Origin: Candidatus Lustribacter sp.
GTDB lineage: Bacteria > Vulcanimicrobiota > Vulcanimicrobiia > Vulcanimicrobiales > Vulcanimicrobiaceae
Direction of reading: 5' to 3'
NCBI GenBank assembly: GCA_965277805.1
Contig: OZ255842.1
Coordinates: 2,144,001-2,208,000 of the forward strand
Length of the DNA: 64,000 bases
Shown: positions 1 to 64,000 of the stretch, piece by piece
How positions within the stretch are numbered: the stretch's first letter is position 1
Layout: each line of letters begins with the position of its first letter
Program-made: the position numbers and the translations under genes
Notes under the pieces: model-generated
What the model was told of the DNA's origin: nothing
Database searches by the model: none
The model's input: only the letters and a program-made list of their open reading frames with translations

Positions 1-630
1 CGTCACAACGCTCGCAGCCGCCGCACCGATCAGCGAGTACGGCACGAGACTCCAGTGCCCAACCGCGTTCGAAGTAACATGAAATTCATGCACACGCAAC
101 GACGCGTCCGCCGCGACGCATGAAGCAACAAGCCCATGCAGCCAAACGCGGACCTCCGTATAGCCCGGTCCATCCGACAGAGGCACCCAAACGCAAGCGC
201 TCGAGGCTCCGTCACGCAACACGAGCCCGTCAAGCCCATGCGTGCGTAGCGCAGCCCGCACCGCCCGCACGGCCTGCGCCGAAAACCCGGCCGGCCGGTC
301 AGCGTCCGGGCGAACGAGCACGCGCGCAAACGCCGCTTTCGCCGAATCATTAGGAAGCGGCGACCAGGAATGCACCTCGATGGCACCGCGGTGCGCTTCA
401 TACAAGATCGAGGCCTGGGAAAGCGCGAGGTACTCCACCTTCCCGGCTGCCGACATCACATCGACGGTCGCCTCATGTCCCGGCGCCGGGCCGTGCAGCG
501 ACGCGGAGTAGCGCGCGTCATCCCCATCACGATAGAATGCCGTTACAAGTGGTACGCCGCCGAGATGCCGGACAATCCACGAACCCGCCCGTCGATAATG
601 ATCGACGGCGCTCGCAACCACCGTTTCCAT
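1..630 (-). CDS. LigD polymerase (archaeo-eukaryotic primase)-like protein, degenerate active site, runs off the left edge of the window
   Basis: Not in the ORF track because it has no stop in the window. Hand translation from ATG 630 (GGGGGTG upstream) gives 210 open codons: METVVASAVDHYRRAGSWIVRHLGGVPLVTAFYRDG...GAIEVHSWSP...ARVLVRPD...VLRDGASSACVWVPL...NAVGHWSLVPYSL...VVT, collinear with LigD POL motifs. Confidence 0.7.
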   Translation of the reverse strand, partial: METVVASAVDHYRRAGSWIVRHLGGVPLVTAFYRDGDDARYSASLHGPAPGHEATVDVMSAAGKVEYLALSQASILYEAHRGAIEVHSWSPLPNDSAKAAFARVLVRPDADRPAGFSAQAVRAVRAALRTHGLDGLVLRDGASSACVWVPLSDGPGYTEVRVWLHGLVASCVAADASLRVHEFHVTSNAVGHWSLVPYSLIGAAAASVVT

Positions 631-884
631 TGTCACACCCCCGTCGCCGTTCCGGCGACCGATGCGCGACTTCGACAAAGGGGAGCGGCAAAGCCCGCCG
701 GTGAGAGGCGGCCGGCCTGCTCGTCAGCCGTGAAAACGCACATCGGCGCGTCGGCGCCGACGCCGCGTCCGTGCATGAGTGTGGCATGCTGAACTCAGTG
801 CTCTGCTCAATACTCAGCAGCCGTTGGTTTCGCTACTCCGGCTCCTAACGCTCGCCGGCTGCGCCTGCTATGGTCGGCATGAGG

Positions 885-1661
885 TTATACGTTCAGCGGC
901 AGGTAGGCACCGCCGTTAAGCGGGACGGTGCATCCGGTCAGGCTGCTAGCCGTAGGCGACACCAAAAAGCGAACCGCGTCGGCGACGTCGCCCGGTAGTC
1001 CGAGACGACCGGTCGGGGTGGCGCGCCGGGTTGCTTCGAACACTTCTGTGGCGTGGCGCGCCCGCAGTCGGGGCGTGTCGATCATGCCTGGTGCGAGGGT
1101 ATTCACCGTGACGCCGAGCGTAGCGGCTTCGACCGCCGCAGCACGCGAGAGCGCGATCACTTGAGACTTCGCCGTCGAGTACGCGGGATTCGGCCCAGCG
1201 GCTGGATCCAGTCCAACGGTGGACGAGATCGTGACAATCCGTCCGCCGTCGACCCGGCTACCTATCCAACGCCGCAAGTACGCACGCAGGCAAAGAAATG
1301 TACTGCGCACGTTGAGGACCTCGTTCCCAACCCACGCGTCTAGCTCAAGCGTTCGGAGTGTTGGGGGTGAACCCGAGCTACCCACGACTAAGCCGCCGGC
1401 GACGCAGACGAGCACTGCGGCCGGGCCGAGGTCACGCCAGACGGCATCGAACAGCGCTTCGACCGAGGTTTCGTCGACGACATCGACGGCAAACGCACCG
1501 TGTCCGACACCAGCGAGGCTTGCCGTCACGGACTCGGCCGCTGCTCGGTCGATGTCGGCAAGTGCAACACGCATGCCGTCAACGGCAAGAGCGCGACTGA
1601 TTTCCGATCCGATTGCCCCGCCGCCGCCAGTCACGATTGCGATGCGCGCTTCCTCACTCAC
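885..1661 (-). CDS. SDR family NAD(P)-dependent oxidoreductase
   Basis: TGGGGAIG Rossmann motif, YSTAK catalytic YxxxK, APGMIDT, C-terminal PLNGG. Confidence 0.93.
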   Translation of the reverse strand: MSEEARIAIVTGGGGAIGSEISRALAVDGMRVALADIDRAAAESVTASLAGVGHGAFAVDVVDETSVEALFDAVWRDLGPAAVLVCVAGGLVVGSSGSPPTLRTLELDAWVGNEVLNVRSTFLCLRAYLRRWIGSRVDGGRIVTISSTVGLDPAAGPNPAYSTAKSQVIALSRAAAVEAATLGVTVNTLAPGMIDTPRLRARHATEVFEATRRATPTGRLGLPGDVADAVRFLVSPTASSLTGCTVPLNGGAYLPLNV

Positions 1662-2359
1662 AGGTGGAGATGCGCTCCGTCGTCGACCGCGATCGCGGCC
1701 CCCGTTAGATGCCGCGCTCCCGTGGAGCTGAGAAAACTCACGGTTTCGGCAACCGCGCCCGCAAGGGATCCGCTCACGCCTGAAACGACCGCGTTAACGG
1801 TAATCCCCAGTGGGCCCGCCTCTAGCGACGCGATGCGGGTGATGGCGAGAACCCCCGCTTTACTGGTCGCGTCGGCCGCACCAGTCGCGGCGTCGGCCAT
1901 GAGCGCAGCCGACGACGCAACCGTCACGATGCGCCCATCAGCAACGGCCGTATTCGTACGCCGTCGGAGAAATTCGCGAACGCACAGAAACGTAGCACGC
2001 GCATTGAGGGCCTCCGTTTCCATCCAGGTATCGAGGGTCATCGTCGCAATGCGCGGCCGCACGCCGGGTTCGGGTGGCGTACCGCCTGCAATGCAAACGA
2101 GCGTTGTGACGGATCCGATTTGCGTCTCCACGGTCTCGAATAGACGCGTAACGGACTCCTCAACGCGGGTGTCGAGCGCCAGCGCACGATGCCCTTCCCC
2201 GTCCAGTCCTGCCACGGTCGCCTCCGCGTGGACCAGATCCGGATCCGCGACCACAACACGGTCGCCGGCGCGCGCGAGCGCCCGACTGACCTCGGTTCCG
2301 ATGAGTCCGGCACCGCCGGTTACGATGGCGATGCGCGTCGTCGTCACGACTCCTCCCAT
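1658..2359 (-). CDS. SDR family protein lacking the catalytic Tyr (paralog of the adjacent SDR)
   Basis: TGGAGLIG motif; DATSK replaces YxxxK; substrate-binding loop deleted; 4-nt overlap with the next gene. Confidence 0.85.
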   Translation of the reverse strand: MGGVVTTTRIAIVTGGAGLIGTEVSRALARAGDRVVVADPDLVHAEATVAGLDGEGHRALALDTRVEESVTRLFETVETQIGSVTTLVCIAGGTPPEPGVRPRIATMTLDTWMETEALNARATFLCVREFLRRRTNTAVADGRIVTVASSAALMADAATGAADATSKAGVLAITRIASLEAGPLGITVNAVVSGVSGSLAGAVAETVSFLSSTGARHLTGAAIAVDDGAHLHL

Positions 2360-3213
2360 TGATGTCCGAAGAGGCCTTGCGGACGCAACGTGAGCAGCAC
2401 GAGCAGCAAACCGAAAGAAATCACGGTTTGGTAACTCGATGAAATATAGCGGCCGACAAGCGCGTTAACGATGCCGAGCAGAATGCCGCCCGCGAGTGCT
2501 CCGCTTAGGCTTCCGAATCCGCCAAGTACCGCGGCGACGAAGCCGAACACGCCGTACGCGAGTCCTGCATCCGGCGACGTAAACTGCGCGGGGGCGATGA
2601 CGGCACCACCGAATCCGCCGAGCATGGCCGTAACCCCGAAGCCGATGGCGCCGACGCGCTCGGGGGAGATGCCCAAGAGCGCGCTCGTCTCGCGACTTGC
2701 TGCGCAGGCCCGCATCGCGCGGCCCAGCGTCGTGTATTTGAGCGTAAGCGCAAACGCACCGAGCGCGATCAGCGTTACCGCCGCAACAATCAGATATTGT
2801 CCGTCAATGCGGTTGCCGCCGAATTCCAGCGCAAAGCCGGGGAACCACGGTGGCAGCGTCTGCGGCGCCGGCCCAAGCGCCAGCAGCATCGCCGTGCTCG
2901 CGATGACGCCGAAGATGATCGTTTCGATCAAGATGACATACGCGGGGCTGCGCCGGCGCCAGAGCGGCAACACGACGACGCTCCAAAGCACGAGCCCGGT
3001 CAGCGTCGCCGCGAGCACGCCGAGCACGACCGCCAGCGGATACGGCAAGTGTACGCTCGTGTAGAGCCACGCCGTCACGAGACCGCCGATCATCACGTAG
3101 CTGCCTTGGGCGAAATTAACGACGGCAGTCGTGCGATAGATCAGCGAGTAGCCCGCCGCGACCAGCGCGTAGACGCAGCCGGTCGCGATGCCGATGGCAA
3201 GGACGAGGATCAT
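2344..3213 (-). CDS. Branched-chain amino acid-type ABC transporter permease (LivH-like)
   Basis: GCVYALVAAGYSLIY...NFAQG, TLGRAMRA, AAVLGG, RPQGLFG; start reassigned to ATG 3213 (ATGA overlap). Confidence 0.93.
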   Translation of the reverse strand: MILVLAIGIATGCVYALVAAGYSLIYRTTAVVNFAQGSYVMIGGLVTAWLYTSVHLPYPLAVVLGVLAATLTGLVLWSVVVLPLWRRRSPAYVILIETIIFGVIASTAMLLALGPAPQTLPPWFPGFALEFGGNRIDGQYLIVAAVTLIALGAFALTLKYTTLGRAMRACAASRETSALLGISPERVGAIGFGVTAMLGGFGGAVIAPAQFTSPDAGLAYGVFGFVAAVLGGFGSLSGALAGGILLGIVNALVGRYISSSYQTVISFGLLLVLLTLRPQGLFGHQWEES

Positions 3214-3989
3214 GTCGGTGTGCCCTGGCCGGCATCGCTGCCGAGATATGCTTCGACCACCGCGGCGTCGGCTCGCACGACGTCCGGCTTCCCTGACGCG
3301 ATCATTGAACCGAAGTTCATGACGGTCATGCGATCGCACAACCCAAAGACGAGCGGCACGTCGTGATCGACGAGCAACACCCCCACGCCGCGATCGCGCA
3401 ATTCGCGCACCACGCCGGCGAGGCGCTTACGTTCGGGTTCGTTTAGGCCGGCGGCGGGTTCGTCGAGCAAGATGATCTGCGGCTCCATCGCAACCGCCCG
3501 CGCAATCTCAAGAAAACGGAGCTGGCCGAACGTTAGGTTCTTTGCGTCCGTTTCGGCCAGTGCGCCGAGATCGAAGCGCGCCAGCAACGCTTCGACCGAA
3601 ACCGTCAACGCACGGGCTTCGCGGGTCGCGGCTGGAAGGCGCAATGCCACGGCGCCCAGACTTGCGTGAAAGCGCGTGTGCATGCCCACGATGACGTTCT
3701 CGAACACGCTCAGCCCAGCAAGCGGTGTGGCTTGCTGGAAGGTACGCGAGACGCCGAGGCGGGCAATCTCTGAGGGCTCGAGTCGCGTCAGGTCGTGTTC
3801 GTCGAACGTAATGCTGCCGCTTGTTGGGCGCAAAAATCCCGAGAGCAGTCCGATCGTCGTCGACTTCCCCGCGCCGTTCGGTCCGATCAGCCCGTGGATC
3901 TCGCCCTGCTCGATGCGCAGGTCAAGGCCCGAGACGGCCGTCAAACCGCCGAAGGTTTTCGTCACGCCGGTCATCGTCAGGACACTCAT
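3210..3989 (-). CDS. ABC transporter ATP-binding protein (LivG-like)
   Basis: GPNGAGKST Walker A, RTFQ, LLDEPAAG, VDHD; start ATG 3989 overlaps the upstream stop. Confidence 0.94.
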   Translation of the reverse strand: MSVLTMTGVTKTFGGLTAVSGLDLRIEQGEIHGLIGPNGAGKSTTIGLLSGFLRPTSGSITFDEHDLTRLEPSEIARLGVSRTFQQATPLAGLSVFENVIVGMHTRFHASLGAVALRLPAATREARALTVSVEALLARFDLGALAETDAKNLTFGQLRFLEIARAVAMEPQIILLDEPAAGLNEPERKRLAGVVRELRDRGVGVLLVDHDVPLVFGLCDRMTVMNFGSMIASGKPDVVRADAAVVEAYLGSDAGQGTPT

Positions 3990-4972
3990 CGCGATGGTAA
4001 CCGCCGGCGCAACCAAAGCGGCAACATATCGGCCATCGTCCCAGTATCAGCTGAACGGCCGAAGAGGCCGCTCGGCCAGAGCAGTAATAGCACGAGCAAG
4101 AGAATGAAAAAGATCAGGTTCTGCGCCTTCTCGAATCCGGATAGCACTTCGGGGGCGAACGTGAGCAAAGCAGCTCCAATCAGCGGCCCAATAAACGAGC
4201 CTCGGCCACCGATGAAGAGCATCAAGAAAATGTTGACGACGATGCTGATGTCGTACAAATCGGGGCCGACGAACGACGTGAACTCCGCGTAGAGCGAACC
4301 GGCAATACATGCCATCACGGCACCGATCGCAAACGCGAGGGTCTTATACTGCGTGAGGTGGATCCCGAGACTAGCCGCGATATCTTGGCCGGTTGCAATC
4401 GCGCGCCAGGCGCGGCCGATATACGATGTCGCCAGTGTGGCGAAAAACGCCAGAGCGATCGCGCAAGCGATCCAACTAAGCACATAAAAGGCCAGCGGAT
4501 CGGCAAACGAGAGCGACCCGATCGCCAGTGGCGGAATTCCTGAGATGCCGATGCTGCCGTTGGTCAACGGGGTCGCCGCACCAACGAACGAGTCGACTCC
4601 GAGGGCGAGGGCAAATGTCGCCATCGCAAGGTAGTGTCCGCGGAGCCGCAACAACGGCGGTCCGAGGCCCAGGGCGACGACGAGCGCGCAGAGCGCAGAA
4701 ACGACGAGCGCGAGCCACGGATTTAGATGGGCGCGCGTCGTTAGCAGAGCGGAGCCATAACCCCCGATCGCCATGAAAGTAGTCTGCGCGAAACTCACCT
4801 GACCCGCAAGGCCCAGCACGATGTTAAGCGAGATGGTGACGATGGCGTAGATCGCGGTGATCGTCAAGCTATAGGTAACTAGGCGCGATCCGCCCAGTGG
4901 CGCCAGCACGACCACGATAACGATCGCGGCCAAAACAATACGCTCTACGCGCTGCCGGAGTGGTTCCGTCAT
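3986..4972 (-). CDS. Branched-chain amino acid-type ABC transporter permease (LivM-like)
   Basis: GQVSFAQ, LRLRGHYLAMAT, GRAWRAI, IGGRGS, PSGLFG; highly hydrophobic. Confidence 0.93.
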   Translation of the reverse strand: MTEPLRQRVERIVLAAIVIVVVLAPLGGSRLVTYSLTITAIYAIVTISLNIVLGLAGQVSFAQTTFMAIGGYGSALLTTRAHLNPWLALVVSALCALVVALGLGPPLLRLRGHYLAMATFALALGVDSFVGAATPLTNGSIGISGIPPLAIGSLSFADPLAFYVLSWIACAIALAFFATLATSYIGRAWRAIATGQDIAASLGIHLTQYKTLAFAIGAVMACIAGSLYAEFTSFVGPDLYDISIVVNIFLMLFIGGRGSFIGPLIGAALLTFAPEVLSGFEKAQNLIFFILLLVLLLLWPSGLFGRSADTGTMADMLPLWLRRRLPSR

Positions 4973-5700
4973 CGGTTTTCAGTCATTCCGAGATAGAGCG
5001 CGGCGAGCTGTTCGTCGTCGGGGCGCCGGTCTTCATGAAAGACGGCGCGTCCGTTCTGCAACACGATCGTCGTCTCGCGTTCGCTGCGCAGCGGTACCGC
5101 TTTCTGCTCGACGAGGATCATGCACAGCCCTCGTTCGAGCAGCTGCGCGAGCGCGTCGTACACACGGGTGACCGCTAGGGGAGCAAGCCCGAGTGACGGT
5201 TCGTCGAGGAGCAGCACGAGGGGTTTCGCAAGCAGTGCACGCGCGATCGCCAGCATTTGCATCTCGCCACCACTGAGCGTGCTGCAATCCTGTTCGAAGC
5301 GCTCGCGCAGAACGGGGAAGAGCTCTAAGACGCTATCAAGATCGCTAGTGAAACGCCCGCGCCGCGAGCGGGACGCCGCATCCCATCCGAGGATGAGGTT
5401 GTCGCGGACGTTTAACCCTGGTAGCCGGCCGCGACCTTCGGGGACGAGCGAGACGCCGCGCGTCACACGCCGATAGTCCGGAACGTAGGTGATGTCGACG
5501 TCCTCGAGCATGACGCGACCCGCACGCAGCGGCACGGCGCCGGCGAGCGCCTTCACGAGTGTCGTCTTGCCGGCCCCGTTCGCCCCCAGGACGAGCGTGA
5601 GGCTCCCGCGCCGCGCGGTGAGCGAAATCGGAGCCAAAGCCTCGATGCGGCCATAACTGACCGCGACGCCATCGGCGCTGATTAGAGTACGCTCGTCCAT
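4969..5700 (-). CDS. ABC transporter ATP-binding protein (LivF-like)
   Basis: GANGAGKTT, VPEGR, LSGGEMQMLAIARAL, LLLDEPSLGLAP, VEQ. Confidence 0.94.
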   Translation of the reverse strand: MDERTLISADGVAVSYGRIEALAPISLTARRGSLTLVLGANGAGKTTLVKALAGAVPLRAGRVMLEDVDITYVPDYRRVTRGVSLVPEGRGRLPGLNVRDNLILGWDAASRSRRGRFTSDLDSVLELFPVLRERFEQDCSTLSGGEMQMLAIARALLAKPLVLLLDEPSLGLAPLAVTRVYDALAQLLERGLCMILVEQKAVPLRSERETTIVLQNGRAVFHEDRRPDDEQLAALYLGMTENR

Positions 5701-5721
5701 ACTGGCTGTCTCGACTGCGGT

Positions 5722-6885
5722 TTAATGTACGCCAAAAACGATGTTGATCGTCGACCCTTGCAGCTTGCCGATTTGGAGCGGGTTGGGAACGTTTTTCTGC
5801 CCGGAATGATCGTCAGCCGTATAGTGATAAGCGGAGTTCGTGCCGTCGATCGACACCTTCTCCAGTGCCGCGCGCAACGCGTCGCCGCCGGTCGCGCCCG
5901 AAGCTTTGACGGCTTGCGCGAGGATCGTGACCGCATCCCAGCCGTACGCGGCGCCTAGCAAGTTCCCCGGGTCCAGCCCGGCAGCTTTGTACGAAACCAG
6001 AAAACCTGCGATTTTTGCCTTGATGCGCGGATTGGGAACGTTCGGGTACGCCTGCGGTGCCGTCGCGCTAAAGTAGACGTTCGGATAGGCCATCGTGGAC
6101 TGTTGCATGATCCCAAGGTCATCGCCGGTCATTACGATCGGCACCTTGAGACCGACGGTCGTTGCGGCCTTCGTTTCAACGATGTGGGTCGATCCCGTAA
6201 CGACATCGATGATCGCGTCGGGGTTCGAGTCTTTGACCTTCGACATCAAGGGCGTCAGATCGGTGGTCGATCCCTCAACGCCCGAAGACGAAAGCACGTT
6301 CAAACCCAGCTGTTGGGCCCCCGCCGCCATTTGCTGCGCGCCGAGTTGTCCGAAAGGGGTCTGCGAGTAGATGATCGCGATCGTTTTCGCGTGGAGACGA
6401 TCCTTGACAAACGCGAGCTGAATATCGACGTGCTTGTTGTGGGGGGTATTTGCGAAGAATGCCCACGTCGGATTCGGCGGAAGGTCCGAATAGACGAGCA
6501 TTGGCACTTTCGCACGCTCGACGATGGGCTCAGCCGCTCCATTCTGGGCCGAAGATAGGCCGTTGATCAGAACGCTAACGTTGAATTGATTGAGCAGCTG
6601 GTTGATCGCCGTGACCCCGGTCGTCGCGTTCGAGGCATTGTCAAGAATGTGAAGATGCACTTCGTGCCCGTCGATGCCGCCGGCCTCGTTCGCCACCTTG
6701 ACCGCCAACTTCACGCCGTCGATAAATGCCGCGTCGTTCGAGGCAAGGAACCCCGTCAGGGAAACCGCCATGCCCACCTCGATCGGCGGCTTATTCGCCG
6801 CACGACCTGAGAGGGGCATCGCAAGGAGCGACACCGCCGCGATCAGCGCAAAGGTCCGTGCAAAGAGTTTGGCTCGTAGAGTCAT
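5722..6885 (-). CDS. ABC transporter substrate-binding protein (LivK-like)
   Basis: Signal peptide MTLRAKLFARTFALIAAVSLLAMPLSGRAA, SLTG, NEAGGIDG, YGWDA; GAAGGAG RBS before ATG 6885. Confidence 0.9.
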   Translation of the reverse strand: MTLRAKLFARTFALIAAVSLLAMPLSGRAANKPPIEVGMAVSLTGFLASNDAAFIDGVKLAVKVANEAGGIDGHEVHLHILDNASNATTGVTAINQLLNQFNVSVLINGLSSAQNGAAEPIVERAKVPMLVYSDLPPNPTWAFFANTPHNKHVDIQLAFVKDRLHAKTIAIIYSQTPFGQLGAQQMAAGAQQLGLNVLSSSGVEGSTTDLTPLMSKVKDSNPDAIIDVVTGSTHIVETKAATTVGLKVPIVMTGDDLGIMQQSTMAYPNVYFSATAPQAYPNVPNPRIKAKIAGFLVSYKAAGLDPGNLLGAAYGWDAVTILAQAVKASGATGGDALRAALEKVSIDGTNSAYHYTADDHSGQKNVPNPLQIGKLQGSTINIVFGVH

Positions 6886-6932
6886 CTTGTCGTCTCCTTC
6901 ATAACGCCTCAACGGCGTCGCGTGGTGGTCAG

Positions 6933-7631
6933 TCATGCTTCGTCCGAATCCGTGACCAGCCGCGAGAGGTAGGCCCATGTACGGGGTCCCTCGCGCATGA
7001 TGTTCGCGATTTTGTGGCCTTCCATGGCGTTGATGTACGTGGGCGTTCCGCCGAGAAGCATCGTTTGCGCGAGGATACGCGCGTTGAGCACGGCGTAGAC
7101 GGCGCGAAATACCGCTTCACGAACGGACGCCCCCACAATCGTCGCTCCGTGTCCACGCATTAGGACAACCGGGCGGTCACCGAGACTCTGCGCCAAGGCT
7201 GCACCCTGCTCATTGCTGTGAATGAGCATTTCCGTCTCCGGACCGAACTGATCGCGAATTTCGAAAACCGGCAGCGGATTCTCGCCTTGGAATCCTGCCA
7301 TATGGTAAATCGGGCGAAGCGGTATCCCCGCAGCGCCAAACGGAATCAGCTCCGGCGTATGACAGTGCACGACCGCCTTGACGTCGCTACGTGCGCGGTA
7401 GATCTGGCCGTGAATGTAGCGTTCGCCGTAGGTCCGTTCCGCATGTCCGGCGGGCTCGCTCTCGAGCGTCCATCGGAAGATGTTTTTTTCGCGAACGTTT
7501 CCGGGTGGGGACGCATCGGCGATATCGTAGAAGTTCGGATCGTCCTCGCAGCGCGCGCTGACGTGCCCGTAACCATCGAGGATGCCTTGATGGGCAAGAA
7601 TCCGGTTGGCCATGACGAGGTCGTCGATCAT
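6933..7631 (-). CDS. Class II aldolase/adducin family protein (possible decarboxylase)
   Basis: DGYGHVSAR, ERYIHGQIY, VVHCH, VLMRGHG metal ligands. Confidence 0.92.
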   Translation of the reverse strand: MIDDLVMANRILAHQGILDGYGHVSARCEDDPNFYDIADASPPGNVREKNIFRWTLESEPAGHAERTYGERYIHGQIYRARSDVKAVVHCHTPELIPFGAAGIPLRPIYHMAGFQGENPLPVFEIRDQFGPETEMLIHSNEQGAALAQSLGDRPVVLMRGHGATIVGASVREAVFRAVYAVLNARILAQTMLLGGTPTYINAMEGHKIANIMREGPRTWAYLSRLVTDSDEA

Positions 7632-8365
7632 CCGACCTTGACCCCGGCCAACAGTTCGCGCCGTAAGAACTCAAGCAATTCCGTCCAAGCCGCGTTGGCC
7701 GCGTCTTCGACGTAGTGGCTCGGGCTCGTGTAATCTTGGAACGCATGACCGGCGTCGTCGTAGGTGTGGAACTCATAGCGAATCCCGTTACGCTTTAGCT
7801 CCACCTCGAGGCGCGCAACGGCCTCGGGCGACGGGTTCGTATCACGTCCCCCGAAGAACCCGGCAATCGGGCAATGAATGTGCGCGGTCAATTCGATCGG
7901 GGGCGGCATCGCAGCATCGCGCGACTCGAAAAGATTGCCATGGTAGAGCAGAACGGCGGCCTGGTAGATCGGATTCGTACCTAAGCCAAGATAGCCGGTA
8001 CGTCCCCCAAGACAGTGGCCGACCATGCCGATGCGGTCGCGGCGTACACGCGGATCCTCAACGAGATTGTCGATTGCCACGTTCATGTCGGCGACTAACT
8101 CGCTGTCGACGAGGTGCTTCATCGACGCGACGGGGTCTTCACCGATGGGCCGGCGGTGATAGTTGTTCGGCGCGGCAGCAACGAGGCCGATCGCAGCAAG
8201 GCGTTCGAGCACGTAGCGCGTGAAGGTATCGAGTCCGCCGCGATGATGAAGGACGAGAACGGCCGGATGCGGCCCTGGTCCCGGCGGATACGCCGTCAGA
8301 ACCGTCATGGGGCTGCCGCCGACGTCGAGGATTTGCTCCGAAAATTCTACAGGCTCCGCTTGCAC
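7628..8365 (-). CDS. Dienelactone hydrolase family protein
   Basis: GHCLGG nucleophile, GGRD, YDDAGHAF (Cys-Asp-His triad). Confidence 0.92.
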   Translation of the reverse strand: MQAEPVEFSEQILDVGGSPMTVLTAYPPGPGPHPAVLVLHHRGGLDTFTRYVLERLAAIGLVAAAPNNYHRRPIGEDPVASMKHLVDSELVADMNVAIDNLVEDPRVRRDRIGMVGHCLGGRTGYLGLGTNPIYQAAVLLYHGNLFESRDAAMPPPIELTAHIHCPIAGFFGGRDTNPSPEAVARLEVELKRNGIRYEFHTYDDAGHAFQDYTSPSHYVEDAANAAWTELLEFLRRELLAGVKVG

Positions 8366-8370
8366 GATAG

Positions 8371-8459
8371 TTGATCTGTTAATCTACTGGCGCCACACCT
8401 TCCTGCCTGTCGGGCGCTGGAAGGGCGCTGCTCCGGGGAAGGTCTACTTGATATATCAA
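8371..8459. promoter_or_regulatory. Divergent promoter region with palindromic operator TTGATATATCAA (8448-8459) and degenerate copy TTGATCTGTTAA (8371-8382)
   Basis: Perfect 12-bp AT-rich palindrome in a GC-rich genome, between divergent operons near hpaR. Confidence 0.55.
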
Positions 8460-8472
8460 TGAATCAACGGGC

Positions 8473-9330
8473 ATGCGGCTTTTCACCTATGACGACGGCG
8501 GTGAGCCCCGCGTCGGCGTCGCTGTCGACAATGAGCGGTTCGTGGCGCTCCACGAATGCGCGGCGGATTTGCCGCGCAACCTACGCCGACTGATCGCGCT
8601 TCCCGATGGCATCGATCGCGCTCGGCAGGCCGTCTCGGGCCGGCCGGGCGACCGGATGCTGAGCGCGGTTCGCTTTCTGCCCGTCATCACCGATCCGAAC
8701 GCCGTATGGTGTCTCGCGCTCAATTTCAAGACGCACCTGCGCGAAACCGGGCTCAGCACATCGACTGAGTTTCCGCATGTCTTTCTGCGTATGATGGCGT
8801 CGCTCGTCGGTCATGGCGAACCGTTGCATTGCCCGCCGGCGAACGTCGCGGTGGAATACGACTACGAAGGTGAGCTGGGCGTCGTGATCGGCCGCGGCGG
8901 CCGGAACATCGCGCTGGGCGATGCCCTCGACCACGTCGCCGGCTACACATGCATCAACGAAGGGTCGGTGCGCGACTACCAGCGCCATAACCGAAACTTC
9001 GGTCTGGGCAAAAACTTTGAAGCGTCGGGCAGCGTCGGCCCCTGGCTCGTCACCGCGGATTCGTTCGGTCATCCCTCGCAACAGCGCTTGATTACGCGTG
9101 TAAACGGGATTGAGCGTCAGAACGAAGCGCTAAGCGACATGCTGTTCGGCGTTGAACCCGTCATCCATTACCTCTCGCAGGGCTATGACTTACGACCGGG
9201 CGATGTCATCGCGATGGGGACGCCGGGCGCCCTCCCGAGCGGCCTCGTTCACATGCAGCCCGGCGACATCGTCGAAGTTGAGGTGACGACTCTTGGAATT
9301 TTGCGCAATCCTGTGATCGCTGGAGTTTAA
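8473..9330 (+). CDS. Fumarylacetoacetate hydrolase family protein
   Basis: DYEGELGVVIG, GYTCINE, GKNF, GPWLVT, PGDVIAMGTP. Confidence 0.94.
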   Translation: MRLFTYDDGGEPRVGVAVDNERFVALHECAADLPRNLRRLIALPDGIDRARQAVSGRPGDRMLSAVRFLPVITDPNAVWCLALNFKTHLRETGLSTSTEFPHVFLRMMASLVGHGEPLHCPPANVAVEYDYEGELGVVIGRGGRNIALGDALDHVAGYTCINEGSVRDYQRHNRNFGLGKNFEASGSVGPWLVTADSFGHPSQQRLITRVNGIERQNEALSDMLFGVEPVIHYLSQGYDLRPGDVIAMGTPGALPSGLVHMQPGDIVEVEVTTLGILRNPVIAGV

Positions 9331-10157
9331 TGATGATCGTCGATACCCACGTCCATGTCGTGTCGGATGACCTCGCGCGGTATCCCAAACGCGAGGGCGC
9401 ATTCGCTTGGCCAACCCTCACCACCGAAGACTTGCTCGCGACGATGAATGCCTGCGGTATCGACCGCGCGCTCCTCGTCCAAGCGTTCTTTACCTATGGG
9501 AACGACAACAGCTACGCGATCGATGCTGCGCGAGCCCACCCCGAACGCTTCCTGAGCGTCTGCGTGATCGATCAACTCGCCGACGACGCGCCGGACGTGC
9601 TTAGCGATTTGGTCGAAAATCACGGCGTTCGGGGGTTGCGCCTCATGGGCACGAAGCGCCCCGGTATCCTCAACAACCCGAAGACGTTTCCATTGTGGCA
9701 GCGGGCGGCGGACCTCAAGATTCCGGTCTGCGTTGCGGCGGAGTTACCAGAGATTCCCGACGCGCTTGACGTGATCGCGCGCTTTCCACAAGTGCCGGTC
9801 GCGCTCGAACACATGTGGGGCTTGGAACTGGGCGATCCGCCCTACGAAGTCGTTGCTCCGGTACTCGCTGCTGCGCAACTGCCGAACGTCAAGCTCAAGC
9901 TTGCACCGAATAACTCGTACGCTGCCCGGGTCGGTGCGGCAACGCCGCGCACGTTCTTCGGGATGCTGGCCGAACACTTCGCACCAGAGCGCATGATGTG
10001 GGGTTCGAATTATCCGGCGCACTGGGATAAGTACGGTAAGATCTCGGAACGCCTTGCGGTGATGCGCGACGACCTTGCCTTCCTCGGTGCGGACTGGAAC
10101 GAGTGGTTTTTTGGCAAGTCCGCCTTGACGTTCTGGCCGTCCCTGGCAGCGGTGTAA
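9330..10157 (+). CDS. Amidohydrolase_2 family protein
   Basis: DTHVH, GNDNSY, RGLRL, LEHM, MWGSNYP. Confidence 0.92.
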   Translation: MMIVDTHVHVVSDDLARYPKREGAFAWPTLTTEDLLATMNACGIDRALLVQAFFTYGNDNSYAIDAARAHPERFLSVCVIDQLADDAPDVLSDLVENHGVRGLRLMGTKRPGILNNPKTFPLWQRAADLKIPVCVAAELPEIPDALDVIARFPQVPVALEHMWGLELGDPPYEVVAPVLAAAQLPNVKLKLAPNNSYAARVGAATPRTFFGMLAEHFAPERMMWGSNYPAHWDKYGKISERLAVMRDDLAFLGADWNEWFFGKSALTFWPSLAAV

Positions 10158-10211
10158 GTCAACTTTGAAAGGGGAGCCCTGCGTCTGCGGCGCGTACTTT
10201 AACGCCGTCCG

Positions 10212-10727
10212 ATGAGCAAAGCTTCGAGCAGCGTCGCGAGGAAACACGCACGCGTCGCACCGATCCGCAAGATTCCACCGCCGCTTCCTCTCCAAATGCT
10301 GCGGGCACGGGAAGCCGTCATGCGACGCTTTCGCCCATTCCTGCGCGACCTGGGCTTGAACGACCAGCAGGGCCGGATCATCCGCGTGTTGGCCGAGGCG
10401 GACCAACTGGAGATGCGCGAGTTATCCGCGCGTACGTGTATCCACCCCGCAAGTCTTTCACGTATTATCCCACGCCTGGTCGAACGCAGAATCGTCCAAC
10501 GCTGGAAAGATGAAGACGATGCTCGTCGCGTTGTGGTTGCCATTACTGCTGGCGGGCGTTCGCTTTTCAAAGTGCTAGCCCGCAACTCTGAACGCATCTA
10601 CGCGGAGCTTGCCTCCGAAATCGGCTCGGTCAGAATGCGCGACCTCTACCGCTGCCTCAACGTCCTTATCGAACTCGATCCCGATCTAGACGGCTCCCTG
10701 GAAGAAATGGACGAAGCCGAGGGCTAG
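10212..10727 (+). CDS. hpaR: MarR family regulator, HpaR-like
   Basis: LPLQMLRAREAVMRRFRPFL..GLNDQQGRIIRVL and CIHPASLSRI match the HpaR signature. Confidence 0.8.
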   Translation: MSKASSSVARKHARVAPIRKIPPPLPLQMLRAREAVMRRFRPFLRDLGLNDQQGRIIRVLAEADQLEMRELSARTCIHPASLSRIIPRLVERRIVQRWKDEDDARRVVVAITAGGRSLFKVLARNSERIYAELASEIGSVRMRDLYRCLNVLIELDPDLDGSLEEMDEAEG

Positions 10728-10735
10728 TTTTCGCC

Positions 10736-10873
10736 CTACTGCAGGAAGGCGCGTATGGACGCGTAGACGACCAACGGTATCGCAATAAGCACATACAGTC
10801 GCAAGACGCGCAGAGCTACCTTGGTATGGGGTGACAATGTGGCGCGTCCAAAGGCCTTGCCGTGTGCTCTCAC
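10736..10873 (-). CDS. Small (45 aa) single-TM membrane protein downstream of the NRAMP-fold transporter
   Basis: GTGA overlap with the transporter stop; MRAHGKAFGRATLSPHTKVALRVLRLYVLIAIPLVVYASIRAFLQ. Confidence 0.65.
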   Translation of the reverse strand: MRAHGKAFGRATLSPHTKVALRVLRLYVLIAIPLVVYASIRAFLQ

Positions 10874-12219
10874 ACAGGGTGTCCCCAACCGACGAGCGGC
10901 GCAATCGCAACGAGCGCGTACGTTGCGCCGATCAGTGAAATGGCGACCACAATTGAGCCTCCGATGACGCTGGCGCGTCGCGAATTCCGTAACTGTCCCA
11001 TGACAACCTGATCGCCGGCCAACAGCAGTACGAAAAGGAGCGCTGGGGCCATCAGCATCATGGAGAGCACATTGACGATGATCGAGATCGCGAGCAGAGG
11101 TGCATGGGGAATGAGGACGATGGCGCCGGCCAATACGCTTGAACCGAGGCCGATGGCGTAGAAACGCCAACCTTGCGCGAAGCCGCTGTTGAAGCTCCCG
11201 CTGTAGCGCAACGCTTCGCATAGACCGTAGGCCGAACTGCCTGAGATCGTCATCGCGGCGACGAGGCCCGCCTCGATCATGCCGAGCGCAAACAACGCTG
11301 CCGGACCGCTACCGATGAAGGGGCGCAGGGCCGTCGCGAAATCCGCGCCGGAAACGAGTCCCGTCGTGCCCACGTGGTGTGTGAAGAGAACCGACGTCGT
11401 GACGACTGCTGCGATCGCAACGATCGCGGCTATCCCCGCGCCGGTCGCGGTATCGAGTCGCGCGGCCGGGAGATCTTCGTGGCTCAACCCTTTGTCGACG
11501 ACCGCGTTCTGCTGAAAAAAGAGCATCCACGGCGTGACGGTGGCACCGATGTTCGCCAGGATAAGCGTGAAAAATGGAAGTCCCAGACCTCCCGGAATCG
11601 GACCCCACCCGGCAAAGGCGCGCGTGACAGCCCGCAGGTCAGGATGCGCGAAGAGGACGACCGGAACGAAGACGACGTTGACGGCGGCTAACGCCAAGAC
11701 CGTGCGCTCCCAAGTCGCGTAGCGTCGGGCCGCCATTGCGAGCGCTACCATCGCGACCGCGCCCGGAATGGCTAACTGCGGGGCAACGCCAAAATACGCG
11801 GCGCCGGCCGCGATCGCGATAAATTCCGTCACCAATGTCAGGAAATTCCCGGCCGCCAGGTCGCCGATCGCGATCCACCCCCAGCCCGAACCGAACCGTT
11901 CGAAGATCAACTCGCCGTGTCCGCGCCCCGTGGCAATGCCAATGCGAACAACCATTTCTTGAACGATATAGGCGAGCACGAACGTGAGGATGATAAACGG
12001 CAAGAAGAAACCAACGCCGTACGACGCACCGGTCGCCGCATAGGATAGCATGCTTGGCCCGTCGTTCTCTCCCAGCATGACGAGGATGCCGGGGCCGGCC
12101 AGTGCAGCGAACAGCGGTACCATCCGGCTCGTCGCGCGCAGCGCGCTGATCCGCGCGCGATCATGCGCGCGCAAACGGTCTTCGCGCGCCCCGGGCCACG
12201 CGAGTACCTGTTGGGTCAT
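10870..12219 (-). CDS. NRAMP-family divalent metal transporter (non-canonical, NRMT-like motifs)
   Basis: GPGILVMLGENDGPS, QEMVVRIGIATGRG, GATVTPWMLFFQQ; about 11 TM segments. Confidence 0.9.
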   Translation of the reverse strand: MTQQVLAWPGAREDRLRAHDRARISALRATSRMVPLFAALAGPGILVMLGENDGPSMLSYAATGASYGVGFFLPFIILTFVLAYIVQEMVVRIGIATGRGHGELIFERFGSGWGWIAIGDLAAGNFLTLVTEFIAIAAGAAYFGVAPQLAIPGAVAMVALAMAARRYATWERTVLALAAVNVVFVPVVLFAHPDLRAVTRAFAGWGPIPGGLGLPFFTLILANIGATVTPWMLFFQQNAVVDKGLSHEDLPAARLDTATGAGIAAIVAIAAVVTTSVLFTHHVGTTGLVSGADFATALRPFIGSGPAALFALGMIEAGLVAAMTISGSSAYGLCEALRYSGSFNSGFAQGWRFYAIGLGSSVLAGAIVLIPHAPLLAISIIVNVLSMMLMAPALLFVLLLAGDQVVMGQLRNSRRASVIGGSIVVAISLIGATYALVAIAPLVGWGHPV

Positions 12220-13451
12220 GGGGTAGCGAGCCCGGGAATCTGAGCGAGCTTCTTCGCCGGACGCTCGAGGTTAAACACCTTTGCTGCCGTCTCACCGAGA
12301 ATGTTCCGCTTACCGGTCTCGCTTAAGAAGGGCAAATCGTAGATCGTGCTCGGCAGATCGAAATCCCAGTGCGGGTAATCCGACGAATACATGAGCTGAT
12401 TCTCTGCGTCGATCATCCGGAAGGTATTCTGCAACGCTTCCATGTCTTGGATCTCCATGGGTTGCGTCGAGTAATACATCTTGCGCATGTAGTCGCTGGG
12501 CTTCATCTTCAGCTCGGGGCATTCGTTCGTGCGCATCATGTACTCGTGGTCGAGGCGCTGCATTAGCCACGGCACCCAAGCGAGCCCCGACTCCATCCAG
12601 ATGACTTTGAGCTTCGGGAAACGCTCCGGCAAACCGTTGACGATCCAGTTCGTCATGTGCATGACGTTGTACCAGACGAAACCCAACGCGTGCACGGAGA
12701 TGAAGCGGTTCGCCGTTTTATAGGAATTGTCGAACCAGTTGAAGTTGCCGTGAAAGGCGATCGGCAAGCCACGTTCTTCGAGCATGGCATAGGATTTCAT
12801 CAACGCGTTGTCGTGCACGGCGGTATTGTGCGTGGCCGTTACGAGGAACCCGGATACGCCCTTGGCGTCCCCGAAGTCGTTGATCATCTTGTAACACGCC
12901 TCGGGATCGTAGAGCGGCAAGTACAAGAGCGTTCGCAAGCGCGGTTCCTGAGGAATAACGGTTTCCAGCAGCCACTTGTTATATGCCCGCGCCATATGCG
13001 TTTGCACCTCGACCACCGGATGCAAATTGAGATTCAACATTTGCGTCGGAAAGAGCATCGCAATATCGATGCCCATCGAGTCCATCCAACGCCGGCTCAG
13101 CTCCGAGTGCCGCTCGAGGTCGCCGGTCTTTTCGTGGGGACGGAGCGGATAGCGCGTGACACGTCCGGCCTGATCTTGATTTCCAAGCGTTGCCGGCGAG
13201 AGCCATCCTGAGCGTCCACCCATCGGTCCGGTCGACGCCATGCCGAGATGCTTGAGTACGGGGTCATCGAGGAACGAGGCAATAGCAGCCATCGCCTCGT
13301 TCTCGTAGTGGTGAGAGTCAACGTCCACGATGAAGAGGTCTTGGTAGTTGCGGTCGCGGGCCTGCTTCGCCGCGTGTTTGAGCAGCGTGCGGGTGTCGAA
13401 CTCGGCGACCTGTTGACCGATGAAATCGCTGGTCGGTAAAACGATGCTCAT
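12216..13451 (-). CDS. Amidohydrolase_2-fold protein, probable dinuclear oxygenase (PtmU3/AibH-like)
   Basis: DVDSH, IAFHG, WMESG, STQPME, SSDYPHWD; start ATG 13451 overlaps the upstream stop; co-operonic with a Rieske ferredoxin. Confidence 0.85.
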   Translation of the reverse strand: MSIVLPTSDFIGQQVAEFDTRTLLKHAAKQARDRNYQDLFIVDVDSHHYENEAMAAIASFLDDPVLKHLGMASTGPMGGRSGWLSPATLGNQDQAGRVTRYPLRPHEKTGDLERHSELSRRWMDSMGIDIAMLFPTQMLNLNLHPVVEVQTHMARAYNKWLLETVIPQEPRLRTLLYLPLYDPEACYKMINDFGDAKGVSGFLVTATHNTAVHDNALMKSYAMLEERGLPIAFHGNFNWFDNSYKTANRFISVHALGFVWYNVMHMTNWIVNGLPERFPKLKVIWMESGLAWVPWLMQRLDHEYMMRTNECPELKMKPSDYMRKMYYSTQPMEIQDMEALQNTFRMIDAENQLMYSSDYPHWDFDLPSTIYDLPFLSETGKRNILGETAAKVFNLERPAKKLAQIPGLATP

Positions 13452-13720
13452 CGCGGCACTCCCGGATTCGCCCACGACTGCCAGAGTCCGAGTTCGAAAA
13501 GCTGCACGTTGACCGCACGCAGCAAGGCGGACGTTGCGACCATGCCTTCGGTGGCGGTCAGCGCGCCGGGTGTCGTCGCCGCGAATGGGCCGTTCGCTTC
13601 GACGCGCGCACAATATAGCCGAACCGCGGCCGTGAGGAGCTCCTGAATCGTCGCGTCGTCCAGCGGGGCGCCCTCAGCGCTGGCGATCAAATCTCGAACT
13701 GAGTTACGCGATAACAACAT
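13448..13720 (-). CDS. Small hypothetical protein (~90 aa) between the Rieske ferredoxin and the amidohydrolase
   Basis: MLLSRNSVRDLIASAEG...LLTAAVRLY...TATEGMVATSALLRAVNVQLFELGLWQSW; overlaps both neighbours; start may be 13726. Confidence 0.75.
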   Translation of the reverse strand: MLLSRNSVRDLIASAEGAPLDDATIQELLTAAVRLYCARVEANGPFAATTPGALTATEGMVATSALLRAVNVQLFELGLWQSWANPGVPR

Positions 13721-14072
13721 AAACATCGTCCCCTTTCGTGATGACCTCAAATTTTTTGAGTCGCTTACGGCGGTCGCCGACGAACTCGCCGGTCTTGATA
13801 TCGTACTCGTATCCATGCCACGGGCAGACGAAATGAATATCGTCCTTGGAAAAGCGCTGCCCAAGATAGGTCTTATCGGGAGCGATAATATCCTCGACTT
13901 GTGCCATCGTGAGGCCTTCGCATGCCGGTCCACCCTGATGAACGCACAGATTTTGATACGCATAGAACTGCCCGGCGCTCTGCAAGACACCGATTTCGAG
14001 TTCGCCGGCCTGCACGATTTTTCGGCCGTCATATTTGAAATCAGCGCGCGTGCCGACATAGATTTCTGCCAT
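13704..14072 (-). CDS. Rieske [2Fe-2S] ferredoxin
   Basis: NLCVHQGGP...CPWHGYEYDIKTG with a long insert between the two ligand boxes; GGAGGA RBS. Confidence 0.93.
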   Translation of the reverse strand: MAEIYVGTRADFKYDGRKIVQAGELEIGVLQSAGQFYAYQNLCVHQGGPACEGLTMAQVEDIIAPDKTYLGQRFSKDDIHFVCPWHGYEYDIKTGEFVGDRRKRLKKFEVITKGDDVYVVIA

Positions 14073-14117
14073 GCTTCCTCCCACGGGTCCGGCCCGATTC
14101 ATTAAGACATATATGAT

Positions 14118-14153
14118 TTGACTTTTAATAGTTGATGTGTGTATTATTTACTT
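14118..14153 (+). promoter_or_regulatory. sigma70-like promoter TTGACT-N18-TATTAT ending 6 nt before ATG 14154 (leaderless)
   Basis: AT-rich divergent intergenic region; no SD before the ATG. Confidence 0.55.
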
Positions 14154-14621
14154 ATGACATCCTCGCTTGTCAAGCGGGAACGCAAATCTTCGGCGCTATC
14201 ATCCGGGCCAGGTTATTGGATTCGTTTGGGCTACCGGGCAATCGTGCGCTCGTTGTCCGAAGAATTGCGCGCTCATGGCATCGCATTCAATCACTATCTG
14301 TTCTTGCGCGCGCTGTTCGAAGAAGACGGCATCACTCAACGTGAACTCGCCGATCGTCTTGGAGCTGAGCCGGCAACCGTTACGGTCGTCCTCGATGCGA
14401 TGGAGGGCCTCGGCATCGTCGAACGGCGCGATCACGACAATGACCGCCGGAAAACGAACGTATTCCTCACCAGAAAGAGTGAGCGACTCAGAGCCCCAAT
14501 CCTCGATGCAATTGCAGCCAGCAATCGCGTCGTTCTTCGCGGCATCACTCCCAGCGAATTCGCGACGTTTCAAAAGACGTTAGCGAAAATGATCGATAAC
14601 GTGAACGATCTGCGCCCGTAA
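14154..14621 (+). CDS. MarR family transcriptional regulator
   Basis: GITQRELADRLG..ATVTVVLDAMEGLGIVERR..DRR; divergent from the Rieske/amidohydrolase operon. Confidence 0.92.
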   Translation: MTSSLVKRERKSSALSSGPGYWIRLGYRAIVRSLSEELRAHGIAFNHYLFLRALFEEDGITQRELADRLGAEPATVTVVLDAMEGLGIVERRDHDNDRRKTNVFLTRKSERLRAPILDAIAASNRVVLRGITPSEFATFQKTLAKMIDNVNDLRP

Positions 14622-14685
14622 GGCAGCAAATCCCGCCCGCTAAACGATCAGGAGGGGCGACGAACGCGACAGGGGGCGGTAAACG

Positions 14686-15873
14686 TTAGACCAGTTCCAT
14701 GAACTCGGGTGCGATCGTCCCGAGCCGCTTCGCCCCGCCGGCGGCGGTGATGATCACCGAATCACCCCAGTACACGCCGGGATTACCGTCACGCGCCACG
14801 ATCGGCTTGATAATGAACGAAGCGTTTTCCTCGAGCACCCATTGCTTCGTCTCCTCATCAGCCGTGAAAACGTACATCGGCGCATCGTCGCCGACGCCGC
14901 GTCCGTGCATCAGAAAGCGCATCGTATAGGACGTGTTTTCGACGAGCGCCTCGGTCTTTTTGGCGAGTGCTCCGAGCGTGGTGCCGGGCCGCGCGAGGTC
15001 GCTGCAAAACGCCACGGCTTCTTGCTGGACCTTCCACAACTCGCGATACACCGCGGGGACCCGGCCGAGCACCGCCGGTTGCGTGACTTGGCCGCAATAT
15101 CCGGCATGGCGGCCTTCGACTTCCACGCGAATGAAGTCGCCCGGCGCAAAACGCCGCGGCGTCGGCGGTCCCGCGGAGGTCAGCGTTTCCGGTGCCCCGG
15201 CAGCCCACATGATCATCGCCGGCACTTCGCTGCCGCGTTCGATCATTGCGTTCAGCATCGCTCCATAAACGGCGTTCTCCGTCACTCCGGGACGCGCGGT
15301 CGCTCGCATCGCCGCGATCGCCGCCTCAGCGTAAGCGACGCTCGCGCGGAGAAATTCGATTTCCTCCGGCCCCTTCGTGTAGCGAGCGACGTCGAGCAGA
15401 CGCGTGCAGTCGGAGAGCGTTGCGCCGGGAAACGCGTCGTGCAGTTTCTGATAGAAGCCGTAAGCGACGATGCCGTCGGCAAAACGCGGCACGCCCGTCA
15501 GCCCGGCGAGGCCGATGCGCGGGCGAGTGAGACCGAGTTCCCGCAGACGTGTGATGAGGCCGTCTCCGAACGCGCGACCGCTCGTGCGGATATCGGTGAT
15601 CCAGTCCTGTTGCGCGCGCCACTTCTCCGCCGAGACGTCCGGCACGACGATCGCCGTCGGTTCGCCGTCGAGCGGGAACACCGCGCCGACCTCAAACGAA
15701 TAGCCGCCGAGTCCGGTGAGATAGCGGGAGTACGCCGAGAAATGATCGTGGTGCCCCGTGTGCGGCGGAGCCACCAGAACGTCAAGTCCGTCGCGTGCCA
15801 TGAGCTCCCGCACCCGTCCCCAGCGACGATCGCGTTCGGCACCGGAAAACACCCTCGTCGCAGCACTTGCCAT
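14686..15873 (-). CDS. M24 (Xaa-Pro peptidase/creatinase)-fold hydrolase
   Basis: Creatinase-like N-terminus (ERDRRW..VRELMARDGLD), KGPEEIEFLR, MHGRG; several metal ligands replaced. Confidence 0.87.
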   Translation of the reverse strand: MASAATRVFSGAERDRRWGRVRELMARDGLDVLVAPPHTGHHDHFSAYSRYLTGLGGYSFEVGAVFPLDGEPTAIVVPDVSAEKWRAQQDWITDIRTSGRAFGDGLITRLRELGLTRPRIGLAGLTGVPRFADGIVAYGFYQKLHDAFPGATLSDCTRLLDVARYTKGPEEIEFLRASVAYAEAAIAAMRATARPGVTENAVYGAMLNAMIERGSEVPAMIMWAAGAPETLTSAGPPTPRRFAPGDFIRVEVEGRHAGYCGQVTQPAVLGRVPAVYRELWKVQQEAVAFCSDLARPGTTLGALAKKTEALVENTSYTMRFLMHGRGVGDDAPMYVFTADEETKQWVLEENASFIIKPIVARDGNPGVYWGDSVIITAAGGAKRLGTIAPEFMELV

Positions 15874-15929
15874 TGCGAGCGACTAGGGACAAACGGGCCG
15901 GCGACTCCTGGTTGATCCGCGGGTCCGGG

Positions 15930-15964
15930 TTGCTTGGCGGTGCCCGTCCCGATATTATGACCCC
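15930..15964 (+). promoter_or_regulatory. sigma70-like promoter TTGCTT-N17-TATTAT ending 6 nt before ATG 15965 (leaderless)
   Basis: Canonical spacing; no SD before the start codon. Confidence 0.55.
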
Positions 15965-16663
15965 ATGCTTAACGGCGAATCGCATTTCTCGACCAAGCTC
16001 TCCGAGCAGATCCCGCCGGCGGCGGCCGACCGGCCCCCGCTGCGCACCAACGTCTACGATGCCGCATGGATGGCGAACACGTCGCTCGCCACGATGTTCC
16101 CCTACGTGCATCGCGGTTCGATCGTTCCCGGTGCGACACTCTTCATGGGCGGCGAAGGCGCGGAGTTCGGCCACTTCTTCCACGAGAACACCGAAGAGGA
16201 AGTGGCGCTCGTGATGGGCGGCCGCGGCACGATGAAACCGACCGGCACGGTTATGATCGCGCCCTTGCTTCACGGCGTGCAGGCGTTCCTCAAAGACCAG
16301 AGCGATCCGAACAACTACTTGCTGATCGTCATCACGCAGCGCCAGCCCGACGACGGCGAGCAGCGCGAACGCGTGTTCTGGCGCTGCGGCTGCAACGAGG
16401 TCCTGTTCGAATTCGCGTATGTCGCAACGCCCTCGGACACCTACGATCCGCATACGAGCGAGATGTTGCTGACGACGCGCTATTCGAGCGAAGCGGCCGA
16501 ACGGTTCAACGCCGACGTCGCGAATCGCACGTGCAAACGCTGCGGCAAAGTCGCCGACAAGTTCCCGGTCGAGGCTTGGGGCTGGACCCGCAACACGCGC
16601 GCACACGATGCCGCAGCCGAAGCGCGCAAGGCGCTGCTCGAGCGCGCGAAGGCGATGGCATGA
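15965..16663 (+). CDS. Cupin-fold protein related to 3-hydroxyanthranilate 3,4-dioxygenase, with a Cys4 site
   Basis: GHFFHENTEEE and LHGV cupin motifs; WRCGC...F...RTCKRCG rubredoxin-like site. Confidence 0.72.
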   Translation: MLNGESHFSTKLSEQIPPAAADRPPLRTNVYDAAWMANTSLATMFPYVHRGSIVPGATLFMGGEGAEFGHFFHENTEEEVALVMGGRGTMKPTGTVMIAPLLHGVQAFLKDQSDPNNYLLIVITQRQPDDGEQRERVFWRCGCNEVLFEFAYVATPSDTYDPHTSEMLLTTRYSSEAAERFNADVANRTCKRCGKVADKFPVEAWGWTRNTRAHDAAAEARKALLERAKAMA

Positions 16664-17238
16664 CCGCGCCCGCAGAGACGTTCACGTTCGAACGCAAGCG
16701 ATTTCTCGATATCTTCGAGCTGCAGGCCGCTGCCGGGCCTTACGACGAGCTGCCGATCGTGCTCGCGCACATCGATCCGCAACTGCACGTGAGCCGCAAC
16801 GATCGTCCGCAGCCGTTCTATCTCATCTGCGCGAAGGACGCGATGCTCGTCGCGCTCAGCGGTGAAGCACGCGTCGAGTTCAAGGACTCCTCGGTGAACT
16901 GGCACCAGATGCTGCCGGGCGACTTCGTCTACGTTCCGGCCGGAACGCCGCACCGCATCGTTCCAAACGAACCGTCGTTGCACGTGCGCTACAAAGCCCT
17001 GCATCCCGGCCGCGAAGGCGTGGCCTGGTATTGCGAGCGTTGCGGCAGCCGGCTGCACCGCATCGAATGGGACGAGAGGACGCTTCCGCAGGAAGGCTAC
17101 GCGCAAAGCTGCCGCTGGTACGGGGAGAACCTCGCCGGTCAGCCATGCCCGACGTGCGCCCTGCCGGCACCCGAACTCGCGCTGGACGGCATCCGTTGGG
17201 ACGCGATCGCCGCCGCGCTGCGGAATCAACCTGCTTGA
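16660..17238 (+). CDS. Cupin-fold 3-HAO-like protein with an incomplete metal site and a Cys4 site
   Basis: ATGA overlap; PGDFVYVPAGTPHR; WYCERCGSRLHR...CPTC. Confidence 0.78.
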   Translation: MTAPAETFTFERKRFLDIFELQAAAGPYDELPIVLAHIDPQLHVSRNDRPQPFYLICAKDAMLVALSGEARVEFKDSSVNWHQMLPGDFVYVPAGTPHRIVPNEPSLHVRYKALHPGREGVAWYCERCGSRLHRIEWDERTLPQEGYAQSCRWYGENLAGQPCPTCALPAPELALDGIRWDAIAAALRNQPA

Positions 17239-17269
17239 CCCTGATCCGCGGGTGCGACAGCATACTGGC

Positions 17270-18463
17270 ATGATGCATGCCGTCTCGTTCCGCGCGCTCA
17301 TCGCGCTCTCGCTCCTCACGGTTCTGACCGTCTCCGCGAGCCCCGGCGCCCGGGCGCAAGACCGCGCCCCTTACGAGCTCAACGCCATCTTCGCCGTCAC
17401 CGGCCCGGCCGCGTTCATCGGCGGCCCCGCGGCCCAAGCCTTCAAAGTTATTGAGGGCTACGTAAATTCGACCGGCGGGATTCACGGCCGGCCGATTCAC
17501 ATGAACGTCCTCGACGACCAGACGAACCCGCAAGTCGCGGTGCAGCTCGTCAACGGCCTTGCTGCGAAACACGTCGCGGTCTTCATCGGACCCATGGCGA
17601 CCGCGTCATGCAACGCGGTGGTCGGCCTCATCTCGAACGGCCCGGTCGCGTATTGCGTCTCGCCGTTCATCAACCCGCCCTCAGGCGGCTTTATGTTCGT
17701 CCAAGGCGGCTCACCGATCGACGGCGGCGTCGTCACGCTGCGCTATCTCAAGGAGCGCGGATTGAAGCGCGTCGCGATGCTCGATGCAACCGACGCGACC
17801 GGACAGGCCCTCGACCGTGCAACAGAAGCGGCGTTCAGCTACCCCGAATTCCGCTCGATGCAGCTGGTCTCGCACTTGCACTTCTCACCGCAAGACGTCA
17901 GCGTCACGGCTCAGGTCTCACAGATCAAGGCCGCGAACCCGCAGGCACTAATAAGCTGGAACTTGGGAACCGCGTTCGGCACAGTCGCACACGGACTGCA
18001 CGACGCAGGCCTCGACAACTTACCGTTGGTCGTTGCCGGCGGCAACGCGAGCGCCAACCAAATCAAGGCGCTCGGCGGCTTCACGCCGACCGACATGCAC
18101 TTTCTGGTCAGCCCGCTGTGGGCGCAAGATTCGCGCGTTCCCAAAGACGTGAAGGATCAGGAAGCCCTCTTCGCGCGCGTGATGCACGACGCAAATTTGC
18201 CGAGCGACGGCGCCTACGCGAGCGACTGGGACATCACGATGGTCGTGATCGACGCGTTGCGCCACTTACCGCCCGATCCGACCGCCGAACAAATTCGCAA
18301 CTACATCTCGCACATCAGCCACTTCGTCAGCACGAACGGCACCTACGACTTCCGCTTCGGCAACCAAAGCGGCGCCGGCCAAACCATCTTCATCCTCGTC
18401 CACTGGGACCCCAAAAACAACCGCTTCAGCGCCTCCAGCCAAACCGGAGGCCACCCGCTCTAG
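17270..18463 (+). CDS. Orphan ABC substrate-binding protein (LivK-like)
   Basis: Signal peptide, VTGPAAFIG, NSTGGIHGRP, DDQTNPQVAVQL. Confidence 0.9.
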   Translation: MMHAVSFRALIALSLLTVLTVSASPGARAQDRAPYELNAIFAVTGPAAFIGGPAAQAFKVIEGYVNSTGGIHGRPIHMNVLDDQTNPQVAVQLVNGLAAKHVAVFIGPMATASCNAVVGLISNGPVAYCVSPFINPPSGGFMFVQGGSPIDGGVVTLRYLKERGLKRVAMLDATDATGQALDRATEAAFSYPEFRSMQLVSHLHFSPQDVSVTAQVSQIKAANPQALISWNLGTAFGTVAHGLHDAGLDNLPLVVAGGNASANQIKALGGFTPTDMHFLVSPLWAQDSRVPKDVKDQEALFARVMHDANLPSDGAYASDWDITMVVIDALRHLPPDPTAEQIRNYISHISHFVSTNGTYDFRFGNQSGAGQTIFILVHWDPKNNRFSASSQTGGHPL

Positions 18464-20376
18464 GCACTGTCATCCCGAGCTTGTCGAGGGACCGGCCAAC
18501 CGTTATTCGCGAGAAACTTCGACGGCACGAACAGCGGCATCCCATCCTCCCACATGCTATCCGTGAGCGGCCGCTTTCCACTTCCGTCGGCATTCATCAC
18601 CCAAATCTGCCCATACGGCTGGAACGTCGCATCGTAGAGCGTCGCCTCATTCCGGAATCCATACGACCCGGTGTTATAGGCAAGCTTCCCATCCCACGTC
18701 CAAACCGCGTGCGCGTTGTTCGCGCCGCCACTCGTCAACTGCGTCAGTCCCGTCCCGTCCGGCCGTATCGTATACACGTCGAACGACGTATACGTCACCT
18801 TGCGCGTGAATGCGATCAGCTTCCCATCCGGCGACCACTGAGGCAGGTTGTCGAACTGGTTCGTCAGCTCGCGAATATTGCGGGTCTGCAGATCGAGGAT
18901 GCGCAGCCCGCCGCTGGTTTCATTCCAAACGCGAAAAACGATATACCGGCCATCGGCACTATAACTCGGAAAGCCGGCGTTGATCGAGGCATCGGTCAGC
19001 GCCTCCGCACCCGAGCCGTCGCGTCGGCAGCGCCACAACACGGCCTTGCCGGTTGCACGCGCCGTAAGAAATCCGCCGACGCCGAATGCAAGCCACTCCC
19101 CGTCGGGTGACCACGCCGGCTGAAACGCTCCCGCCTGCCCCCGCGCCAGCATTTGCGGGTCTTGCCCGTGATCGACGGGATCGTATACCTTTCGCTTCGT
19201 CGTTGAATCGTAGTTCATGAGCACGACGGACGAGTCACCGAGTTGTTTCTGCGTGATCACCATCTCGCCGTTGCGCGAGAGCGCCGGGAAGACGTCGGTA
19301 TGGCGGTATTCCCAGCCGGGATCCCAGCCGTAGAGCTTCTTGCCGAACGGTCGGACCGGATTCATGCTCTGCTTTTCGTACACGACAAGCTTGCCGTCGG
19401 GTGACCATGCTGGAGAACGCAGCTGCCGCTTCAGCGGCGCTACCGCCGCCGAACTATAGGCGAGTCCCTCATCGGGGGTGTACTTTACTTGCCACGCAAG
19501 CAGATCGGGTGCCAGCCAATGCGGTGCCAGACGCAAACCGGGGCCTTGGCTGTGCTCAAGCCGCGCGCCGGTGTCCACGTTGACCGACACAATCTGCGAG
19601 GCCACTTTGCCCGCAGCTTCGGGACGATGCGCGCCCCACGTGCCTTCGGTCGTGATCTCGTAGTACGCGATACGCGTGCCGTCCGGCGACCACGCGGGCG
19701 AACCCAAGCTGAATCCCGGCTTGGTCGCTACCTGGCGAAAGCCGCTGCCGTCGGGCCGGATCACGTAGATGCTCAGCTCTTGCGTGTTCTCCCAGCCCTT
19801 ACCGTCGTCGTGGCCGCGCCACGCGGTGTTGCGGTCACTCGAGAAGGCAATCCACGTACCGTCGGGCGACCAAGCCGGTTTGAAAAAGCCGTCAGGTTTC
19901 GTCTGATCGCCCTGCACTTGCTTCGCACCGGTCAGGTTGCGCAGCCGCCCCGTGGCGATATCCATCGTCCAGATATTTGCGCGGTAGGTGTCACGCGTCG
20001 ACACGAACGCCAGCGTCCGACCGTCGGGCGACATCGCCGCGCCGTCCTCGACGGCCGGGCTCGCCGCGAGCGGCCGCATATTCGAACCGTCGAGATCGCA
20101 GCGAAAGATATCCGCTTGCCCGTCGCCGCTACGCTCGGACGTAAACACGATGCCGCGGCCGTCGGGCGTAAAGCGCGCGTGATAGTCGAAGCCGATCGTC
20201 GGAAGCAGCTTGCGCTCGCCCGAACCGTCGGCATTCGCAATGTACAGATCGGACACCGTCGGCGCGATGCGATTCATGTACATCACGCCGAGTTTCGCCG
20301 GCTGCGCCTGCGCCGGCGCGGCTTGCATCGCCAATGCCGTCAGCGGCACGGCTGAAATAAACGTGCGACGATCCAT
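18460..20376 (-). CDS. TolB-like PD40/WD40 beta-propeller protein, Tat-exported
   Basis: MDRRTFI Tat motif; many PAWSPDG/FSSDR repeats; the last codons run through a REP copy (VPRQARDD). Confidence 0.92.
   Translation of the reverse strand: MDRRTFISAVPLTALAMQAAPAQAQPAKLGVMYMNRIAPTVSDLYIANADGSGERKLLPTIGFDYHARFTPDGRGIVFTSERSGDGQADIFRCDLDGSNMRPLAASPAVEDGAAMSPDGRTLAFVSTRDTYRANIWTMDIATGRLRNLTGAKQVQGDQTKPDGFFKPAWSPDGTWIAFSSDRNTAWRGHDDGKGWENTQELSIYVIRPDGSGFRQVATKPGFSLGSPAWSPDGTRIAYYEITTEGTWGAHRPEAAGKVASQIVSVNVDTGARLEHSQGPGLRLAPHWLAPDLLAWQVKYTPDEGLAYSSAAVAPLKRQLRSPAWSPDGKLVVYEKQSMNPVRPFGKKLYGWDPGWEYRHTDVFPALSRNGEMVITQKQLGDSSVVLMNYDSTTKRKVYDPVDHGQDPQMLARGQAGAFQPAWSPDGEWLAFGVGGFLTARATGKAVLWRCRRDGSGAEALTDASINAGFPSYSADGRYIVFRVWNETSGGLRILDLQTRNIRELTNQFDNLPQWSPDGKLIAFTRKVTYTSFDVYTIRPDGTGLTQLTSGGANNAHAVWTWDGKLAYNTGSYGFRNEATLYDATFQPYGQIWVMNADGSGKRPLTDSMWEDGMPLFVPSKFLANNGWPVPRQARDDSA
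18468..18494 (+). repeat. REP-like palindrome, short type (TGTCATCCCGAGCTTGTCGAGGGACCG)
   Basis: Near-identical to the copies at 21370, 27576, 46192, 52691 and 62647. Confidence 0.9.
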
Positions 20377-20484
20377 AGATCACTCCCATGTAGCCTGAGG
20401 CGGCTACGGTGACCGGCCCGTTACGCATCTCTGCGCGGCAGTCCCACCCTCACATCGAAAGTCGAATCATGCCGGTGGCGCAGC

Positions 20485-21279
20485 TTATCGCTGGGGCAAG
20501 CGCGCCTCGTAGCCCTCCCAGGGCTTATCCGGCTTTTGCTCGGTGTCGTAGGCCGCCCGTTCGGCAGCGTTGAGAACGACCAGATGCCGACTGAGCGCCA
20601 GCGCGGCCATCTCGGCGCGCGCGTCAATATCGGTATAAATCGCCCGGACGGTGGCTTCTTTCACGCTCGGCCCGACGATCGTATCGCCGTGCCCGCGCAT
20701 CAAGACGACGGGGTTTTCGCCAAGCGCACGCGCCAACGCATCGCCGGTCGCCGCATCGCGCACGAGCATCCCTTTCTCAACGCCCGGAACGTTCCGTATT
20801 TCGAAGACGGGCGTAACGTCCGGCAGAAAGCCCGCTTGTCCAATAACCGGACGAAGCGGCGTGCCGCTGATCGGCAGCGGCAACACCGCCGGATCGTGCG
20901 TGTGGATCACCGACACCACATCCGGTCGCGCCAAATAAATGCGGCAATGAATGAAGCGTTCACCATTGAGCTGCACTGCCGAACGATTGACGGTCTCGCA
21001 CGTGGCGGCATCGAGCTCGACGATGTCACCACGCTGCACATCCCCCGGCGAAATCGCGCGCGGCATGAAGAGATGCTGCGGATTCTTGACCGAACGCACC
21101 GACGCATGCCCCCGGCTATCCATGACGCCCTCGTTCGCAAGAATGTGACTCGCCGTAATGAGATCCTGAATATTCGCTTCATCCGGATCACTCGCCACCG
21201 CCTGCTGCTGAGCCGAACCAACCCGCACCATTAGCGCAAGAACCAACAAAGCAATCAAAGCAACAGAACGCAAGCGCAT
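20485..21279 (-). CDS. Class II aldolase/adducin family protein with a Sec-type signal peptide
   Basis: MRLRSVALIALLVLALMVRVGSA signal; DSRGHASVR, ERFIH, IHTH, VLMRGHG. Upstream in-frame ATGs come from the tandem repeat. Confidence 0.88.
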   Translation of the reverse strand: MRLRSVALIALLVLALMVRVGSAQQQAVASDPDEANIQDLITASHILANEGVMDSRGHASVRSVKNPQHLFMPRAISPGDVQRGDIVELDAATCETVNRSAVQLNGERFIHCRIYLARPDVVSVIHTHDPAVLPLPISGTPLRPVIGQAGFLPDVTPVFEIRNVPGVEKGMLVRDAATGDALARALGENPVVLMRGHGDTIVGPSVKEATVRAIYTDIDARAEMAALALSRHLVVLNAAERAAYDTEQKPDKPWEGYEARLPQR

Positions 21280-21285
21280 TTTTTC

Positions 21286-21403
21286 TGTCATCCCGAGCTT
21301 CACTTTTGTCATCCCGAGCTGCATCTTTGTCATCCCGAGCCGCATCTTTGTCATCCCGAGCCGCATCTTTGTCATCCCGAGCTTGTCGAGGGACCGCCAC
21401 AAT
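21286..21403 (+). repeat. Tandem array of five 21-bp units (TGTCATCCCGAGC + 8 nt) ending in a full REP copy (21370-21403)
   Basis: Unit starts at 21286, 21307, 21328, 21349 and 21370. Confidence 0.95.
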
Positions 21404-21423
21404 CCCTCATTACGCAAGAACCG

Positions 21424-22155
21424 TTACGAAAACGCTTTCACCAAGAGCGCAATCCCAATCACGACCATAAACACAACAAACGCAAGCCGCAACTGACGCT
21501 CCGGCAAGCGATGCGCAAGATCAACCCCGAACCGCACCGCAAACACCCCGCCAACCGCCAGCGGCACCGCGACTCCCCAATCGACATCACCCTTCGACGC
21601 ATAGGCAAACGTCGTCAACGTACCCGACAAGACTGAGAACGCAAGCGACATCCCTTGCGCCGCGACCTGCGTGTAGCCAAAGAGCATCGTCATCGCCGGA
21701 ACGGCAACGATCGCACCGCCAATCCCAAACAGCCCGGAGCAGACCCCACACACCGCGCCGACAACACCGACAAACGGCCACGGCAACACCGCCACCGTTT
21801 CCGGCGTGCGGCGAGACAACGCCCGGCGCGCGATGTCGATCGCGATCAAAATGAGAAAGACGGCGAATCCGATGCGCAGTTCGCGGCTTGCAAGCGAGGT
21901 CGCGAAGAGCGCGCTCGCATACGTAAACGGCAGCGCGGTCACCCCAAGCAGCGCCGCCGCCCGCACATCGAGACCGACCTTCTGCGCATACCCCACCAAC
22001 GCGATGATGACATTCGGCATCGCCATGACGAGCGCCGTGCCTTGCGCGAGCTGCTCCGTTAAGCCAAAGACGATCCCGAGCGCCGGGATTGCGAGCGTCG
22101 CCCCGCCGATACCGAAGAGGCCGCCCAAAAAGCCGCAGAGTCCGCCGAGCACCAC
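21424..22155 (-). CDS. Sulfite exporter TauE/SafE family membrane protein
   Basis: Duplicated GxxGGLFGIGG...AQGTAL / SGLFGIGG...AQGMSL motifs; start uncertain. Confidence 0.9.
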   Translation of the reverse strand: MVLGGLCGFLGGLFGIGGATLAIPALGIVFGLTEQLAQGTALVMAMPNVIIALVGYAQKVGLDVRAAALLGVTALPFTYASALFATSLASRELRIGFAVFLILIAIDIARRALSRRTPETVAVLPWPFVGVVGAVCGVCSGLFGIGGAIVAVPAMTMLFGYTQVAAQGMSLAFSVLSGTLTTFAYASKGDVDWGVAVPLAVGGVFAVRFGVDLAHRLPERQLRLAFVVFMVVIGIALLVKAFS

Positions 22156-22198
22156 GAACTCGGCGGCTCGCGCAACCGCGATCAGGAGGAAGGTTCCG

Positions 22199-23161
22199 TT
22201 AGCGACTCATCGCGGCAAAGAAGTCGGCTTTGGCACGCGGGACTTCCGTTTGCCAAAACTGTTTCATGTCGTCCGGAATCGGAACGCCGTTGGGGAAATG
22301 CGTGAGCGGCTGCCACGATGTCTTGTTGTCGAGATCGTCGAGACACGTGGCGAGTTCCGCCTGCATGCGCTCGGGCGGGAAACCGATGCTTCCGCCATGT
22401 CCGGCTAAGAGAAAATTGAAGCGGAAATCCTGGAGCCGGCGCAGCGACCGGCGCTGCATGTCCCAATCATCCCAGCAGCGCAACGGATTCGTCCACAACT
22501 TCTTCTCGTCGATCAGCCAGTTCAGCGAATCGCCGACGAACAACCGCTCGTCGATGAGAAACGCGACGCTGCCGATCGTATGCCCGGGAATCGGAATGAT
22601 CGTCACGCCCGGAATCGGTTCCGTGATGTCATAGCCGGTCAGGATGTCGGTCGCCTCGGGCGAGGCTTCGCGATCGTTCTCATGGATCCACAACCGCGCG
22701 CCGAACTTCTGGGCGTACTTCGCCGACGCGCCGACGTCATCGCGATGCGTCAAGAGCACGTGATCGAGCCCGCCCTGCTGCTCGAAAAACTCGACCAGCT
22801 TGCCGACGTAGCGCGGCCCGTCGATCAAGATGTTCAAACCGGTGCTCGTGCGGATGAAAAACGGATGCGCACCGGCGGTCGCGTTATCGTTATAGCCGAG
22901 CCGGTAGAGATTGGGCGCGAGCTCCTGCGGAAAAACGTGGTCGGGCATCGGCAGGCCGTGCGGCGCCAAGATCGAGCCGGTCGGACACGCGAGCGCCGCG
23001 CGCCAGACTTGCATCTCTTCGTCCGGCGTTTCCGGTTGCCGCACGAAGATTGCTTTGCCGTCCTTGCCGGCAGCGATCATCCCCGGGGCCATATTCCAAG
23101 CCGCCCGGCAAATACGGCATGTGGGCGTGGTTGTCCAGACCGTGCGATCGATTGTTTCCAT
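22199..23161 (-). CDS. Ferredoxin-like domain fused to an MBL-fold metallo-hydrolase
   Basis: CRIC...ACPTGSI N-terminal domain; LTHRDDVG, PGHTIGS, GDS, AGHG; GGAGG RBS before ATG 23161. Confidence 0.9.
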   Translation of the reverse strand: METIDRTVWTTTPTCRICRAAWNMAPGMIAAGKDGKAIFVRQPETPDEEMQVWRAALACPTGSILAPHGLPMPDHVFPQELAPNLYRLGYNDNATAGAHPFFIRTSTGLNILIDGPRYVGKLVEFFEQQGGLDHVLLTHRDDVGASAKYAQKFGARLWIHENDREASPEATDILTGYDITEPIPGVTIIPIPGHTIGSVAFLIDERLFVGDSLNWLIDEKKLWTNPLRCWDDWDMQRRSLRRLQDFRFNFLLAGHGGSIGFPPERMQAELATCLDDLDNKTSWQPLTHFPNGVPIPDDMKQFWQTEVPRAKADFFAAMSR

Positions 23162-23234
23162 AGTCGTCCTCCCCCGAACTCTGTTCGGCCGCCGGTACAA
23201 AGGTTCATTGCATGAACGGCGTAATCGGGAATCC

Positions 23235-24476
23235 ATGAGCACGACGCAACCCCGCCCCACCGCTTCGTACGACGTCGGCGGCGTGAACCTGCCGCGTCCG
23301 TTCCGCGTCCGCCGCATCGGCCACTTAGGGATCAATGTCGACCGCATGGACGAGCAGTTGGAGTTCTACACCAAGCGACTCGGGCTGCGCGTCTCAGACC
23401 CGCTCAACTTCGGCCAGCGCCTGCCGCCTGAAGAGCAGGTAAAGCACAAATATCACACCGGCTACTTCCTGCGCCACGGTACCGACCACCACTCGTTCGT
23501 GCTCTTCCCGCGTTCGACGTACGAAGCGATGGCCGCGATGCGCGGCGGACGTTCCGATTCCCGCGTCACGACGAACCAGATCACGTGGCAAGTCGGCAGC
23601 TTGCGCGAAACCGTCGACGGCGCCGCGTATCTCGAGGAACACGGTTCGCACGTCACGCGCACCGGGCGCGATACGCCGGGTTCGAACTGGCACGTCTATC
23701 CGCTCGGCCCTGAGAATTTCGTCAACGAACTCTACTACGGCATTGAACAGATCGGCTGGGACGGCGAGAGCAAGCCCGAAGCGATGCATCAGATCAAGTA
23801 CACCGAAGCACCGCCGCTGCCGCATCGCTCCGAGTCGGCCGAAATCTTGGCCGCCACGGCCGCCGGCGTCGACATCGCATCGGGCGTGCGCACGTTCGAA
23901 ACCGAGGAAGAACGCTACGACGTCAGCGGCATCTTGCTCGGCCGTCCGTTCAAAGTCACGCGCGTCGGACCGGTGCGCCTCTTCCTCGAAGACGTCGCCG
24001 CGGCCATCCCGTTCTACCGCGACGTCTTAGGCCTCGCCGTTACGGAAGAGGTCACCTGGAACGGACATCGCTGCGTGTTCCTTCGCGCCAACACCGAACA
24101 CCACTCGATTGCGCTCTATCCCGTCGCCCTGCGCGACGAACTCGGCCTACGCGCCGATAGCAAACTCTTCTCCATCGGCTTCCAAGTCGCCGACTACCGC
24201 CAGCTGCGCGATGCATTGCAATACTTCCGCGACGCCGGCACAACCGTGCGCGAACTTCCCGTCGAATTATTCCCCGGCATCGACTACAGCGCGTTCGTCC
24301 TCGACGCCGACGGCAACGCCGTGCAGCTCTACTACTACATGGAGCAAATCGGCTGGGACGGAAAACCGCGCACCGCCGCGCAACGCCGCAAGGTCGTCCC
24401 CGGCGAATGGCCCGCATCCCTCGACGCCATGGGCGACACGTTCCTAGGCGAACCCTACCTCGGCCCCTGGGGCTAA
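23235..24476 (+). CDS. Two-repeat VOC (glyoxalase/extradiol dioxygenase) family protein
   Basis: Internal duplication RPF..R.G / FLR..T.HHS / LYY..EQIGWDG; start reassigned to ATG 23235. Confidence 0.88.
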   Translation: MSTTQPRPTASYDVGGVNLPRPFRVRRIGHLGINVDRMDEQLEFYTKRLGLRVSDPLNFGQRLPPEEQVKHKYHTGYFLRHGTDHHSFVLFPRSTYEAMAAMRGGRSDSRVTTNQITWQVGSLRETVDGAAYLEEHGSHVTRTGRDTPGSNWHVYPLGPENFVNELYYGIEQIGWDGESKPEAMHQIKYTEAPPLPHRSESAEILAATAAGVDIASGVRTFETEEERYDVSGILLGRPFKVTRVGPVRLFLEDVAAAIPFYRDVLGLAVTEEVTWNGHRCVFLRANTEHHSIALYPVALRDELGLRADSKLFSIGFQVADYRQLRDALQYFRDAGTTVRELPVELFPGIDYSAFVLDADGNAVQLYYYMEQIGWDGKPRTAAQRRKVVPGEWPASLDAMGDTFLGEPYLGPWG

Positions 24477-24504
24477 AAAAGTGAGGCAAGAAGACACGCC
24501 TCGC
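24475..24504 (-). terminator. Probable intrinsic terminator of the iclR-like transcript
   Basis: GTGAGGC-N10-GCCTCGC stem preceded by AAAAAA on + (U-tract on -), between convergent genes. Confidence 0.45.
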
Positions 24505-24549
24505 GCCCACGGCCATCGGCTACTCAAGCGAACGTGACCTTTTTATCTC

Positions 24550-24592
24550 TGTCGTCCTGAGCGGAGCGCCGACGGGCGCGCAGACGAAGAAC
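24550..24592 (+). repeat. REP-like palindrome, long type with inner GCGCC-GACG-GGCGC hairpin (diverged)
   Basis: TGTCGTCCTGAGCGGAGCGCCGACGGGCGCGCAGACGAAGAAC, homologous to the 43043 copy. Confidence 0.8.
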
Positions 24593-24643
24593 GCGAGAGC
24601 ATCTTGCATATGCGCCAGGGCAACGCCACGAACGGGCAGTGCG

Positions 24644-25408
24644 CTACCGAATCGCGCTACCCGCAGCCTTACAAGCACTACGTAACGCTGCCACCATCCG
24701 CGCCCGATCGCTCGTACGAAACCGGGCCTGCGGTCCCGAAATCGTCATCGCCCCACGCAGCTCACCAGTGCGACTCATCACCGCGCAGCTCAACGCATAC
24801 AATCCAGGCTCACTCTCCGCATCGTTGATGGCAAACCCGCGCTCGCGCACAAGTTGCAAATCCCGCAACAGCGCCGTCCGCGTGCGAATGGTCCGCCGCG
24901 TCAGCGCAGGCAACGCCTCACGCGGATAACGCTCGCGGACAGCAGCATCGCCCAGAACCGCAAGCATGGCCTTCCCACCCGACGTAGCGTGCGCCGCGAG
25001 CACCGTGCCGGTGCGATTCCCCGCTCGCAGCGCCCTCGTCGACTCCACCCCGCCAAGAAACACAACGTCGGCACCGCGCAGCGTACACACGTGCACCGTC
25101 TCGCCGAACGTCGACGCGAGCGTCTCCAAATGCGGTCGCACGGCACTCTGCACGTCATCGTTCGCCGCAACCACGCTGCCCAGCGCAACGAGCGCAGGCC
25201 CAGCATGGTAGGCCCGCGTGTTCTCGTTCTGCACGACAAACTCGAAGTGCGCCAACATCGCGAGCAACCGGTGCGCGGTCGAACGCGCGACGCCGAGGAG
25301 GCGGCTCGCTTCGGTAACCCCGATCGACGGCCGCTCCCGAAACTCCAGCAACAACTGGAGGGCATTACCGACCGCCTCGACCGGGTACCGCGGCGCCGTA
25401 TTCTGCAT
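24644..25408 (-). CDS. IclR family transcriptional regulator
   Basis: GVTEASRLLGVARSTAHRLL HTH, GETVH, HATSGGKAMLA, VRERGFAINDAE. Confidence 0.94.
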   Translation of the reverse strand: MQNTAPRYPVEAVGNALQLLLEFRERPSIGVTEASRLLGVARSTAHRLLAMLAHFEFVVQNENTRAYHAGPALVALGSVVAANDDVQSAVRPHLETLASTFGETVHVCTLRGADVVFLGGVESTRALRAGNRTGTVLAAHATSGGKAMLAVLGDAAVRERYPREALPALTRRTIRTRTALLRDLQLVRERGFAINDAESEPGLYALSCAVMSRTGELRGAMTISGPQARFRTSDRARMVAALRSACKAAGSAIR

Positions 25409-25437
25409 ACCAGAACGTTTCGTTCCCCTACGGAGAA
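25401..25437. promoter_or_regulatory. Two tandem IclR-type operators (TTCTG-N5-CAGAA 25401-25415; TTCCC-N5-GAGAA 25423-25437)
   Basis: TTC-N9-GAA palindromes; the first overlaps the iclR start codon in the divergent region. Confidence 0.6.
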
Positions 25438-25479
25438 CGCCTCGTAGGGAAGCCGCTCGCCCTCGCGGGATGGGTGCGC

Positions 25480-25995
25480 ATGACGCCTCGCATCGCTTCA
25501 CTCGGCCACGTCGGGATCTTCGTCGACGACGTCGACCGCTCGCTGCGCTTCTACCGCGACCTGCTCGGCCTGACGCTGACCGACGCCGACGAAACCAACG
25601 GGATGTATTTTCTTTCATCGCGACCCGACGAAGAGCATCACGAATTTCTCGTCTGCCGCGGCCGCACGGCCGGGCGCGACGAACGCCTGATCCAGCAGGT
25701 CAGTTTTCGCTGCCCATCGCTACAAGACGTCGTGGCCTATTGGGAACGCTTGAAAGACGCCGGCGTAGAATTCGACCGCATCGTCTCGCACGGCAACGCC
25801 GTCGGCGTCTACTTCTTCGATCCCGACCACAACCGCTGCGAAGTTTACTGGCCGACCGGGCTGAAAGCGCGCCAGACGTTCCTGGCACAGATCGACCTCA
25901 CGCGCCCGGTCGACGAACTGATGACCGAGATCAAAGCGTACGTCGAGCGCTACGGCGAAACCGGCTACGTCGATCCCGAGCTGCTGCGCAATTGA
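25480..25995 (+). CDS. VOC family protein (single-domain catechol dioxygenase-like)
   Basis: LGHVGIFV, EHHE, SHGNAVGVYFFDPDHNRCEVY. Confidence 0.9.
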   Translation: MTPRIASLGHVGIFVDDVDRSLRFYRDLLGLTLTDADETNGMYFLSSRPDEEHHEFLVCRGRTAGRDERLIQQVSFRCPSLQDVVAYWERLKDAGVEFDRIVSHGNAVGVYFFDPDHNRCEVYWPTGLKARQTFLAQIDLTRPVDELMTEIKAYVERYGETGYVDPELLRN

Positions 25996-27563
25996 CCAAC
26001 CCCTACGACGTCATCGTCATCGGTGCCGGACCAACCGGCCTAGCCGCCAGCTTGTTTCTTCATGCGCACGGTGCGCGCGTGGCGCTGCTCGAACGCGAAG
26101 CTGCGACCGTCGTAGAACCACGCGCCGTCACCCTCGACGACGAATCGATGCGTGCGATGGCGACCCTCGGGCTCATCCCGCAACTGCAGCCGCTCATCTT
26201 ACCGGGTTACGGCACGCGCTGGTACACCGGCACCGGCCGCGAGCTGGCCCGCGTAAGCGCCAACGCGACGCGCTACGGTTACGGTTGCCGCAACGGCTTC
26301 TCGCAACCGGATTTCGTGAATCTGCTGGCGCGCACGCTGGCCGAACGCGCCGAGGTGCGCTTCGAGACGACGGTGACGTCGGTCGAACAAGACGCGGACG
26401 GCGTCACGGTGAAAACACGCGGAACGGACGGCTGGCCCCAGACCTATCGCGCCCGCTATGCCATCGCGTGCGACGGCGCCGCCTCGCCGATCCGCGAGGC
26501 CCTCGGCATCCAACTCGAAGGCGACACGCACGCCCAGCCGTGGCTCATCGTCGACACCATCAACTCAACCGAGACCGATCGCTACTCGAAGTTCTACTGC
26601 GGCAACCCACGCCCGTACGTCGCGGTGCCGGGCCGCGACGGCCGGTTGCGCTACGAATTCATGTATTTGCCCGGCGAAGATCCCGAGCAGATGCGCAGCG
26701 CCGACGACGTGCGCCGCTGGCTGCAAGGCCGCCGCGATCTGCCCGATGCGGACATCATCCGCATCGCACCCTATCGCTTTCACTCGCGCGTGAGCCCGCG
26801 CTGGCGATCCGGCCGCCTCTTCTTCGCCGGCGACGCGGCGCACCTGATGCCGCCGTTTGCCGGCCAAGGCATGAACGCCGGCATTCGCGATGCGTTCAAC
26901 CTCGGCTGGAAGCTCGCGCAAGTCGTACGCGGCCATGCCGGCGACGCGTTACTCGACACGTACGAGCGCGAACGCAAACCCCATGTGCGCGCGATGCTCA
27001 AGCTTTCCGAGATCATCGGCACCGTCGTCATGTCGCGCGACTCGACTGCGGCGAGGGCACGTGACGTCTTCCTCGGCACGGCCCGCCACGTCCCCGGCCT
27101 GCGCGAGTACATCGCCGAAATGCGTTTCAAACCGAAAGCCAGCTACCGCGACGGCTTCGTCCACAACAAAGGCCCGCTCGCGCACCTCACCGGACGGCTC
27201 GCGCCGAACCCAATGGTCGTCGACGACCAAAACATCCCGCGCCGCCTAGACGACGTCCTCGGCGACGGCTTCGCTCTGCTCTCCATCAGTGCATCCGGCA
27301 ACCCGATCGCACCGCAAACCACATCACCCTTGCTGGCAGCCCTCAACCCCCGCCACGTGCGCCTGTGCTCAGGCGAATTCATCGCGCTACCGCATCCCGG
27401 CTGCGTCTCAGTCGCCGATACTTACGCCGCCTTCGCCCGCGAGCTCGCCCTAAATCGCGACGCCATCATCCTCATCCGCCCCGACCGCGTAATAGCCGCC
27501 GCCACTCCTGCCAAAAATTTCCCCGCCGCCGAACAAAACCTAACCCGCACCTACTCCCAGTAG
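25992..27563 (+). CDS. FAD-dependent aromatic hydroxylase (MhpA-like)
   Basis: GAGPTG, ACDGAAS, AGDAAHLMPPFAGQGMNAGIRDAFNLGWKL, IRPDRV; TTG start overlapping the upstream TGA. Confidence 0.92.
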   Translation: MTNPYDVIVIGAGPTGLAASLFLHAHGARVALLEREAATVVEPRAVTLDDESMRAMATLGLIPQLQPLILPGYGTRWYTGTGRELARVSANATRYGYGCRNGFSQPDFVNLLARTLAERAEVRFETTVTSVEQDADGVTVKTRGTDGWPQTYRARYAIACDGAASPIREALGIQLEGDTHAQPWLIVDTINSTETDRYSKFYCGNPRPYVAVPGRDGRLRYEFMYLPGEDPEQMRSADDVRRWLQGRRDLPDADIIRIAPYRFHSRVSPRWRSGRLFFAGDAAHLMPPFAGQGMNAGIRDAFNLGWKLAQVVRGHAGDALLDTYERERKPHVRAMLKLSEIIGTVVMSRDSTAARARDVFLGTARHVPGLREYIAEMRFKPKASYRDGFVHNKGPLAHLTGRLAPNPMVVDDQNIPRRLDDVLGDGFALLSISASGNPIAPQTTSPLLAALNPRHVRLCSGEFIALPHPGCVSVADTYAAFARELALNRDAIILIRPDRVIAAATPAKNFPAAEQNLTRTYSQ

Positions 27564-27575
27564 TCGCCCCCAACT

Positions 27576-27609
27576 TGTCATCCCGAGCTCGTCGAGGGAC
27601 CGCCACAAT
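27576..27609 (+). repeat. REP-like palindrome, short type
   Basis: TGTCATCCCGAGCTCGTCGAGGGACCGCCACAAT between convergent genes. Confidence 0.9.
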
Positions 27610-27610
27610 T

Positions 27611-28597
27611 TCAGGTATCGAGCATACTCGGAGCAAAAATCTCTTCGAGCCGCACGATGTGATCGGTCAAACCTTGCTCGTGCAGATACATAGCGATCGT
27701 TTCGAGCACGTGACGATTGCTCCGCACCCCATAAACCGTCGGGTCCGAAGCCAGCTCCGCAGCATCGACAGCTCCCACCTGCAGATACGGTTCCAGCAGC
27801 GCGGATCGCTGCCGCGCGTTCTCCGCCTGCACCGCAACGAACGCGTCATACATGCTCGCCACCACCCACGGATCGCGCTCCGCAACCGTTCGCCGCACCA
27901 CCATGCAATGATTGATCGGAAACGTCCCGCTCTTCGCAAAATAGCGCCGGCCTTCAGCAACCGGGTCCGGAAACAACGTGCGCACCTCAGATCGCGTCTT
28001 GAAGTCGATCGTGCTGCGGTCAACATCATTCCCACGCGGTGAGTAGAACAGCACGGCATCAAGCCCGCCGTCGACCAGCATCTCTCCGAGGTTCGTCGCA
28101 ACCGGGATATACGTCAGCCGGATTCCGGGCGGAGGCGTAAAGCCCGTCGCGCCGCCATGGCTCGTCTCGGGATTGCGTTCCATGAACCACTCCATGTCCG
28201 CCGGCGCAACACCGAACTCGTGCTCCAGCACGCCACGCACCCACACGACGCCCGTCTGTTGAAACTCCGGAACGCCCACCCTCTTGCCGCGCAGATCGGC
28301 GGGCTGCTCGATCCCGGCAGCCGTGCGCACGAAGATCCCGGTGTGAAAGAACCGTCGCGCCGTAAACACCGGAAACCCGACAAAATCCGTTGGACCATGC
28401 GAGGTCGCAATCATGAACGACGCGATCGACATATCCGAAACGTCGAACTCCGCGCCTTTCAGCTGCCGCGCAAAGATCTCACCGGGCGAAAGCGCGATCG
28501 ATTCGAGTTCGATGCCGTCCGGGACGATCCGCCCCTCGAGCAGCGCCCGCGAGCGCACGTTCTCGGCGAAGGCCGCGCGTAACTTCAGCGTGCTCAA
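27611..28597 (-). CDS. 4,5-dihydroxyphthalate decarboxylase-like protein (PBP2 fold)
   Basis: FDVSDMS, FPVFTARRFFH, DLRGKRVGVPEFQQTGVVWVRG, FPINH; TTG start at 28597. Confidence 0.85.
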   Translation of the reverse strand: MSTLKLRAAFAENVRSRALLEGRIVPDGIELESIALSPGEIFARQLKGAEFDVSDMSIASFMIATSHGPTDFVGFPVFTARRFFHTGIFVRTAAGIEQPADLRGKRVGVPEFQQTGVVWVRGVLEHEFGVAPADMEWFMERNPETSHGGATGFTPPPGIRLTYIPVATNLGEMLVDGGLDAVLFYSPRGNDVDRSTIDFKTRSEVRTLFPDPVAEGRRYFAKSGTFPINHCMVVRRTVAERDPWVVASMYDAFVAVQAENARQRSALLEPYLQVGAVDAAELASDPTVYGVRSNRHVLETIAMYLHEQGLTDHIVRLEEIFAPSMLDT

Positions 28598-28598
28598 G

Positions 28599-29678
28599 CT
28601 ATGCGATCGCGGGCGCGTTCGCGAAGTGTGGAATGACCTCGCGGCCGAACAACTGCATCGAATGCAGCGCATCCGCGTACGGCAGCATGTGGAAGTTCAC
28701 TTGCATCGACGCGTGCTCGATCCCGCCGATCTCCGCGGCAAGCTTCGTCAGCGCCGCAATCACTTCGGCCGGCGTGCCGACCAGCGCGCTGCCGTTCGCG
28801 ATCATCGACTCCATCGTCATGGTCTTGAGCCGCTCGTAGCGCTTGTCGTAGTCGACGTAGTCCGTCGAGGTCGTTCCTTGGCTCCAATCCTTGCCGGCAT
28901 CGATCAGCGAGCGAAAGTAGCCTTCAATGTGGGGTTTCGCAATCCGCCGCGCGCGTTCGCCATCTTCATCGACGAACATGTGAAACGCAAGCATCACTTC
29001 GCCGTCGCCCTGATGTCCGGCGGCACGATATGCGGCCCGGTACGCCGCCAGCGACTCCCGCAGTTTGTCGGCCGCCATCGGTACGCTCATGACCGAGAAG
29101 CCCATCTTCCCGGCAAATTCGAACGAATCGATCATGCCGGTGGCTGCGACGTAGAATTTGGGGCGCGGCTTCTGCGTCGGCCGCGGCAACGACGTCGTCT
29201 CCTTGATCTTGTGAAACTGGCCGTCGTGCGAGACGTTCTCTTCACGCAGCAGGAGATCGACCTGCTCGATCCCTTCGCGGAACCGCGCGATCGACTCATC
29301 CTGCGAAACTCCGTGCCGTCGGAATTCATGCGGCATAAACGCTCGCGCAAAGCCGACGTCGAGGCGCCCGCCGCAAATCCCATCCAGCATCGCAATTTCA
29401 GCCGCCATCTTCAGCGGCCGATTGAATGCGGGAATGATACACCCGGTAACCATCCGAGCCGTCCGATTGCGTTGCGAGGCAGCAGAGAGGAAGACGATCG
29501 GATTGGGACTGTAGCCGCCATAGGCATGGAAGTAGTGCTCGACGATGCGAACGTGCGTATATCCAAGCGGTTCGGCTGCTTCGACCAAATCCAGCGACTC
29601 GCCGAAGTACTCGGCAGCCGATTTCTCCTCCGGCTTCACATCAGGAAAAAACTGAACTCCAAATTTCATCATTGCCAT
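28599..29678 (-). CDS. LLM-class (luciferase-like) flavin-dependent oxidoreductase
   Basis: VEHYF, SPNP, PLKMAAEIAMLD..GGRLDVGFAR, PRPTQKP, LVGTP. Confidence 0.93.
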   Translation of the reverse strand: MAMMKFGVQFFPDVKPEEKSAAEYFGESLDLVEAAEPLGYTHVRIVEHYFHAYGGYSPNPIVFLSAASQRNRTARMVTGCIIPAFNRPLKMAAEIAMLDGICGGRLDVGFARAFMPHEFRRHGVSQDESIARFREGIEQVDLLLREENVSHDGQFHKIKETTSLPRPTQKPRPKFYVAATGMIDSFEFAGKMGFSVMSVPMAADKLRESLAAYRAAYRAAGHQGDGEVMLAFHMFVDEDGERARRIAKPHIEGYFRSLIDAGKDWSQGTTSTDYVDYDKRYERLKTMTMESMIANGSALVGTPAEVIAALTKLAAEIGGIEHASMQVNFHMLPYADALHSMQLFGREVIPHFANAPAIA

Positions 29679-29682
29679 TCTA

Positions 29683-30630
29683 CTACACCAGCGCGGCGGG
29701 GTCGATGAGTTCGCGCGCGAGGAATCGCGCCGGAATCACCTTGTACTTGACGGCCGCGTCGATCAACGGCTGAATCAGTGCCGGATCTAGCGTCGACTGG
29801 AGCCGATCGCGTTGCGTGGTGGCGATGACGCTCGGATCGATTCCCGTATACTTCGAAAGCAGCGGGATCATCTCGTTCCAGTTGGCCATCGCATAGGCCG
29901 TCGCTTCGGCCAACCCCTTGCGAAAGTGCGCCATCACGTCCGCATTCTTCGTGGCGTAGTCTACGGTACTGAAATAGGTTGTCGAAAAGAACCGCTTCGC
30001 AACAGCGCCGCACGAGTCGCCGAGCAAGCGGCATTTCCCGCTCGCGATCGCATCGCTCATCGTGGGAACCGCCAGCGTTGCGGCGTCGACCCGTCCGGCA
30101 GCGATTGCATCGGCCGCGGCGGACGCCGGCAGCTCGGCGAGTTTCACCGAGCGCCAGTCGCCGCCGTACTGATCGACCCAGGCCCAGCTCGCGATCGCAA
30201 ACAAATCGCCCAGCGACGAAACGGCAACGGTCTTTCCGTTGAGATCGCTGCCGGTGCGGATCGGTGAGTTCTTCGCGACGAGAAACCCGGCGGTCGGATT
30301 CGCGGAGTCAAAGGTCGACGCACCGGACTGCAGTACCAGCGGAATGCCGCGCACGTGTCCCTCGATGATGCCGAACAGGCTCGCCTTTCCAAGTTCGAGC
30401 GAGCCGCCGATCACTGCAGCCGAGATTGCCGATCCGCTGCTCGCGCGCGTCACTTGTACGTCGAGCCCATACTTCTGAAAGATGCCGCTCTGCGCGCCGT
30501 ACAACGCGCCGATGACGCTCCCGTCGGCCGATGCGGCAATGCGTATCTTCGTCAGCCCCTGGGCGCGCACGCGCGCGGGAAACAGCGTAACGGCAGCCCC
30601 GGCCGTAAGAAAGGCTCTGCGATCGAACAT
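29683..30630 (-). CDS. Orphan SsuA/THI5-like ABC substrate-binding protein, Tat signal
   Basis: MFDRRAFL, GIFQKYGLDV, DLNGKTVAV, GRVDAA, LDPALIQPLID. Confidence 0.9.
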   Translation of the reverse strand: MFDRRAFLTAGAAVTLFPARVRAQGLTKIRIAASADGSVIGALYGAQSGIFQKYGLDVQVTRASSGSAISAAVIGGSLELGKASLFGIIEGHVRGIPLVLQSGASTFDSANPTAGFLVAKNSPIRTGSDLNGKTVAVSSLGDLFAIASWAWVDQYGGDWRSVKLAELPASAAADAIAAGRVDAATLAVPTMSDAIASGKCRLLGDSCGAVAKRFFSTTYFSTVDYATKNADVMAHFRKGLAEATAYAMANWNEMIPLLSKYTGIDPSVIATTQRDRLQSTLDPALIQPLIDAAVKYKVIPARFLARELIDPAALV

Positions 30631-30645
30631 GGAAACGCCTTACAC

Positions 30646-31593
30646 ATGCACGTACGGAATCTTTCGCGCAATGGTTTTCTGGCCGGCACCGGTGCAGCCG
30701 TCGCCCTGGTCGCTGCACGGCAGGCGGCTCGTGCGGCCACGGCGGTCGCTGTCGCAGCTTCACCTGCGGATGACCTCACGCCGGTGGTGTATGCGTTGCA
30801 AAGCGGTCTCTTCCAGCGCAACGGACTCGACGTGCACCTCGACAAGCTCACATCGGGTTCGGCTGTAGCGGCAGCCGTTGCCTCCGGTGCCTATGCGATC
30901 GGCAAATCGAGCCTGACCGGTCTGCTCACCGCGCGCGACAAGGGCATTCCGTTCACGTTGATCGCGCCCGCTGCAATCTACGACAGCGCGACGGCGGTCG
31001 GCGGCATGATCGTGTCCAACGATTCCACGGTTCACACCGGGCGCGACGTCGAAAACCAAGTTGCCGCGGTCGCAGCATTCGGCGACATCGGGCAACTCTC
31101 GCTGCAAGCATGGGTCGCGCAAAACAAAGGCAATCCGGCGCTGGTGAAGTTCATCGAAGTACCGAATGCCGCCGCGCTCGCGGCCGTTCAGGAACACCGC
31201 GTGATCGCGGCGGAAGCGGCCGACCCGTTTCTCTCCGCGGCGCTCGCCACCCACACGGTCTTCCAGCTCAAGACCTACAGCGCTGTCGCACCGCGGTTCG
31301 CCATCACCGCTTGGTTCACAACCCAATCCTACGCGGACGCACACCCCGACGTCGTCCGTGCCTTCGCCCGCAGCGTCGCGACCGCGTCGACGTATACGAA
31401 TGCGCATCACGAGGCAACGGCAGAGATGATGGCCACATATACGGGCCAGGATCCAGCCTTGGTCGAGCACATGACGCGCACGTTGACCGGCGTCACGCTC
31501 GACCCGGCCCTCATTCAGCCGGTGATCGAAGCCTGTTTCAACTACAAGCTCATCGCGCATCCGCTCAAGGCAGGCGACATTATCGCCCGCTGA
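30646..31593 (+). CDS. Orphan SsuA/THI5-like ABC substrate-binding protein
   Basis: Tat-like LSRNGFL, GLFQRNGLDV, LDPALIQPVIE; paralog of the divergent neighbour. Confidence 0.88.
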   Translation: MHVRNLSRNGFLAGTGAAVALVAARQAARAATAVAVAASPADDLTPVVYALQSGLFQRNGLDVHLDKLTSGSAVAAAVASGAYAIGKSSLTGLLTARDKGIPFTLIAPAAIYDSATAVGGMIVSNDSTVHTGRDVENQVAAVAAFGDIGQLSLQAWVAQNKGNPALVKFIEVPNAAALAAVQEHRVIAAEAADPFLSAALATHTVFQLKTYSAVAPRFAITAWFTTQSYADAHPDVVRAFARSVATASTYTNAHHEATAEMMATYTGQDPALVEHMTRTLTGVTLDPALIQPVIEACFNYKLIAHPLKAGDIIAR

Positions 31594-32782
31594 CGCTTCC
31601 CCGCGGCGGTCCGCCGGGGCCGCCAAGGCCGCCGTCGCCGCCGGGACCGCCGGCTGGCTCCTGATAGTGGAGCGCAAGCCAATCCATTCCGTAGTCATTG
31701 AGCGGGTCGCGCGCGATCGCATGCACGTGTCCGCCTTCGCTCGTCAGCGGCTCTTGCACATCGTACTCAATGAGAATACGCGGGCCATGCACGCGGAAGT
31801 AAAATGGGGTTTTCGCATCGGGCGGCGCACCTTGCCAGGCGAAATGCGTGTCACCCCAGTTCCGGCGGATAAGCGCGTAATGCGCATCTGCCGCCTCCGG
31901 GTTGGCGTTGCCGACGAACTCCTCGATGAGTTGCCACAGCATTCGCTGCTGTCCGTCGCCGAGTTTGCTTGCTTGCAGGCCTTGAAAACTCGCAAGACTT
32001 TTCTGGCGACCGGGTCCCGCGATGACGTCACCGGGCGGTGCCGTTCCTATAACCGCGACGCGATGCTGGTCGGCGTTGAGCGACGCGAGCAAATCGCCCG
32101 CCCGCCGTGCATCGTTCGGAAGGACACGCCACCCGGCGTGCACGCCGGATGGGACTTGCAACGGCTGCGCGCCGGTAAACATCGGCGTAAACGCGGTGCG
32201 ATCGCCCTGCACGGTAAAGATCGCAGTCATGTGATGACCGGTCAGCATCCAAGCCCAATCCGTTGCATCGGGTGAACCGAAGATGGATACGTAGTAGAAT
32301 TGAGCGCCGAACAGCGTCTCGCCGTGCAAGTCGTGCAGCACGTCGTCGGCTCGCATGGCACCGCTCATTTTGTGATAACCCTGACTGCTCGTCGACACCG
32401 CCAGGAGTTCGTGCATTCGCACCCGCTGCGCATCGGTCATATCGCCGACCGCGATTCCAGCGCGCGGGGACGCACCGGCGGGAAAGTTGCTCCATTTCGT
32501 GCGCGCCGCATCGCCGAGCTGTGCATACTGACATTTGGCGCGCTGATCGCTCGTGAGTCCGGCGAGAAACGACCGTGCCGCGAGCTTCATCTGCCTGCCG
32601 GAATAAAACGCCGCCGGGATTTCCCCAGCCTGCCACGGCGCGTGCGCGTTTGCTGCCGGCAACGATGCCCCCATCGCCGGAGCTCCGCCCAATGCGAGCG
32701 CAGCAAGGCCGCCCGCGCCGAACAATCCGCGGCGCGTGGTCTTCACGGGCAGTGCATGCGAGTGCGCGTGATCTGAAGGCAT
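31580..32782 (-). CDS. DUF3500-like secreted protein
   Basis: TTRRGLF Tat motif; WSNFP, YYVSIFGSP, WAWMLTGHH, YFRVHGPRILIEYD, HVHAIARDPLNDYG; Gly/Pro-rich tail. Confidence 0.85.
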   Translation of the reverse strand: MPSDHAHSHALPVKTTRRGLFGAGGLAALALGGAPAMGASLPAANAHAPWQAGEIPAAFYSGRQMKLAARSFLAGLTSDQRAKCQYAQLGDAARTKWSNFPAGASPRAGIAVGDMTDAQRVRMHELLAVSTSSQGYHKMSGAMRADDVLHDLHGETLFGAQFYYVSIFGSPDATDWAWMLTGHHMTAIFTVQGDRTAFTPMFTGAQPLQVPSGVHAGWRVLPNDARRAGDLLASLNADQHRVAVIGTAPPGDVIAGPGRQKSLASFQGLQASKLGDGQQRMLWQLIEEFVGNANPEAADAHYALIRRNWGDTHFAWQGAPPDAKTPFYFRVHGPRILIEYDVQEPLTSEGGHVHAIARDPLNDYGMDWLALHYQEPAGGPGGDGGLGGPGGPPRGSVSGR

Positions 32783-32826
32783 ATCGGCAGCGTACCCGGC
32801 TCTTCTGAGACCACTCTGGGCAGCAA

Positions 32827-34065
32827 TTACCCGCGGCCGAGCGCCAACGACGCCGCCGTATGTTCGCGCGTCATATCGATGAACGCGGTGTGCAAGCGGG
32901 TCGGCAGCCAGTTCGTGCGCGTCGTGATGCCAATTGCCGGCACCGGGCTGATCGCCGCGTACGGAATGGCCGTCAGCCCGGCGTCCTGATGCTGCAGCTC
33001 GAACGAGGTCATGAGCGTGAGCCGGTTGCTATTCGCGAGCAGGTGATGAATGATCGACACGGCTGAACTCGCGATCGGGGTGCTCGCACCGCGCCGTCCA
33101 CCGAACAAGCGGTCGAAGCACGCGCGCCGGCTCGAACCTTCCAAACCGATCACCCAGTCGTAGTTCATGAGATCGTCGGCCGTAACTCGCGTTCTTGCGA
33201 GCAGTGGGTGCCCGATACGCCCGACGATCGAATACGGCGTGTGCACCAGCGCCTCGGTTGAGAGGTCGCCGATCGCTTCCGCCAGCACGAGCCCGATGAC
33301 GAAGTCGACGTTGCCGGCGCGCAAACTCTTGAGCATCTCCGCCGCGTTTTCGTTCTGAACCGTGATCTCGGCCCGCGGATATCGATGCGTGAACTCTTCG
33401 AGCATCGAGGCCACGAGCGCACTTCCGCTAAGTGGCATGGCGCCCACGACGATTGGACCCGCAAGACCGCCGCGCACTTCTTCCAGCTCGCGAATGCCCC
33501 AATCGATCTCTTGCAGCGCGAGCTTCATGCGGCCGCCGAACTCGATGCCCTCAGGCGTCAGCGACATACCGGCGGCAGTTCGATAGTAGATCGGCCGCGG
33601 CAGATTGCTTTGCAAATCGCGCGCCGCGCGCTGCAACGACGCCTGCGCCAGACCCAGCGCCTGCGCGGCCTGCCCGAACGATCCGGTATCGACGGTGGCG
33701 ATCAACGCCCGCACTTGCGAGCGCAGGATGCGCGTCGTCATCGAGCGCGAGCCGCCCTTATCCGTGGCGCCGAGCCGGTCCAGCGCCTCTTCGAACTGCT
33801 CGAAAAAACGCTCGACCCGCCGGTAGAACATCTCCCCGAATTCGTTGAGGTAGCTGCCGCTGGCACGGCGCTCGACCAGCGTTGCGCCGACGAGCTGCTC
33901 GAGCTTTGCGAGGGATTGGGTTACCGCCGGTTGTGATAAGTTACAGTCCTTCGACGCGTTGCGAACGCTACGCAGCCTGGCTATGCTGTCGTACAGCCTG
34001 AGCTGCATAAAACTTATCGCTGGTCCGCGCTCGGCGGAGTCAATTTCAAGCAGAATCTTCAACAC
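32827..34065 (-). CDS. LysR family regulator with two HTH domains (GalR/LigR-like)
   Basis: LSQPAVTQSLAKLE and GSFGQAAQALGLAQASLQRAARDLQ HTHs, then an effector domain; start uncertain (34065-34113). Confidence 0.88.
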   Translation of the reverse strand: MLKILLEIDSAERGPAISFMQLRLYDSIARLRSVRNASKDCNLSQPAVTQSLAKLEQLVGATLVERRASGSYLNEFGEMFYRRVERFFEQFEEALDRLGATDKGGSRSMTTRILRSQVRALIATVDTGSFGQAAQALGLAQASLQRAARDLQSNLPRPIYYRTAAGMSLTPEGIEFGGRMKLALQEIDWGIRELEEVRGGLAGPIVVGAMPLSGSALVASMLEEFTHRYPRAEITVQNENAAEMLKSLRAGNVDFVIGLVLAEAIGDLSTEALVHTPYSIVGRIGHPLLARTRVTADDLMNYDWVIGLEGSSRRACFDRLFGGRRGASTPIASSAVSIIHHLLANSNRLTLMTSFELQHQDAGLTAIPYAAISPVPAIGITTRTNWLPTRLHTAFIDMTREHTAASLALGRG

Positions 34066-34121
34066 ATCCGCGGGAGGGGTTGCCAAAAGTTTATCGCATC
34101 CTAGGTTCGGCAAACCATATA

Positions 34122-34135
34122 GAAAACATGTTTTC
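34122..34135. promoter_or_regulatory. Perfect 14-bp palindrome GAAAACATGTTTTC in the divergent promoter
   Basis: AT-rich palindrome about 20 bp upstream of the 34157 operon. Confidence 0.45.
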
Positions 34136-34156
34136 CTTTAGACAGGAGAGTTCCCG

Positions 34157-35143
34157 GTGAGTCGCAAGGTCCCGCTGAAGATAGCCATTGCGGAATTCCC
34201 GCACACCTCGGCCATCAGGAATGGTTCGATCCCGATCGAGGGGGTCGAGGCCGAGATCGTCACCGTCAACCCGCAGATCGGCGCCTTCCGCCGGATGGTC
34301 CGGGACGTCGAGTTCGACGTCTGCGAGCTCGCCCCGACGACCTACGTCATCGCCCGGGCCTACGGCGCGCCGTTCGTGGCATTACCGATCTTCGTGACGC
34401 GCCGCTTCCATCATAGCGGCTTGCTGGTGCGCCCCGACGCCGGGATCAAAACCCCGAAAGACCTCGAGGGCAAGCAAGTCGGCGTGCGCGCATACTCGGT
34501 GACCACCGGCGCCTGGACGCGTCAGGTGCTGATCGACGAGTTCGGGCTCGACTCATCCAAGGTCACGTGGGTCGTCGACGACGAGGAACACGTCACCCAA
34601 ATGAAGCTGCCGCCCAACGTCGTGCACGCGCCCGAGGGACGTTCGCTCGCCGATATGATGGCCGGCGGCGAACTCGTCGCCGGGTTCGACGCGGCGGCCG
34701 GCATCGGACGCACCGGTAATCCCACCGGCGGCTGGAAAGAAGTCGAGACGAACTATCCCGAACTCTTCCCGAACGCGACCGAACTGGAAACCGAATTCTA
34801 CCAGCGCACGCACATCTATCCGATGCACGGCACGATCGTCGTCAAAGATTCGGTGCTCGCCGAACACCCATGGGCCGCGCGTTCGCTCTTCGATGCGTTC
34901 TCGCAAGCCAAAGACGAGTGGCTCAAGCGCCTAGACGCCGGCGAGGCGACGACCGCCACCGACAAGCGCTATGATAAGCTGCGCAAGATCGTCGGGCACG
35001 ATCCGCTGCCGTACGGCATGGATGCGAACATCAAGACGATCGAAGCGCTCGAGTCGACCGCCTTCAAACAGGAACTCACGCCCCGCCGGATGAGCATCGA
35101 GGAGCTCTTCGTCGACCCCACCCACGCGCCGGCCTTCGCTTGA
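34157..35143 (+). CDS. 4,5-dihydroxyphthalate decarboxylase-like protein (PBP2 fold)
   Basis: FDVCEL, LPIFVTRRFHH, DLEGKQVGVRAYSVTTGAW, YPMH; AGGAG RBS. Confidence 0.85.
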   Translation: MSRKVPLKIAIAEFPHTSAIRNGSIPIEGVEAEIVTVNPQIGAFRRMVRDVEFDVCELAPTTYVIARAYGAPFVALPIFVTRRFHHSGLLVRPDAGIKTPKDLEGKQVGVRAYSVTTGAWTRQVLIDEFGLDSSKVTWVVDDEEHVTQMKLPPNVVHAPEGRSLADMMAGGELVAGFDAAAGIGRTGNPTGGWKEVETNYPELFPNATELETEFYQRTHIYPMHGTIVVKDSVLAEHPWAARSLFDAFSQAKDEWLKRLDAGEATTATDKRYDKLRKIVGHDPLPYGMDANIKTIEALESTAFKQELTPRRMSIEELFVDPTHAPAFA

Positions 35144-36168
35144 TGATCATCGACTGTCACGGTCATTTCACCAACGGCCCGCCGGAATTGCCGGCGTGGC
35201 GGAAAGCGCAGCTCAACGCGATCGACGATCCGTCGAAGATGCCGGTGAAATCCGACCTGAAGATCAGCGACGATGAGATCCGCTCCATCATCAGCGCGGG
35301 GCAACTGAAGATGCAGCAAGATCGGGGCGGCGACCTGACGCTCTTTTCGCCCATCGCGGGCCAAATGGCGCACCACCTTGGAAACGAGCAAACGAGTCTC
35401 GCCTGGGCCGAGCAGTGTAACGACCTCGTCTATCGCGCGGTCGAGTTGTTTCCGCAGAACTTCGCGCCGGTCTGCCAACTGCCGCAATCGCCGGGGAAAT
35501 CTCCGGGCAACAGCGTTCCGGAACTGCGCCGGTGCGTCGAGCAACTCGGCTTCGTCGGCTGCAACATCAGCCCCGACACGTCCGGCGGCCACTGGAACGA
35601 TCCGCCCTTCACCGATCGCTACTGGTATCCGCTTTGGGAAGCGATGTGCGAACTTGACGTGCCGGGCATGGTACATGTCAGCTCGTCGTGCAATCCGGCG
35701 GCCCACGGAACGGGCGCGCACTACATCAATGGCGACACGACCGTCTTCATGCAGTTCTTGCTCGGCGATTTGTTCACCGATTTTCCAACGCTACGTTTTG
35801 TGATCCCGCACGGCGGCGGCGCGGTGCCCTATCACTGGGGCCGCTATCGGGGCCTCTCGCTCGATATCCGCGAGCGCGACCTCGAACCGATCCTCGCCAA
35901 CGTCTTCTTCGACACGTGCGTCTACCATCAACCCGGCGTCGAGTTTCTCACCAACGTAATGCCGGTCGACAACGTGCTCTTCGGCTCAGAAATGATCGGC
36001 GCCGTGCGCGGCCGCGATCCCAAAACGAACGAGTACTTCGACGACACGAAACGCTACGTGGACGCTTGCACCAACCTCTCCGACGACGACCGCTCCAAAA
36101 TTTTCGAACGCAATGCGCGGCGCGTATACCCGCGACTCGACGCACGACTGAAGGCACAAGGACGCTGA
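35143..36168 (+). CDS. ligJ: 4-oxalomesaconate hydratase
   Basis: MIIDCHGH, MAHHLG, CQLPQSPG, HVSSSCNP, GAHYINGDTT, PHGGGAVPYHWGRYRG, FDTCVYHQPG, EMIGAVRG, FDDTKRY. Confidence 0.92.
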   Translation: MIIDCHGHFTNGPPELPAWRKAQLNAIDDPSKMPVKSDLKISDDEIRSIISAGQLKMQQDRGGDLTLFSPIAGQMAHHLGNEQTSLAWAEQCNDLVYRAVELFPQNFAPVCQLPQSPGKSPGNSVPELRRCVEQLGFVGCNISPDTSGGHWNDPPFTDRYWYPLWEAMCELDVPGMVHVSSSCNPAAHGTGAHYINGDTTVFMQFLLGDLFTDFPTLRFVIPHGGGAVPYHWGRYRGLSLDIRERDLEPILANVFFDTCVYHQPGVEFLTNVMPVDNVLFGSEMIGAVRGRDPKTNEYFDDTKRYVDACTNLSDDDRSKIFERNARRVYPRLDARLKAQGR

Positions 36169-36171
36169 GCA

Positions 36172-37020
36172 ATGACCACCGTCGATATTCACCCGCACAT
36201 CATCTCGACCGACCAAAAACGATATCCGCCCAGTCCGCGGTTCGGCATCCAGTCGGACTGGTCGAAAGAGCGCCCGACGTCGGTCGATGAACTGATTGCG
36301 GCGATGGACGACGCCGATGTCGCCAAAGCGGCAGTGGTGCACTCCTCCACCTGTTACGGCTATGACAACAGCTACGTGATCGACTCGGTGGCCAAGCACA
36401 AGGATCGCCTTGCGGCGGTCGGCTCCGTCGACTTGCTCGCGGATGACGCCGTCGATCAAATCAATGCGCTGGTAAAAAACGGCCTAACCGGCCTGCGCAT
36501 TTTCCTCGGTGGCAGCACGGCCGATTTCGACACCAGCGCCCTTGCGGATCCGCGCTCGTTTCCGGCGTGGGAACGCGCCGCCGAACTCGGGCTCTCGATC
36601 TGCATTCAGGTCGATCCGCCTGGTCTTCCCGACGTGATCAGCATGGCCAAGCGTTTTCCGAACGTGAAGATCATTCTCGACCACCTCGGGCGTCCGGATG
36701 TCCTCGACGGACCCCCATACAAAAATGCCGAGAGCATGTTCGCGCTCGCGCCGATCCCAAATATCTACCACAAACTGACGCCGCGCATCATGGGCGACGT
36801 AAAAAAGGGGAAGGCCACTCCGGAGACCTTTTTCCCCAAGCTTGTTGACGCGTTCGGCGCAAAGCGCTTAGCCTGGGGATCCAACTTCCCCAATACTCCC
36901 GGCACGCTCGCGGAGATCCTCGCCACCGCGAAGGATCGCCTGAAATCCCTCAGCGCGGAGGATCAATCGTGGATATTCGGGCGGACGGCGCTGACGCTCT
37001 ATCCCGGACTCGCCAAATGA
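36172..37020 (+). CDS. Amidohydrolase_2 family protein (possible lactonase)
   Basis: DIHPH, YGYDNSY, GLRI, LDHLG, WGSNFP; paralog of the 9330 gene. Confidence 0.9.
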   Translation: MTTVDIHPHIISTDQKRYPPSPRFGIQSDWSKERPTSVDELIAAMDDADVAKAAVVHSSTCYGYDNSYVIDSVAKHKDRLAAVGSVDLLADDAVDQINALVKNGLTGLRIFLGGSTADFDTSALADPRSFPAWERAAELGLSICIQVDPPGLPDVISMAKRFPNVKIILDHLGRPDVLDGPPYKNAESMFALAPIPNIYHKLTPRIMGDVKKGKATPETFFPKLVDAFGAKRLAWGSNFPNTPGTLAEILATAKDRLKSLSAEDQSWIFGRTALTLYPGLAK

Positions 37021-37817
37021 GTGCGGTCAAGCTTGCCGTGCGCGACGTGAAGAAAACCTTTCGCGTCCGCGGCCGCACCCGCGCGGAGGACACGCTGCTC
37101 AACGTTTTGGGCGGGGTGAGTTTCGATGCGCGCGACGGCGAGATCGTCTCGCTGATCGGCGAGAGCGGCTGCGGTAAGACGACCTTGCTGCGCATCATCC
37201 AAGGGCTCACCAAGATGGACGCGGGTTCGGTCGCCATCGACGGCGTTCCGGTCACGCGTCCGGGCCGCAATCGCGGGCTCGTCTTCCAACAGCCCAATCT
37301 GCTGCCGTGGCGTTCGGCTCTGGCCAACGTCGAGTTCGGTATGGAACTCATGGCCCTCCCGAACGCGGACCGGCACGAACGCGCGAAGGCGCTGCTCGAG
37401 CTCGTCGGCTTGGGGCAATCGGCCAATCAATTTCCGCACCAGCTTTCCGGCGGCATGCAGCAACGCATCGGCCTCGCGCGGGCACTCGCGATCGACCCGC
37501 AAATTCTCCTGATGGACGAACCGTTCAGCGCGCTCGACGCGCAGACGCGCGAGGTGCTGCAAGCCGAGCTCTTGCGGATCCACGACGCGACGGGCAAAAC
37601 GACGCTCTTCGTCACCCACGATCTCGACGAAGCGATCTATCTCAGCGACCGCATCGTCTGCCTCGCGGCACGCCCCGGACGCGTCAAGAAAATCATCGAC
37701 GTGCCCTTCCCGCGTCCGCGCCCGCTGTTGCCCGAACTGCGGGGCAATAGCGCGTTCCAAGAGATTCGCGCCGAGATCTGGGGCCTGATTCGAGGGTCCG
37801 AGGTCGCGGCCGCATGA
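37017..37817 (+). CDS. NitT/TauT-type ABC transporter ATP-binding protein
   Basis: GESGCGKTT, LLPW, LSGGMQQR, MDEPFSALD, VTHD. Confidence 0.95.
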   Translation: MSAVKLAVRDVKKTFRVRGRTRAEDTLLNVLGGVSFDARDGEIVSLIGESGCGKTTLLRIIQGLTKMDAGSVAIDGVPVTRPGRNRGLVFQQPNLLPWRSALANVEFGMELMALPNADRHERAKALLELVGLGQSANQFPHQLSGGMQQRIGLARALAIDPQILLMDEPFSALDAQTREVLQAELLRIHDATGKTTLFVTHDLDEAIYLSDRIVCLAARPGRVKKIIDVPFPRPRPLLPELRGNSAFQEIRAEIWGLIRGSEVAAA

Positions 37818-38638
37818 CCGTCGCGACGATGCCCGCCGACGACGCAACGGTCGAGGCCCCTGAAGAGATCGTCTCGCCGGCGCGCGCCAAGAACCTCGCC
37901 TGGCTCGTTCGCCTCGCGTCGATCGTCGTGGTGTTTACGATTTGGGAGATCGGCGGACGCCAGATCAACCCGCTGTTCATGTCTTACCCCACGGCGATCA
38001 TTCAAGCCGGCATCACGATGACGCTCAGCGGCGAGCTGCTGCCCGCGCTCTTGAGCAGCTTACACACGCTGCTCCTCGGCTTTGTCATTGCGTCGGTGAT
38101 CGGCATCGTGTTTGGTCTCTTGATCGGCCGCTACCGTTACGTCGATGCCGCGACCGACTGGATCGTCAATGCGCTCTATGCGACGCCGCTGATCGCGCTG
38201 ATTCCCCTCGTCGTGCTGTGGCTAGGTCTCGGCGACGCGGCGAAGCTCCTGATCGTCACGCTGATGGCCGTCTTTCCAATTCTCATCAACACGTCGACCG
38301 GCGTGCGCAACGTTCCATCCGCGCTCATCGACGTCAGCACGGCATTCGATGCGACCGAGCGTCAGGTGTTCACGAAGATCATTCTGCCCGCATCGTTACC
38401 GTATATGATGACGGGCTTGCGCCTGGGCATCGGCCGCGCGATCATCGCGATGGTTGCGGCGGAATTCTTTACCTCGATCACCGGGCTCGGCGCGCTAATC
38501 GTAAAGTACGGCAATCAATACGCCACCGCTGCGATGTTCGTGCCGATCCTGATCCTGATGCTGCTGGGCGTCGGTCTCACCACGCTCGTGCGCTATGCCG
38601 AAGAGCGCATCGCGCCGTGGCGTGCGGTGGACGAATAG
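37814..38638 (+). CDS. NitT/TauT-type ABC transporter permease
   Basis: PLIALIPLVVLWLG, LPASLPYMMTGLRLG, VAAE. Confidence 0.94.
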   Translation: MTVATMPADDATVEAPEEIVSPARAKNLAWLVRLASIVVVFTIWEIGGRQINPLFMSYPTAIIQAGITMTLSGELLPALLSSLHTLLLGFVIASVIGIVFGLLIGRYRYVDAATDWIVNALYATPLIALIPLVVLWLGLGDAAKLLIVTLMAVFPILINTSTGVRNVPSALIDVSTAFDATERQVFTKIILPASLPYMMTGLRLGIGRAIIAMVAAEFFTSITGLGALIVKYGNQYATAAMFVPILILMLLGVGLTTLVRYAEERIAPWRAVDE

Positions 38639-39618
38639 TGGCGCAGATCGTCTTCGGTATGTGCGCGCCGCACAGCGGCATGCAAGGCCAACCGCCCGAG
38701 GAGTGGCTCTCCAACGGCGCGCGCGACCGCCGCAATCCCGAGCTGTGGTACCGCAACCGTACCTGGACCTACCCCGAACTCGAAGCCGAACGTGCGGGCC
38801 AAGGCATCGACGCCTACCTCACGCCCGAAGAGCTCAGCATGCGCGCCGAGCGCTGCCGGGCGGCGATCGCCGAGATGCACGCGGCCTACGAGGCGGCGAA
38901 CGTTGACGCGGTCGTTATCCTCGGCAAGGATCAAAAAGAGATCTTCATTGATTCCTCACCGAGCATCGCGGTCTACAGCGGCGCCGACATCTACAACGGG
39001 CCGCCCCAGCGCCCGGTATTCGCACCCGATCACGCCGTCACGTATCCGGCGCATCCCAAGCTCGCGCTGCACTTGATCCGATCGCTCCAGCGCGACGGCT
39101 TCGATCTCACCGATCTCATCAGCTGGCCGCCCAACACATGGCAGCTGGGCAAACCGATCGTGCCGCACGCGTTCGGCTTCATCTACCGGCAGATCATGGG
39201 CGACCGGGTGGTTCCCAACGTGCCGATCCTGATCAACACGTTCTATCCGCCCACGCAGCCCTCGATGCCACGCGCGATCGCGTTCGGAAAATCGCTGCTT
39301 GCCGCGATCAAGGCCTGGGGCGGCGATAAACGCGTCGCGGTCATCGCCTCGGGCGGGCTCACGCACTTCGTGTGCGACGAGCCGCAGGACCAAACGTTCA
39401 TCGCCGCGCTCGGCAGCTACGATTTCGATACGCTGGCAGCGATCGACGATCGCACCTACCAATCGGGCACCTCCGAAGTGAAGCTCTACACGGCCGTCCT
39501 GGCCGCGATGCAAGACGCCGGGGCGAAGATGACGCTGGTCGATTACATTCCGTGTTACCGCACGCCGGCCGGCACGGGCGAAGGCATGGGCTACATGTAC
39601 TGGAGGACGCCACAATGA
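38638..39618 (+). CDS. LigB-like (class III extradiol dioxygenase fold) protein
   Basis: GMCAPHS, GKDQKE, VPHAFG, PILINTFYPP, VIASGGLTH, GTSE; GTG start overlapping the upstream TAG. Confidence 0.85.
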   Translation: MAQIVFGMCAPHSGMQGQPPEEWLSNGARDRRNPELWYRNRTWTYPELEAERAGQGIDAYLTPEELSMRAERCRAAIAEMHAAYEAANVDAVVILGKDQKEIFIDSSPSIAVYSGADIYNGPPQRPVFAPDHAVTYPAHPKLALHLIRSLQRDGFDLTDLISWPPNTWQLGKPIVPHAFGFIYRQIMGDRVVPNVPILINTFYPPTQPSMPRAIAFGKSLLAAIKAWGGDKRVAVIASGGLTHFVCDEPQDQTFIAALGSYDFDTLAAIDDRTYQSGTSEVKLYTAVLAAMQDAGAKMTLVDYIPCYRTPAGTGEGMGYMYWRTPQ

Positions 39619-40613
39619 CCGATCGTCGCGATTTTCTTGCCGGCAGCTTGGGTCTCGCCGGCTTGACGCTCGCCGGTTGCGCCTCGAGCGGCAGCGCCGG
39701 CTCGCTCGGCGTCGTGATGACGTCGGGCACGTCGGGCCTGACGCTGCATCAGATGGCGAAAGACCAAGGCATCTATAAGAAGTACGGCGTCGACCCGCAA
39801 GTCACGCTGGTGAGCGACGGCACGAAGTGCGTCGCGGCGCTGATCAGCGGCGCGGCCGACGTCTGCGCCTGGTCGGGCTTCAACCAGCTCACGCCCGCGA
39901 TCGAGAAGGGGGCGACGATCAAGATCCTCGCCGGCTCCCTCAACCTCGCCTCGCTCTGCATGTACTCCGGCAAGCCCGAGATCAAATCGGTCAAGGACCT
40001 TGCCGGGAAAACGATCGGCATCGGCTCGCCGGGCTCCGTGCTTCAGCAAATGACGGTGCTCTTGCTCAAGAAGAGCGGCGTCGACCAATCCGCCATCACC
40101 TTTCGCAACGTCGGCAGCAACGCCGATATCTTCCGCGCGGTAGCGGCAAAAACGGTCGACGCCGGCCTCTCCGATGTCGACGTTTTCGATCAACAGGCAA
40201 AGTTCGGCGTGCACGACTTGCCCGATGGTCTGCTGTGGCAGCAGATTCCCGAATACACGAACCAAGGCACGTACGCATCGGACAAAGCCATCGCTGCAAA
40301 ACGCGACCTGATCGTGCGGGTTTTAGCCGCCTGGGCGGCCGCATACCGGTTCGTTCAAAGTCCGGACTCCAAAGCGGCTTTCGTCGCGGCGCGCGCGACG
40401 GTGGTCGGCAAAAACGAGGAGGCACACGCGGTGAGTCAGTGGACCTGGATTCAAAAGAACAAGCCCTATGCGATCGGCCTGACGCTGAGCGATCGGCAGA
40501 TCGACTACGTCCAGCAAGTCAACGTTGACTTCAAGGTGCAGAAGGCGGTCCTGCCGATCACGCAAGTGGCCGACATGGGACCGGCGCGCGATGCATTGAA
40601 GATGCTGACATGA
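39615..40613 (+). CDS. NitT/TauT-type ABC substrate-binding lipoprotein (Tat)
   Basis: MTDRRDFL, LAGC lipobox, DLAGKTIGI. Confidence 0.9.
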   Translation: MTDRRDFLAGSLGLAGLTLAGCASSGSAGSLGVVMTSGTSGLTLHQMAKDQGIYKKYGVDPQVTLVSDGTKCVAALISGAADVCAWSGFNQLTPAIEKGATIKILAGSLNLASLCMYSGKPEIKSVKDLAGKTIGIGSPGSVLQQMTVLLLKKSGVDQSAITFRNVGSNADIFRAVAAKTVDAGLSDVDVFDQQAKFGVHDLPDGLLWQQIPEYTNQGTYASDKAIAAKRDLIVRVLAAWAAAYRFVQSPDSKAAFVAARATVVGKNEEAHAVSQWTWIQKNKPYAIGLTLSDRQIDYVQQVNVDFKVQKAVLPITQVADMGPARDALKMLT

Positions 40614-41470
40614 GCGACATTCCGCGCCTTAACGGCATCATCCGCGCCCTCGAATCGGGCAAGCCCGCCTTCACGAGCTTCGCCAAGCTCGACAAACAGA
40701 CGGCGATCGACATGAGCGACTCCCCGTATGACGGCATCGTCTACGAGATGGAGCACAATCCCTACGACATCAGCGCGCTGACCGACGCGCTGCAGTACAT
40801 GCTCAATCGCGGTCAAATCTTGAAGGCCGGCTCGCCCGCGCCCGCCGTCACGCCGATCGCGCGCATCCCCGCCAATGGTGCGGAGATGAATCAGTCATTC
40901 TCAAAGCAAGTGCTCGACCGCGGCGTGTACGGCGTGATCTGGCCGCACATCAACAACGTGGCACAAGCCTACAACGCGGTCGCGTCATGCCGCTACGGCC
41001 GCCCGAAGAACGCGCCGCTTTATGAGCCGCAAGGCAAACGCGGTGACGGCCCGATGTCCGCCGCGCGTTATTGGGGATTGACGCAGGCGGAATACTACAG
41101 CCGCGCCGACGTTTGGCCGCTCGCGCCGCAAGGCGAGATCTTCGTCATGCTGATGATCGAGAGCGTGGCCGGCATCGAGAACCTCGATGACATCCTCGCG
41201 AACGTTCCCGGTGTCGGCGGCGTCCTGATCGGCGAAGGCGACCTCTCGCAAGAACTCGGCTACGCTCGCCAGTACGAACATCCGATCGTGCTCGAAGCGA
41301 TGGCCAAGATCGTGGCGTCGTGCAAGAAACACAACGTCGTGGTCGGCCATCCACACGTCACCGCGGCGAACCTCGACCGGCTTCTCGAAGAGGGCTATCG
41401 CTTCCTGATGTCTGCCCCGTCGCGCAGTTTCGGCGTGGTCGGCAAGGCGCGCGAGATGGCCGGCTACTAA
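40610..41470 (+). CDS. HpcH/HpaI aldolase family protein
   Basis: EMEH, ARIP, VLDRG, GKRGDG, MIES, IGEGDLS. Confidence 0.92.
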   Translation: MSDIPRLNGIIRALESGKPAFTSFAKLDKQTAIDMSDSPYDGIVYEMEHNPYDISALTDALQYMLNRGQILKAGSPAPAVTPIARIPANGAEMNQSFSKQVLDRGVYGVIWPHINNVAQAYNAVASCRYGRPKNAPLYEPQGKRGDGPMSAARYWGLTQAEYYSRADVWPLAPQGEIFVMLMIESVAGIENLDDILANVPGVGGVLIGEGDLSQELGYARQYEHPIVLEAMAKIVASCKKHNVVVGHPHVTAANLDRLLEEGYRFLMSAPSRSFGVVGKAREMAGY

Positions 41471-41473
41471 CGT

Positions 41474-43024
41474 ATGAATGGAGCCGAAAGCCTGGTCGCG
41501 ACGCTGGTGGACAGCGGCGTCGACATCTGCTTTGCCAATCCCGGAACATCGGAGATGCATTTCCTTGCAGCACTCGAGAACCCGCGCATGCGCAGCGTGC
41601 TCGGTCTCTTCGAAGGCGTGGTCACCGGCGCAGCCGACGGCTACTACCGGATGCGCGACACCCCGGCGGCGACATTGCTCCACTTGGGCCCGGGGCTTGC
41701 GAACGGTCTCGCCAACATCCACAACGCGCGACGTGCGTCGTCGGCAATGGTGAACATCGTCGGCGATCATTCCTCCGCGCACCTCACCTACGATCCCCCG
41801 CTCGCTTCCGACATCGAAGGCATCGCGCGCCCGCTCAGTCATTGGGTGCGCCGCTCGGCAAACGCGCGCTCGGTGGCCGCCGACGCCGCTATCGCGATCG
41901 ACGTCGCCTCGCAGTATACCGGCAAAATCGCAACGTTGATTCTGCCCGGCGATGCGTCATGGCAAGATGCAGGGCCCTATGTGGCGCCGGTACACACGAA
42001 GCGCATGCACAAGGTGCCGGATCCCGCGCGCATCGACGCGATCGCACGCGCCCTGCGTTCGGGCGAGCCGACGATGCTGATCCTCGCCGGCAAAGCCGCG
42101 CGCGGCCGCGCGCTCGAACTGGCCGGCCGCATCGCAGCTAAAACGGGCTGCCGCTTGGGCACGCAGTTCTTCACCTCGCGTATCGAGCGCGGCGCCGGAC
42201 GCGTGCCGCTCGAACGCATTCCCTACGCCGTCGCGCAGGCCACCGCGTTCCTCAAAGACTTCAAGCAACTGATCACGGTAGAAACGACCGAACCGATCGC
42301 CTTCTTCAGCTATCCCAATAAGCCGAGCCAGATGAAGGCGCCGGGAACCGCGGTCCTGCCGCTGCTCGATATCGGCGAAGAAAGCGAACTCGCACTGGAA
42401 ATGCTGGCCGACGCACTCGATGCGCGCGGGACCGAGCCCGCGATTCAAGCGCGTGAACTGACGCCGCCCCCGACGGGCGCCCTCAATCCGATCAGCATCG
42501 CGTACGCGCTCTCGGCCGCCATCCCGGAGAACTGCATCGTGGTCGACGAGTCGCTCACGACCGGCCGCGAAACGATGGGATATACCATGGGCGCCGCGCC
42601 GCACGACCTGATCAACAACATGGGCGGCTCGATCGGCTACGGAACGCCGGTCGCCACCGGCGCGGCGGTTGCGTGTCCCGACCGCAAGGTCTTCTGCATG
42701 GTCGGCGACGGCAGCGCGATGTACACGATCCAATCGCTGTGGACGCAGGCGCGCGAGAGCCTCGACGTCACCACCATCATCTTCGCCAACAACACCTACA
42801 ACATTCTCAAAGCAGAATACACCAACATGGGCGCCGGCACGGGCACGCCCGGTCCGCGCGCGCTCTCGATGATCGACATCGACGGCCCGAGCATCGACTG
42901 GCGCGCCATGGCCAAAAGCATGGGCGTCCCGTCCGTATCCGTCGACACCGCCGAAGCCTTCACCACCGCCATGCAAAACTCGGCCCGCGAACGCGGCCCC
43001 AACCTAATCGAAGTAAAACTCTAA
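41474..43024 (+). CDS. TPP-dependent acetolactate synthase-like enzyme/decarboxylase
   Basis: MNGAESL, FANPGTSEMH, TLLHLGPG, GDGSAMY...FANN. Confidence 0.93.
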   Translation: MNGAESLVATLVDSGVDICFANPGTSEMHFLAALENPRMRSVLGLFEGVVTGAADGYYRMRDTPAATLLHLGPGLANGLANIHNARRASSAMVNIVGDHSSAHLTYDPPLASDIEGIARPLSHWVRRSANARSVAADAAIAIDVASQYTGKIATLILPGDASWQDAGPYVAPVHTKRMHKVPDPARIDAIARALRSGEPTMLILAGKAARGRALELAGRIAAKTGCRLGTQFFTSRIERGAGRVPLERIPYAVAQATAFLKDFKQLITVETTEPIAFFSYPNKPSQMKAPGTAVLPLLDIGEESELALEMLADALDARGTEPAIQARELTPPPTGALNPISIAYALSAAIPENCIVVDESLTTGRETMGYTMGAAPHDLINNMGGSIGYGTPVATGAAVACPDRKVFCMVGDGSAMYTIQSLWTQARESLDVTTIIFANNTYNILKAEYTNMGAGTGTPGPRALSMIDIDGPSIDWRAMAKSMGVPSVSVDTAEAFTTAMQNSARERGPNLIEVKL

Positions 43025-43042
43025 CACCGAACACATTTTTTT

Positions 43043-43094
43043 TGTCATCCCGAGCGGAGCGCCGAATGGCGCGGAGACGAGGGACCGCCACAAT
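43043..43094 (+). repeat. REP-like palindrome, long type with inner GCGCC-GAAT-GGCGC hairpin
   Basis: TGTCATCCCGAGCGGAGCGCCGAATGGCGCGGAGACGAGGGACCGCCACAAT, preceded by a T-run. Confidence 0.9.
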
Positions 43095-43118
43095 GCCGAA
43101 AGCCAGAGGAACACACGC

Positions 43119-44015
43119 ATGAACCCCACCGCAACCGAAGCCCTCGTCCTGCGCACAAACCTCGCCGACGCCCCGCAAGTCAAAGCGATGAAAGACGGCC
43201 GCGTAACATCGAGCGTGGTCAAGCTAAACTACTGTGGCCCCAAACAAGCTCACGACGGCTTCAAGGACATGATCCGCCGTAACGCCTACGACGCGGGTGA
43301 ACTCGCGCTCGTCACGTACCTCCAAGCCAAAGCATACGGCAAACCATTCGTACTGCTGCCGACGCCGATGTCCGGCCGCTTCCAACACCACTGTGCGGGC
43401 TTCAACATCGACTACGGGCACCTCGACCCGAAAGACATCGAAGGCAAGAACGTCGGCGTGCGCACGTACGCGCAGACGACGGCGCTCTGGATCCGCGGTA
43501 TCCTGCGCCACGAGTACGGCGTCGATCTCGATAAGGTCACCTGGATGACGCTCGATGAGGGACACCTCGAAGAATATACCGATCCGCCGAACTGCGTGCG
43601 CCTGCCGAAGGGTTCGTCGATCCCGCAAATGATGCTCGACGGTGAGCTCGCCGCCGCACTGCTCGGCGTCGACATGCCCGACGATCCGCGCGTGCGCACG
43701 CTCGTGCCCGAGCCGATGAAGGCCGCTAGAGCTTGGTACGAGCGCGAGGGCGTGGTGCCGATCAACCACATGTTCGCCGTCCACCAAGACATCTCGAAGA
43801 ACCGCCCCGACGTGGTGCGCGAGATCTTCCGCATGATCGTCGAGAGCCGCAACCTCACCGAAGGCGGCCTGCCCGATCCGTTCCCGCCGATCGGCCTCGA
43901 AGCGAACCGCAAAGGGTTGCAAATGGCAATCGACTGGTCGCTCGATCAAAAGATTATTCCGAAGCGCTTGAGCGTCGATGAACTCTTCGACGACGTCACG
44001 GGGAGTCTCGCTTGA
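43119..44015 (+). CDS. 4,5-dihydroxyphthalate decarboxylase-like protein (PBP2 fold)
   Basis: YDAGEL, GRFQH, DIEGKNVGVRTYAQTTALWIRGIL, VPINH. Confidence 0.85.
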   Translation: MNPTATEALVLRTNLADAPQVKAMKDGRVTSSVVKLNYCGPKQAHDGFKDMIRRNAYDAGELALVTYLQAKAYGKPFVLLPTPMSGRFQHHCAGFNIDYGHLDPKDIEGKNVGVRTYAQTTALWIRGILRHEYGVDLDKVTWMTLDEGHLEEYTDPPNCVRLPKGSSIPQMMLDGELAAALLGVDMPDDPRVRTLVPEPMKAARAWYEREGVVPINHMFAVHQDISKNRPDVVREIFRMIVESRNLTEGGLPDPFPPIGLEANRKGLQMAIDWSLDQKIIPKRLSVDELFDDVTGSLA

Positions 44016-45166
44016 TGCGGAATCTTTCGCGCCGCGAATTCTCGCTCGCCCTCAGCGCGACCGCGCTTACCGCGGCGCTGCCGATGCCGGCTTTCGCGGC
44101 CACCGGACCCGCCTCGGACTTCGTTTACATCGGCATGCACGGCACGCAAATTACGCTCGCGCGCTTCAATCCGCAGACCGGCGAGCTCTCGCTCAGCGGT
44201 CCGGCCGCGACGATGCCGAGCCCAACGTGGAGCGTGCTCCATCCGCGGATGCCGGTGATCTATTACGTGAGCGAAATCGGCAACGACGGCAAGTCGGACG
44301 GCGCCGTCTGGTCGTTCCGCGTGAACCGCGCGACCGGCGAACTGACCAAGATCAACCAATCCGACGCCGGCGGGGGCGGAACGACGTTTTTGTATCTCGA
44401 CGCGCCCTCGCTAACGCTGCTTACGACCAACTTCGGCAGCGGTTCCACCGCCAGCTTTGCGATCGGCGCCGACGGCAGCCTTTCGCCGCGAACGTCGCTC
44501 GTCACGGAGACGGGATCCGGACCGAACGTGCGCCAGAAGAGCGCGCACGCGCACAGCGTCATCGTCGATCCGACCGGCCGCTTCGCGCTCGTCGCCGACC
44601 TCGGCACCGATAAGGTGTACAGCTACGCATTCGATCGCAAGACGCGCTCGCTGAAGCAAGATCCGCACGGTGAGTACGCATTGCCGCCGGGATCCGGACC
44701 GCGCCACGTGAGTTTCCACCCCAGCGGCCGCGTCGCGTACGTCTTTTGCGAATTGACGGCCGATTTGCAAACGGCCCGCTGGGACGCCCGCGCCGGCAAA
44801 CTTTCGCTTGCGCAAACGACCTCGACCAACTCAGCGGATTTCAAAGGCAAGAGTTCGATTGCGGAGATCGCCGTGAGCCGCGACGGCCGTTTCGTGTACG
44901 TCTCCAATCGCGGTGAGAACACGCTCGTGTCCTACAGCGTCAATCCCGCCACCGGCGAACTCACATTTCTCCAGCGCTTGCCTTCGGGCGGCGACCCGTG
45001 GAGCTTCACCATTCACCCGACCGGACGCTGGATGCTCGTCGCAAACGAACATACAAACAAAGTGCAAGTCATCGCCATCGACACCGCCACGGGGAAAATG
45101 ACCGATACCGGCGCCGTCATCACCACGCCCACGCCTGTGAGCATCAGCTTCGTCGCATCCGTATGA
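44012..45166 (+). CDS. Lactonase (6-phosphogluconolactonase/cycloisomerase 2) family beta-propeller, Tat signal
   Basis: LSRREF, HAHS, DLGTD, GSGPRH, YVSNRG. Confidence 0.92.
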   Translation: MMRNLSRREFSLALSATALTAALPMPAFAATGPASDFVYIGMHGTQITLARFNPQTGELSLSGPAATMPSPTWSVLHPRMPVIYYVSEIGNDGKSDGAVWSFRVNRATGELTKINQSDAGGGGTTFLYLDAPSLTLLTTNFGSGSTASFAIGADGSLSPRTSLVTETGSGPNVRQKSAHAHSVIVDPTGRFALVADLGTDKVYSYAFDRKTRSLKQDPHGEYALPPGSGPRHVSFHPSGRVAYVFCELTADLQTARWDARAGKLSLAQTTSTNSADFKGKSSIAEIAVSRDGRFVYVSNRGENTLVSYSVNPATGELTFLQRLPSGGDPWSFTIHPTGRWMLVANEHTNKVQVIAIDTATGKMTDTGAVITTPTPVSISFVASV

Positions 45167-46698
45167 TTCAAGCCGTCGATCCCGCCACGGGCCAAGCGCT
45201 GGAGCCCCCCTACGCCACCTCGAGCAGCGCCGACGTCGCCGCAGCATGCATCCGCGCAGCGGCGGCGTTCGAGGCCTACCGCGAACTGGCACCCGAAACG
45301 CGCGCAACGTTTCTGGAGACGATCGCGACCGCTCTCGAAGCGCGCGGTGACGACCTCATCGTGCGCGCGATGGCCGAGAGCGGCTTGCCGCGCGCGCGTC
45401 TCGCCGGCGAGCTCGGCCGCACCAGCGGCCAGTTTCGGTTGTTCGCGCGCGTCGTGCGCGAGGGCGCGTGGGCCGGCGTCGTGATGGACAAGCCGCTGCC
45501 CGATCGCCAGCCGCTGCCTCGTCCGGATCTACGTCAGCGCAAAATCGCGCTCGGCCCGGTTGCGGTCTTCGGTGCGTCGAACTTCCCGCTCGCGTTCTCG
45601 GCCGCCGGTGGCGATACGGCATCCGCACTCGCAGCCGGCTGCCCGGTCGTGGTCAAGGGACATCCCGCACATCCCGGTACGTCTGCACTCGCCGGCGACG
45701 CGATCCGTGAAGCCGTCGTAACGTGCAAACTTCCGGACGGCGTCTTCTCGTTGCTGCAGGGCGCATCGAACGAACTCGGCGCAGCTCTCGTCGCGGATCC
45801 GTACATCAAAGCCGTCGGCTTCACCGGCTCGCGCGCCGGCGGCCTCGCTCTCGTCGCCATCGCGCAGCACCGCCCCGAACCGATCCCCGTCTACGCCGAA
45901 ATGTCGAGCGTCAACCCGGTCATCCTGTTACCCGCCGCACTGAACGCACGCGCCGAAGCCATCGCCAAAAGCTACGTCGCCTCCCTCACCGCAGGCGCCG
46001 GCCAATTCTGCACCAACCCCGGCATCGTCTTCGCAATAACGGGCCCACACCTAGACCGCTTCATCACCGCCGCCGCCGAAGCATTAGCCGCGATCCCCCC
46101 GCAAGTAATGCTGACCGCCGCCATCCACGCCAACTACACCACCCGCATCACCAACCTAAAATCAACCCCCGGCACCACCCTCGTGGCCCCCTGTCATCCC
46201 GAGCTTGTCGAGGGACCGCAACTATCTTCATCACAAGCCACACTCGCCGGAGCCGCGCTCTTCACCACCGACGCGCAAAGCTTCCGCGCCAACCCCGAAC
46301 TCGCACACGAAGTCTTCGGCGCCTCATCCCTAATCGTACGCTGCGCAAACCTCGAAGAGATCGCCGCCTGCATCAAAGGCATGGAAGGCCAACTCACTGC
46401 CACGCTCCAGACGGACGAACCCGATTACCCCGCCGCGCGCACGCTGCTCCCGCTCCTGGAACTGAAGGTCGGCCGCATCCTCATCAACGGTTGGCCGACC
46501 GGCGTGGAAGTCTCCCGCGCCATGGTGCACGGCGGCCCCTACCCCGCAACGTCCGACTCGCGCACCACATCCGTCGGCGCCGCCGCCATCGACCGCTTCC
46601 TCCGCATGGTCTGCTACCAAGACGTCCCCGACGACCTATTACCGCCCCCGCTAAAAACCGCCAACCCCTGGAACATCCCGCAAGCAATCTTCGACTAA
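45163..46698 (+). CDS. Aldehyde dehydrogenase, 2,5-dioxovalerate/alpha-ketoglutaric semialdehyde dehydrogenase type
   Basis: FGASNFPLAFS, KGHPAHPGTS, GFTGS, AEMSSVNP, GQFCTNPG, EVFG, HGGPYPATSD; carries an in-frame REP. Confidence 0.94.
   Translation: MIQAVDPATGQALEPPYATSSSADVAAACIRAAAAFEAYRELAPETRATFLETIATALEARGDDLIVRAMAESGLPRARLAGELGRTSGQFRLFARVVREGAWAGVVMDKPLPDRQPLPRPDLRQRKIALGPVAVFGASNFPLAFSAAGGDTASALAAGCPVVVKGHPAHPGTSALAGDAIREAVVTCKLPDGVFSLLQGASNELGAALVADPYIKAVGFTGSRAGGLALVAIAQHRPEPIPVYAEMSSVNPVILLPAALNARAEAIAKSYVASLTAGAGQFCTNPGIVFAITGPHLDRFITAAAEALAAIPPQVMLTAAIHANYTTRITNLKSTPGTTLVAPCHPELVEGPQLSSSQATLAGAALFTTDAQSFRANPELAHEVFGASSLIVRCANLEEIAACIKGMEGQLTATLQTDEPDYPAARTLLPLLELKVGRILINGWPTGVEVSRAMVHGGPYPATSDSRTTSVGAAAIDRFLRMVCYQDVPDDLLPPPLKTANPWNIPQAIFD
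46192..46219 (+). repeat. REP-like palindrome in frame inside the ALDH gene (encodes CHPELVEGP)
   Basis: TGTCATCCCGAGCTTGTCGAGGGACCGC, identical to the core of the 21370 copy. Confidence 0.92.
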
Positions 46699-47297
46699 CC
46701 CTCTTCCGCAAACACCTCAGCGTACGTTTTGCCGTACGGATAAAACTTGTCTTTCTCACCGGCCTTCCAGGCCGCCGCGACGTCCGCTCGCGACAAATCC
46801 CAATCCCACCGGCACGCTTGCAAGACCGCGCGCAAATCTTGCCGCAGATCCTCCACCGTCGGGCGCCCGAAGAACCAGTACCCATTGTAGATCTTGTGCA
46901 CGACGCGATCCGGCGCGCACACGATCGTATGCGGCACCATCGGATTGTGATCCGGGTCGGTGTACTCCGGAATATCCAGATCCTTTTGCACGATCCGCCG
47001 CGGATCCGAAAGAAACGGCCACGGCGCCGCCACCGCGTTCCGGAACTCGTTCGTCTCGAGCAAATTGTCGGTACTGATCGTCACCATCTTGCAGTAACCC
47101 ACGCCGGGCATCATCTCGCGCCACAGCACCGCGAGCCCCTCGTGCTGCCGGCGATCCTTCGGGCAGTAAGAGCCGCGCGAGAGCACGACGATCATGGGGT
47201 CTTGCCCCTGGATCTCCGAGAGCTTCCGGCGCTTCCCGCTGTGATCCGATAACTCGTAGTCGGGCAGTTGCGATCCAGGGACGATATCTGCGCGCAT
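46695..47297 (-). CDS. AhpC/TSA (redoxin) domain protein
   Basis: PDYELSD, RGSYCPKD, TISTD, FLSDP, GRPT; GGAGG RBS before ATG 47297. Confidence 0.85.
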   Translation of the reverse strand: MRADIVPGSQLPDYELSDHSGKRRKLSEIQGQDPMIVVLSRGSYCPKDRRQHEGLAVLWREMMPGVGYCKMVTISTDNLLETNEFRNAVAAPWPFLSDPRRIVQKDLDIPEYTDPDHNPMVPHTIVCAPDRVVHKIYNGYWFFGRPTVEDLRQDLRAVLQACRWDWDLSRADVAAAWKAGEKDKFYPYGKTYAEVFAEEG

Positions 47298-47345
47298 ATG
47301 CGCCTCCAAAAGGGCTCGTACGTCGCCGCGTCGATTCGCCATAGA

Positions 47346-47699
47346 ATGATCGAATCCCAGACTCGCGCGCGGACGCTCCTCCTCGCCCTGGCCTTCACCC
47401 TGGTGACGTTCTTCGCCGGCACGACGGTCGCGCGGGCCCAAGCGAACGGCGAGCTGGCCTCGGTCGACGGCCACGTCACGCAGCTCACGATCAGCAGCAT
47501 CGGCGTCCTCAATCCACAGAGCGGCCGGGTCGTTCACTTTCACCTCGAGCCGTACTTCGAAGACTTCTTTGCGCCGAACGACAAGACCCAAATCGACCGG
47601 GACCGTTTACACGTCGGCTCCCCGGTACGGATCTACTTCAATCCGCGCTTCACGACGCGCCGGGCCGTGCGTGTCGTGATGCTCCGCGAACACCGATGA
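47346..47699 (+). CDS. Hypothetical secreted protein
   Basis: Signal peptide ending ARA; ATGA overlap with the downstream SBP. Confidence 0.7.
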   Translation: MIESQTRARTLLLALAFTLVTFFAGTTVARAQANGELASVDGHVTQLTISSIGVLNPQSGRVVHFHLEPYFEDFFAPNDKTQIDRDRLHVGSPVRIYFNPRFTTRRAVRVVMLREHR

Positions 47700-48631
47700 A
47701 GCTCGCGCTGTCGCTCTTGGCAGTTGCGTTCGCACTCGTCGCGGGTGCCGGCCCGGCCGTCTCGCAGACGCAGCTAACAACGATCCGGGTCGCCTCGACG
47801 CCGATCGACGTCGGCGCGGAAGTCTATTACGCGCAGGCACTCGGCATGTTCAAGCAAGCCGGCCTCGACGTGCAGATTCAAAGCATCGACAACGGCGGCG
47901 CGATCGCGGCGGCGGTTGCGGGCGGTGCTGCCGACATCGGCCAATCGAACGTCGTCTCGATCGCGACCGCGTACCAAAAGAAAATTCCCTTTGTGGCGAT
48001 TGCGCCGGCCGGTGCCTATTCGTCAGACCGGCCCACGACCGTACTCGTCGTACTCGCGAACGCACCGTTCAAGACGGCGAAGGATCTCGAAGGCAAGACG
48101 CTCGTCACCAACGGCTTACTGAACATCGCGCAAATCGGCGGCGACGCCTGGCTCGACAAGAACGGTGCCGACTACAAACTCGTGCACTGGGTCGAGCTTC
48201 CCACGACGGCAACCGCCGAGGCGCTGATCAACCACCGTGCCGACGGTGCGATGCTCTCCGAGCCCTCGCTCAGCGCGGCGCTGGCGCTCGGTAACTTCCG
48301 CATCATGGCAACGCCGTACGACGCAATCGGCAAACACTGGCAAATCGGTGCCTGGTTCGCGACCAAAGACTGGGTTGCTGCGCATCCCGATGCGGCGCGC
48401 AAGTTCGTCGCCGTGATGCAACAAGTCGCTCGCTGGGCGAATACCCATCAAACGGAATCGCTGAAGATTCTTAGCGACGCGTCAAAGACCGACTTCCCGA
48501 AGACGATGCGCCGCGCCACCTACGGCGATCAGCTCGACGCAACGCTGTTCCAGCCGGTAATCGACAACTCAGCCAAATACGGCGCGATCTCCGCAGCCTT
48601 CCCTGCAAGCGAGCTGTTCGCTAAACCGTAG
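47696..48631 (+). CDS. Orphan SsuA/THI5-like ABC substrate-binding protein
   Basis: Signal peptide, GMFKQAGLDV, DLEGKTL, SEP, FQPVID. Confidence 0.9.
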   Translation: MKLALSLLAVAFALVAGAGPAVSQTQLTTIRVASTPIDVGAEVYYAQALGMFKQAGLDVQIQSIDNGGAIAAAVAGGAADIGQSNVVSIATAYQKKIPFVAIAPAGAYSSDRPTTVLVVLANAPFKTAKDLEGKTLVTNGLLNIAQIGGDAWLDKNGADYKLVHWVELPTTATAEALINHRADGAMLSEPSLSAALALGNFRIMATPYDAIGKHWQIGAWFATKDWVAAHPDAARKFVAVMQQVARWANTHQTESLKILSDASKTDFPKTMRRATYGDQLDATLFQPVIDNSAKYGAISAAFPASELFAKP

Positions 48632-49724
48632 GCGCGTTCGGACGTATCGGTCCGACCGGTGCGTGAACCGAAATGATCGAGCGGTCTCCGATCCACAGCG
48701 CCGGCGGAATCCGCCACCAGCGCGCCATGGCATTCAGCGGCAACGCATAACTCCCGCGCAGCGCCGAAAATTCGTTCCACGCGCCCTCGATCTCGCGCAT
48801 GCGCAGCCCCTTTTCCGCCAGCCGCGTATAGACTTGATCGAACTCCGCCCGCTCGATCCCCGGCGCGCCGCTGAGGTCCTGCTCGAAGCCGTAGTAGTGC
48901 GTATAGTCGCTCACGAGGTGGCGTCCCAACCGTGAGAGCATTTTCGCCGCACCATCGTACCCGACGTCGACGGTCGTGATCACGAGCGTGGATGCATCGA
49001 GAAACGCACCGATCGTGCCGACCCACGACTGATAATCGTGCGTCGAGCGAAAGTACGCAAGCACGGGATACGCCAGGTGCGTTTCCATGATGTCCGCGAT
49101 CCACACTTCCGCGCGCGCGAACGAAGCGCCCAAATCGTCGAGCATGTTTAATTCCACGTGCCGCGCCAGAAAGTCGACTCCCGACGGCGGAGCACCTGTG
49201 CGCTCGCGCATCGTGACGATGAACGCCTCGCGCCGCTGAAATGCCGCAAAGATCGAGAACAAAAACGCCGTCACGATGGCGAACGTTCCCAGCCCGAGTG
49301 CTGCGGCAGTGAGCGACATCGCCCGCGCTAACCCGTGTCTCGCCACGATGTCGCCGTAGCCGAGCGTCAGCAGCGACGTCCCGGCATAGTAGATCGCCGT
49401 CCAGAGCGTTGCCGGCTCGGGCCGTAGTTCCCCGCGTAACGCAAAGAAGATCAGTCCGAAGCCGAAGATCAACGCCACGATCCAGAAGACCAGCAACGTC
49501 ACGAGCAAGAGCGGTGCGAAGACGGCGTAGAGCGTCTCGCGCCGCGCTTCGGAGTTCGTGCGCATGCCGATCATGCCGAAGGCCGACCACCCCGTCCGCG
49601 TGATGAGGGCGCTCGGCCGCCAGCCGTAGGTCGGTCGCGGCACGATGACGCTCATGAACACGTCGGAGGCGATGACAAGAACCACGACGACCCCGGCCAG
49701 CCCGGCGACCAGGTCTAGAAGCAC
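48621..49724 (-). CDS. Potassium channel family protein (ion_trans_2)
   Basis: TSLLTLGYGD selectivity filter between two TMs; ETHLAYPVLAYFRS C-terminal domain. Confidence 0.88.
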   Translation of the reverse strand: MLLDLVAGLAGVVVVLVIASDVFMSVIVPRPTYGWRPSALITRTGWSAFGMIGMRTNSEARRETLYAVFAPLLLVTLLVFWIVALIFGFGLIFFALRGELRPEPATLWTAIYYAGTSLLTLGYGDIVARHGLARAMSLTAAALGLGTFAIVTAFLFSIFAAFQRREAFIVTMRERTGAPPSGVDFLARHVELNMLDDLGASFARAEVWIADIMETHLAYPVLAYFRSTHDYQSWVGTIGAFLDASTLVITTVDVGYDGAAKMLSRLGRHLVSDYTHYYGFEQDLSGAPGIERAEFDQVYTRLAEKGLRMREIEGAWNEFSALRGSYALPLNAMARWWRIPPALWIGDRSIISVHAPVGPIRPNAPTV

Positions 49725-49725
49725 G

Positions 49726-50901
49726 CTATTTCGTCGGCGGGTACGATGCGATCTCGATGTTCGCGAACTTGCCGTTGACCAGTTGGGTCCGCCGGATGTA
49801 CATGTTCTCGCGCACTTCGCGCGTCTGCGTATCGATCGAGATCGGACCGCGCGGGCTCTCGATGGTGACGCCGCGCAGCGCGTCGATCGTCTTGACCGGG
49901 TCGATCGCGCCCCGTTGCCCGGCGACGCCGCGGTCGATCAGGGTGAGCGCATCAAACGCTTGCACCGCGATAAACGACGGCGCATCATCGGGAATCGGGT
50001 TGGGAATCAACTGCTTGTAGAGCCGCACGTAGTCGCTGTTCAGCTTCGATTTATGATCGACGGTGTAGTTGGACGCCGTCACGACGTCGAGTGCATCCGG
50101 ACCCTCGGCAGCCATTAACTCTTCGGAAATGAGGTCGGCCGTGCCGACTAGCTTCATGTTCGCCTTCAATCCGTTGGTCGAGAACTGCTTCACGACGTTG
50201 ATCGACGACGGTCCGCCGCCCACGAACGCAAACACCGCATCGGCCTTCGAATCCTTTGCGCGCAGCAAATACGCCGAGAAGTCGGTCGTGTCCAGTGGTA
50301 CCGCCACGCTGCCGACGATCTTTCCGCCTGCATCGTTCATCGCTGAAGTCAGCGCCGCGAGCGTATCCGCGCCGCTCGAGTAGTCAGCTACGATCGCGTA
50401 CACGGACTTGATCCGGTTGCGCACGAGCCAGCGCGCCAGCGGCGGACCGAAGTCCGGCGTCAAGTACGACGTGCGGACGGCATAGGGCGCCTTCCCCATG
50501 ATCCCTGGCGAGGTCGCGTTAATGATGAAGTACGGAATCTTCGCTTGCGTCGAGACCTCGCCCATCGCCACCGCTTCCGGCGTCGACGAGCCGCCGACGA
50601 GCACGTCGATCTTCTCCTGAACGATCAGCTCTTGGGCCAGCCGTCGCGCCGTCTCGGGCGCGTGCGCGTCGTCGCGCTTGATCAGCACGACCGGCCGGCC
50701 ACCGATCATGTTGTGGTGCATCGAGAGCCAGGCGTCGAGCGACGCGTTCACCGAACGGCCGAGCGAGGCGCCCGGGCCGCTGAACGACATGATGACGCCG
50801 ATCTTCAACGGCACGGGGGCTTGCGCCGGCGCTTCGCGCGGTAACAGCGCGGCCACGAAGAGTGCGGTCAACGCCGCTACGGCATAGCGCTTAACCGACA
50901 C
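49726..50901 (-). CDS. Orphan ABC substrate-binding protein (LivK-like, aromatic-acid-binding type)
   Basis: KIGVIMSFSGP, IGGRPV, DFSAYL, ESPRGP; GTG start at 50901. Confidence 0.9.
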   Translation of the reverse strand: MSVKRYAVAALTALFVAALLPREAPAQAPVPLKIGVIMSFSGPGASLGRSVNASLDAWLSMHHNMIGGRPVVLIKRDDAHAPETARRLAQELIVQEKIDVLVGGSSTPEAVAMGEVSTQAKIPYFIINATSPGIMGKAPYAVRTSYLTPDFGPPLARWLVRNRIKSVYAIVADYSSGADTLAALTSAMNDAGGKIVGSVAVPLDTTDFSAYLLRAKDSKADAVFAFVGGGPSSINVVKQFSTNGLKANMKLVGTADLISEELMAAEGPDALDVVTASNYTVDHKSKLNSDYVRLYKQLIPNPIPDDAPSFIAVQAFDALTLIDRGVAGQRGAIDPVKTIDALRGVTIESPRGPISIDTQTREVRENMYIRRTQLVNGKFANIEIASYPPTK

Positions 50902-51373
50902 GGAGCGCCAATTGCGTCTTCTTGCTGGCAATTTTCCAACCCTCAGAAGTTTTCTTGTGAATTTCAACGGTTGGAAATACTGCCACGATCCCCTTCGTCT
51001 GCCCGGGCTTGCCGTCTTTGCCGCGCGCACCCGGAATGACGCACGTCAGGGCGCGCACTTCGGCCGTATCCGCGTCGATGATGTTGACCTCGATATTGTT
51101 CACGAGATGGAACACCATGCGGTCTTCCTGCGGAATCGCCGGGTTCCCGCGTTCCGGCAACTTGTTCACGTGCGCCGCGATCTCTGCGCGCCCCGTAAAC
51201 GCCGACTCATCGCCGTCACGGTACCACATGCCGTCCTCGGCAAAGATTGCGGCGGCTTCATCACCGCGCACGCCGTCGAGCCGGTTGTAGAACCGAATCG
51301 TATTCTGCGCGCACTCCCACTCGATTGCGTGGCGCTCGGCCAGCGTCAAGCTCACGCGATCAACCGGCGGCAA
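50891..51373 (-). CDS. NTF2/SnoaL-like domain protein
   Basis: FYNRLD, IFAEDG, GRAEI, HLVNN, GWKIA. Confidence 0.85.
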   Translation of the reverse strand: MPPVDRVSLTLAERHAIEWECAQNTIRFYNRLDGVRGDEAAAIFAEDGMWYRDGDESAFTGRAEIAAHVNKLPERGNPAIPQEDRMVFHLVNNIEVNIIDADTAEVRALTCVIPGARGKDGKPGQTKGIVAVFPTVEIHKKTSEGWKIASKKTQLALRVG

Positions 51374-52661
51374 CGGCGGCGCGCTCCGCGATCAAATGGA
51401 CGAGATCGGTGTTCGGAATCGATTCCTCAGCCAGCACATCGAACGAGCAGAGCAGCCGGTAGTCGTTCTTGTTCGGATCGCGCAGCACGCCGAGCGGCTC
51501 GCGCCCGGCCTTGACGTCCTCGATCGCCTTGAGCATCAGCTTGCGGGCCGCGAGCAGCGCCACGTCCGTCGTGGCTAGATGCTCGCGCGTCCGGTTCTGA
51601 ATCGGCCCTTGGCTTTCGGTCGCAAACGCATCGTGCGTGTTGAAGTTCGGCCCCATGCCGGTGTAGTTTTGGTTCATCGTGCTGCGGTCTTGCAGATAGC
51701 GATTGGACTTCTTGCGCGCCAAGCGAAACTCCGACTCGTATTCGTTGGAACTCCGGCTGCGCACCACGCGGCTGGTTGAATCCAGCGGCGCGTCGCGGCG
51801 CAATGCGAAGTGCCAGCGCCAATGCGTGTAGTCGTCGATCGGCACGTGCCAGATCCCGATGTGCCCGTCGCCGCCCTGCGGCCCCGCGATCACGGAGAAA
51901 TTCGGCATGCCGAAGATCGTCACGCGCACGTACTTGCGGCCGTCGCCGCCCGAGCGCAATTGGAAGATGCGCATGCCGAAATCCGTATTCTCGGTCTCGA
52001 GGCGTGGCGTTTCTTCGGGCTCGATCAGCGCCTCATCCGTCTCCGGCACGCCGACGCGATGCAAGTTCCCGAACTTCAGTCCCGGTTTGCGATCGGCTTC
52101 AAAAGAACGGTGCAAAAAACCAACGTGCCCCGGATCGTAGTTCCCTTCGTTCGCCTGCAAGTAATTGCAGTCGACGAACACTTTCGCAGCGTGCAGATGC
52201 TCGCCCGGATACGTGAAGAAATCGTAGTTGGGAAACTCGGGCGGCTCGCCCTCACCCATGTATGCGAAAAACGCGCCGGCCTTCTCCACCACCGGATACG
52301 CGCGCTGCCGAACCTTCGACTTGAACGTGCTCTCCTTCGGCTCGGCCGGCTGATCCAAACAGCAGCCCGTCACGTCATACAGCCAGCCGTGGTAAAGACA
52401 GCGCAATCCACCATCTTCAAGCCGCCCGTACGACAGATCGGTGCCGCGATGGCAGCAGTGCCGGTCGAGCAGCCCGAGCCGACCCTGGTCGTCGCGGAAG
52501 AGCACCAGCTCCTCACCCATCACGTCAACCGAAACCGGCGCCCCACCCACCGGCAACTCCGTTGATAGCGCGACCGGTTGCCAATAACTCCGCAACAGCT
52601 TCCCGCCCGGGGTCCCGGCCGAAGTCCGAGTAAGCGCATCATTCTGTTCTTGCGTCAGCAT
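51360..52661 (-). CDS. Rieske non-heme iron oxygenase alpha subunit (phthalate 4,5-dioxygenase/LigX-like)
   Basis: GTPGGKLLRSYWQP, CCHR..CLYHGW, CNYLQANEGNYDPGHVGFLH, HDAFA, EHLATTD. Confidence 0.93.
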   Translation of the reverse strand: MLTQEQNDALTRTSAGTPGGKLLRSYWQPVALSTELPVGGAPVSVDVMGEELVLFRDDQGRLGLLDRHCCHRGTDLSYGRLEDGGLRCLYHGWLYDVTGCCLDQPAEPKESTFKSKVRQRAYPVVEKAGAFFAYMGEGEPPEFPNYDFFTYPGEHLHAAKVFVDCNYLQANEGNYDPGHVGFLHRSFEADRKPGLKFGNLHRVGVPETDEALIEPEETPRLETENTDFGMRIFQLRSGGDGRKYVRVTIFGMPNFSVIAGPQGGDGHIGIWHVPIDDYTHWRWHFALRRDAPLDSTSRVVRSRSSNEYESEFRLARKKSNRYLQDRSTMNQNYTGMGPNFNTHDAFATESQGPIQNRTREHLATTDVALLAARKLMLKAIEDVKAGREPLGVLRDPNKNDYRLLCSFDVLAEESIPNTDLVHLIAERAAVAAG

Positions 52662-52690
52662 CCCGCCGATTTCGATCAACCATTAATCAA

Positions 52691-52777
52691 GTCATCCCGA
52701 GCTCGTCGAGGGACCGCCACCAACCTTTTGTCACCCCGAGCAAAGCGCCGAAGGGCGCGCCGTCGAGGGGCCGCCAC
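52691..52777 (+). repeat. Two tandem REP-like palindromes (short 52691-52720; long 52729-52777)
   Basis: GTCATCCCGAGCTCGTCGAGGGACCGCCAC and TGTCACCCCGAGCAAAGCGCCGAAGGGCGCGCCGTCGAGGGGCCGCCAC in the divergent intergenic region. Confidence 0.9.
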
Positions 52778-52799
52778 CCATCTCGCCAACCACGGCAGC

Positions 52800-53741
52800 A
52801 TGAACCGCGACAAGCTGATCAAGTCAGCCCTCGCCACAGCCGTGGCCGGCGCCGTGCCGCGCATCGCCCGGGCCCAGACGCGCACCCAAATGCACGTCGC
52901 GACGCTCCCAGTGGACGCCGACGCCACCGCCTGGTTCGGCATCGACCAAGGCTTCTTCGCGCAAAACGGCCTCGACGTAACTGTAGAAGTCATCACCAGC
53001 GGAGGCGCGATCGTGGCCGGCGTCGCCGGCGGCGCGCTCGACGTCGGCGTCGCCAGCATCGGCTCGCTCTCCACCGCCCACTCGCACGGCATACCCGTCG
53101 TCGCGCTCGCCCCGGGCGGCCTCTACAACGGCGCCCTTCCCACGAGCGTCCTCGCGGTAGCGCAAAACTCGCCGCTCCGCACCGCCAAGGACCTCACCGG
53201 CAAGATCATCGCAATCCAAACCCTCGGCGAACTCGCATCATTCTCAATCTCATCCTGGATCGACCACAACGGCGGCGACGCCAAATCCGTGAAGTTCGTC
53301 GAAATCCCCACGTCGTCCATGACCGACGCCATAACGAAGGGCCGCGTCGACGCAGCCTTCATCGCCGAGCCGTTCTACTCACTCGGAAAACCCGCCATCC
53401 GTTTCTTCGCGCCGACCTACGACGGCGTGGCAAAACGCTTTCTCATTAGCGCCTGGGTCGCACGCCGCGAATGGATCGCACAAAACCCCGACATCGCCGC
53501 AAAATTCGTCGCCGCGATGCGCACCGCCGCCGTCTGGGGAAACCAAACCGCGAACCTCACGGCATCCGGCGCGATCCTCGGGAAATACACGCACATCGCG
53601 CCCGACACGATCGCCAAAATGCAACGCGCCCAATTCGCAACGCAACTCGATCCTGCGCTCATCCAACCCGTCATCGACGTCTCAGCCCAATTCGGCGTCA
53701 TCCCGAAAGCCTTTCCAGCCTCGGAGATCATCGCCAAATGA
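52800..53741 (+). CDS. Orphan SsuA/THI5-like ABC substrate-binding protein
   Basis: GFFAQNGLDV, DLTGKII, GRVDAAFIAEP, LDPALIQPVID. Confidence 0.9.
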   Translation: MNRDKLIKSALATAVAGAVPRIARAQTRTQMHVATLPVDADATAWFGIDQGFFAQNGLDVTVEVITSGGAIVAGVAGGALDVGVASIGSLSTAHSHGIPVVALAPGGLYNGALPTSVLAVAQNSPLRTAKDLTGKIIAIQTLGELASFSISSWIDHNGGDAKSVKFVEIPTSSMTDAITKGRVDAAFIAEPFYSLGKPAIRFFAPTYDGVAKRFLISAWVARREWIAQNPDIAAKFVAAMRTAAVWGNQTANLTASGAILGKYTHIAPDTIAKMQRAQFATQLDPALIQPVIDVSAQFGVIPKAFPASEIIAK

Positions 53742-53759
53742 ACGTGAGCCACCGGCTCC

Positions 53760-55448
53760 TTAGACACCACCGAAGCGTAGGCGGTTGAAACTGATCATCT
53801 GCACGAGCGGATCCGCACGATCGCCGCTCGCCGCGCGATCGACCAGCACGTTCACGACGGCCGTCTTCCCCCCGCGCACCGCCGCTAACGCCCGATCGAA
53901 GGCGGGGCCGACATCCGCGGGCGTCGGGGCAAACTCGCCGTCACATTCCAATCCTCGCGCAACGACGTCATACCGGCTCTGATTCATATCCACTCCGGTC
54001 GTGCCGTTGAATAACCGCAGCGTAATGTTGCGGCTCGAACCCCACGTGCCATCGTTCGCCACCATCACGAAGATAGGCAGCCTGTGGAGCGACGCGGTCG
54101 CAAGTTCGGCGAGATACTGTCCGAACGCACCGTCGCCGGTCCCGAGATACACGTGACGCGAGCTACCGTCTTCCTGAAACGCCGCCGCCGCGCCGATCGC
54201 AAACGGTAAGCCCATTCCCATCGCCCCGAACGGTTCGTGATCCAGAAATCCGGGCGACGATTGAATCCGCAGCGTCGCCTTATACCAGTTGTTGCAATTC
54301 GCGCCGTCGCCGACAAACAGCGCGTCCGGAGCCATGCGCGCGGCAAGTTCGCGCGCCATGCGCAGAGGATGCACTTGCCCCTCGTCGGATTTTCCCAAGC
54401 TCGCGATCTTCGCCACGCGCGGCGCAATGGCGGCCTTCGCCCAACTCCCGTCCCACGCAGCGGCCTTCGCTGCAACCAAATCGTCTCGCAGCGCCTCGAG
54501 CGCGAGCCGCGTGTCGCCCGCCATCGGCGCTTCAACCACGCGGTTGCGTCCGATCTCTGCCGCAGTGTTCGTAATCTGAATGTACGCCGCGTCGACTGCA
54601 AAGAACGGCGGCGCGGCAAACCCGATACCGCCCTCGAGCCGTCCGCCGGCAAAAATGACGACGTCCGCTTCGCGCGCGCAGATGCTCCCCATCGGCCAGC
54701 CGAACACGGTCTCAAAATCTTCGGGAATGAGTCCGCGGCTCGGGCCCTGCAGCAACACCGGAATGCCGAACTCGCGATTGAGCTGCGATAAAACGTCGCC
54801 CGCATGCGACCAATACGCCCCGCGTCCCGCTACGATGAGCGGTCGCTTCGCCTTCGCCAACAACGCCGATGCACGGGCCACGTCTTCCGGCGCCGGACGC
54901 GGTTCGCGCGCGCGAATCACCGGCCCGAGCGAACGCGCCGCCACGGCTTCATCCACTTCCGCCGTCGCAACGTCACGCGGAATCTCAAGCAGCACGGGGC
55001 CCGGGTCGCCGGAGAGCGCGATCCGCGCCGCCATCTCGACGTACTCGCCGAGCCGGTTCGCATCGTGCACGACTTGCGACCACTTCGTCACCGAGCGCAC
55101 CAGCCGCGCATGATCGAGCTCTTGCTGCGGGCGCGCATCGAGCATCGCAAACGGGTTCCGTCCCGCGAAGACGATCAGCGGCGTCCCGGCATCGTTGGCC
55201 GATGCGATCCCGCCGACCGCGTTCGCCAGTCCCGGCCCCGATGTTACGCACGCGACCCCAAGCGAACGCCGCGTCGTCGCGTACCCATCGGCCGCGAGCA
55301 CCACCGCGCTCTCGTGGCGCATGTGCAGCAGCCGCATGCCGCGCCGGTCGACCGCCCCGAAGAACGATTCGAGGTGTCCGGGCAAACCGAACACCGTCCG
55401 AACGCCTTGGCGCTCCACCGCCGCCGCCATCAGGTCCGCTCCAAGCAT
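53760..55448 (-). CDS. TPP-binding enzyme (ALS/2-hydroxyacyl-CoA lyase/benzaldehyde lyase-like)
   Basis: RHESA, TSGPG, PGPVLLEIP, GAMGMGLP, GDGAFG...ND; AGGAG RBS before ATG 55448. Confidence 0.92.
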   Translation of the reverse strand: MLGADLMAAAVERQGVRTVFGLPGHLESFFGAVDRRGMRLLHMRHESAVVLAADGYATTRRSLGVACVTSGPGLANAVGGIASANDAGTPLIVFAGRNPFAMLDARPQQELDHARLVRSVTKWSQVVHDANRLGEYVEMAARIALSGDPGPVLLEIPRDVATAEVDEAVAARSLGPVIRAREPRPAPEDVARASALLAKAKRPLIVAGRGAYWSHAGDVLSQLNREFGIPVLLQGPSRGLIPEDFETVFGWPMGSICAREADVVIFAGGRLEGGIGFAAPPFFAVDAAYIQITNTAAEIGRNRVVEAPMAGDTRLALEALRDDLVAAKAAAWDGSWAKAAIAPRVAKIASLGKSDEGQVHPLRMARELAARMAPDALFVGDGANCNNWYKATLRIQSSPGFLDHEPFGAMGMGLPFAIGAAAAFQEDGSSRHVYLGTGDGAFGQYLAELATASLHRLPIFVMVANDGTWGSSRNITLRLFNGTTGVDMNQSRYDVVARGLECDGEFAPTPADVGPAFDRALAAVRGGKTAVVNVLVDRAASGDRADPLVQMISFNRLRFGGV

Positions 55449-55470
55449 TATTTCTCCTCGGGAAGGGCGA

Positions 55471-55968
55471 ATGGGTCGTTCAATGAGTAAACGAGCTTCC
55501 CTCGACATTCGGCAAATGCGGAACGAAGATTTTCTCAGCTACAAGATCAGCGTCCTCAGCCGCATCCTCGACCGCGGGGTCGACAAGAAGCTGCTGACCG
55601 GCCTGAACCTGCCGCTCACCTCGCTGCGCATCCTCGGCCACCTCCACGCGCACGGCGAAGGCCGCGTGCTCGCCATCGCGCGCAACATGCATCTGCTCGG
55701 TTCGCAGATCAGCCAGAGCATGACCGAGCTCGTCAACTACGGCCACGTCGCAAAGAAGCCCGACCCAACCGACAAGCGCGGCACGCTGTTCCGTCTCACC
55801 CCGAAGGGCCGCCGGCTCTACGAAGGCGTCTTGGCCCGGGCGCAAGCCAAGCAAGAAACCGTGGCCGAGGTGATCGGTCCCGCCAACTATGCCCTCGTGA
55901 GCGACTGCCTCGACGCGCTGATCGCGCACTACGGAGCCCCCGGAGCAGCCGTCCTCGAGTCCGCGTAG
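55471..55968 (+). CDS. MarR family transcriptional regulator
   Basis: FLSYKISVLSR, DPTDKR, LTPKGR; start uncertain (55471/55483/55516). Confidence 0.88.
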   Translation: MGRSMSKRASLDIRQMRNEDFLSYKISVLSRILDRGVDKKLLTGLNLPLTSLRILGHLHAHGEGRVLAIARNMHLLGSQISQSMTELVNYGHVAKKPDPTDKRGTLFRLTPKGRRLYEGVLARAQAKQETVAEVIGPANYALVSDCLDALIAHYGAPGAAVLESA

Positions 55969-55980
55969 AAGACCATCCGC

Positions 55981-57270
55981 ATGGCCCTGACCCAGACACA
56001 GCAGCAAACCCTCATTGAAACCGGCCGCGGCACGCCGATGGGCGAGCTCTTCCGCCGCTATTGGATCCCGGCGATGCTCTCGTGGGAACTCCCCGAGCCC
56101 GATTGCGACCCGGTGCAGATCCGCTTGATGGGCGAAGACTTACTCGGTTTTCGCGACACCGCCGGCAACCTCGGCCTCGTGCAAGAATTCTGCCCGCACC
56201 GCGGCGTCTCGCTCTTCTACGGACGCAACGAAGAGTGCGGCATCCGCTGCTCCTATCACGGGTGGAAGTTCGACGTGAACGGCACCTGCGTCGACATGCC
56301 GTCCGAACCCGACGAGAGCAGCTTCAAAGATAAGGTGCGACTGACGGCTTACCGGCTGATCGAACAGGGCGGCGTGCTGTGGGCGTACATGGGCCCGCCC
56401 GAACTCGAACCGCCGCTGCCGCAACTCGAGTGGTCGCTGCTGCCGCCCGCCAATCGCTACGTCTCCAAGCGCATTCAGGAGTGCAACTACCTGCAAGCGC
56501 TCGAGGGCGGGATCGACTCGAGCCACGTCTCAACGCTGCACCGCTTCAACCTCGACGACGATCCGATGCACGTAGGCGCGCACGGCAACGTCTTCCTCAA
56601 AGCCGACACGCGGCCGAAGTTCGAAGTGCAAGATTCCAAGAGCGGCTTACTCATCGGCGCGCGCCGCAATGCGGATGCGCAGAACGACTACTGGCGCATC
56701 ACGCCGTTCATCATGCCGTGGTACACGATCATCCCGCCGTTCGGCGCTAACGTAATCGGCGCGCACGCGTTCGTTCCGATGGACGACGAAAATTGCTGGA
56801 CGTGGAGCATCAACTACGATCCGGCCCGCGAACTCACCAAAGAGGAAGTCGCCGCAATGGATGCGGGCATGGGCATTCACGTCGAGTACGTTCCCGGCAC
56901 GTTCCGCCCGAAGGCCAACCGCGACAACCACTACCTCATCGACCGCAGCGCGCAGCGCGGCAAGAAATCGTTCAGCGGCGTCAAGGGCATTTCGATGCAA
57001 GACGCCTCGCTGCAAGAGAGCATGGGCCGCATCGTCGACCGCACGACCGAACGGCTCGGAACGAGCGACGCCGCGATCATCGCCGCGCGCCGCACGCTCC
57101 TGCGCGCCGCGGAAGAACTCGTGGAAGGCGGCCCGCCGCCGATCGCGACCGAGCCCGAAGCGCAGTACGTCCGTTCCGCGTCGATCCTGATTCCGAAGGG
57201 CGTTCCGTTCGCCGAAGGCGCCGCCGAAGCACTCCGCGCCGCCCCCGGCAAACCGTTCGTCAGCGTCTAG
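55981..57270 (+). CDS. Rieske oxygenase alpha subunit, phthalate 4,5-dioxygenase-like
   Basis: GTPMGELFRRYWIP, CPHR..CSYHGW, CNYLQALEGGIDSSHVSTLH, QDASLQESMG, ERLGTSD. Confidence 0.94.
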   Translation: MALTQTQQQTLIETGRGTPMGELFRRYWIPAMLSWELPEPDCDPVQIRLMGEDLLGFRDTAGNLGLVQEFCPHRGVSLFYGRNEECGIRCSYHGWKFDVNGTCVDMPSEPDESSFKDKVRLTAYRLIEQGGVLWAYMGPPELEPPLPQLEWSLLPPANRYVSKRIQECNYLQALEGGIDSSHVSTLHRFNLDDDPMHVGAHGNVFLKADTRPKFEVQDSKSGLLIGARRNADAQNDYWRITPFIMPWYTIIPPFGANVIGAHAFVPMDDENCWTWSINYDPARELTKEEVAAMDAGMGIHVEYVPGTFRPKANRDNHYLIDRSAQRGKKSFSGVKGISMQDASLQESMGRIVDRTTERLGTSDAAIIAARRTLLRAAEELVEGGPPPIATEPEAQYVRSASILIPKGVPFAEGAAEALRAAPGKPFVSV

Positions 57271-57707
57271 TCCCGAAATGCGTTGATCGCATGAGCGAGT
57301 TCCGTGCGCAGGGCCGTCACGTCGATTGCCAGTGCACCATCCTCGCCCACCTCGAGCGGGACGGCGAATTCGTGCTGGAGGTGCGGCTGCGCATCGAGCC
57401 GCGCGACCTCGCAATGCCCTTGCAAATGATAGCAGCACTCAGCTGAAGCATCGAAGTCGCTGCGCAAATAGAGCGTGATCTCGGCCAGCAGCGACGGCTC
57501 GACGCGCTGCGCCGAAATATGCACCGTACCGCTTTCAGTGATGCCTACTTTAACGATCGGCGCCGTGTCGACGCCGCCGTCGCCATCGAAAAACGGACCG
57601 CTGAACGCGCTGAGAGCCTGGTCGCGCACTTCGGTGAGAATGTCGCGCACGGCGCGTGGATGGGCAGTGCGCGTCTCGAGCTCCGCGCGGGCCGGCGGCT
57701 CTTTCAT
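57267..57707 (-). CDS. Hypothetical protein
   Basis: 146-aa ATG ORF filling the gap and convergent with the oxygenase; no motif recognised. Confidence 0.55.
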   Translation of the reverse strand: MKEPPARAELETRTAHPRAVRDILTEVRDQALSAFSGPFFDGDGGVDTAPIVKVGITESGTVHISAQRVEPSLLAEITLYLRSDFDASAECCYHLQGHCEVARLDAQPHLQHEFAVPLEVGEDGALAIDVTALRTELAHAINAFRD

Positions 57708-57775
57708 AGAACTGCTATATCCGTAAGCTGCGAAAGCATGTCGGCCAGATGGCCAACAACCACAGCGCCGGCCGA

Positions 57776-58654
57776 TCAGCAGTTACATTTGATCGCGAAG
57801 GCACGCTCGTTGCCGAGTAACGACTCGCCCACGCTGGCGTGCGCCGCCATGTGCCGATCGGTAATCTTGATTCCACCGCCCCGGTAAAGTTCTTCCGTGG
57901 CGATCTCCCAGTCGCGATTTCCGTCGACGTCCCACTGAAACGGAAGCGACTTCATCGCCCAGTTGCCCGGATCGAACTCCGGGGCGAGTTCGAGCGTTCG
58001 ACGCAGAATTTCGCGCTGCTGCGCCGCTTCGTGCGGCTTTCCGGCCGGACAGCCTAAAGGGAAATCCAAGAAGCAGGTGCGAGGCGGCTTTACGGCAGCG
58101 CTCATTTCCCAGAGCACGCTCGTGCTGATCGTCGGCAATCCACGAGCCTCTAAAGCACGAGCGATGAGGCCGGTCGCTCGATGACACGCGGGGCAGAACG
58201 GGAGCATTAATACAAGGTCGACTCCCTGCGCGTCGAAGACTGCCTTAATTCGCGGCACCGTCTGTTCCATCAATTCGGTATAGCGCTCGATCGATCCGAC
58301 CATCGAGACGTTCGTGTGGGCGAGCCGCTTGAACATTCCCTCGCGTTCCAACTCTTTCATCCGGTCGATCGGGTAGGCCACGTTCAGGTCCTCCAGGGCC
58401 CACTTGCGCACGAGAGTTTGGTGCGACACCACCAGCCGATCGATCGGCGTATCCCGCGGCAGCAACCGAAACGTTATGTCTTCCGTCTCAAGGAGCGGCG
58501 GGTCTTCGGGGAGTTGCGCGCCGCAACTCACGAATATCCCGATTGTTGATTCCGCCACCGGTTTGCGCAAAGGCACAAGCGTGGGTGGATCAAACTCGGG
58601 CATCGGAATCGATCGCCCTGATTCGGCGAGAAATCGAGAGAAGCTATATGGCAT
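57776..58654 (-). CDS. D-proline/glycine reductase selenoprotein B (PrdB/GrdB)-like protein, Cys variant
   Basis: DITFRLLP, SH, DLNVAYPIDRMKEL, GVDLVLMLPFCPACHR, ALEARGLPT, PPR, GKPH; C-terminal CNC. Confidence 0.85.
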   Translation of the reverse strand: MPYSFSRFLAESGRSIPMPEFDPPTLVPLRKPVAESTIGIFVSCGAQLPEDPPLLETEDITFRLLPRDTPIDRLVVSHQTLVRKWALEDLNVAYPIDRMKELEREGMFKRLAHTNVSMVGSIERYTELMEQTVPRIKAVFDAQGVDLVLMLPFCPACHRATGLIARALEARGLPTISTSVLWEMSAAVKPPRTCFLDFPLGCPAGKPHEAAQQREILRRTLELAPEFDPGNWAMKSLPFQWDVDGNRDWEIATEELYRGGGIKITDRHMAAHASVGESLLGNERAFAIKCNC

Positions 58655-58663
58655 TTTTAGGTT

Positions 58664-59017
58664 TCATCCCGCCACCGGCCGAGCGTTTTGTGCTGCATAC
58701 GTGTCGTGCGATTCGCTGGAACTGTCGATGTGCCGGTCCCAACGCACGAGCGTCGCGTCTCCGAACACGCCTTTTTTGGTGAACGGATCGCCGGCGTGAA
58801 AGTCTTTGACCGCCTTCATCGACGTGGCTTCGAGGATAAAGAAACTACCAACATTCTGATCGCTCGCGTCGCTGCCGCACATCGGTCCGGCCTGGAGGAT
58901 GTGAACGTTCTCGCCCGGGGACAGAAATGGGACCAGATATGCGCGGTGTTCCGACCGCGTTGTGTCGCGTAAAGCGTCCTTCCCTGGGCTGTCAAAACAC
59001 ATTCTAAGGTAGAGCAT
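58664..59017 (-). CDS. YciI family protein
   Basis: R..HRAYL, AGP, GSFFILEA, DPF. Confidence 0.9.
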   Translation of the reverse strand: MLYLRMCFDSPGKDALRDTTRSEHRAYLVPFLSPGENVHILQAGPMCGSDASDQNVGSFFILEATSMKAVKDFHAGDPFTKKGVFGDATLVRWDRHIDSSSESHDTYAAQNARPVAG

Positions 59018-59055
59018 ATCGCCTCACTTTCTGCAATTAATACTCGAGCGCGTCG

Positions 59056-59439
59056 CTACTGTAGGACAAATTTACCGTCTGAGAACGTAAGCCGGATGGT
59101 GAGCCCGCCTTCATTCACCATCCACGGCCGGACAACGAATGAGCGTGCTCCGCATTTGTGCATCGGATCGCTCGCGGCTAGTTCCTTGGCGTGCGTGAGT
59201 GAGCGCGCGCGAATAACGAACATTCCATCGCCCTCCCACTGCGTCTCATCATCCGTCCAATGTGGACCGGCTGCCACCATGATGCCGTCCGCCTCGATCT
59301 TGCATTGGTGTGCAAGATGCGCCTCGAGGTTTTCCATCACGGGTTCGATCCCGTTTGTGGGAGTACTGAACACGACGTAAAATTGCTTTTGCAGCATGCC
59401 CATACTGGCTTGCATAACATCGTCTTTAGTGACGGGCAT
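59056..59439 (-). CDS. YciI family protein
   Basis: HLAHQ, AAGP, GMFVIRA, DPMH, VRPW. Confidence 0.88.
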   Translation of the reverse strand: MPVTKDDVMQASMGMLQKQFYVVFSTPTNGIEPVMENLEAHLAHQCKIEADGIMVAAGPHWTDDETQWEGDGMFVIRARSLTHAKELAASDPMHKCGARSFVVRPWMVNEGGLTIRLTFSDGKFVLQ

Positions 59440-60647
59440 CAGTCCGCACCGCCGCCCTTCGGCAAAAGCCCCTCGGGCCGCTCGAAGTTATGAAGTGGAC
59501 GCCCTTCGGCCAGTGCTTTGAGTTCCTGAGTATAAAGTCGCCGAATCGCGACGACCCCGACGTCCGTCGAGCCGAGATTTTCGATGCCGCGACGGCGATC
59601 GGCGATGACGCCCTGACCCACTTGCACGACTTCGTCCTGCGCGAGCGGCACGTGGTGGCATATTTCGGCGATCTTGTCGTAAGGCAGCTCGCCCCGCAAA
59701 ACCTTCTGCGCTACTTCGTGAGCCTCTGCTTCCGCGTTCGCGAAATCTTTCCAGCGCTTCTTGTACTCCTCGCTGGGCTTGCCGTTCATGAAGGTAGCGA
59801 TGCAATGGACCTGGAGGTGGGAGACATCGTCGACCGGTACCCGATAGTCGAGGAACATCTGCCACGCGGTCTCGTCCGCGTTGCGTTCTTCGCCTTGGCG
59901 TTTGATGTTGTCGGGATGCACGGCGAACATGCAGATGTTGGGCATGCCGAACTGCACGATGCGGTCGTTACCGTCTTGTTTCTTGGCGACCATGCGCAGG
60001 CCCCAAGGCGTTTTCTCGCACGACAGCTCGGGGAGATGCTTCAGATCAAGGCCTTCGAGCGCGGAGCGCTTGTGCGTGAACCAAACGTGAGCTTCGTCCT
60101 GATAGTTCTCGACGTTCTGAAACCAATTGCACGGGCGCGTATCAATCTGCGCCGAGACGAAGGGGGCGTTTTCCCATTCGGGATAGCGGGTAAATTCCGG
60201 CGGTTCGCCTTCGCCGAGATAGACCCAGATGAAGCCGAGATATTCCTGTGTCGCGTATCCACCGATGCGGATGTGGTTGGCGAACCCGGCCCGCTCCATC
60301 GGCTGGTCCACACACTGACCGGTCGGGGCATATGCCCAGCCGTGATACGGGCAGCGGATCACGTCGCCTTCGACCCACCCCGTGCTGAGCATCGCGCCGC
60401 GATGCGCGCAGCGGTTCTCGACGCAATGGACCTGGCCGTCCTGACTGCGATACAGCGCGAGCTTCTGGCTCATGATCGTCAGTGGCTTCGCGGCGCCGGG
60501 CTCAAGGTTGCGACCGCAATAGATGGGGTGCCAGAAACGCCGCAGGTACGTGCCGGCCAAGGTTCCCGGACCGGTGCGGATATAGTCGACCGTGCCGGGA
60601 TCGGTGAACTGCGCGATGTCTAACTCAACGGGTTCCTGTTCGATCAT
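59439..60647 (-). CDS. Rieske oxygenase alpha subunit (LigX/O-demethylase-like)
   Basis: TGPGTLAGTYLRRFWHP, CAHR..CPYHGW, CNWFQNVENYQDEAHVWFTH, QD, ENLGSTD. Confidence 0.92.
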   Translation of the reverse strand: MIEQEPVELDIAQFTDPGTVDYIRTGPGTLAGTYLRRFWHPIYCGRNLEPGAAKPLTIMSQKLALYRSQDGQVHCVENRCAHRGAMLSTGWVEGDVIRCPYHGWAYAPTGQCVDQPMERAGFANHIRIGGYATQEYLGFIWVYLGEGEPPEFTRYPEWENAPFVSAQIDTRPCNWFQNVENYQDEAHVWFTHKRSALEGLDLKHLPELSCEKTPWGLRMVAKKQDGNDRIVQFGMPNICMFAVHPDNIKRQGEERNADETAWQMFLDYRVPVDDVSHLQVHCIATFMNGKPSEEYKKRWKDFANAEAEAHEVAQKVLRGELPYDKIAEICHHVPLAQDEVVQVGQGVIADRRRGIENLGSTDVGVVAIRRLYTQELKALAEGRPLHNFERPEGLLPKGGGAD

Positions 60648-61651
60648 TGACGCTCTCCTTCAAATTGCGGTGAGACCCAATCCGCCACGCTCTGCGCAAG
60701 CTCGTGGGCCAGGTCGAGATCGTGACAGTACACACCGATTGCGCCGGCCACCGCCGTACCGACGCGGATCGGGTATCCGCCAGGCAACGCCAGCATCCGG
60801 TACGGAACCGCGTCCATCAGTCTGTCGAGGACGCCGCCGGAATAATGACGGTGAGCGGCGATGTCGCGCGAAGCCATGCCGAAATTGACTGCCGCCGTCG
60901 CAGTGGCTATCGCGATGTCGGCCCCCATTGGCGGCGCACCGTCCATTCGATCAAGCGTGACGGCATCGCCGGCCGCGTCAACGACGGCGACTGCCGCACG
61001 CGCCCCCGTTTCCGTCGCCTGGGCTATCACCCAATCGGAAACCGCCCGCGCTCGCGTCAGAACAGCCTGCCTGCTAGCCTCGGGCACCGGATCCATGGCC
61101 GTTCCCTTCATCGTCGGATCCGGCGGAGCTCCGTAGGCTTCTGTCCAGCGAGCGGCGTCATCTCCGTGCTGCGGATTGTACGACATGCCGAGGGCGTAGC
61201 TGATGATCGTGTCCTCGAGATTCGCAGGCTTGCCGTCGACCATAAGTTGGGACGGCGGGACGCCCGGCAACTTGACGAATGGCCCGATGCCGAGGCCCGT
61301 CGCAATGGCGCCGACGATCCGGCCGTCCTCTATCACCGGCATCCCACCGGCGCCTGGAAACGGCTGATCGCGAAGAACGGCCTGATAGCTGGCGAAGACG
61401 CCGGGAAACTTCGCCATTCGTTCGGCGAAGCGCGCGCTCGGCTCGCCGTTCGCGGCCGTGGCAAACGCCTTCGCACGAACGAGCGGCAAGGCGGCGGGGG
61501 CGCAGCCATCCATGCGGACCACGCTCACCGGAGCTCCCGAAGCGTCGACCACGATGAAGGTTCCGGACTGCCGAAAAGCCTCGCACTTCGACACCGCACG
61601 CGCAAGCAACGCGCGGGCTTTGGAAAGCGTGAGGGTACTGGAATCAATCAT
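60644..61651 (-). CDS. Tandem GlcG/HbpS (heme-binding) domain protein
   Basis: Two VVDA.G....RMDG...A...AA...GG.P....G...GAI repeats. Confidence 0.85.
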   Translation of the reverse strand: MIDSSTLTLSKARALLARAVSKCEAFRQSGTFIVVDASGAPVSVVRMDGCAPAALPLVRAKAFATAANGEPSARFAERMAKFPGVFASYQAVLRDQPFPGAGGMPVIEDGRIVGAIATGLGIGPFVKLPGVPPSQLMVDGKPANLEDTIISYALGMSYNPQHGDDAARWTEAYGAPPDPTMKGTAMDPVPEASRQAVLTRARAVSDWVIAQATETGARAAVAVVDAAGDAVTLDRMDGAPPMGADIAIATATAAVNFGMASRDIAAHRHYSGGVLDRLMDAVPYRMLALPGGYPIRVGTAVAGAIGVYCHDLDLAHELAQSVADWVSPQFEGERQ

Positions 61652-61745
61652 GAGGGCGCAAACCTTTTGTCGAAGATCGCAATCGGCCTATACGCGTCTT
61701 CAGTCGAGCCGAACTGTACCAGAGGAAGGACGCGGTCATGAAGTC

Positions 61746-61774
61746 GAGTAGAACTCCTAGTACTTCTAGTACTC
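61746..61774. promoter_or_regulatory. Operator-like CTAGTACT direct repeat (61757 and 61766) within an imperfect GAGTA..TACTC palindrome
   Basis: In the divergent region between the GlcG operon and the MmyB-like regulator. Confidence 0.45.
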
Positions 61775-61789
61775 GTCCACGGAGCGCCC

Positions 61790-62629
61790 ATGAACTCCGC
61801 TGATCCGGCCGCGCGTCGCAAAGAGCTGGGGATGTTTTTGCGCTCGCGGCGCCAAGCGATTGCACCCGAGGCTGCCGGGCTACGGCGAGGCGCGCGCCGC
61901 ATCGCGCGTGGCTTGCGTCGCGAGGAAGTGGCCGGCCTCGCGAACATTGGGGTCGTTTGGTATACCTGGCTCGAGCAGGGGCGCCCCGTGCGACCCTCTT
62001 CCGAAACGCTCACGCGGATTGCTCGCGTGCTGCGGCTCTCCCCGGAGGAATCGGGCTATGTCTTTAGCTTGGCCGAAAGGCAAATCGTACCATGGGGCGA
62101 GCTCGTAACGGCGGTGTCAGGCGACATCAAGGCGATGCTCAATGCGTTCACCGGCAGCGCGTTCGCGGTCAACGCGCGTATGGATCATCTTGCCTGGAAC
62201 CGGCAAACGGCGGCCCTCTACGAATTCGGCGACGGCACTGATTGGAAAGCCAACAATCACATTTGGCGCATGTTCAAGGACCCGGTCCTACGCCGCATCG
62301 TGCGTAACTGGGACGAGATGTTCCACGGTCCAGTCGCAATCTTTCGCTCGTTGTATGCCCATCATGGTGCAGACGCCCGCATCGACGAACTCCTTGACGC
62401 GCTTGCCGATTCGCCCGAGTTCACGCGCGCGTGGTCTGAAAAAACGGTCGGCCGCGGGCCGGCTATTGAGCTCTGCTTCGAAACGGCCGCCGGGCCGATC
62501 GCGGTGCGGTCGATGACCTTAGAGCCGCCCGCACTTCCAGGGGTCGTGTTGTTTCTGCAAACGCCGCTCGATGACAAAAGCCACGCCGCCCTCCAGCACT
62601 TAGCCAAGCGAACCGGATTGCACTCATGA
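61790..62629 (+). CDS. XRE/MmyB-type transcriptional regulator (HTH + PAS-like ligand domain)
   Basis: ELGMFLRSRR, GLRREEVAGLA, WYTWLEQGR, LAWN, SPEFTRAW. Confidence 0.93.
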   Translation: MNSADPAARRKELGMFLRSRRQAIAPEAAGLRRGARRIARGLRREEVAGLANIGVVWYTWLEQGRPVRPSSETLTRIARVLRLSPEESGYVFSLAERQIVPWGELVTAVSGDIKAMLNAFTGSAFAVNARMDHLAWNRQTAALYEFGDGTDWKANNHIWRMFKDPVLRRIVRNWDEMFHGPVAIFRSLYAHHGADARIDELLDALADSPEFTRAWSEKTVGRGPAIELCFETAAGPIAVRSMTLEPPALPGVVLFLQTPLDDKSHAALQHLAKRTGLHS

Positions 62630-63864
62630 AGAACACGATCTCGCACGTCACCCCGAGCTTGTCGAGGGGCCGCCTCCATCATCACATTTGGTGGGTAACA
62701 GCTGCTGCGGCGACCCTTCTCACCAGCCTCAGCCAACTCGGCGGGGCGGCAATGTCCGCCACCAACGAGCCGTACCAGATCAACGTCGTTACCCCGGCGA
62801 CCGGCAGCGGTGCGTTTCTCGGCAAATCGTACAAGGAAACGTTCAGCGCACTCGAGGTCGCGGTGAATCGCTCGGGCGGTATTCAAGGACGAAAAGTTGC
62901 CTTCGTGCTTAACGATTCACAGACGTCGCCGCAAACCGGCCTGCAAATCGTCAACGGCTTGATCGCAAAACACGTGCAAGTCTTTATCGACGGCGGGCCG
63001 AGCACCGTCTGCGGCCCGAGCGTGGCAGTGGTGCAAAACACCGGCCCGGTCGACTACTGCCTCTCGCCCATCATTCATCCGCCGACCGGCAGCTACGTTT
63101 TCTCTGCCGGACTCTCGAGCGTCGATCAAGCCCGGCTCGCCGTGCGCTACTATCGCGAGCGCGGCTGGACGAAGATCGCGATGCTGAGCTCCACCGACAC
63201 GACCGGCGCCGATCTCGAACGTCAAACCGATGCGGCGCTCACTGAAAACGAAAACAAGGGCGTGCAGATCGTCACGCGCGACCACTTCAACGGCACGGAC
63301 CTCAGCGTTGCCGCGCAAATCTCCCGCATCAAGTCGAGCGATGCGCAGGCCGTACTCGTGTGGACCACCGGCACACCGTTCGGCACCGTCGTGCGCTCGA
63401 TGAAAGACGCGGGACTCAACTTGCCCGTACTCACCACGAATTCGAACATGACCTACGCGCAGATGAGCGCGTATGCCGACACGCTGCCGGAGCAGATGTA
63501 CTTTCCGGCACTCCTCGCGTTGACACCGGAAGGCACCGGCAAAGGCCCGCTGCACGATGCCCAGCAGGCCTACCTCGCGGCATTCAAGGCCGTCGGCGTG
63601 CGTCCCGACGAGGGTCACATCCTGGCGTGGGATCCGACGATGATCGTCGTCACCGCACTGCGCAGCATCGGACCGGATGCGACGGCAACGCAAATCCGTG
63701 ATTTCATCCTGCATTTGCACGGCTGGGTCGGCGTCGACGGCGTCTACGACTTCTCATCGGGCAATCAGCGCGGCGTCGCCGACAACGCTGCTGCGATCGC
63801 GCGCTGGTCCCCCGAAAAAGGGACCTGGATCCGCGTAAGCCGCCCGCAAGCCTATCTCAAATGA
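62626..63864 (+). CDS. Orphan ABC substrate-binding protein (LivK-like)
   Basis: TGSGAFLG, NRSGGIQGRK, DSQTSPQ, YCLSP; paralog of the 17270 gene; REP inside the N-terminal signal region. Confidence 0.9.
   Translation: MKNTISHVTPSLSRGRLHHHIWWVTAAAATLLTSLSQLGGAAMSATNEPYQINVVTPATGSGAFLGKSYKETFSALEVAVNRSGGIQGRKVAFVLNDSQTSPQTGLQIVNGLIAKHVQVFIDGGPSTVCGPSVAVVQNTGPVDYCLSPIIHPPTGSYVFSAGLSSVDQARLAVRYYRERGWTKIAMLSSTDTTGADLERQTDAALTENENKGVQIVTRDHFNGTDLSVAAQISRIKSSDAQAVLVWTTGTPFGTVVRSMKDAGLNLPVLTTNSNMTYAQMSAYADTLPEQMYFPALLALTPEGTGKGPLHDAQQAYLAAFKAVGVRPDEGHILAWDPTMIVVTALRSIGPDATATQIRDFILHLHGWVGVDGVYDFSSGNQRGVADNAAAIARWSPEKGTWIRVSRPQAYLK
62647..62674 (+). repeat. REP-like palindrome (CCCC/GGGG variant) in the 5' end of the SBP gene
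   Basis: GTCACCCCGAGCTTGTCGAGGGGCCGCC, encoding VTPSLSRGR. Confidence 0.85.
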
Positions 63865-64000
63865 GCATCTGCCTGATGAAAATGCTCTTGGGTACCATTA
63901 TGGCCAAGTGGCTTACGCGCCTCGTGGCAACGGTATTGCTGATCTCGCTTGCGCTCGTGCCGAACGTGGCGCGCGCCGAAGACCCCTACGAGATCTATGT
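63861..64000 (+). CDS. Probable further ABC substrate-binding protein, runs off the right edge
   Basis: MAKWLTRLVATVLLISLALVPNVARA-EDPYEIY: signal peptide plus a PYEI start like the 17270 and 62626 paralogs; start is 63861 or 63900. Confidence 0.7.
   Translation, partial: MSICLMKMLLGTIMAKWLTRLVATVLLISLALVPNVARAEDPYEIY

Follow-up and report, generated by a model that had tools for sequence, protein, structure and literature searches.

A REP-Like Repeat With an Oriented Halo of G and T Depletion at Silent Codon Positions in Candidatus Lustribacter

Introduction

In vertebrate mitochondrial DNA, the two strands differ in composition along a gradient that follows the time spent single-stranded. 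Kataegis consists of strand-coordinated mutation clusters produced by APOBEC/AID, and Rickettsia palindromic elements occur as in-frame insertions in protein genes. A Rho rut has a length of about 80 nt. E. coli REPs, as described in a recent preprint, are both partial Rho-dependent terminators and stabilizers of mRNA, and the same preprint gives a skew of C over G as typical of Rho-dependent terminators (bioRxiv 10.64898/2026.03.23.713779). In the literature on REPINs, we found no description of compositional halos.

Here we report that silent codon positions beside a REP-like element in Candidatus Lustribacter are shifted away from G and T on the element's strand, following the orientation of the element. 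The work started from a 64,000-nt stretch of the genome (the window), in which a sequence-only reading had tied G-poor halos to REP-like hairpins on the basis of hand counts. All eight interval counts of G and C were reproduced exactly, and the troughs of the window do sit at nine co-oriented copies. An element-oriented, lineage-specific halo at silent sites was not found described in the literature.

The Repeat Element and Its Copies

An nhmmer catalogue of the REP-like element holds 244 genome copies in short and long forms, the long forms numbering 102, while a 25-mer with up to four mismatches matches 135 genome copies. A loose regex pattern gave 762 matches, most of them false, and was therefore replaced by the nhmmer catalogue. 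The motif GTCATCCCGAGCTTGTCGAGGGACC occurs six times in the 64-kb window, always on the + strand, against a chance expectation of 0; the catalogue contributes three long-form copies, for nine elements in all, every one of them +. A same-orientation copy had been predicted just left of window position 1, and one is present there, 148 nt away.

Most elements are preceded by a stop codon at a few bases' distance. The majority of copies are singlets, with occasional inverted doublets and tandem arrays, and the ends are conserved around a centre of variable length. Compensatory paired variants in the arms were read by eye (CCC/GGG to CCT/AGG, and ATCCC/GGGAC to ACCCC/GGGGC). Compared with shuffles, the folding energy has a z of +0.81 for the short form and -0.14 for the long form, so that the hairpin is no stabler than shuffled sequence. 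Rfam returned no family match in the window at gathering score, and none for the long element at E up to 10.

G-Poor Islands in the Window

Only 13.2% of window positions lie less than 500 nt from an element, yet all six of the overlapping 120-nt windows with a GC skew below -0.4 (6 of 1065, in three clusters) fall within that distance. Leftmost, a short-form element (18465..18495, +; 39.4 bits in nhmmer, exact 25-mer) stands between a PBP-type gene (17270-18463, +) and a convergent PD40 gene (18460-20376, -), both named from Pfam, and overlaps the last codons of the latter. Read on the + strand, a core G/T-depleted island with a 300-nt GC skew below -0.3 (18250..18600; genome 2162250-2162600) covers both gene tails. 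A second short-form element, following two tandem partial copies of its own 5' half (21329..21406, +; motif match, nhmmer), marks the right-hand edge of 2.9 kb (18461-21384) missing from the relative G003; the core island here spans 21200..21800 (genome 2165200-2165800), with a GC skew of -0.345 for 21201-21600. The long-form element at 24547..24606 (+; internal hairpin, 31.3 bits in nhmmer) has a weaker halo (24001..25200), where GC skew per 400 nt runs from -0.16 to -0.21 and the two flanks of the element stand at -0.15 and -0.25.

Between a FAD monooxygenase gene (25992-27563, +) and a binding-protein gene (27611-28597, -), again named from Pfam, a short-form element (27574..27610, +; motif match, nhmmer) lies in a two-sided core island (27200..27700). 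At this site G003 carries a long form and G004 no element, and the orthologous sequence of G004 is of normal composition. A long-form element (43040..43096, +; nhmmer) directly follows the gene at 41474-43024 and is adjoined on its right by a three-gene, 3.7-kb block (43032-46700) missing from both G003 and G004. Insertions in the window other than the element-bounded ones have no elements at their borders.

A further short-form element (46189..46227, +) lies in frame inside an aldehyde dehydrogenase (ALDH) gene (45163-46698; Pfam Aldedh match over residues 2-458 of 511) and encodes the 12-residue insertion APCHPELVEGPQ; the alignment with PDB 1eyy runs end to end, with a 12-residue gap at the element. 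With 1.1 kb, the core island that flanks this intragenic copy on both sides (45800..46900; genome 2189800-2190900; GC skew -0.368 and -0.302) is the largest in the window. The ALDH copy is the one confirmed case of an in-frame intragenic element, and simple gene calls give 11 further candidates. Toward the right end, a short-form and a long-form element in tandem (52690..52778, +; motif match, nhmmer) separate a Rieske/LigXa-type gene on their left (51360-52556, -) from an NMT1-type gene on their right (52800-53741, +), both Pfam assignments, within a broad halo (52401..54000; GC skew -0.17 to -0.24 per 400 nt). The diverged short-form element at 62645..62682 (+; nhmmer) has hardly any halo (flanks -0.08 and -0.06), in agreement with the weaker effect noted earlier at 62647.

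Polarity and Reach of the Halo Across the Genome

GC skew in 300-nt windows has a genome-wide SD of 0.07. A + copy lies within 300 nt of 9 of the 24 islands below -0.3, and a - copy of none; among the 13 islands above +0.3, two have a - copy that near and none a + copy; most islands left over after short-form matching adjoin a long form. The reversal of skew that had been predicted for oppositely oriented copies is thus seen genome-wide, in islands as well as at four-fold sites. The latter were profiled around 134 isolated elements outside a special region treated below, with gene calls from our own crude caller. In 5' co-oriented genes the first 100 nt have a GC skew of -0.56 and an AT skew of +0.52, and GC skew then declines to -0.27 and -0.14, compared with -0.02 to -0.06 in genes far from elements. 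Anti-oriented genes on the 5' side carry a weaker halo of the same polarity (-0.18, -0.10; control gene starts on that strand, about +0.02). Outside one region, the halo occupies the 5' side only and is two to three times stronger in co-oriented genes. In 150-nt tails of co-oriented genes the skew is -0.197 before the short form (35 genes) and -0.273 before the long form (47 genes), versus -0.035 in 2913 control genes and -0.074 in 37 genes followed by an anti-oriented short element.

The skew is almost wholly a third-position effect: the four-fold frequency of G is 0.219 versus 0.406 in controls and that of C 0.642 versus 0.447, codon positions 1 and 2 are barely altered, and amino-acid frequency ratios lie between 0.88 and 1.28. 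Amino-acid composition is ruled out as the cause, being barely altered, and so is replichore, the halo being indifferent to leading and lagging strand (tails -0.217 and -0.204 on the leading strand, -0.181 and -0.320 on the lagging strand, so that the replication strand does not set the sign); both had been named beforehand as findings that would undo the claim. The ratio of G in halos to G in controls is 0.41 and 0.52 before G and A, versus 0.59 and 0.62 where T and C follow, so that pyrimidine-C contexts are slightly preferred.

Three mechanistic candidates were rejected on these data. Okazaki-priming or replication-gap models need a dependence on replication direction that is not seen; R-loop or non-template-strand deamination would make the sense strand rich in G+T, contrary to observation; and antisense read-through from convergent genes fails because halos appear in tandem contexts too (-0.139, n=32, versus -0.187, n=46, in convergent ones).

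The halo has exceptions in both directions. It is missing at some intragenic or co-oriented elements, and its strength is uncorrelated with element score (rho about -0.01 and -0.02), a score that says little about age. Among control gene tails, about 5% fall below -0.2 with no recognised element, and 37 of the 100 most G-depleted tails have no element within 3 kb, several of these 37 with element remnants. Among other genera that carry the element, halos are mostly missing (mean 5' skew -0.06; 53 instances at 29 loci).

The sequence-only reading had dismissed transcription as a cause. Because the halo is one-sided genome-wide and strongest where gene and element are co-oriented, transcription has to be kept in consideration, and selection on RNA is the main rival explanation, though we hold it to be somewhat improbable. 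Sense transcripts would need an unstructured C-rich, G-poor stretch upstream of the element, as a Rho rut or the landing pad of another factor, and the silent sites of the preceding gene tail would be selected toward C and A. The one-sided halo has its core in the 100-200 nt before the element, the elements mostly sit a few bases past a stop codon, Rho is encoded in the genome, and some convergent gene pairs have mirror-image C-rich tails. The partial Rho-dependent termination and typical C>G skew reported for E. coli REPs, in the preprint cited above, fit this explanation as well (bioRxiv 10.64898/2026.03.23.713779). Less easily accommodated are the halo in 5' anti-oriented genes and around the element inside an ORF, and the lack of halos in most element-bearing genera.

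The 2.03-2.35 Mb Region

Two-sided halos that are independent of gene strand occur only around 2.03-2.35 Mb, the window included. The earlier claim that the effect ignores gene orientation and extends to both sides thus stands for this region; elsewhere it gives way to a 5'-sided halo that is about 2.5 times stronger in co-oriented genes. A 3' flank below -0.15 occurs at 18 elements, and 13 of these are located in 2.03-2.25 Mb. At 2.11-2.25 Mb, less than 500 nt from an element, the four-fold GC skew on the + strand is -0.445 in + genes (n=1259) and -0.336 in - genes (n=1170), which bears out the expectation of skew at synonymous sites in genes of both strands here. Fourteen isolated elements in 2.10-2.26 Mb show values of -0.3 to -0.7 within 400 nt, on either side and in genes of either orientation. 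With the same polarity in every combination, genes on the - strand are therefore pushed to T/G-ending codons, against the genome preference, and the tails of six anti-oriented genes in 2.10-2.26 Mb have a skew of +0.227 in their own sense.

These observations speak against selection on RNA, since opposite-strand genes that share the + strand polarity have G-rich mRNAs of their own, and halos of 400 nt to more than 1 kb reach far past a rut of about 80 nt.

The region might instead owe its composition to a regional or replication-linked skew, or to foreign DNA in an element-rich part of the chromosome. The three 50-kb bins of 2.10-2.25 Mb are indeed the most negative in the genome (-0.053, -0.078, -0.042), and the region contains several insertions relative to G003 and G004. 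Beyond 1.5 kb from elements, however, its four-fold skew is only 0.03-0.05 below the rest of the replichore, and a 14-kb insertion without an element is unskewed. The same polarity rule moreover applies genome-wide, on both replichores and in both orientations, and identical orthologous columns differ between G000 or G003 and G004. This explanation is largely refuted, and we regard it as most improbable.

Orthologs and Substitution Patterns

Over 8755 columns of aligned orthologs, G000 and G003 have GC skews of -0.113 and -0.121, and G004 one of -0.032. Substitutions were polarised by parsimony with a single outgroup. Differences less than 300 nt from elements run 115 from G or T to A or C versus 14 the other way. 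The suggestion that the minus strand loses C (C>T, C>G) agrees with the net flux on the + strand, where G>C is largest and is joined by G>A and also T>C.

The comparison with element-free orthologs, proposed in the earlier reading as a check, likewise favoured the claim. In five genes, third-position skew averages -0.30 in 19 orthologs without an element versus -0.74 in 12 with one (among the ortholog queries, L059 gave paralogs only and L056 one intact ortholog). Element-free orthologs of halo genes are less skewed with greater distance (G005: +0.18, -0.06, -0.17, -0.32), and in G004 the gene tail at the 27577 site is normal. Such orthologs are difficult to square with reverse causation, in which elements would insert into, or survive only beside, pre-existing A+C-rich tracts. 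That explanation could draw on the skewed tails without a recognised element (about 5% of control tails, and the 37 of 100), on the lack of correlation between halo strength and element score, and on an rpoC-like gene in G003 that has no element after it, yet a tail that is still skewed. Several of the 37 tails hold element remnants, however, directional substitutions near elements are ongoing in both terminal lineages, and two-sided halos within conserved coding sequence are hard to see as prior targets. We consider reverse causation very improbable.

The two terminal lineages show 303 changes at 3667 sites within 1 kb of elements versus 401 at 4087 sites farther away, hence no rise in rate, and neighbouring changes in the same lineage are unclustered (117 observed versus 123.7 expected). 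The kataegis-like hypermutation that had been proposed is thereby contradicted. With expected counts for terminal branches taken from rates beyond 1 kb, changes that remove C or A on the element strand within 1 kb (C>T, C>G, A>G, A>T) number 95 versus about 163 expected (0.58), while the opposite, G- or T-removing changes number 162 versus about 157. The asymmetry is a deficit of C/A-removing changes, with no excess of the opposite ones. Per site, G>A relative to C>T stands at 3.43 near elements and 1.14 far from them in terminal branches, and T>C on the element strand shows no rise (0.0215 near versus 0.0288 far).

The deficit is what purifying selection on composition would be expected to leave, and within about 2 SD the terminal-branch counts also fit weak selection with S of about 0.6. 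Against selection on RNA, the changes that it would favour are not accelerated (162 versus about 157), and the rpoC-like gene has its element upstream of a canonical intrinsic terminator.

Search for Mobilizing Enzymes

The RAYT/HUH gene suggested earlier was sought and not found: RAYT (Y1 HUH transposase, PF01797) gave no match in the single-contig genome, in a search whose control matched 6 of 14 known genomes. The search with Y2_Tnp gave no match, and its control matched nowhere either. For the integron integrase, the best genome match to TIGR02249 scored 50 bits versus a cut-off of 265. No TnpB-type nuclease gene was found in the genome, and no RVT_1 reverse transcriptase gene, for which reason conversion based on reverse transcription was rejected. 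Genes between inverted element pairs include no candidate nicking or mobilizing enzyme and are ordinary (pseudouridine synthase, CHRD, aminotransferase, ECF sigma, CheB, HAD).

Discussion

We favour, with a probability of about 0.45, a lineage-specific bias of repair or exposure at the DNA level whose polarity comes from the element's own strand. The element would impose a standing substitution bias on adjoining DNA, from G and T to C and A on its strand and mostly at silent positions, with a reach of 100-400 nt 5' of the element and, in the co-oriented array at about 2.03-2.35 Mb, of about 1 kb in both directions. It may do so by flagging one strand to be excised and resynthesized again and again or, which amounts to the same, by leaving the complementary strand as the copied master. 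Deaminated C and A on the element strand would then be erased, while lesions of the complementary strand would be retained and copied across, and transcription in the element's direction would reinforce the effect. The outcome would be a steady state rather than a burst of hypermutation. Erasure of element-strand lesions predicts a deficit such as that of 95 versus about 163 changes.

The scarcity of halos in other genera that carry the element implies a trans factor specific to this lineage. A terminator or 3'UTR role is implausible at the ALDH copy, since that element lies in frame inside a gene and has one of the strongest two-sided halos. The DNA-level interpretation is weakened by the one-sided halo found elsewhere, which favours co-oriented genes and so resembles an RNA-level effect, and by the failure to find a candidate nicking or mobilizing enzyme. 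Further points against it are the elements that have no halo and the T>C rate, which does not go up near elements in terminal branches. A little more tentatively, we suggest that a cis element seeds tracts of 0.1-1 kb, at about 240 sites, in which repair or exposure is strand-specific, with one strand as master, recoding silent positions and a few residues. Such element-programmed local asymmetry of mutation or repair would be without a described bacterial counterpart.

If the halo reflects an asymmetry of mutation or repair, a small repeat locally overrules the codon usage of the genome, would distort measures of synonymous-site evolution, codon adaptation and horizontal transfer, and would point to a strand-marking activity not known so far, in a phylum that has been little studied. 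If it reflects selection, it is among the strongest footprints of an RNA-level signal in coding sequence, with four-fold G cut to half along about 200 nt of some 80-90 genes, and Rho loading within gene tails becomes directly testable. On either reading, the pattern serves as a natural experiment in which the contributions of mutation bias and selection to silent sites can be told apart.

Comparison With Known Systems

As in vertebrate mitochondrial DNA, an A+C-rich strand faces a G+T-rich complement, graded from a fixed cis element and clearest at four-fold sites. The asymmetry described here, in contrast, is local (0.1-1 kb), surrounds some 240 chromosomal elements and is indifferent to replication direction; its largest net flux is G>C, and it is maintained by a deficit of C/A-removing changes. 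With kataegis it shares a strand-coordinated net loss of C (C>T, C>G) near synteny breaks and a slight pyrimidine-C preference, but recent lineages show neither clustering nor a rise in rate, T is depleted too, and the context preference is weak.

Integron attC arrays are likewise composed of co-oriented structured sites at gene 3' ends, with conserved ends and length-variable centres, and here too a two-gene segment between two co-oriented copies is missing in a relative and synteny breaks at elements. Unlike integrons, this genome has no integron integrase, the elements occur genome-wide in both orientations, and elements do not delimit the remaining insertions of the window. The copy at 46189-46227 resembles Rickettsia palindromic elements in being an in-frame, 12-residue insertion in an otherwise full-length aldehyde dehydrogenase; it is the only confirmed copy of this kind, however, and the resemblance does not explain the halo. 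The REP/REPIN-RAYT system has in common with our element the hundreds of short, mostly intergenic copies, the paired arm variants, and the occasional inverted doublets or tandem arrays. It differs in that here a complete, single-contig genome lacks the Y1 HUH transposase, copies are mostly singlets, and the hairpin is no more stable than shuffled sequence.

Rho-dependent terminators and E. coli REPs are alike in presenting a C-rich, G-poor sense strand upstream of a repeated, hairpin-like 3'UTR element after stop codons, and the co-oriented tails described here do contain the upstream C>G stretch of about 80 nt or more that marks Rho-dependent terminators. Unlike in those terminators, the skew lies in silent coding sites over 100-400 nt or more and is accompanied by a skew of A over T, and it is missing in other element-bearing genera. 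Moreover, the halo here also surrounds an element inside an ORF, and in one region it keeps the same DNA-strand polarity in both gene orientations and on both sides.

Compositional Halos Beside the Elements

On the + strand the window holds 21475 C vs. 18737 G, and its 400-nt skew profile drops into sharp troughs at 18.4, 21.2, 24-25, 27.2, 46.0-46.8, and 52.4-54 kb. Skew below -0.4 is reached in 6 of 1065 overlapping 120-nt windows, all six within 500 nt of a REP-like element; positions this close to an element make up 13.2% of the window. The G/C counts from which the sequence-only reading had proposed REP-centred halos reproduce exactly (8 of 8 intervals), and the same-orientation copy that it placed to the left of position 1 is there, 148 nt away.

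Halos (stretches beside an element that are poor in G and T and rich in C and A on the element's strand) also occur elsewhere in the genome, a single contig of 5.53 Mb with 64% G+C in which the window occupies bases 2144001-2208000. In a genome-wide scan of 300-nt windows (skew SD 0.07), islands below -0.3 had a + copy within 300 nt in 9 of 24 cases and a - copy in none, while islands above +0.3 had a - copy in 2 of 13 and a + copy in none. Genes were called with a simple, crude in-house likelihood caller (5004 genes); all eight called window genes scanned against Pfam matched a family, and of two extra window ORFs in that scan, an alternative frame was unmatched and a longer start of a called gene was matched. 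GC skew over the last 150 nt of a gene, in sense, was -0.035 where no element lay within 3 kb (n = 2913), -0.197 ahead of a co-oriented short element (n = 35; Mann-Whitney p = 2e-14), -0.273 ahead of a co-oriented long element (n = 47; p = 4e-22), and -0.074 ahead of an anti-oriented short element (n = 37).

Outside 2.10-2.26 Mb, four-fold degenerate sites near 134 isolated elements were profiled on the strand of the element concerned. On the 5' side, co-oriented genes had a GC skew of -0.56 and an AT skew of +0.52 within 100 nt (n = 1577), the former relaxing farther out to -0.27, -0.14, and -0.08 (baseline -0.07). Anti-oriented genes on that side showed a weaker halo (-0.18, -0.10, and -0.05, toward +0.04), which is real, given that control gene starts are at -0.02 in sense. 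On the 3' side of these elements no halo was found in co-oriented genes, and convergent genes had values of +0.17 and +0.14, a slight C-richness in their own sense that is partly due to degenerate co-oriented copies (seen by eye). The halo is present in tandem and convergent gene contexts alike. It is also the same in leading-strand and lagging-strand genes, which excludes replication skew as its main cause.

At silent sites, 94 halo tails (the ends of genes preceding an element) were compared with 3063 control tails (genes with no element nearby). Four-fold frequencies were 0.219 vs. 0.406 for G, 0.642 vs. 0.447 for C, 0.101 vs. 0.070 for A, and 0.038 vs. 0.076 for T; the A share of two-fold purine-ending codons was 0.71 vs. 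0.45, and the C share of pyrimidine-ending ones 0.87 vs. 0.72. G is lost ahead of any following base, slightly more strongly ahead of G and A. Codon positions 1 and 2 are scarcely shifted and amino-acid frequency ratios (halo/control) range from 0.88 to 1.28, so amino-acid composition is excluded as the main cause.

That halos flank elements on both sides, independent of gene strand, had been claimed from the window; this is borne out in the surrounding region but not genome-wide. For 14 isolated elements in 2.10-2.26 Mb, four-fold skew within 400 nt is -0.3 to -0.7 on either side and in genes of either orientation, and at 0.7-1.2 kb it still amounts to -0.14 to -0.25; six opposite-strand genes facing a + element there end in tails with an excess of G in sense (+0.227). 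A 3' flank below -0.15 was seen at 18 elements in the whole genome; 13 of them map to 2.03-2.25 Mb and another to 2.354 Mb, making two-sidedness a regional peculiarity. The 50-kb bins over 2.10-2.25 Mb are the three most negative of the genome. A regional or foreign composition is nonetheless highly improbable as the explanation, and foreign composition is ruled out as the principal source: where every element is more than 1.5 kb away, four-fold sites of the region have a skew just 0.03-0.05 below the rest of the replichore. The element-free 14 kb at 709-14679 are unskewed.

The Element Family

The 25-base motif GTCATCCCGAGCTTGTCGAGGGACC has six matches in the window, all on the + strand (0 expected by chance), and 135 copies genome-wide at up to four mismatches (78 on +, 57 on -). 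A long form, roughly GTCATYCCGAGC-(GAAGCGCC-GNAG-GGCGCG)-NNG-ACGAGGRA-CCGCCACNATCG, has the ends of the short form plus an additional internal hairpin, and adjoins many of the genome's other skew islands. Searching with both forms in nhmmer gave a catalogue of 244 elements (142 short, 102 long), a count that depends on the threshold of E 0.01; nine lie in the window, all on +. All 22 copies between 2.0 and 2.3 Mb are on +; outside that interval, orientation is balanced on both replichores. Most copies start a few bases past a stop codon.

No Rfam family matches the element, and its fold is not more stable than that of shuffled sequence. Paired variants (CCC...GGG to CCT...AGG; ATCCC...GGGAC to ACCCC...GGGGC), which by eye are common both here and in relatives, argue for a putative small helix under constraint. 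Among 201 sampled genomes of the phylum, 28 of 113 belonging to the same family have the short form, as against 0 of 87 others. At 21329-21368, two partial copies of its 5' half stand in tandem (period 21) ahead of a full copy, and other genera carry long tandem arrays (e.g., stretches L017 and L023). A second repeat, roughly GAGTGCGACCGCGAAGGCGGGAGCAGTGG, often lies a short spacer beyond long-form elements (e.g., G000:C1:1016-1060 and 3154560-3154670; L078), and C-rich tails also occur in some genes facing its reverse complement. At one orthologous junction (window 43040-43096; L010, L012), this genome and its relative G003 have long forms with differing internal hairpins, and a second relative, G004, has a short form plus a partial copy, implying that the element turns over or interconverts in place.

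Relatives and the Substitution Record

G003 (~91-93% identical) has elements and halos in common with this genome, G004 (~81-86%) only some of them. At the 27577 site, where G004 is without the element, its FAD-monooxygenase tail is normally G-rich, while the other two encode a homologous peptide in recoded codons (e.g., GTG>ATC, GCG>GCC, AAG>AAA). Across 8755 aligned columns, GC skew was -0.113 in this genome, -0.121 in G003, and -0.032 in G004. Read from G004 to the state shared by the first two, differences were G>C 188 vs. C>G 68, G>A 154 vs. A>G 82, and T>C 139 vs. C>T 75; these spectra come from ~8.8 kb aligned across the three genomes, all in one region. Close to elements (within 300 nt), GT>AC outnumbered AC>GT by 115 to 14. 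The difference rate was 0.144 within 300 nt and 0.083 beyond 1 kb.

Changes on the two terminal branches were polarised by parsimony with G004 as single outgroup. The kataegis-like hypermutation proposed earlier is contradicted by their rate, which shows no rise close to elements (303 changes in 3667 sites within 1 kb vs. 401 in 4087 beyond), and neighbouring same-lineage changes are not clustered (117 observed, 123.7 expected). Against expectations from rates beyond 1 kb, changes removing G or T from the element strand numbered 162 (~157 expected), and those removing C or A 95 (~163 expected); per site, G>A exceeded its complement C>T 3.43-fold near elements and 1.14-fold far away. Mis-polarisation, where G004 keeps the pre-halo base, would somewhat inflate the G/T-removing class but cannot account for C>T being 2.3-fold too rare. 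In both lineages, then, the bias is still at work, and it shows as too few changes of one class rather than as a burst of mutation; the original shift belongs to the deeper branch and is recorded in the raised divergence beside elements.

Mean third-position tail skew was -0.74 (-0.37 to -0.95) in 12 genus orthologs with a co-oriented element and -0.30 (+0.18 to -0.68) in 19 without, the nearest element-free relatives being intermediate; the five genes concerned were chosen for strong halos in this genome and the genomes are related, so this comparison gives direction only. In the family's other genera, 5' skew averages -0.06 (53 element instances at 29 loci, many in tandem arrays), so that the halo does not accompany the element automatically. 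At L062 (G000:C1:1077720-1077830), the stop of an rpoC-like gene is followed by an element and then a canonical hairpin-plus-T-run terminator; G003 keeps the terminator and the skewed tail but is missing the element, which looks like a clean loss.

Insertions and Candidate Agents

The largest island of the window lies at an element (46189-46227) in frame inside an aldehyde dehydrogenase gene (45163-46698), giving the protein 12 extra residues (APCHPELVEGPQ) compared with PDB 1eyy; the remainder aligns over its full length (E 3.8e-146). By the crude gene calls, another 11 copies in the genome may be intragenic.

Synteny with both relatives breaks at or beside several elements. The segment 18461-21384, with two - strand genes (PD40 beta-propeller and class II aldolase) and co-oriented short elements at both ends, is missing in G003, whose junction holds a single long-form element, giving it a cassette-like look. 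Other blocks are missing at 709-14679 (G003), 31592-40609, and 43032-46700 (both relatives); the first two have no bounding elements, and the third begins right past the long element at 43040.

The genome encodes Rho. It yielded no Y1 transposase, where the sequence-only reading had suggested looking for RAYT/HUH genes, and no RVT_1, TnpB-type nuclease, or integron integrase; the sole tyrosine-recombinase-like gene picked up by the integron-integrase model (G000:C1:1527610-1528299), near the skew-inferred terminus, scores well below the cut-off. Genes between inverted element pairs include no enzyme gene as a candidate agent.

What Sets the Halo

We favor, at a probability of roughly 45%, an asymmetry at the DNA level set by the element's strand, which would be repeatedly resynthesised from, or corrected against, the complementary strand. 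This reading fits the shared strand polarity of this region's genes whatever their orientation, the 5' anti-oriented halo, the intragenic copy, the long tracts, the element-strand deficit of C>T, C>G, A>G, and A>T, the halo-free other genera, and the lack of acceleration in favoured changes. Against it, no enzyme was found, regional 3' halos are not accounted for, and an extra link to transcription direction is required. Reverse causation, in which the skew would draw the element, is improbable, and a small share of probability stays with none of the accounts weighed here.

Selection at the RNA level, which would favour a stretch rich in C and poor in G ahead of the element (a Rho loading site, for example), is a possible but more doubtful account: it matches the one-sidedness, the core size, and the preference for co-oriented genes, but sits poorly with the same-strand polarity of this region's genes in both orientations, the halo in anti-oriented 5' genes and around the intragenic copy, tracts that are 0.4 kb to over 1 kb long, other genera without halos, and favoured changes that are not accelerated.

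Full-text literature searches, including the portions available of the REPIN paper (PMC3116915), turned up no account of a compositional halo at any REP-type element. The RNA-level account does have a precedent in E. coli REPs, as far as the accessible part of that preprint goes (bioRxiv 10.64898/2026.03.23.713779).

Follow-up and report, generated by a model that had tools for sequence, protein, structure and literature searches.

A plausible, if tentative, reading of a minus-strand operon in an Eremiobacterota genome from a peat-soil bacterium is that it forms a lineage-specific aromatic-catabolic module of three parts, in which a PrdB-like protein may act as a self-contained thiol/selenol oxidoreductase on an electrophilic pathway intermediate, with chemistry resembling that of glutathione S-transferases (GSTs). 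Five tightly packed genes encode, in order, a tandem GlcG protein, a Rieske oxygenase, two YciI-family proteins (YciI-127 and YciI-117) and the PrdB-like protein, opposite a divergent MmyB-like regulator. Coordinates and Pfam and NCBIfam profiles confirmed all six genes in the window (the whole 64,000-nt stretch of DNA analysed), so that the arrangement described in an earlier, sequence-only reading stands, as does its remark that the genes are partly AT-richer than their surroundings (GC of 0.55–0.60 at ~58200–60200 versus 0.62–0.70 in the flanks). Along the operon, neighbouring genes overlap by 4 nt (ATGA) and by 1 nt at the first two junctions and lie 38 nt and 9 nt apart at the last two.

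In the genome, which is 95% complete and assembled as a single contig of 5.53 Mb, the entire 4.8-kb block has a second copy with its regulator at 81.9% DNA identity, and the five-gene set occurs there three times: in the window, as the full copy (82% DNA identity) and as a diverged version. Because the block is duplicated whole and every copy is under purifying selection (dN/dS 0.03–0.16), the arrangement is beyond chance. The three clusters gather 3/3 tandem-GlcG genes (the genome has three copies only), 3/4 YciI-127 homologues and 3/5 PrdB-like genes; in one of them the PrdB-like protein is Sec-type and only 35% identical, such that YciI-127, present in all three (86% and 94% identity, dN/dS 0.03–0.06), adjoins two different PrdB-like subfamilies. 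The regulator (HTH_31 + MLTR_LBD; 61790..62629, plus strand; PF17765, 98.8 bits; PF13560, 43.1 bits) is 86% identical in protein to its cluster-2 copy. Between regulator and operon, the divergent intergenic region (61652..61789) is a candidate operator, with repeated AGTACT palindromes adjoining the regulator start; an AGTACT-n3-AGTACTAG core is the best-conserved stretch in the alignment with the cluster-2 intergenic region. A search for a sigma-70-like site found none.

The PrdB-like protein (292 aa; 57776..58654, minus strand) is a Cys-type member of a subfamily defined by (U/C)PxCH and a C-terminal CxC, and matches the PrdB family profile TIGR04483 (E 2.1e-38) over profile positions 13–234 of 238, with 132 bits falling below the cut-off of 300. 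It is thus homologous over the whole length of PrdB, the Sec subunit of D-proline reductase in Clostridium sticklandii, with the (U/C)xxC motif at the same place; it differs in carrying Cys for Sec, in scoring below the family cut-off, in ~50 additional C-terminal residues that end in CxC, in its aerobic-oxygenase gene context and in belonging to a genome without PrdA. Codons were read for both the C154-P-A-C157 redox motif (TGC ... TGT; 58184..58195, minus strand) and the C290-N-C292 tail (Cys290 TGT, Cys292 TGC; 57779..57787, minus strand), the latter lying beyond the PrdB-matching region, which ends at residue 241. That Cys154 occupies the usual Sec position, as the sequence-only reading had it, was borne out: two paralogues in the genome have an in-frame TGA that aligns there (exactly so for the Sec-type gene of the diverged cluster), and 19 of the 70 subfamily motif instances have TGA at this position. 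C154 does not vary among 46 diverse superfamily members, C157 is conserved at 90% or more, and this Sec-site Cys with its resolving Cys is the redox motif of the superfamily. The terminal CNC noted earlier also proved to be a conserved feature, with CxC in 67/70 subfamily instances (including 19/19 of the Sec-type) and CNC as the C-terminal end in 119/120 of the closest homologues. The subfamily is widespread and uncharacterised (325 close homologues; 1079 cluster representatives); an AF2 model of the protein has a pLDDT of 94.8, and no specific PDB relative was found for it. Genome-wide searches with profiles for PrdA (TIGR04480), GRDA (PF04723) and Gly_reductase (PF09338) returned no match, and these profiles matched none of 14 control genomes either; the earlier description of the protein as stand-alone, with neither PrdA nor GrdE, holds by this measure and extends to GrdA. 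Both selB and tRNA-Sec are present in the genome.

At the head of the operon, the tandem GlcG/HbpS-like protein (DUF336 twice, 335 aa; 60644..61651, minus strand; PF03928 in two stretches, 125 bits) overlaps the start of the Rieske gene by 4 nt. Both of its halves match PF03928, as do EfgA, GlcG and HbpS, and EfgA (6bws) is the nearest solved relative (E 7.6e-9). In the sections available of one report, EfgA is a formaldehyde sensor and DUF336 genes are noted in a chloroaniline degradation cluster (PMC8153426); the operon's protein differs in being a tandem of two domains translationally coupled to a Rieske oxygenase, and a literature search found no paper combining 'DUF336' and 'Rieske'. The alpha-only Rieske non-heme iron oxygenase (402 aa; 59439..60647, minus strand; PF00355, 79.9 bits, with a weak LigXa_C match) belongs to the phthalate/carbazole/NdmA/KshA/DdmC class, with 7fhr, NdmA, CarAa, KshA and DdmC as PDB relatives, and its motifs are intact (Rieske CAHRG...CPYH, iron NYQDEAHVWFTH). 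A tandem GlcG gene adjoins the Rieske gene in 6/6 loci whose Rieske protein is at least 53% identical. The pair is shared with sphingomonads, in which it is followed by a reductase and an extradiol dioxygenase; in Sphingobium jiangsuense, whose Rieske protein is 76% identical, an FNR/Fer2 reductase directly follows the Rieske gene, in the place held in the window by YciI-YciI-PrdB-like. Since the GlcG2-Rieske pair of sphingomonads makes do with an ordinary reductase and lacks a PrdB-like gene, the oxygenase has no need of the PrdB-like protein. The reported absence of a Rieske reductase was upheld for the window, with no FNR-type Rieske reductase among the 59 ORFs scanned, but loses its significance because the ~91 Rieske genes of the genome share one detectable FNR/Fer2-type reductase homologue, ~300 kb from the window.

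Of the two YciI-family proteins, YciI-127 (59056..59439, minus strand; PF03795, 35.8 bits) has an N-terminal extension and a DPMHKCGAR motif and retains the conserved His41 and Asp91; YciI-117 follows at 58664..59017 (minus strand; PF03795, 43.8 bits). As described in the portions consulted of two papers, YciI proteins are encoded within (hydroxy)hydroquinone catabolic clusters, namely TftG (5-chlorohydroxyhydroquinone dehydrochlorinase), which acts on chlorohydroxyhydroquinone (PMC7641849), and the product of pnpX1 in p-nitrophenol/hydroquinone clusters (PMC6063337). This likeness is one of gene context, and YciI-127 homologues differ in their conserved DPMHKCGAR motif and N-terminal extension and in having as neighbours extradiol dioxygenases of the catechol type along with HpaG-like FAH proteins. 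Elsewhere these homologues adjoin VOC dioxygenases, FAH and nitroreductases, with a PrdB-like gene beside them in 0/15 loci. The YciI-127/YciI-117 tandem recurs in a sphingomonad metagenome-assembled genome (56% and 43% identity), where a GlcG2-Rieske pair lies ~6.5 kb from a GST gene and a YciI127-YciI117-FAD hydroxylase-FAH-VOC-nitroreductase series, and in which no PrdB-like gene was found. A specifically quinone/hydroquinone reading is weakened, because the VOC dioxygenases of related clusters resemble catechol/homoprotocatechuate extradiol enzymes, not hydroquinone (PcpA-type) ones, and the FAH proteins are similar to HpaG.

Lack of conservation elsewhere had been named as grounds for rejecting the proposed pathway, and none of the other genomes searched has the five-gene set: of 76 subfamily loci, none has GlcG2 and one has a Rieske oxygenase, and 0/29 loci from the phylum had a YciI, Rieske or GlcG neighbour. 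Because the cluster is not conserved, the operon looks like a lineage-specific mosaic rather than an established pathway unit; of the oxygenase-initiated pathway first proposed, the stand-alone PrdB-like enzyme, its Cys at the Sec position, its CxC tail and its catabolic neighbourhoods survive, and the conserved cluster does not. YciI adjoins the PrdB-like gene in 5/76 loci, in Actinomycetota, where the adjacency is of independent origin (for example, SDR-YciI-PrdB-like-MhpA-like hydroxylase-DesA/LigM-like O-demethylase-PurU in Amycolatopsis and PrdB-like-FAH-VOC-SGL-YciI-FAD hydroxylase in Catenulispora). Neighbours across the 76 loci include Amidohydro_2 (21), FAD aromatic hydroxylases (8) and FAH (5), along with VOC dioxygenases, binding proteins, luciferase-like monooxygenases, PQQ dehydrogenases, a P450 and nitrile hydratase, a heterogeneity from which no single function can be read. 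PrdB-like relatives recur in oxygenase-containing aromatic-breakdown clusters of several soil phyla and point to an unstudied thiol/selenol step in aerobic degradation.

On the oxidoreductase reading, the translationally coupled tandem-GlcG and alpha-only Rieske pair would hydroxylate or O-demethylate an aromatic substrate, and the YciI-127/YciI-117 pair would act on a ring-derived intermediate. Cys154 (selenocysteine in many relatives) would attack an intermediate of the pathway at an electrophilic carbon, the intermediate possibly being a quinone, an enone or a compound with a leaving group on the carbon next to a carbonyl; Cys157 would resolve the adduct, yielding the reduced product and a Cys154-Cys157 disulfide; and the flexible Cys290-x-Cys292 tail may carry reducing equivalents to the active site from a cellular reductant, probably thioredoxin. 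The protein would, on this scheme, perform thiol chemistry like that of the GSTs in sphingomonad versions of these pathways and might replace them. Two groups of proteins offer functional analogies, with no sequence or fold relation to the PrdB-like protein: the aromatic-pathway enzymes that depend on glutathione (PcpC/LinD reductive dehalogenases, GS-hydroquinone reductases and maleylpyruvate isomerase), in which a thiol attacks quinone, enone or halo-hydroquinone intermediates, and C-terminal thiol shuttles (the Erv2 CGC arm, the GCUG of thioredoxin reductase), in which a flexible Cys-x-Cys tail relays electrons to CxxC. The sphingomonad operon that has the YciI tandem and a GST but no PrdB-like gene counts for the proposal. 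The genome itself gave three weak GST_N_3 matches only and, for glutathione synthetase, no GSH-S_ATP match, a result of the single profile PF02955 on an assembly that is 95% complete. Against GST replacement, a GST gene adjoins the PrdB-like gene in 3/76 loci, which is co-occurrence, not replacement.

The mixed neighbourhoods also accommodate a mosaic whose genes are transcribed together but unconnected in function. The PrdB-like protein, and possibly YciI, would then serve in redox protection or sensing at large, for instance by mending thiol damage or by disarming electrophiles that arise in many oxygenase pathways, and would catalyse no dedicated pathway step. Consistent with this are a 93% identical PrdB-like paralogue in the genome that lies apart from the cluster, adjoining FAD hydroxylases, an HTH_3-GRDB fusion (P0174), which shows that the fold can serve a regulator, and the many Rieske genes and few GSTs of the genome. 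We nevertheless consider it unlikely, given the pairing of YciI-127 with two PrdB-like subfamilies in three GlcG2-Rieske clusters, the independent YciI-PrdB-like adjacency in Actinomycetota, the tight spacing and the duplication of the block whole with its regulator.

FAH genes directly beside PrdB-like genes in two distant lineages (Catenulispora, with the order PrdB-like-FAH-VOC, and L078, with 8 nt between the end of the FAH gene and a PrdB-like gene of the Sec type), and the occurrence of FAH in 5/76 loci, raise another option: a cofactor-independent covalent-thiol isomerase/tautomerase, with Cys/Sec154 adding reversibly to the C=C of a ring-fission product (maleyl- or 2-hydroxymuconate-type) for cis-trans isomerisation before an FAH-family hydrolase, standing in for glutathione-dependent isomerases. 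The GST beside the sphingomonad YciI-FAD hydroxylase-FAH-VOC operon, which has no PrdB-like gene, fits this, and maleate isomerase, with its covalent-Cys mechanism, sets a chemical precedent. We judge it rather improbable, however: an isomerase needs neither the conserved resolving Cys nor the conserved CxC tail, the FAH proteins resemble HpaG-type isomerase/decarboxylases and a rhamnonate hydrolase more closely than they do fumarylpyruvate hydrolases, the window operon has no FAH or ring-cleavage gene, and the racemase/maleate-isomerase fold is missing from the best 50 fold matches, itself a weak absence.

The position of the S. jiangsuense reductase, and the single such homologue in the genome, might suggest that the two YciI proteins and the PrdB-like protein stand in for the absent reductase, passing electrons to the Rieske oxygenase or keeping its iron centres reduced. 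This seems very improbable, as the subfamily lies mostly beside FAD monooxygenases or away from any oxygenase, the ~91 Rieske genes likewise have no adjacent reductase and we know of no precedent for a dithiol, as a two-electron donor, reducing a one-electron [2Fe-2S] centre. Hardly credible at all is the idea that the protein serves a Stickland-type D-proline/glycine reductase as an ordinary selenoprotein-B subunit, with its PrdA/GrdE partner elsewhere: PrdB is the best family match and JGI names the homologues 'D-proline reductase (dithiol) PrdB', but the score is below the cut-off (132 against 300 bits), the single-contig genome matches none of the partner profiles, the subfamily carries a distinct CxC extension and the neighbours are aerobic oxygenases.

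PrdB and GrdB relatives are also on record outside the Stickland role. The ocean metagenome surveys of Zhang and Gladyshev, in the parts available, count a 'proline reductase PrdB' selenoprotein family with UxxC, and PrdB homologues in Sec and Cys forms are abundant outside Stickland fermenters (PMC1088965, PMC2398784); those parts give counts only, whereas the subfamily here is a soil one with a CxC tail tied to aromatic-catabolic neighbourhoods. A precedent for the thiol/selenol oxidoreductase reading is FarB/FarE, a GrdB/GrdE-like pair proposed from transcriptomics as the fluoroacetate reductase of Cloacibacillus porcorum. It would represent a selenoprotein-B relative recruited for reductive C-X (here C-F) cleavage of a non-amino-acid substrate by nucleophilic Sec attack, although, in the sections of that report available, it is anaerobic, retains a partner of the GrdE type and feeds into glycine reductase (PMC10838667).

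Profile searches with Pfam and NCBIfam confirmed all six genes that a sequence-only reading had delimited here, at the same coordinates and with the same family assignments. Five form a compact minus-strand operon (57776-61651), encoding, in order, a 335-aa tandem GlcG/HbpS protein (GlcG2, 60644-61651; two domains over two stretches of PF03928 (DUF336), 125 bits, above the Pfam threshold), a 402-aa alpha-only Rieske oxygenase (59439-60647), two YciI proteins (YciI-127, 59056-59439, and YciI-117, 58664-59017; 35.8 and 43.8 bits, both above the PF03795 cut-off of 24) and a 292-aa PrdB-like protein (57776-58654), with the first two junctions overlapping by 4 and 1 nt and the last two leaving 38 and 9 nt between genes. 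A dip in GC content to 0.55-0.60 spans the YciI genes together with the 3' portion of the Rieske gene. The sixth gene, an MmyB-like regulator on the plus strand (61790-62629), carries both an N-terminal HTH (HTH_31, PF13560, 43.1 bits) and an MLTR_LBD ligand-binding domain (PF17765, 98.8 bits). Repeated AGTACT palindromes (GAGTACTAGAAGTACTAG) adjoin the start of this gene within the divergent spacer (61652-61789) and are a candidate operator; the element is retained in a second copy of the cluster, in which the remainder of the spacer has diverged. A promoter and terminator scan returned no sigma-70-like sites, and 6 terminator-like sites against 5.3 expected by chance. Immediately beyond the operon's downstream end come genes for a MarR-like regulator (55195-55968) and for a second Rieske/LigXa_C oxygenase (55981-57270), and between this pair and the PrdB-like gene sits a 146-aa ORF (57267-57707, minus strand). 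The ORF was rejected as an operon member: it matched no family and falls outside the duplicated block.

Anaerobic Stickland fermentation is the textbook setting of the PrdB and GrdB selenoenzymes, and the operon's protein is homologous to PrdB. It matched the PrdB profile TIGR04483 over positions 13-234 of 238 (E 2.1e-38; 132.1 bits, below the curated cut-off of 300), and homology to the GRDB superfamily is seen in this match and in paralogues scoring 43 and 60 bits; the protein itself reached 21.7 bits against GRDB (PF07355, gathering score 22) and fell below the cut-offs of the glycine-reductase-type B profiles (GrdF, 41.8 of 800 bits; GrdH, 34.4 of 775; TIGR01918, 29.3 of 65.45). As had been read from the DNA, cysteine occupies the selenocysteine (Sec) position and the protein ends in Cys-Asn-Cys: the UxxC-site motif is C154-P-A-C157, C154 is encoded by TGC and aligns exactly with the in-frame TGA of paralogues (PT-U-PLC versus PF-C-PAC), and the CxC tail (C290-N-C292) lies within an extension of ~50 residues past the PrdB-matching part. 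In a set of 46 diverse superfamily members, C154 never varies and conservation of C157 is at least 90%. The position of the UxxC motif is shared with PrdB of D-proline reductase, but the operon's protein has Cys there and no PrdA partner in the genome. A confident AlphaFold2 model (pLDDT 94.8) gave no Foldseek match at E ≤ 0.001 and only generic Rossmann-like or LacI-type alpha/beta matches in a wide VIA-align search (Z ≤ 7.5). The ESM Atlas yielded no usable match once PF07355 clusters were excluded, and a sequence search of solved structures likewise found no relative (best E 0.27).

The lack of a PrdA/GrdE subunit noted from the sequence held genome-wide. PrdA (TIGR04480), Gly_reductase (PF09338, which spans GrdE and PrdA) and GRDA (PF04723) had no match in the genome; since these profiles were also silent in all 14 control genomes, the absence rests on the completeness of the assembly (95%, a single 5.53-Mb contig, C1, with the window at C1:2144001-2208000). 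The sequence-only reading had proposed a genome search for prdA and selABCD; no prdA turned up, but selB, above its cut-off, and a tRNA-Sec (4941254-4941347) did, and the genome does employ Sec. Its PrdB-like genes number five: three are Cys-type (100, 93 and 91% identity), and two of ~390 aa, both outside the window (L012 and L013), have a single in-frame TGA at the UxxC site (C1:2097574-2098764, plus strand; C1:3856656-3857819, minus strand) and are candidate selenoproteins. Their extra C-terminal domain of ~170 aa had no Pfam match. Downstream of the TGA, both genes have a short hairpin whose loop is GGUC-like, and both sides of the hairpin's stem have changed between the two (GAACAC/GTGTTC versus TCACAC/GTGTGA). 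RNAalifold found no consensus hairpin across 27 post-TGA segments, because hairpin registers differ between subgroups, and these SECIS-like hairpins are therefore described by direct reading alone.

The five-gene set was conserved nowhere else that we examined. At 8 close-relative loci, the PrdB-like gene was the only member common to them; among 76 loci of its subfamily (PrdB-like proteins with a (U/C)PxCH motif and a C-terminal CxC; one genome per species, neighbours within ±5 kb), GlcG2 occurred at none, a Rieske gene at 1 and a YciI-127-like gene at 5; YciI, Rieske and GlcG neighbours were all absent within ±1.5 kb of 29 loci from a phylum scan (401 genomes, 30 with a match, including the unpublished G231 and G238, on which none of our conclusions rests); and none of 15 YciI-127 loci had a PrdB-like gene. 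Within this genome, the combination occurs three times. Cluster 2 (C1:2102674-2107455) is a copy of the whole block with its regulator (81.9% DNA identity over 4822 bp; proteins 81-91% identical), and cluster 3 (C1:2093610-2098764) is more divergent (Rieske 53%, GlcG2 44% and YciI-127 94% identity), with a Sec-type PrdB-like gene (35% identical), a MarR regulator and nitroreductase inside it and a VOC dioxygenase ~0.8 kb downstream. Together, the three clusters hold 3 of the genome's 3 GlcG2 genes, 3 of its 4 YciI-127 homologues and 3 of its 5 PrdB-like genes, with dN/dS of 0.03-0.16 between copies. On balance, we regard the operon as a lineage-specific mosaic in a genome that freely assembles catabolic cassettes. 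The pathway proposed from the sequence is partly supported: the protein stands alone without PrdA and its family recurs in aromatic neighbourhoods, but the five-gene set, whose lack of conservation the proposal had named as refuting it, is not conserved elsewhere.

The GlcG2-Rieske pair does recur elsewhere. The Rieske oxygenase (PF00355, 79.9 bits; solved relatives include NdmA, CarAa, KshA and DdmC) has intact CxH...CxxH and DxxHxxxxH motifs for the Rieske cluster (CAHRGAMLSTGWVEGDVIRCPYH at residue 80) and the mononuclear iron (NYQDEAHVWFTH at residue 181), and its gene adjoined GlcG2 at all six loci with a Rieske protein at least 53% identical. Three of these are in this genome; the others are in Sphingobium jiangsuense (GlcG2/Rieske identities of 68/76%), a Sphingomonadaceae MAG (54/69%) and another Eremiobacterota genome (50/58%). 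In Sphingobium, the pair is followed by an FNR/Fer2 reductase, a VOC extradiol dioxygenase and an MFS transporter; in the cultured strain DSM 26189, the GlcG2-Rieske-reductase-VOC set lies under a TetR regulator (L016, 5976-10212), which would make this strain a tractable system for the pair. As the sequence-only reading had noted, no Rieske reductase was found among the 59 window ORFs scanned, which do include a 132-aa Rieske ferredoxin (13704-14102), but this is no peculiarity of the operon: the genome has ~91 homologues of its Rieske class (tblastn, E < 1e-5, at least half of the query covered; 8, 49, 35 and 18 in the relatives G145, G283, G368 and G369) and only one FNR/Fer2-type reductase homologue (C1:2507363-2508232), so that an operon without a reductase is the rule here. 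The nearest solved relative of GlcG2 is EfgA, described as a formaldehyde sensor in the accessible part of its report (PMC8153426). If O- or N-demethylation is what the Rieske enzyme catalyses, formaldehyde would be set free, and it is an attractive idea that GlcG2 might bind this aldehyde. A text search found no literature joining DUF336 and Rieske proteins, and the pair offers a second, independent lead on this unexplained domain.

The PrdB-like protein has a wider distribution, with 325 close homologues and, at the 50%-cluster level, 1079 representatives at E ≤ 0.001. Nearly all of the closest 120 keep both motifs (PFCPACH in 118; C-terminal CNC in 119 and CDC in 1), and the nearest public genes come from Eremiobacterota/Vulcanimicrobiota (Candidatus Lustribacter) MAGs from bogs. 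The 76 subfamily loci spanned Acidobacteriota (28), Actinomycetota (21), delta-proteobacterial or Thermodesulfobacteriota-labelled genomes (11), Eremiobacterota (7), Binatia (5) and others (4). The motif was present at 69 of them in 70 instances, 51 with Cys (30 TGC, 21 TGT) and 19 with TGA, and 67 of the 70, including all 19 Sec-type ones, ended in CxC. In Acidobacteriota, an Amidohydro_2 gene follows the PrdB-like gene (21 of the 76 loci by tblastn, 26 by clustering); other neighbours were FAD aromatic hydroxylases (8 loci), FAH (5), VOC (4), GST (3) and GCV_T (3), with binding proteins, a luciferase-like monooxygenase, P450, nitrile hydratase and PQQ dehydrogenases as additional contexts. 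A YciI-127-like gene lay nearby at 5 of the 21 Actinomycetota loci. In Amycolatopsis rhabdoformis, for example, an SDR, YciI, PrdB-like, MhpA-like FAD hydroxylase (NF004829, above cut-off), DesA/LigM-like aryl O-demethylase (529 and 498 bits) and PurU gene occur together with a VOC dioxygenase upstream; in Catenulispora, the series is PrdB-like, FAH, VOC, SGL, YciI and FAD hydroxylase, and in Kutzneria a YciI gene precedes the PrdB-like gene. What recurs around the subfamily is the aerobic breakdown of aromatics, probably lignin-derived methoxylated compounds. Among solved structures, the related VOC dioxygenases come closest to homoprotocatechuate and catechol 2,3-dioxygenases and to the uncharacterised 3b59, and a PcpA/LinE-type (hydroquinone) assignment was therefore dropped.

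For the YciI proteins, 21 relatives of YciI-127 all have H41, and conservation of D91 among them is at least 90%; the two residues are candidates for a catalytic His-Asp dyad of the TftG type. These relatives also share a DPMHKCGAR motif (alignment A4), whose conserved Cys is missing from actinobacterial YciI proteins adjoining PrdB-like genes. Available excerpts describe TftG as a YciI enzyme with a chlorohydroxyhydroquinone as substrate (PMC7641849) and pnpX1 as a YciI gene of hydroquinone clusters (PMC6063337). A counterpart of the operon occurs in the Sphingomonadaceae MAG (L153, G402:C1:20000-38000), where the GlcG2-Rieske pair (3088-5273) lies ~6.5 kb from a GST gene that faces an operon of YciI-127 (56%), YciI-117 (43%), FAD hydroxylase, FAH, VOC dioxygenase and nitroreductase genes. 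A profile of 46 members found no PrdB-like gene in either sphingomonad genome, making this MAG a natural comparison case.

Judged from its residues, the PrdB-like protein most likely performs redox chemistry: the superfamily is marked by a Sec or Cys nucleophile paired with a conserved resolving Cys, Sec forms are common inside the subfamily, and the conserved CxC at the extreme C-terminus looks, by analogy with Erv2 and thioredoxin reductase, like a built-in relay. We propose that the protein might carry out GST-like thiol chemistry on an electrophilic aromatic-pathway intermediate. Candidate reactions are the reduction of a quinone or enone, or the reductive loss of a substituent following a YciI-catalysed step. 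This proposal draws on the sphingomonad counterpart, which has a GST and no PrdB-like gene, and on the genome itself, in which glutathione synthetase (GSH-S_ATP, PF02955) had no match and GST_N_3 only 3 weak ones despite a very rich aromatic-catabolic gene content. TftG, pnpX1 and FarB, a GrdB-like protein proposed in the available text of PMC10838667 for reductive C-F cleavage, may serve as precedents by analogy. Against it, we count that no subfamily member has been studied so far, that the gene contexts of the subfamily are heterogeneous, that related VOC enzymes look catechol/homoprotocatechuate-type rather than like hydroquinone dioxygenases, that the FAH proteins are HpaG-like, that GST and PrdB-like genes occur together at 3 loci, and that the sphingomonad oxygenase pair clearly works without a PrdB-like protein. 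Two rivals of the GST-like proposal are still live. FAH genes directly adjoining PrdB-like genes in two phyla suggest a covalent-thiol isomerase. The other rival, a protective or sensing role of a general kind, is hinted at by an HTH_3-GRDB fusion (P0174, a 495-aa metagenomic representative with an XRE-type HTH), whose architecture suggests that the GRDB/PrdB-like fold can provide a transcription factor with a module for sensing ligands or redox state. In its broadest form, the GST-like proposal would set up stand-alone (U/C)PxCH + CxC proteins as a new enzyme class of aerobic aromatic catabolism, self-contained and (seleno)thiol-based, replacing the reductive or addition-elimination chemistry of GSTs in glutathione-less soil phyla alongside YciI proteins; we consider this extension rather unlikely.

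The significance of the locus comes mainly from the aerobic aromatic link of this uncharacterised subfamily and not from the five-gene arrangement itself. "PrdB" has been counted in oxic ocean metagenomes since 2005: the accessible text of two surveys places UxxC PrdB homologues among the most abundant selenoprotein families (42 Sec sequences in the Sargasso Sea, 235 in GOS), likewise reports Cys homologues and assigns no function (PMC1088965, PMC2398784), and a 2026 review, in the portion available, enters D-proline reductase under TIGR04483 and discusses the clostridial enzyme alone. Text searches, with supplementary files outside their scope, found nothing aerobic or aromatic on PrdB-like or GrdB-like proteins, and a text search for PrdB together with YciI found no literature. 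Our results place one well-defined PrdB subfamily in aerobic aromatic catabolic clusters (probably for lignin-derived, methoxylated substrates) of Eremiobacterota, Acidobacteriota, Actinomycetota and Binatia/delta-proteobacterial MAGs. Were the new-class reading true, it would provide the first functional handle on the "PrdB" selenoproteins abundant in oxic metagenomes, and GST replacement would amount to a protein-based thiol/selenol strategy for electrophilic aromatic intermediates. Because the Cys forms are natural and easily expressed and the subfamily has cultured hosts (Amycolatopsis, Catenulispora, Nocardia and Mycobacterium), the role of aerobic PrdB-like proteins is directly testable.

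The sequencing runs that contained the locus numbered 4, all from one study, with no RNA run among them. Outside the operon, the window is dense with aromatic-catabolic genes: its total comprises three Rieske/LigXa-type oxygenases, a LigB-type dioxygenase, VOC enzymes, an FAD hydroxylase, an FAH and a dienelactone hydrolase, together with five Amidohydro_2 genes and numerous MarR regulators and binding proteins. Genes for binding proteins of the NMT1/THI5-like type are very common, with six in the window (30355-53741), and they flank the PrdB-like gene at 5 of the 8 close loci (L001-L005); this abundance probably reflects a lineage-wide expansion, not a specific link.
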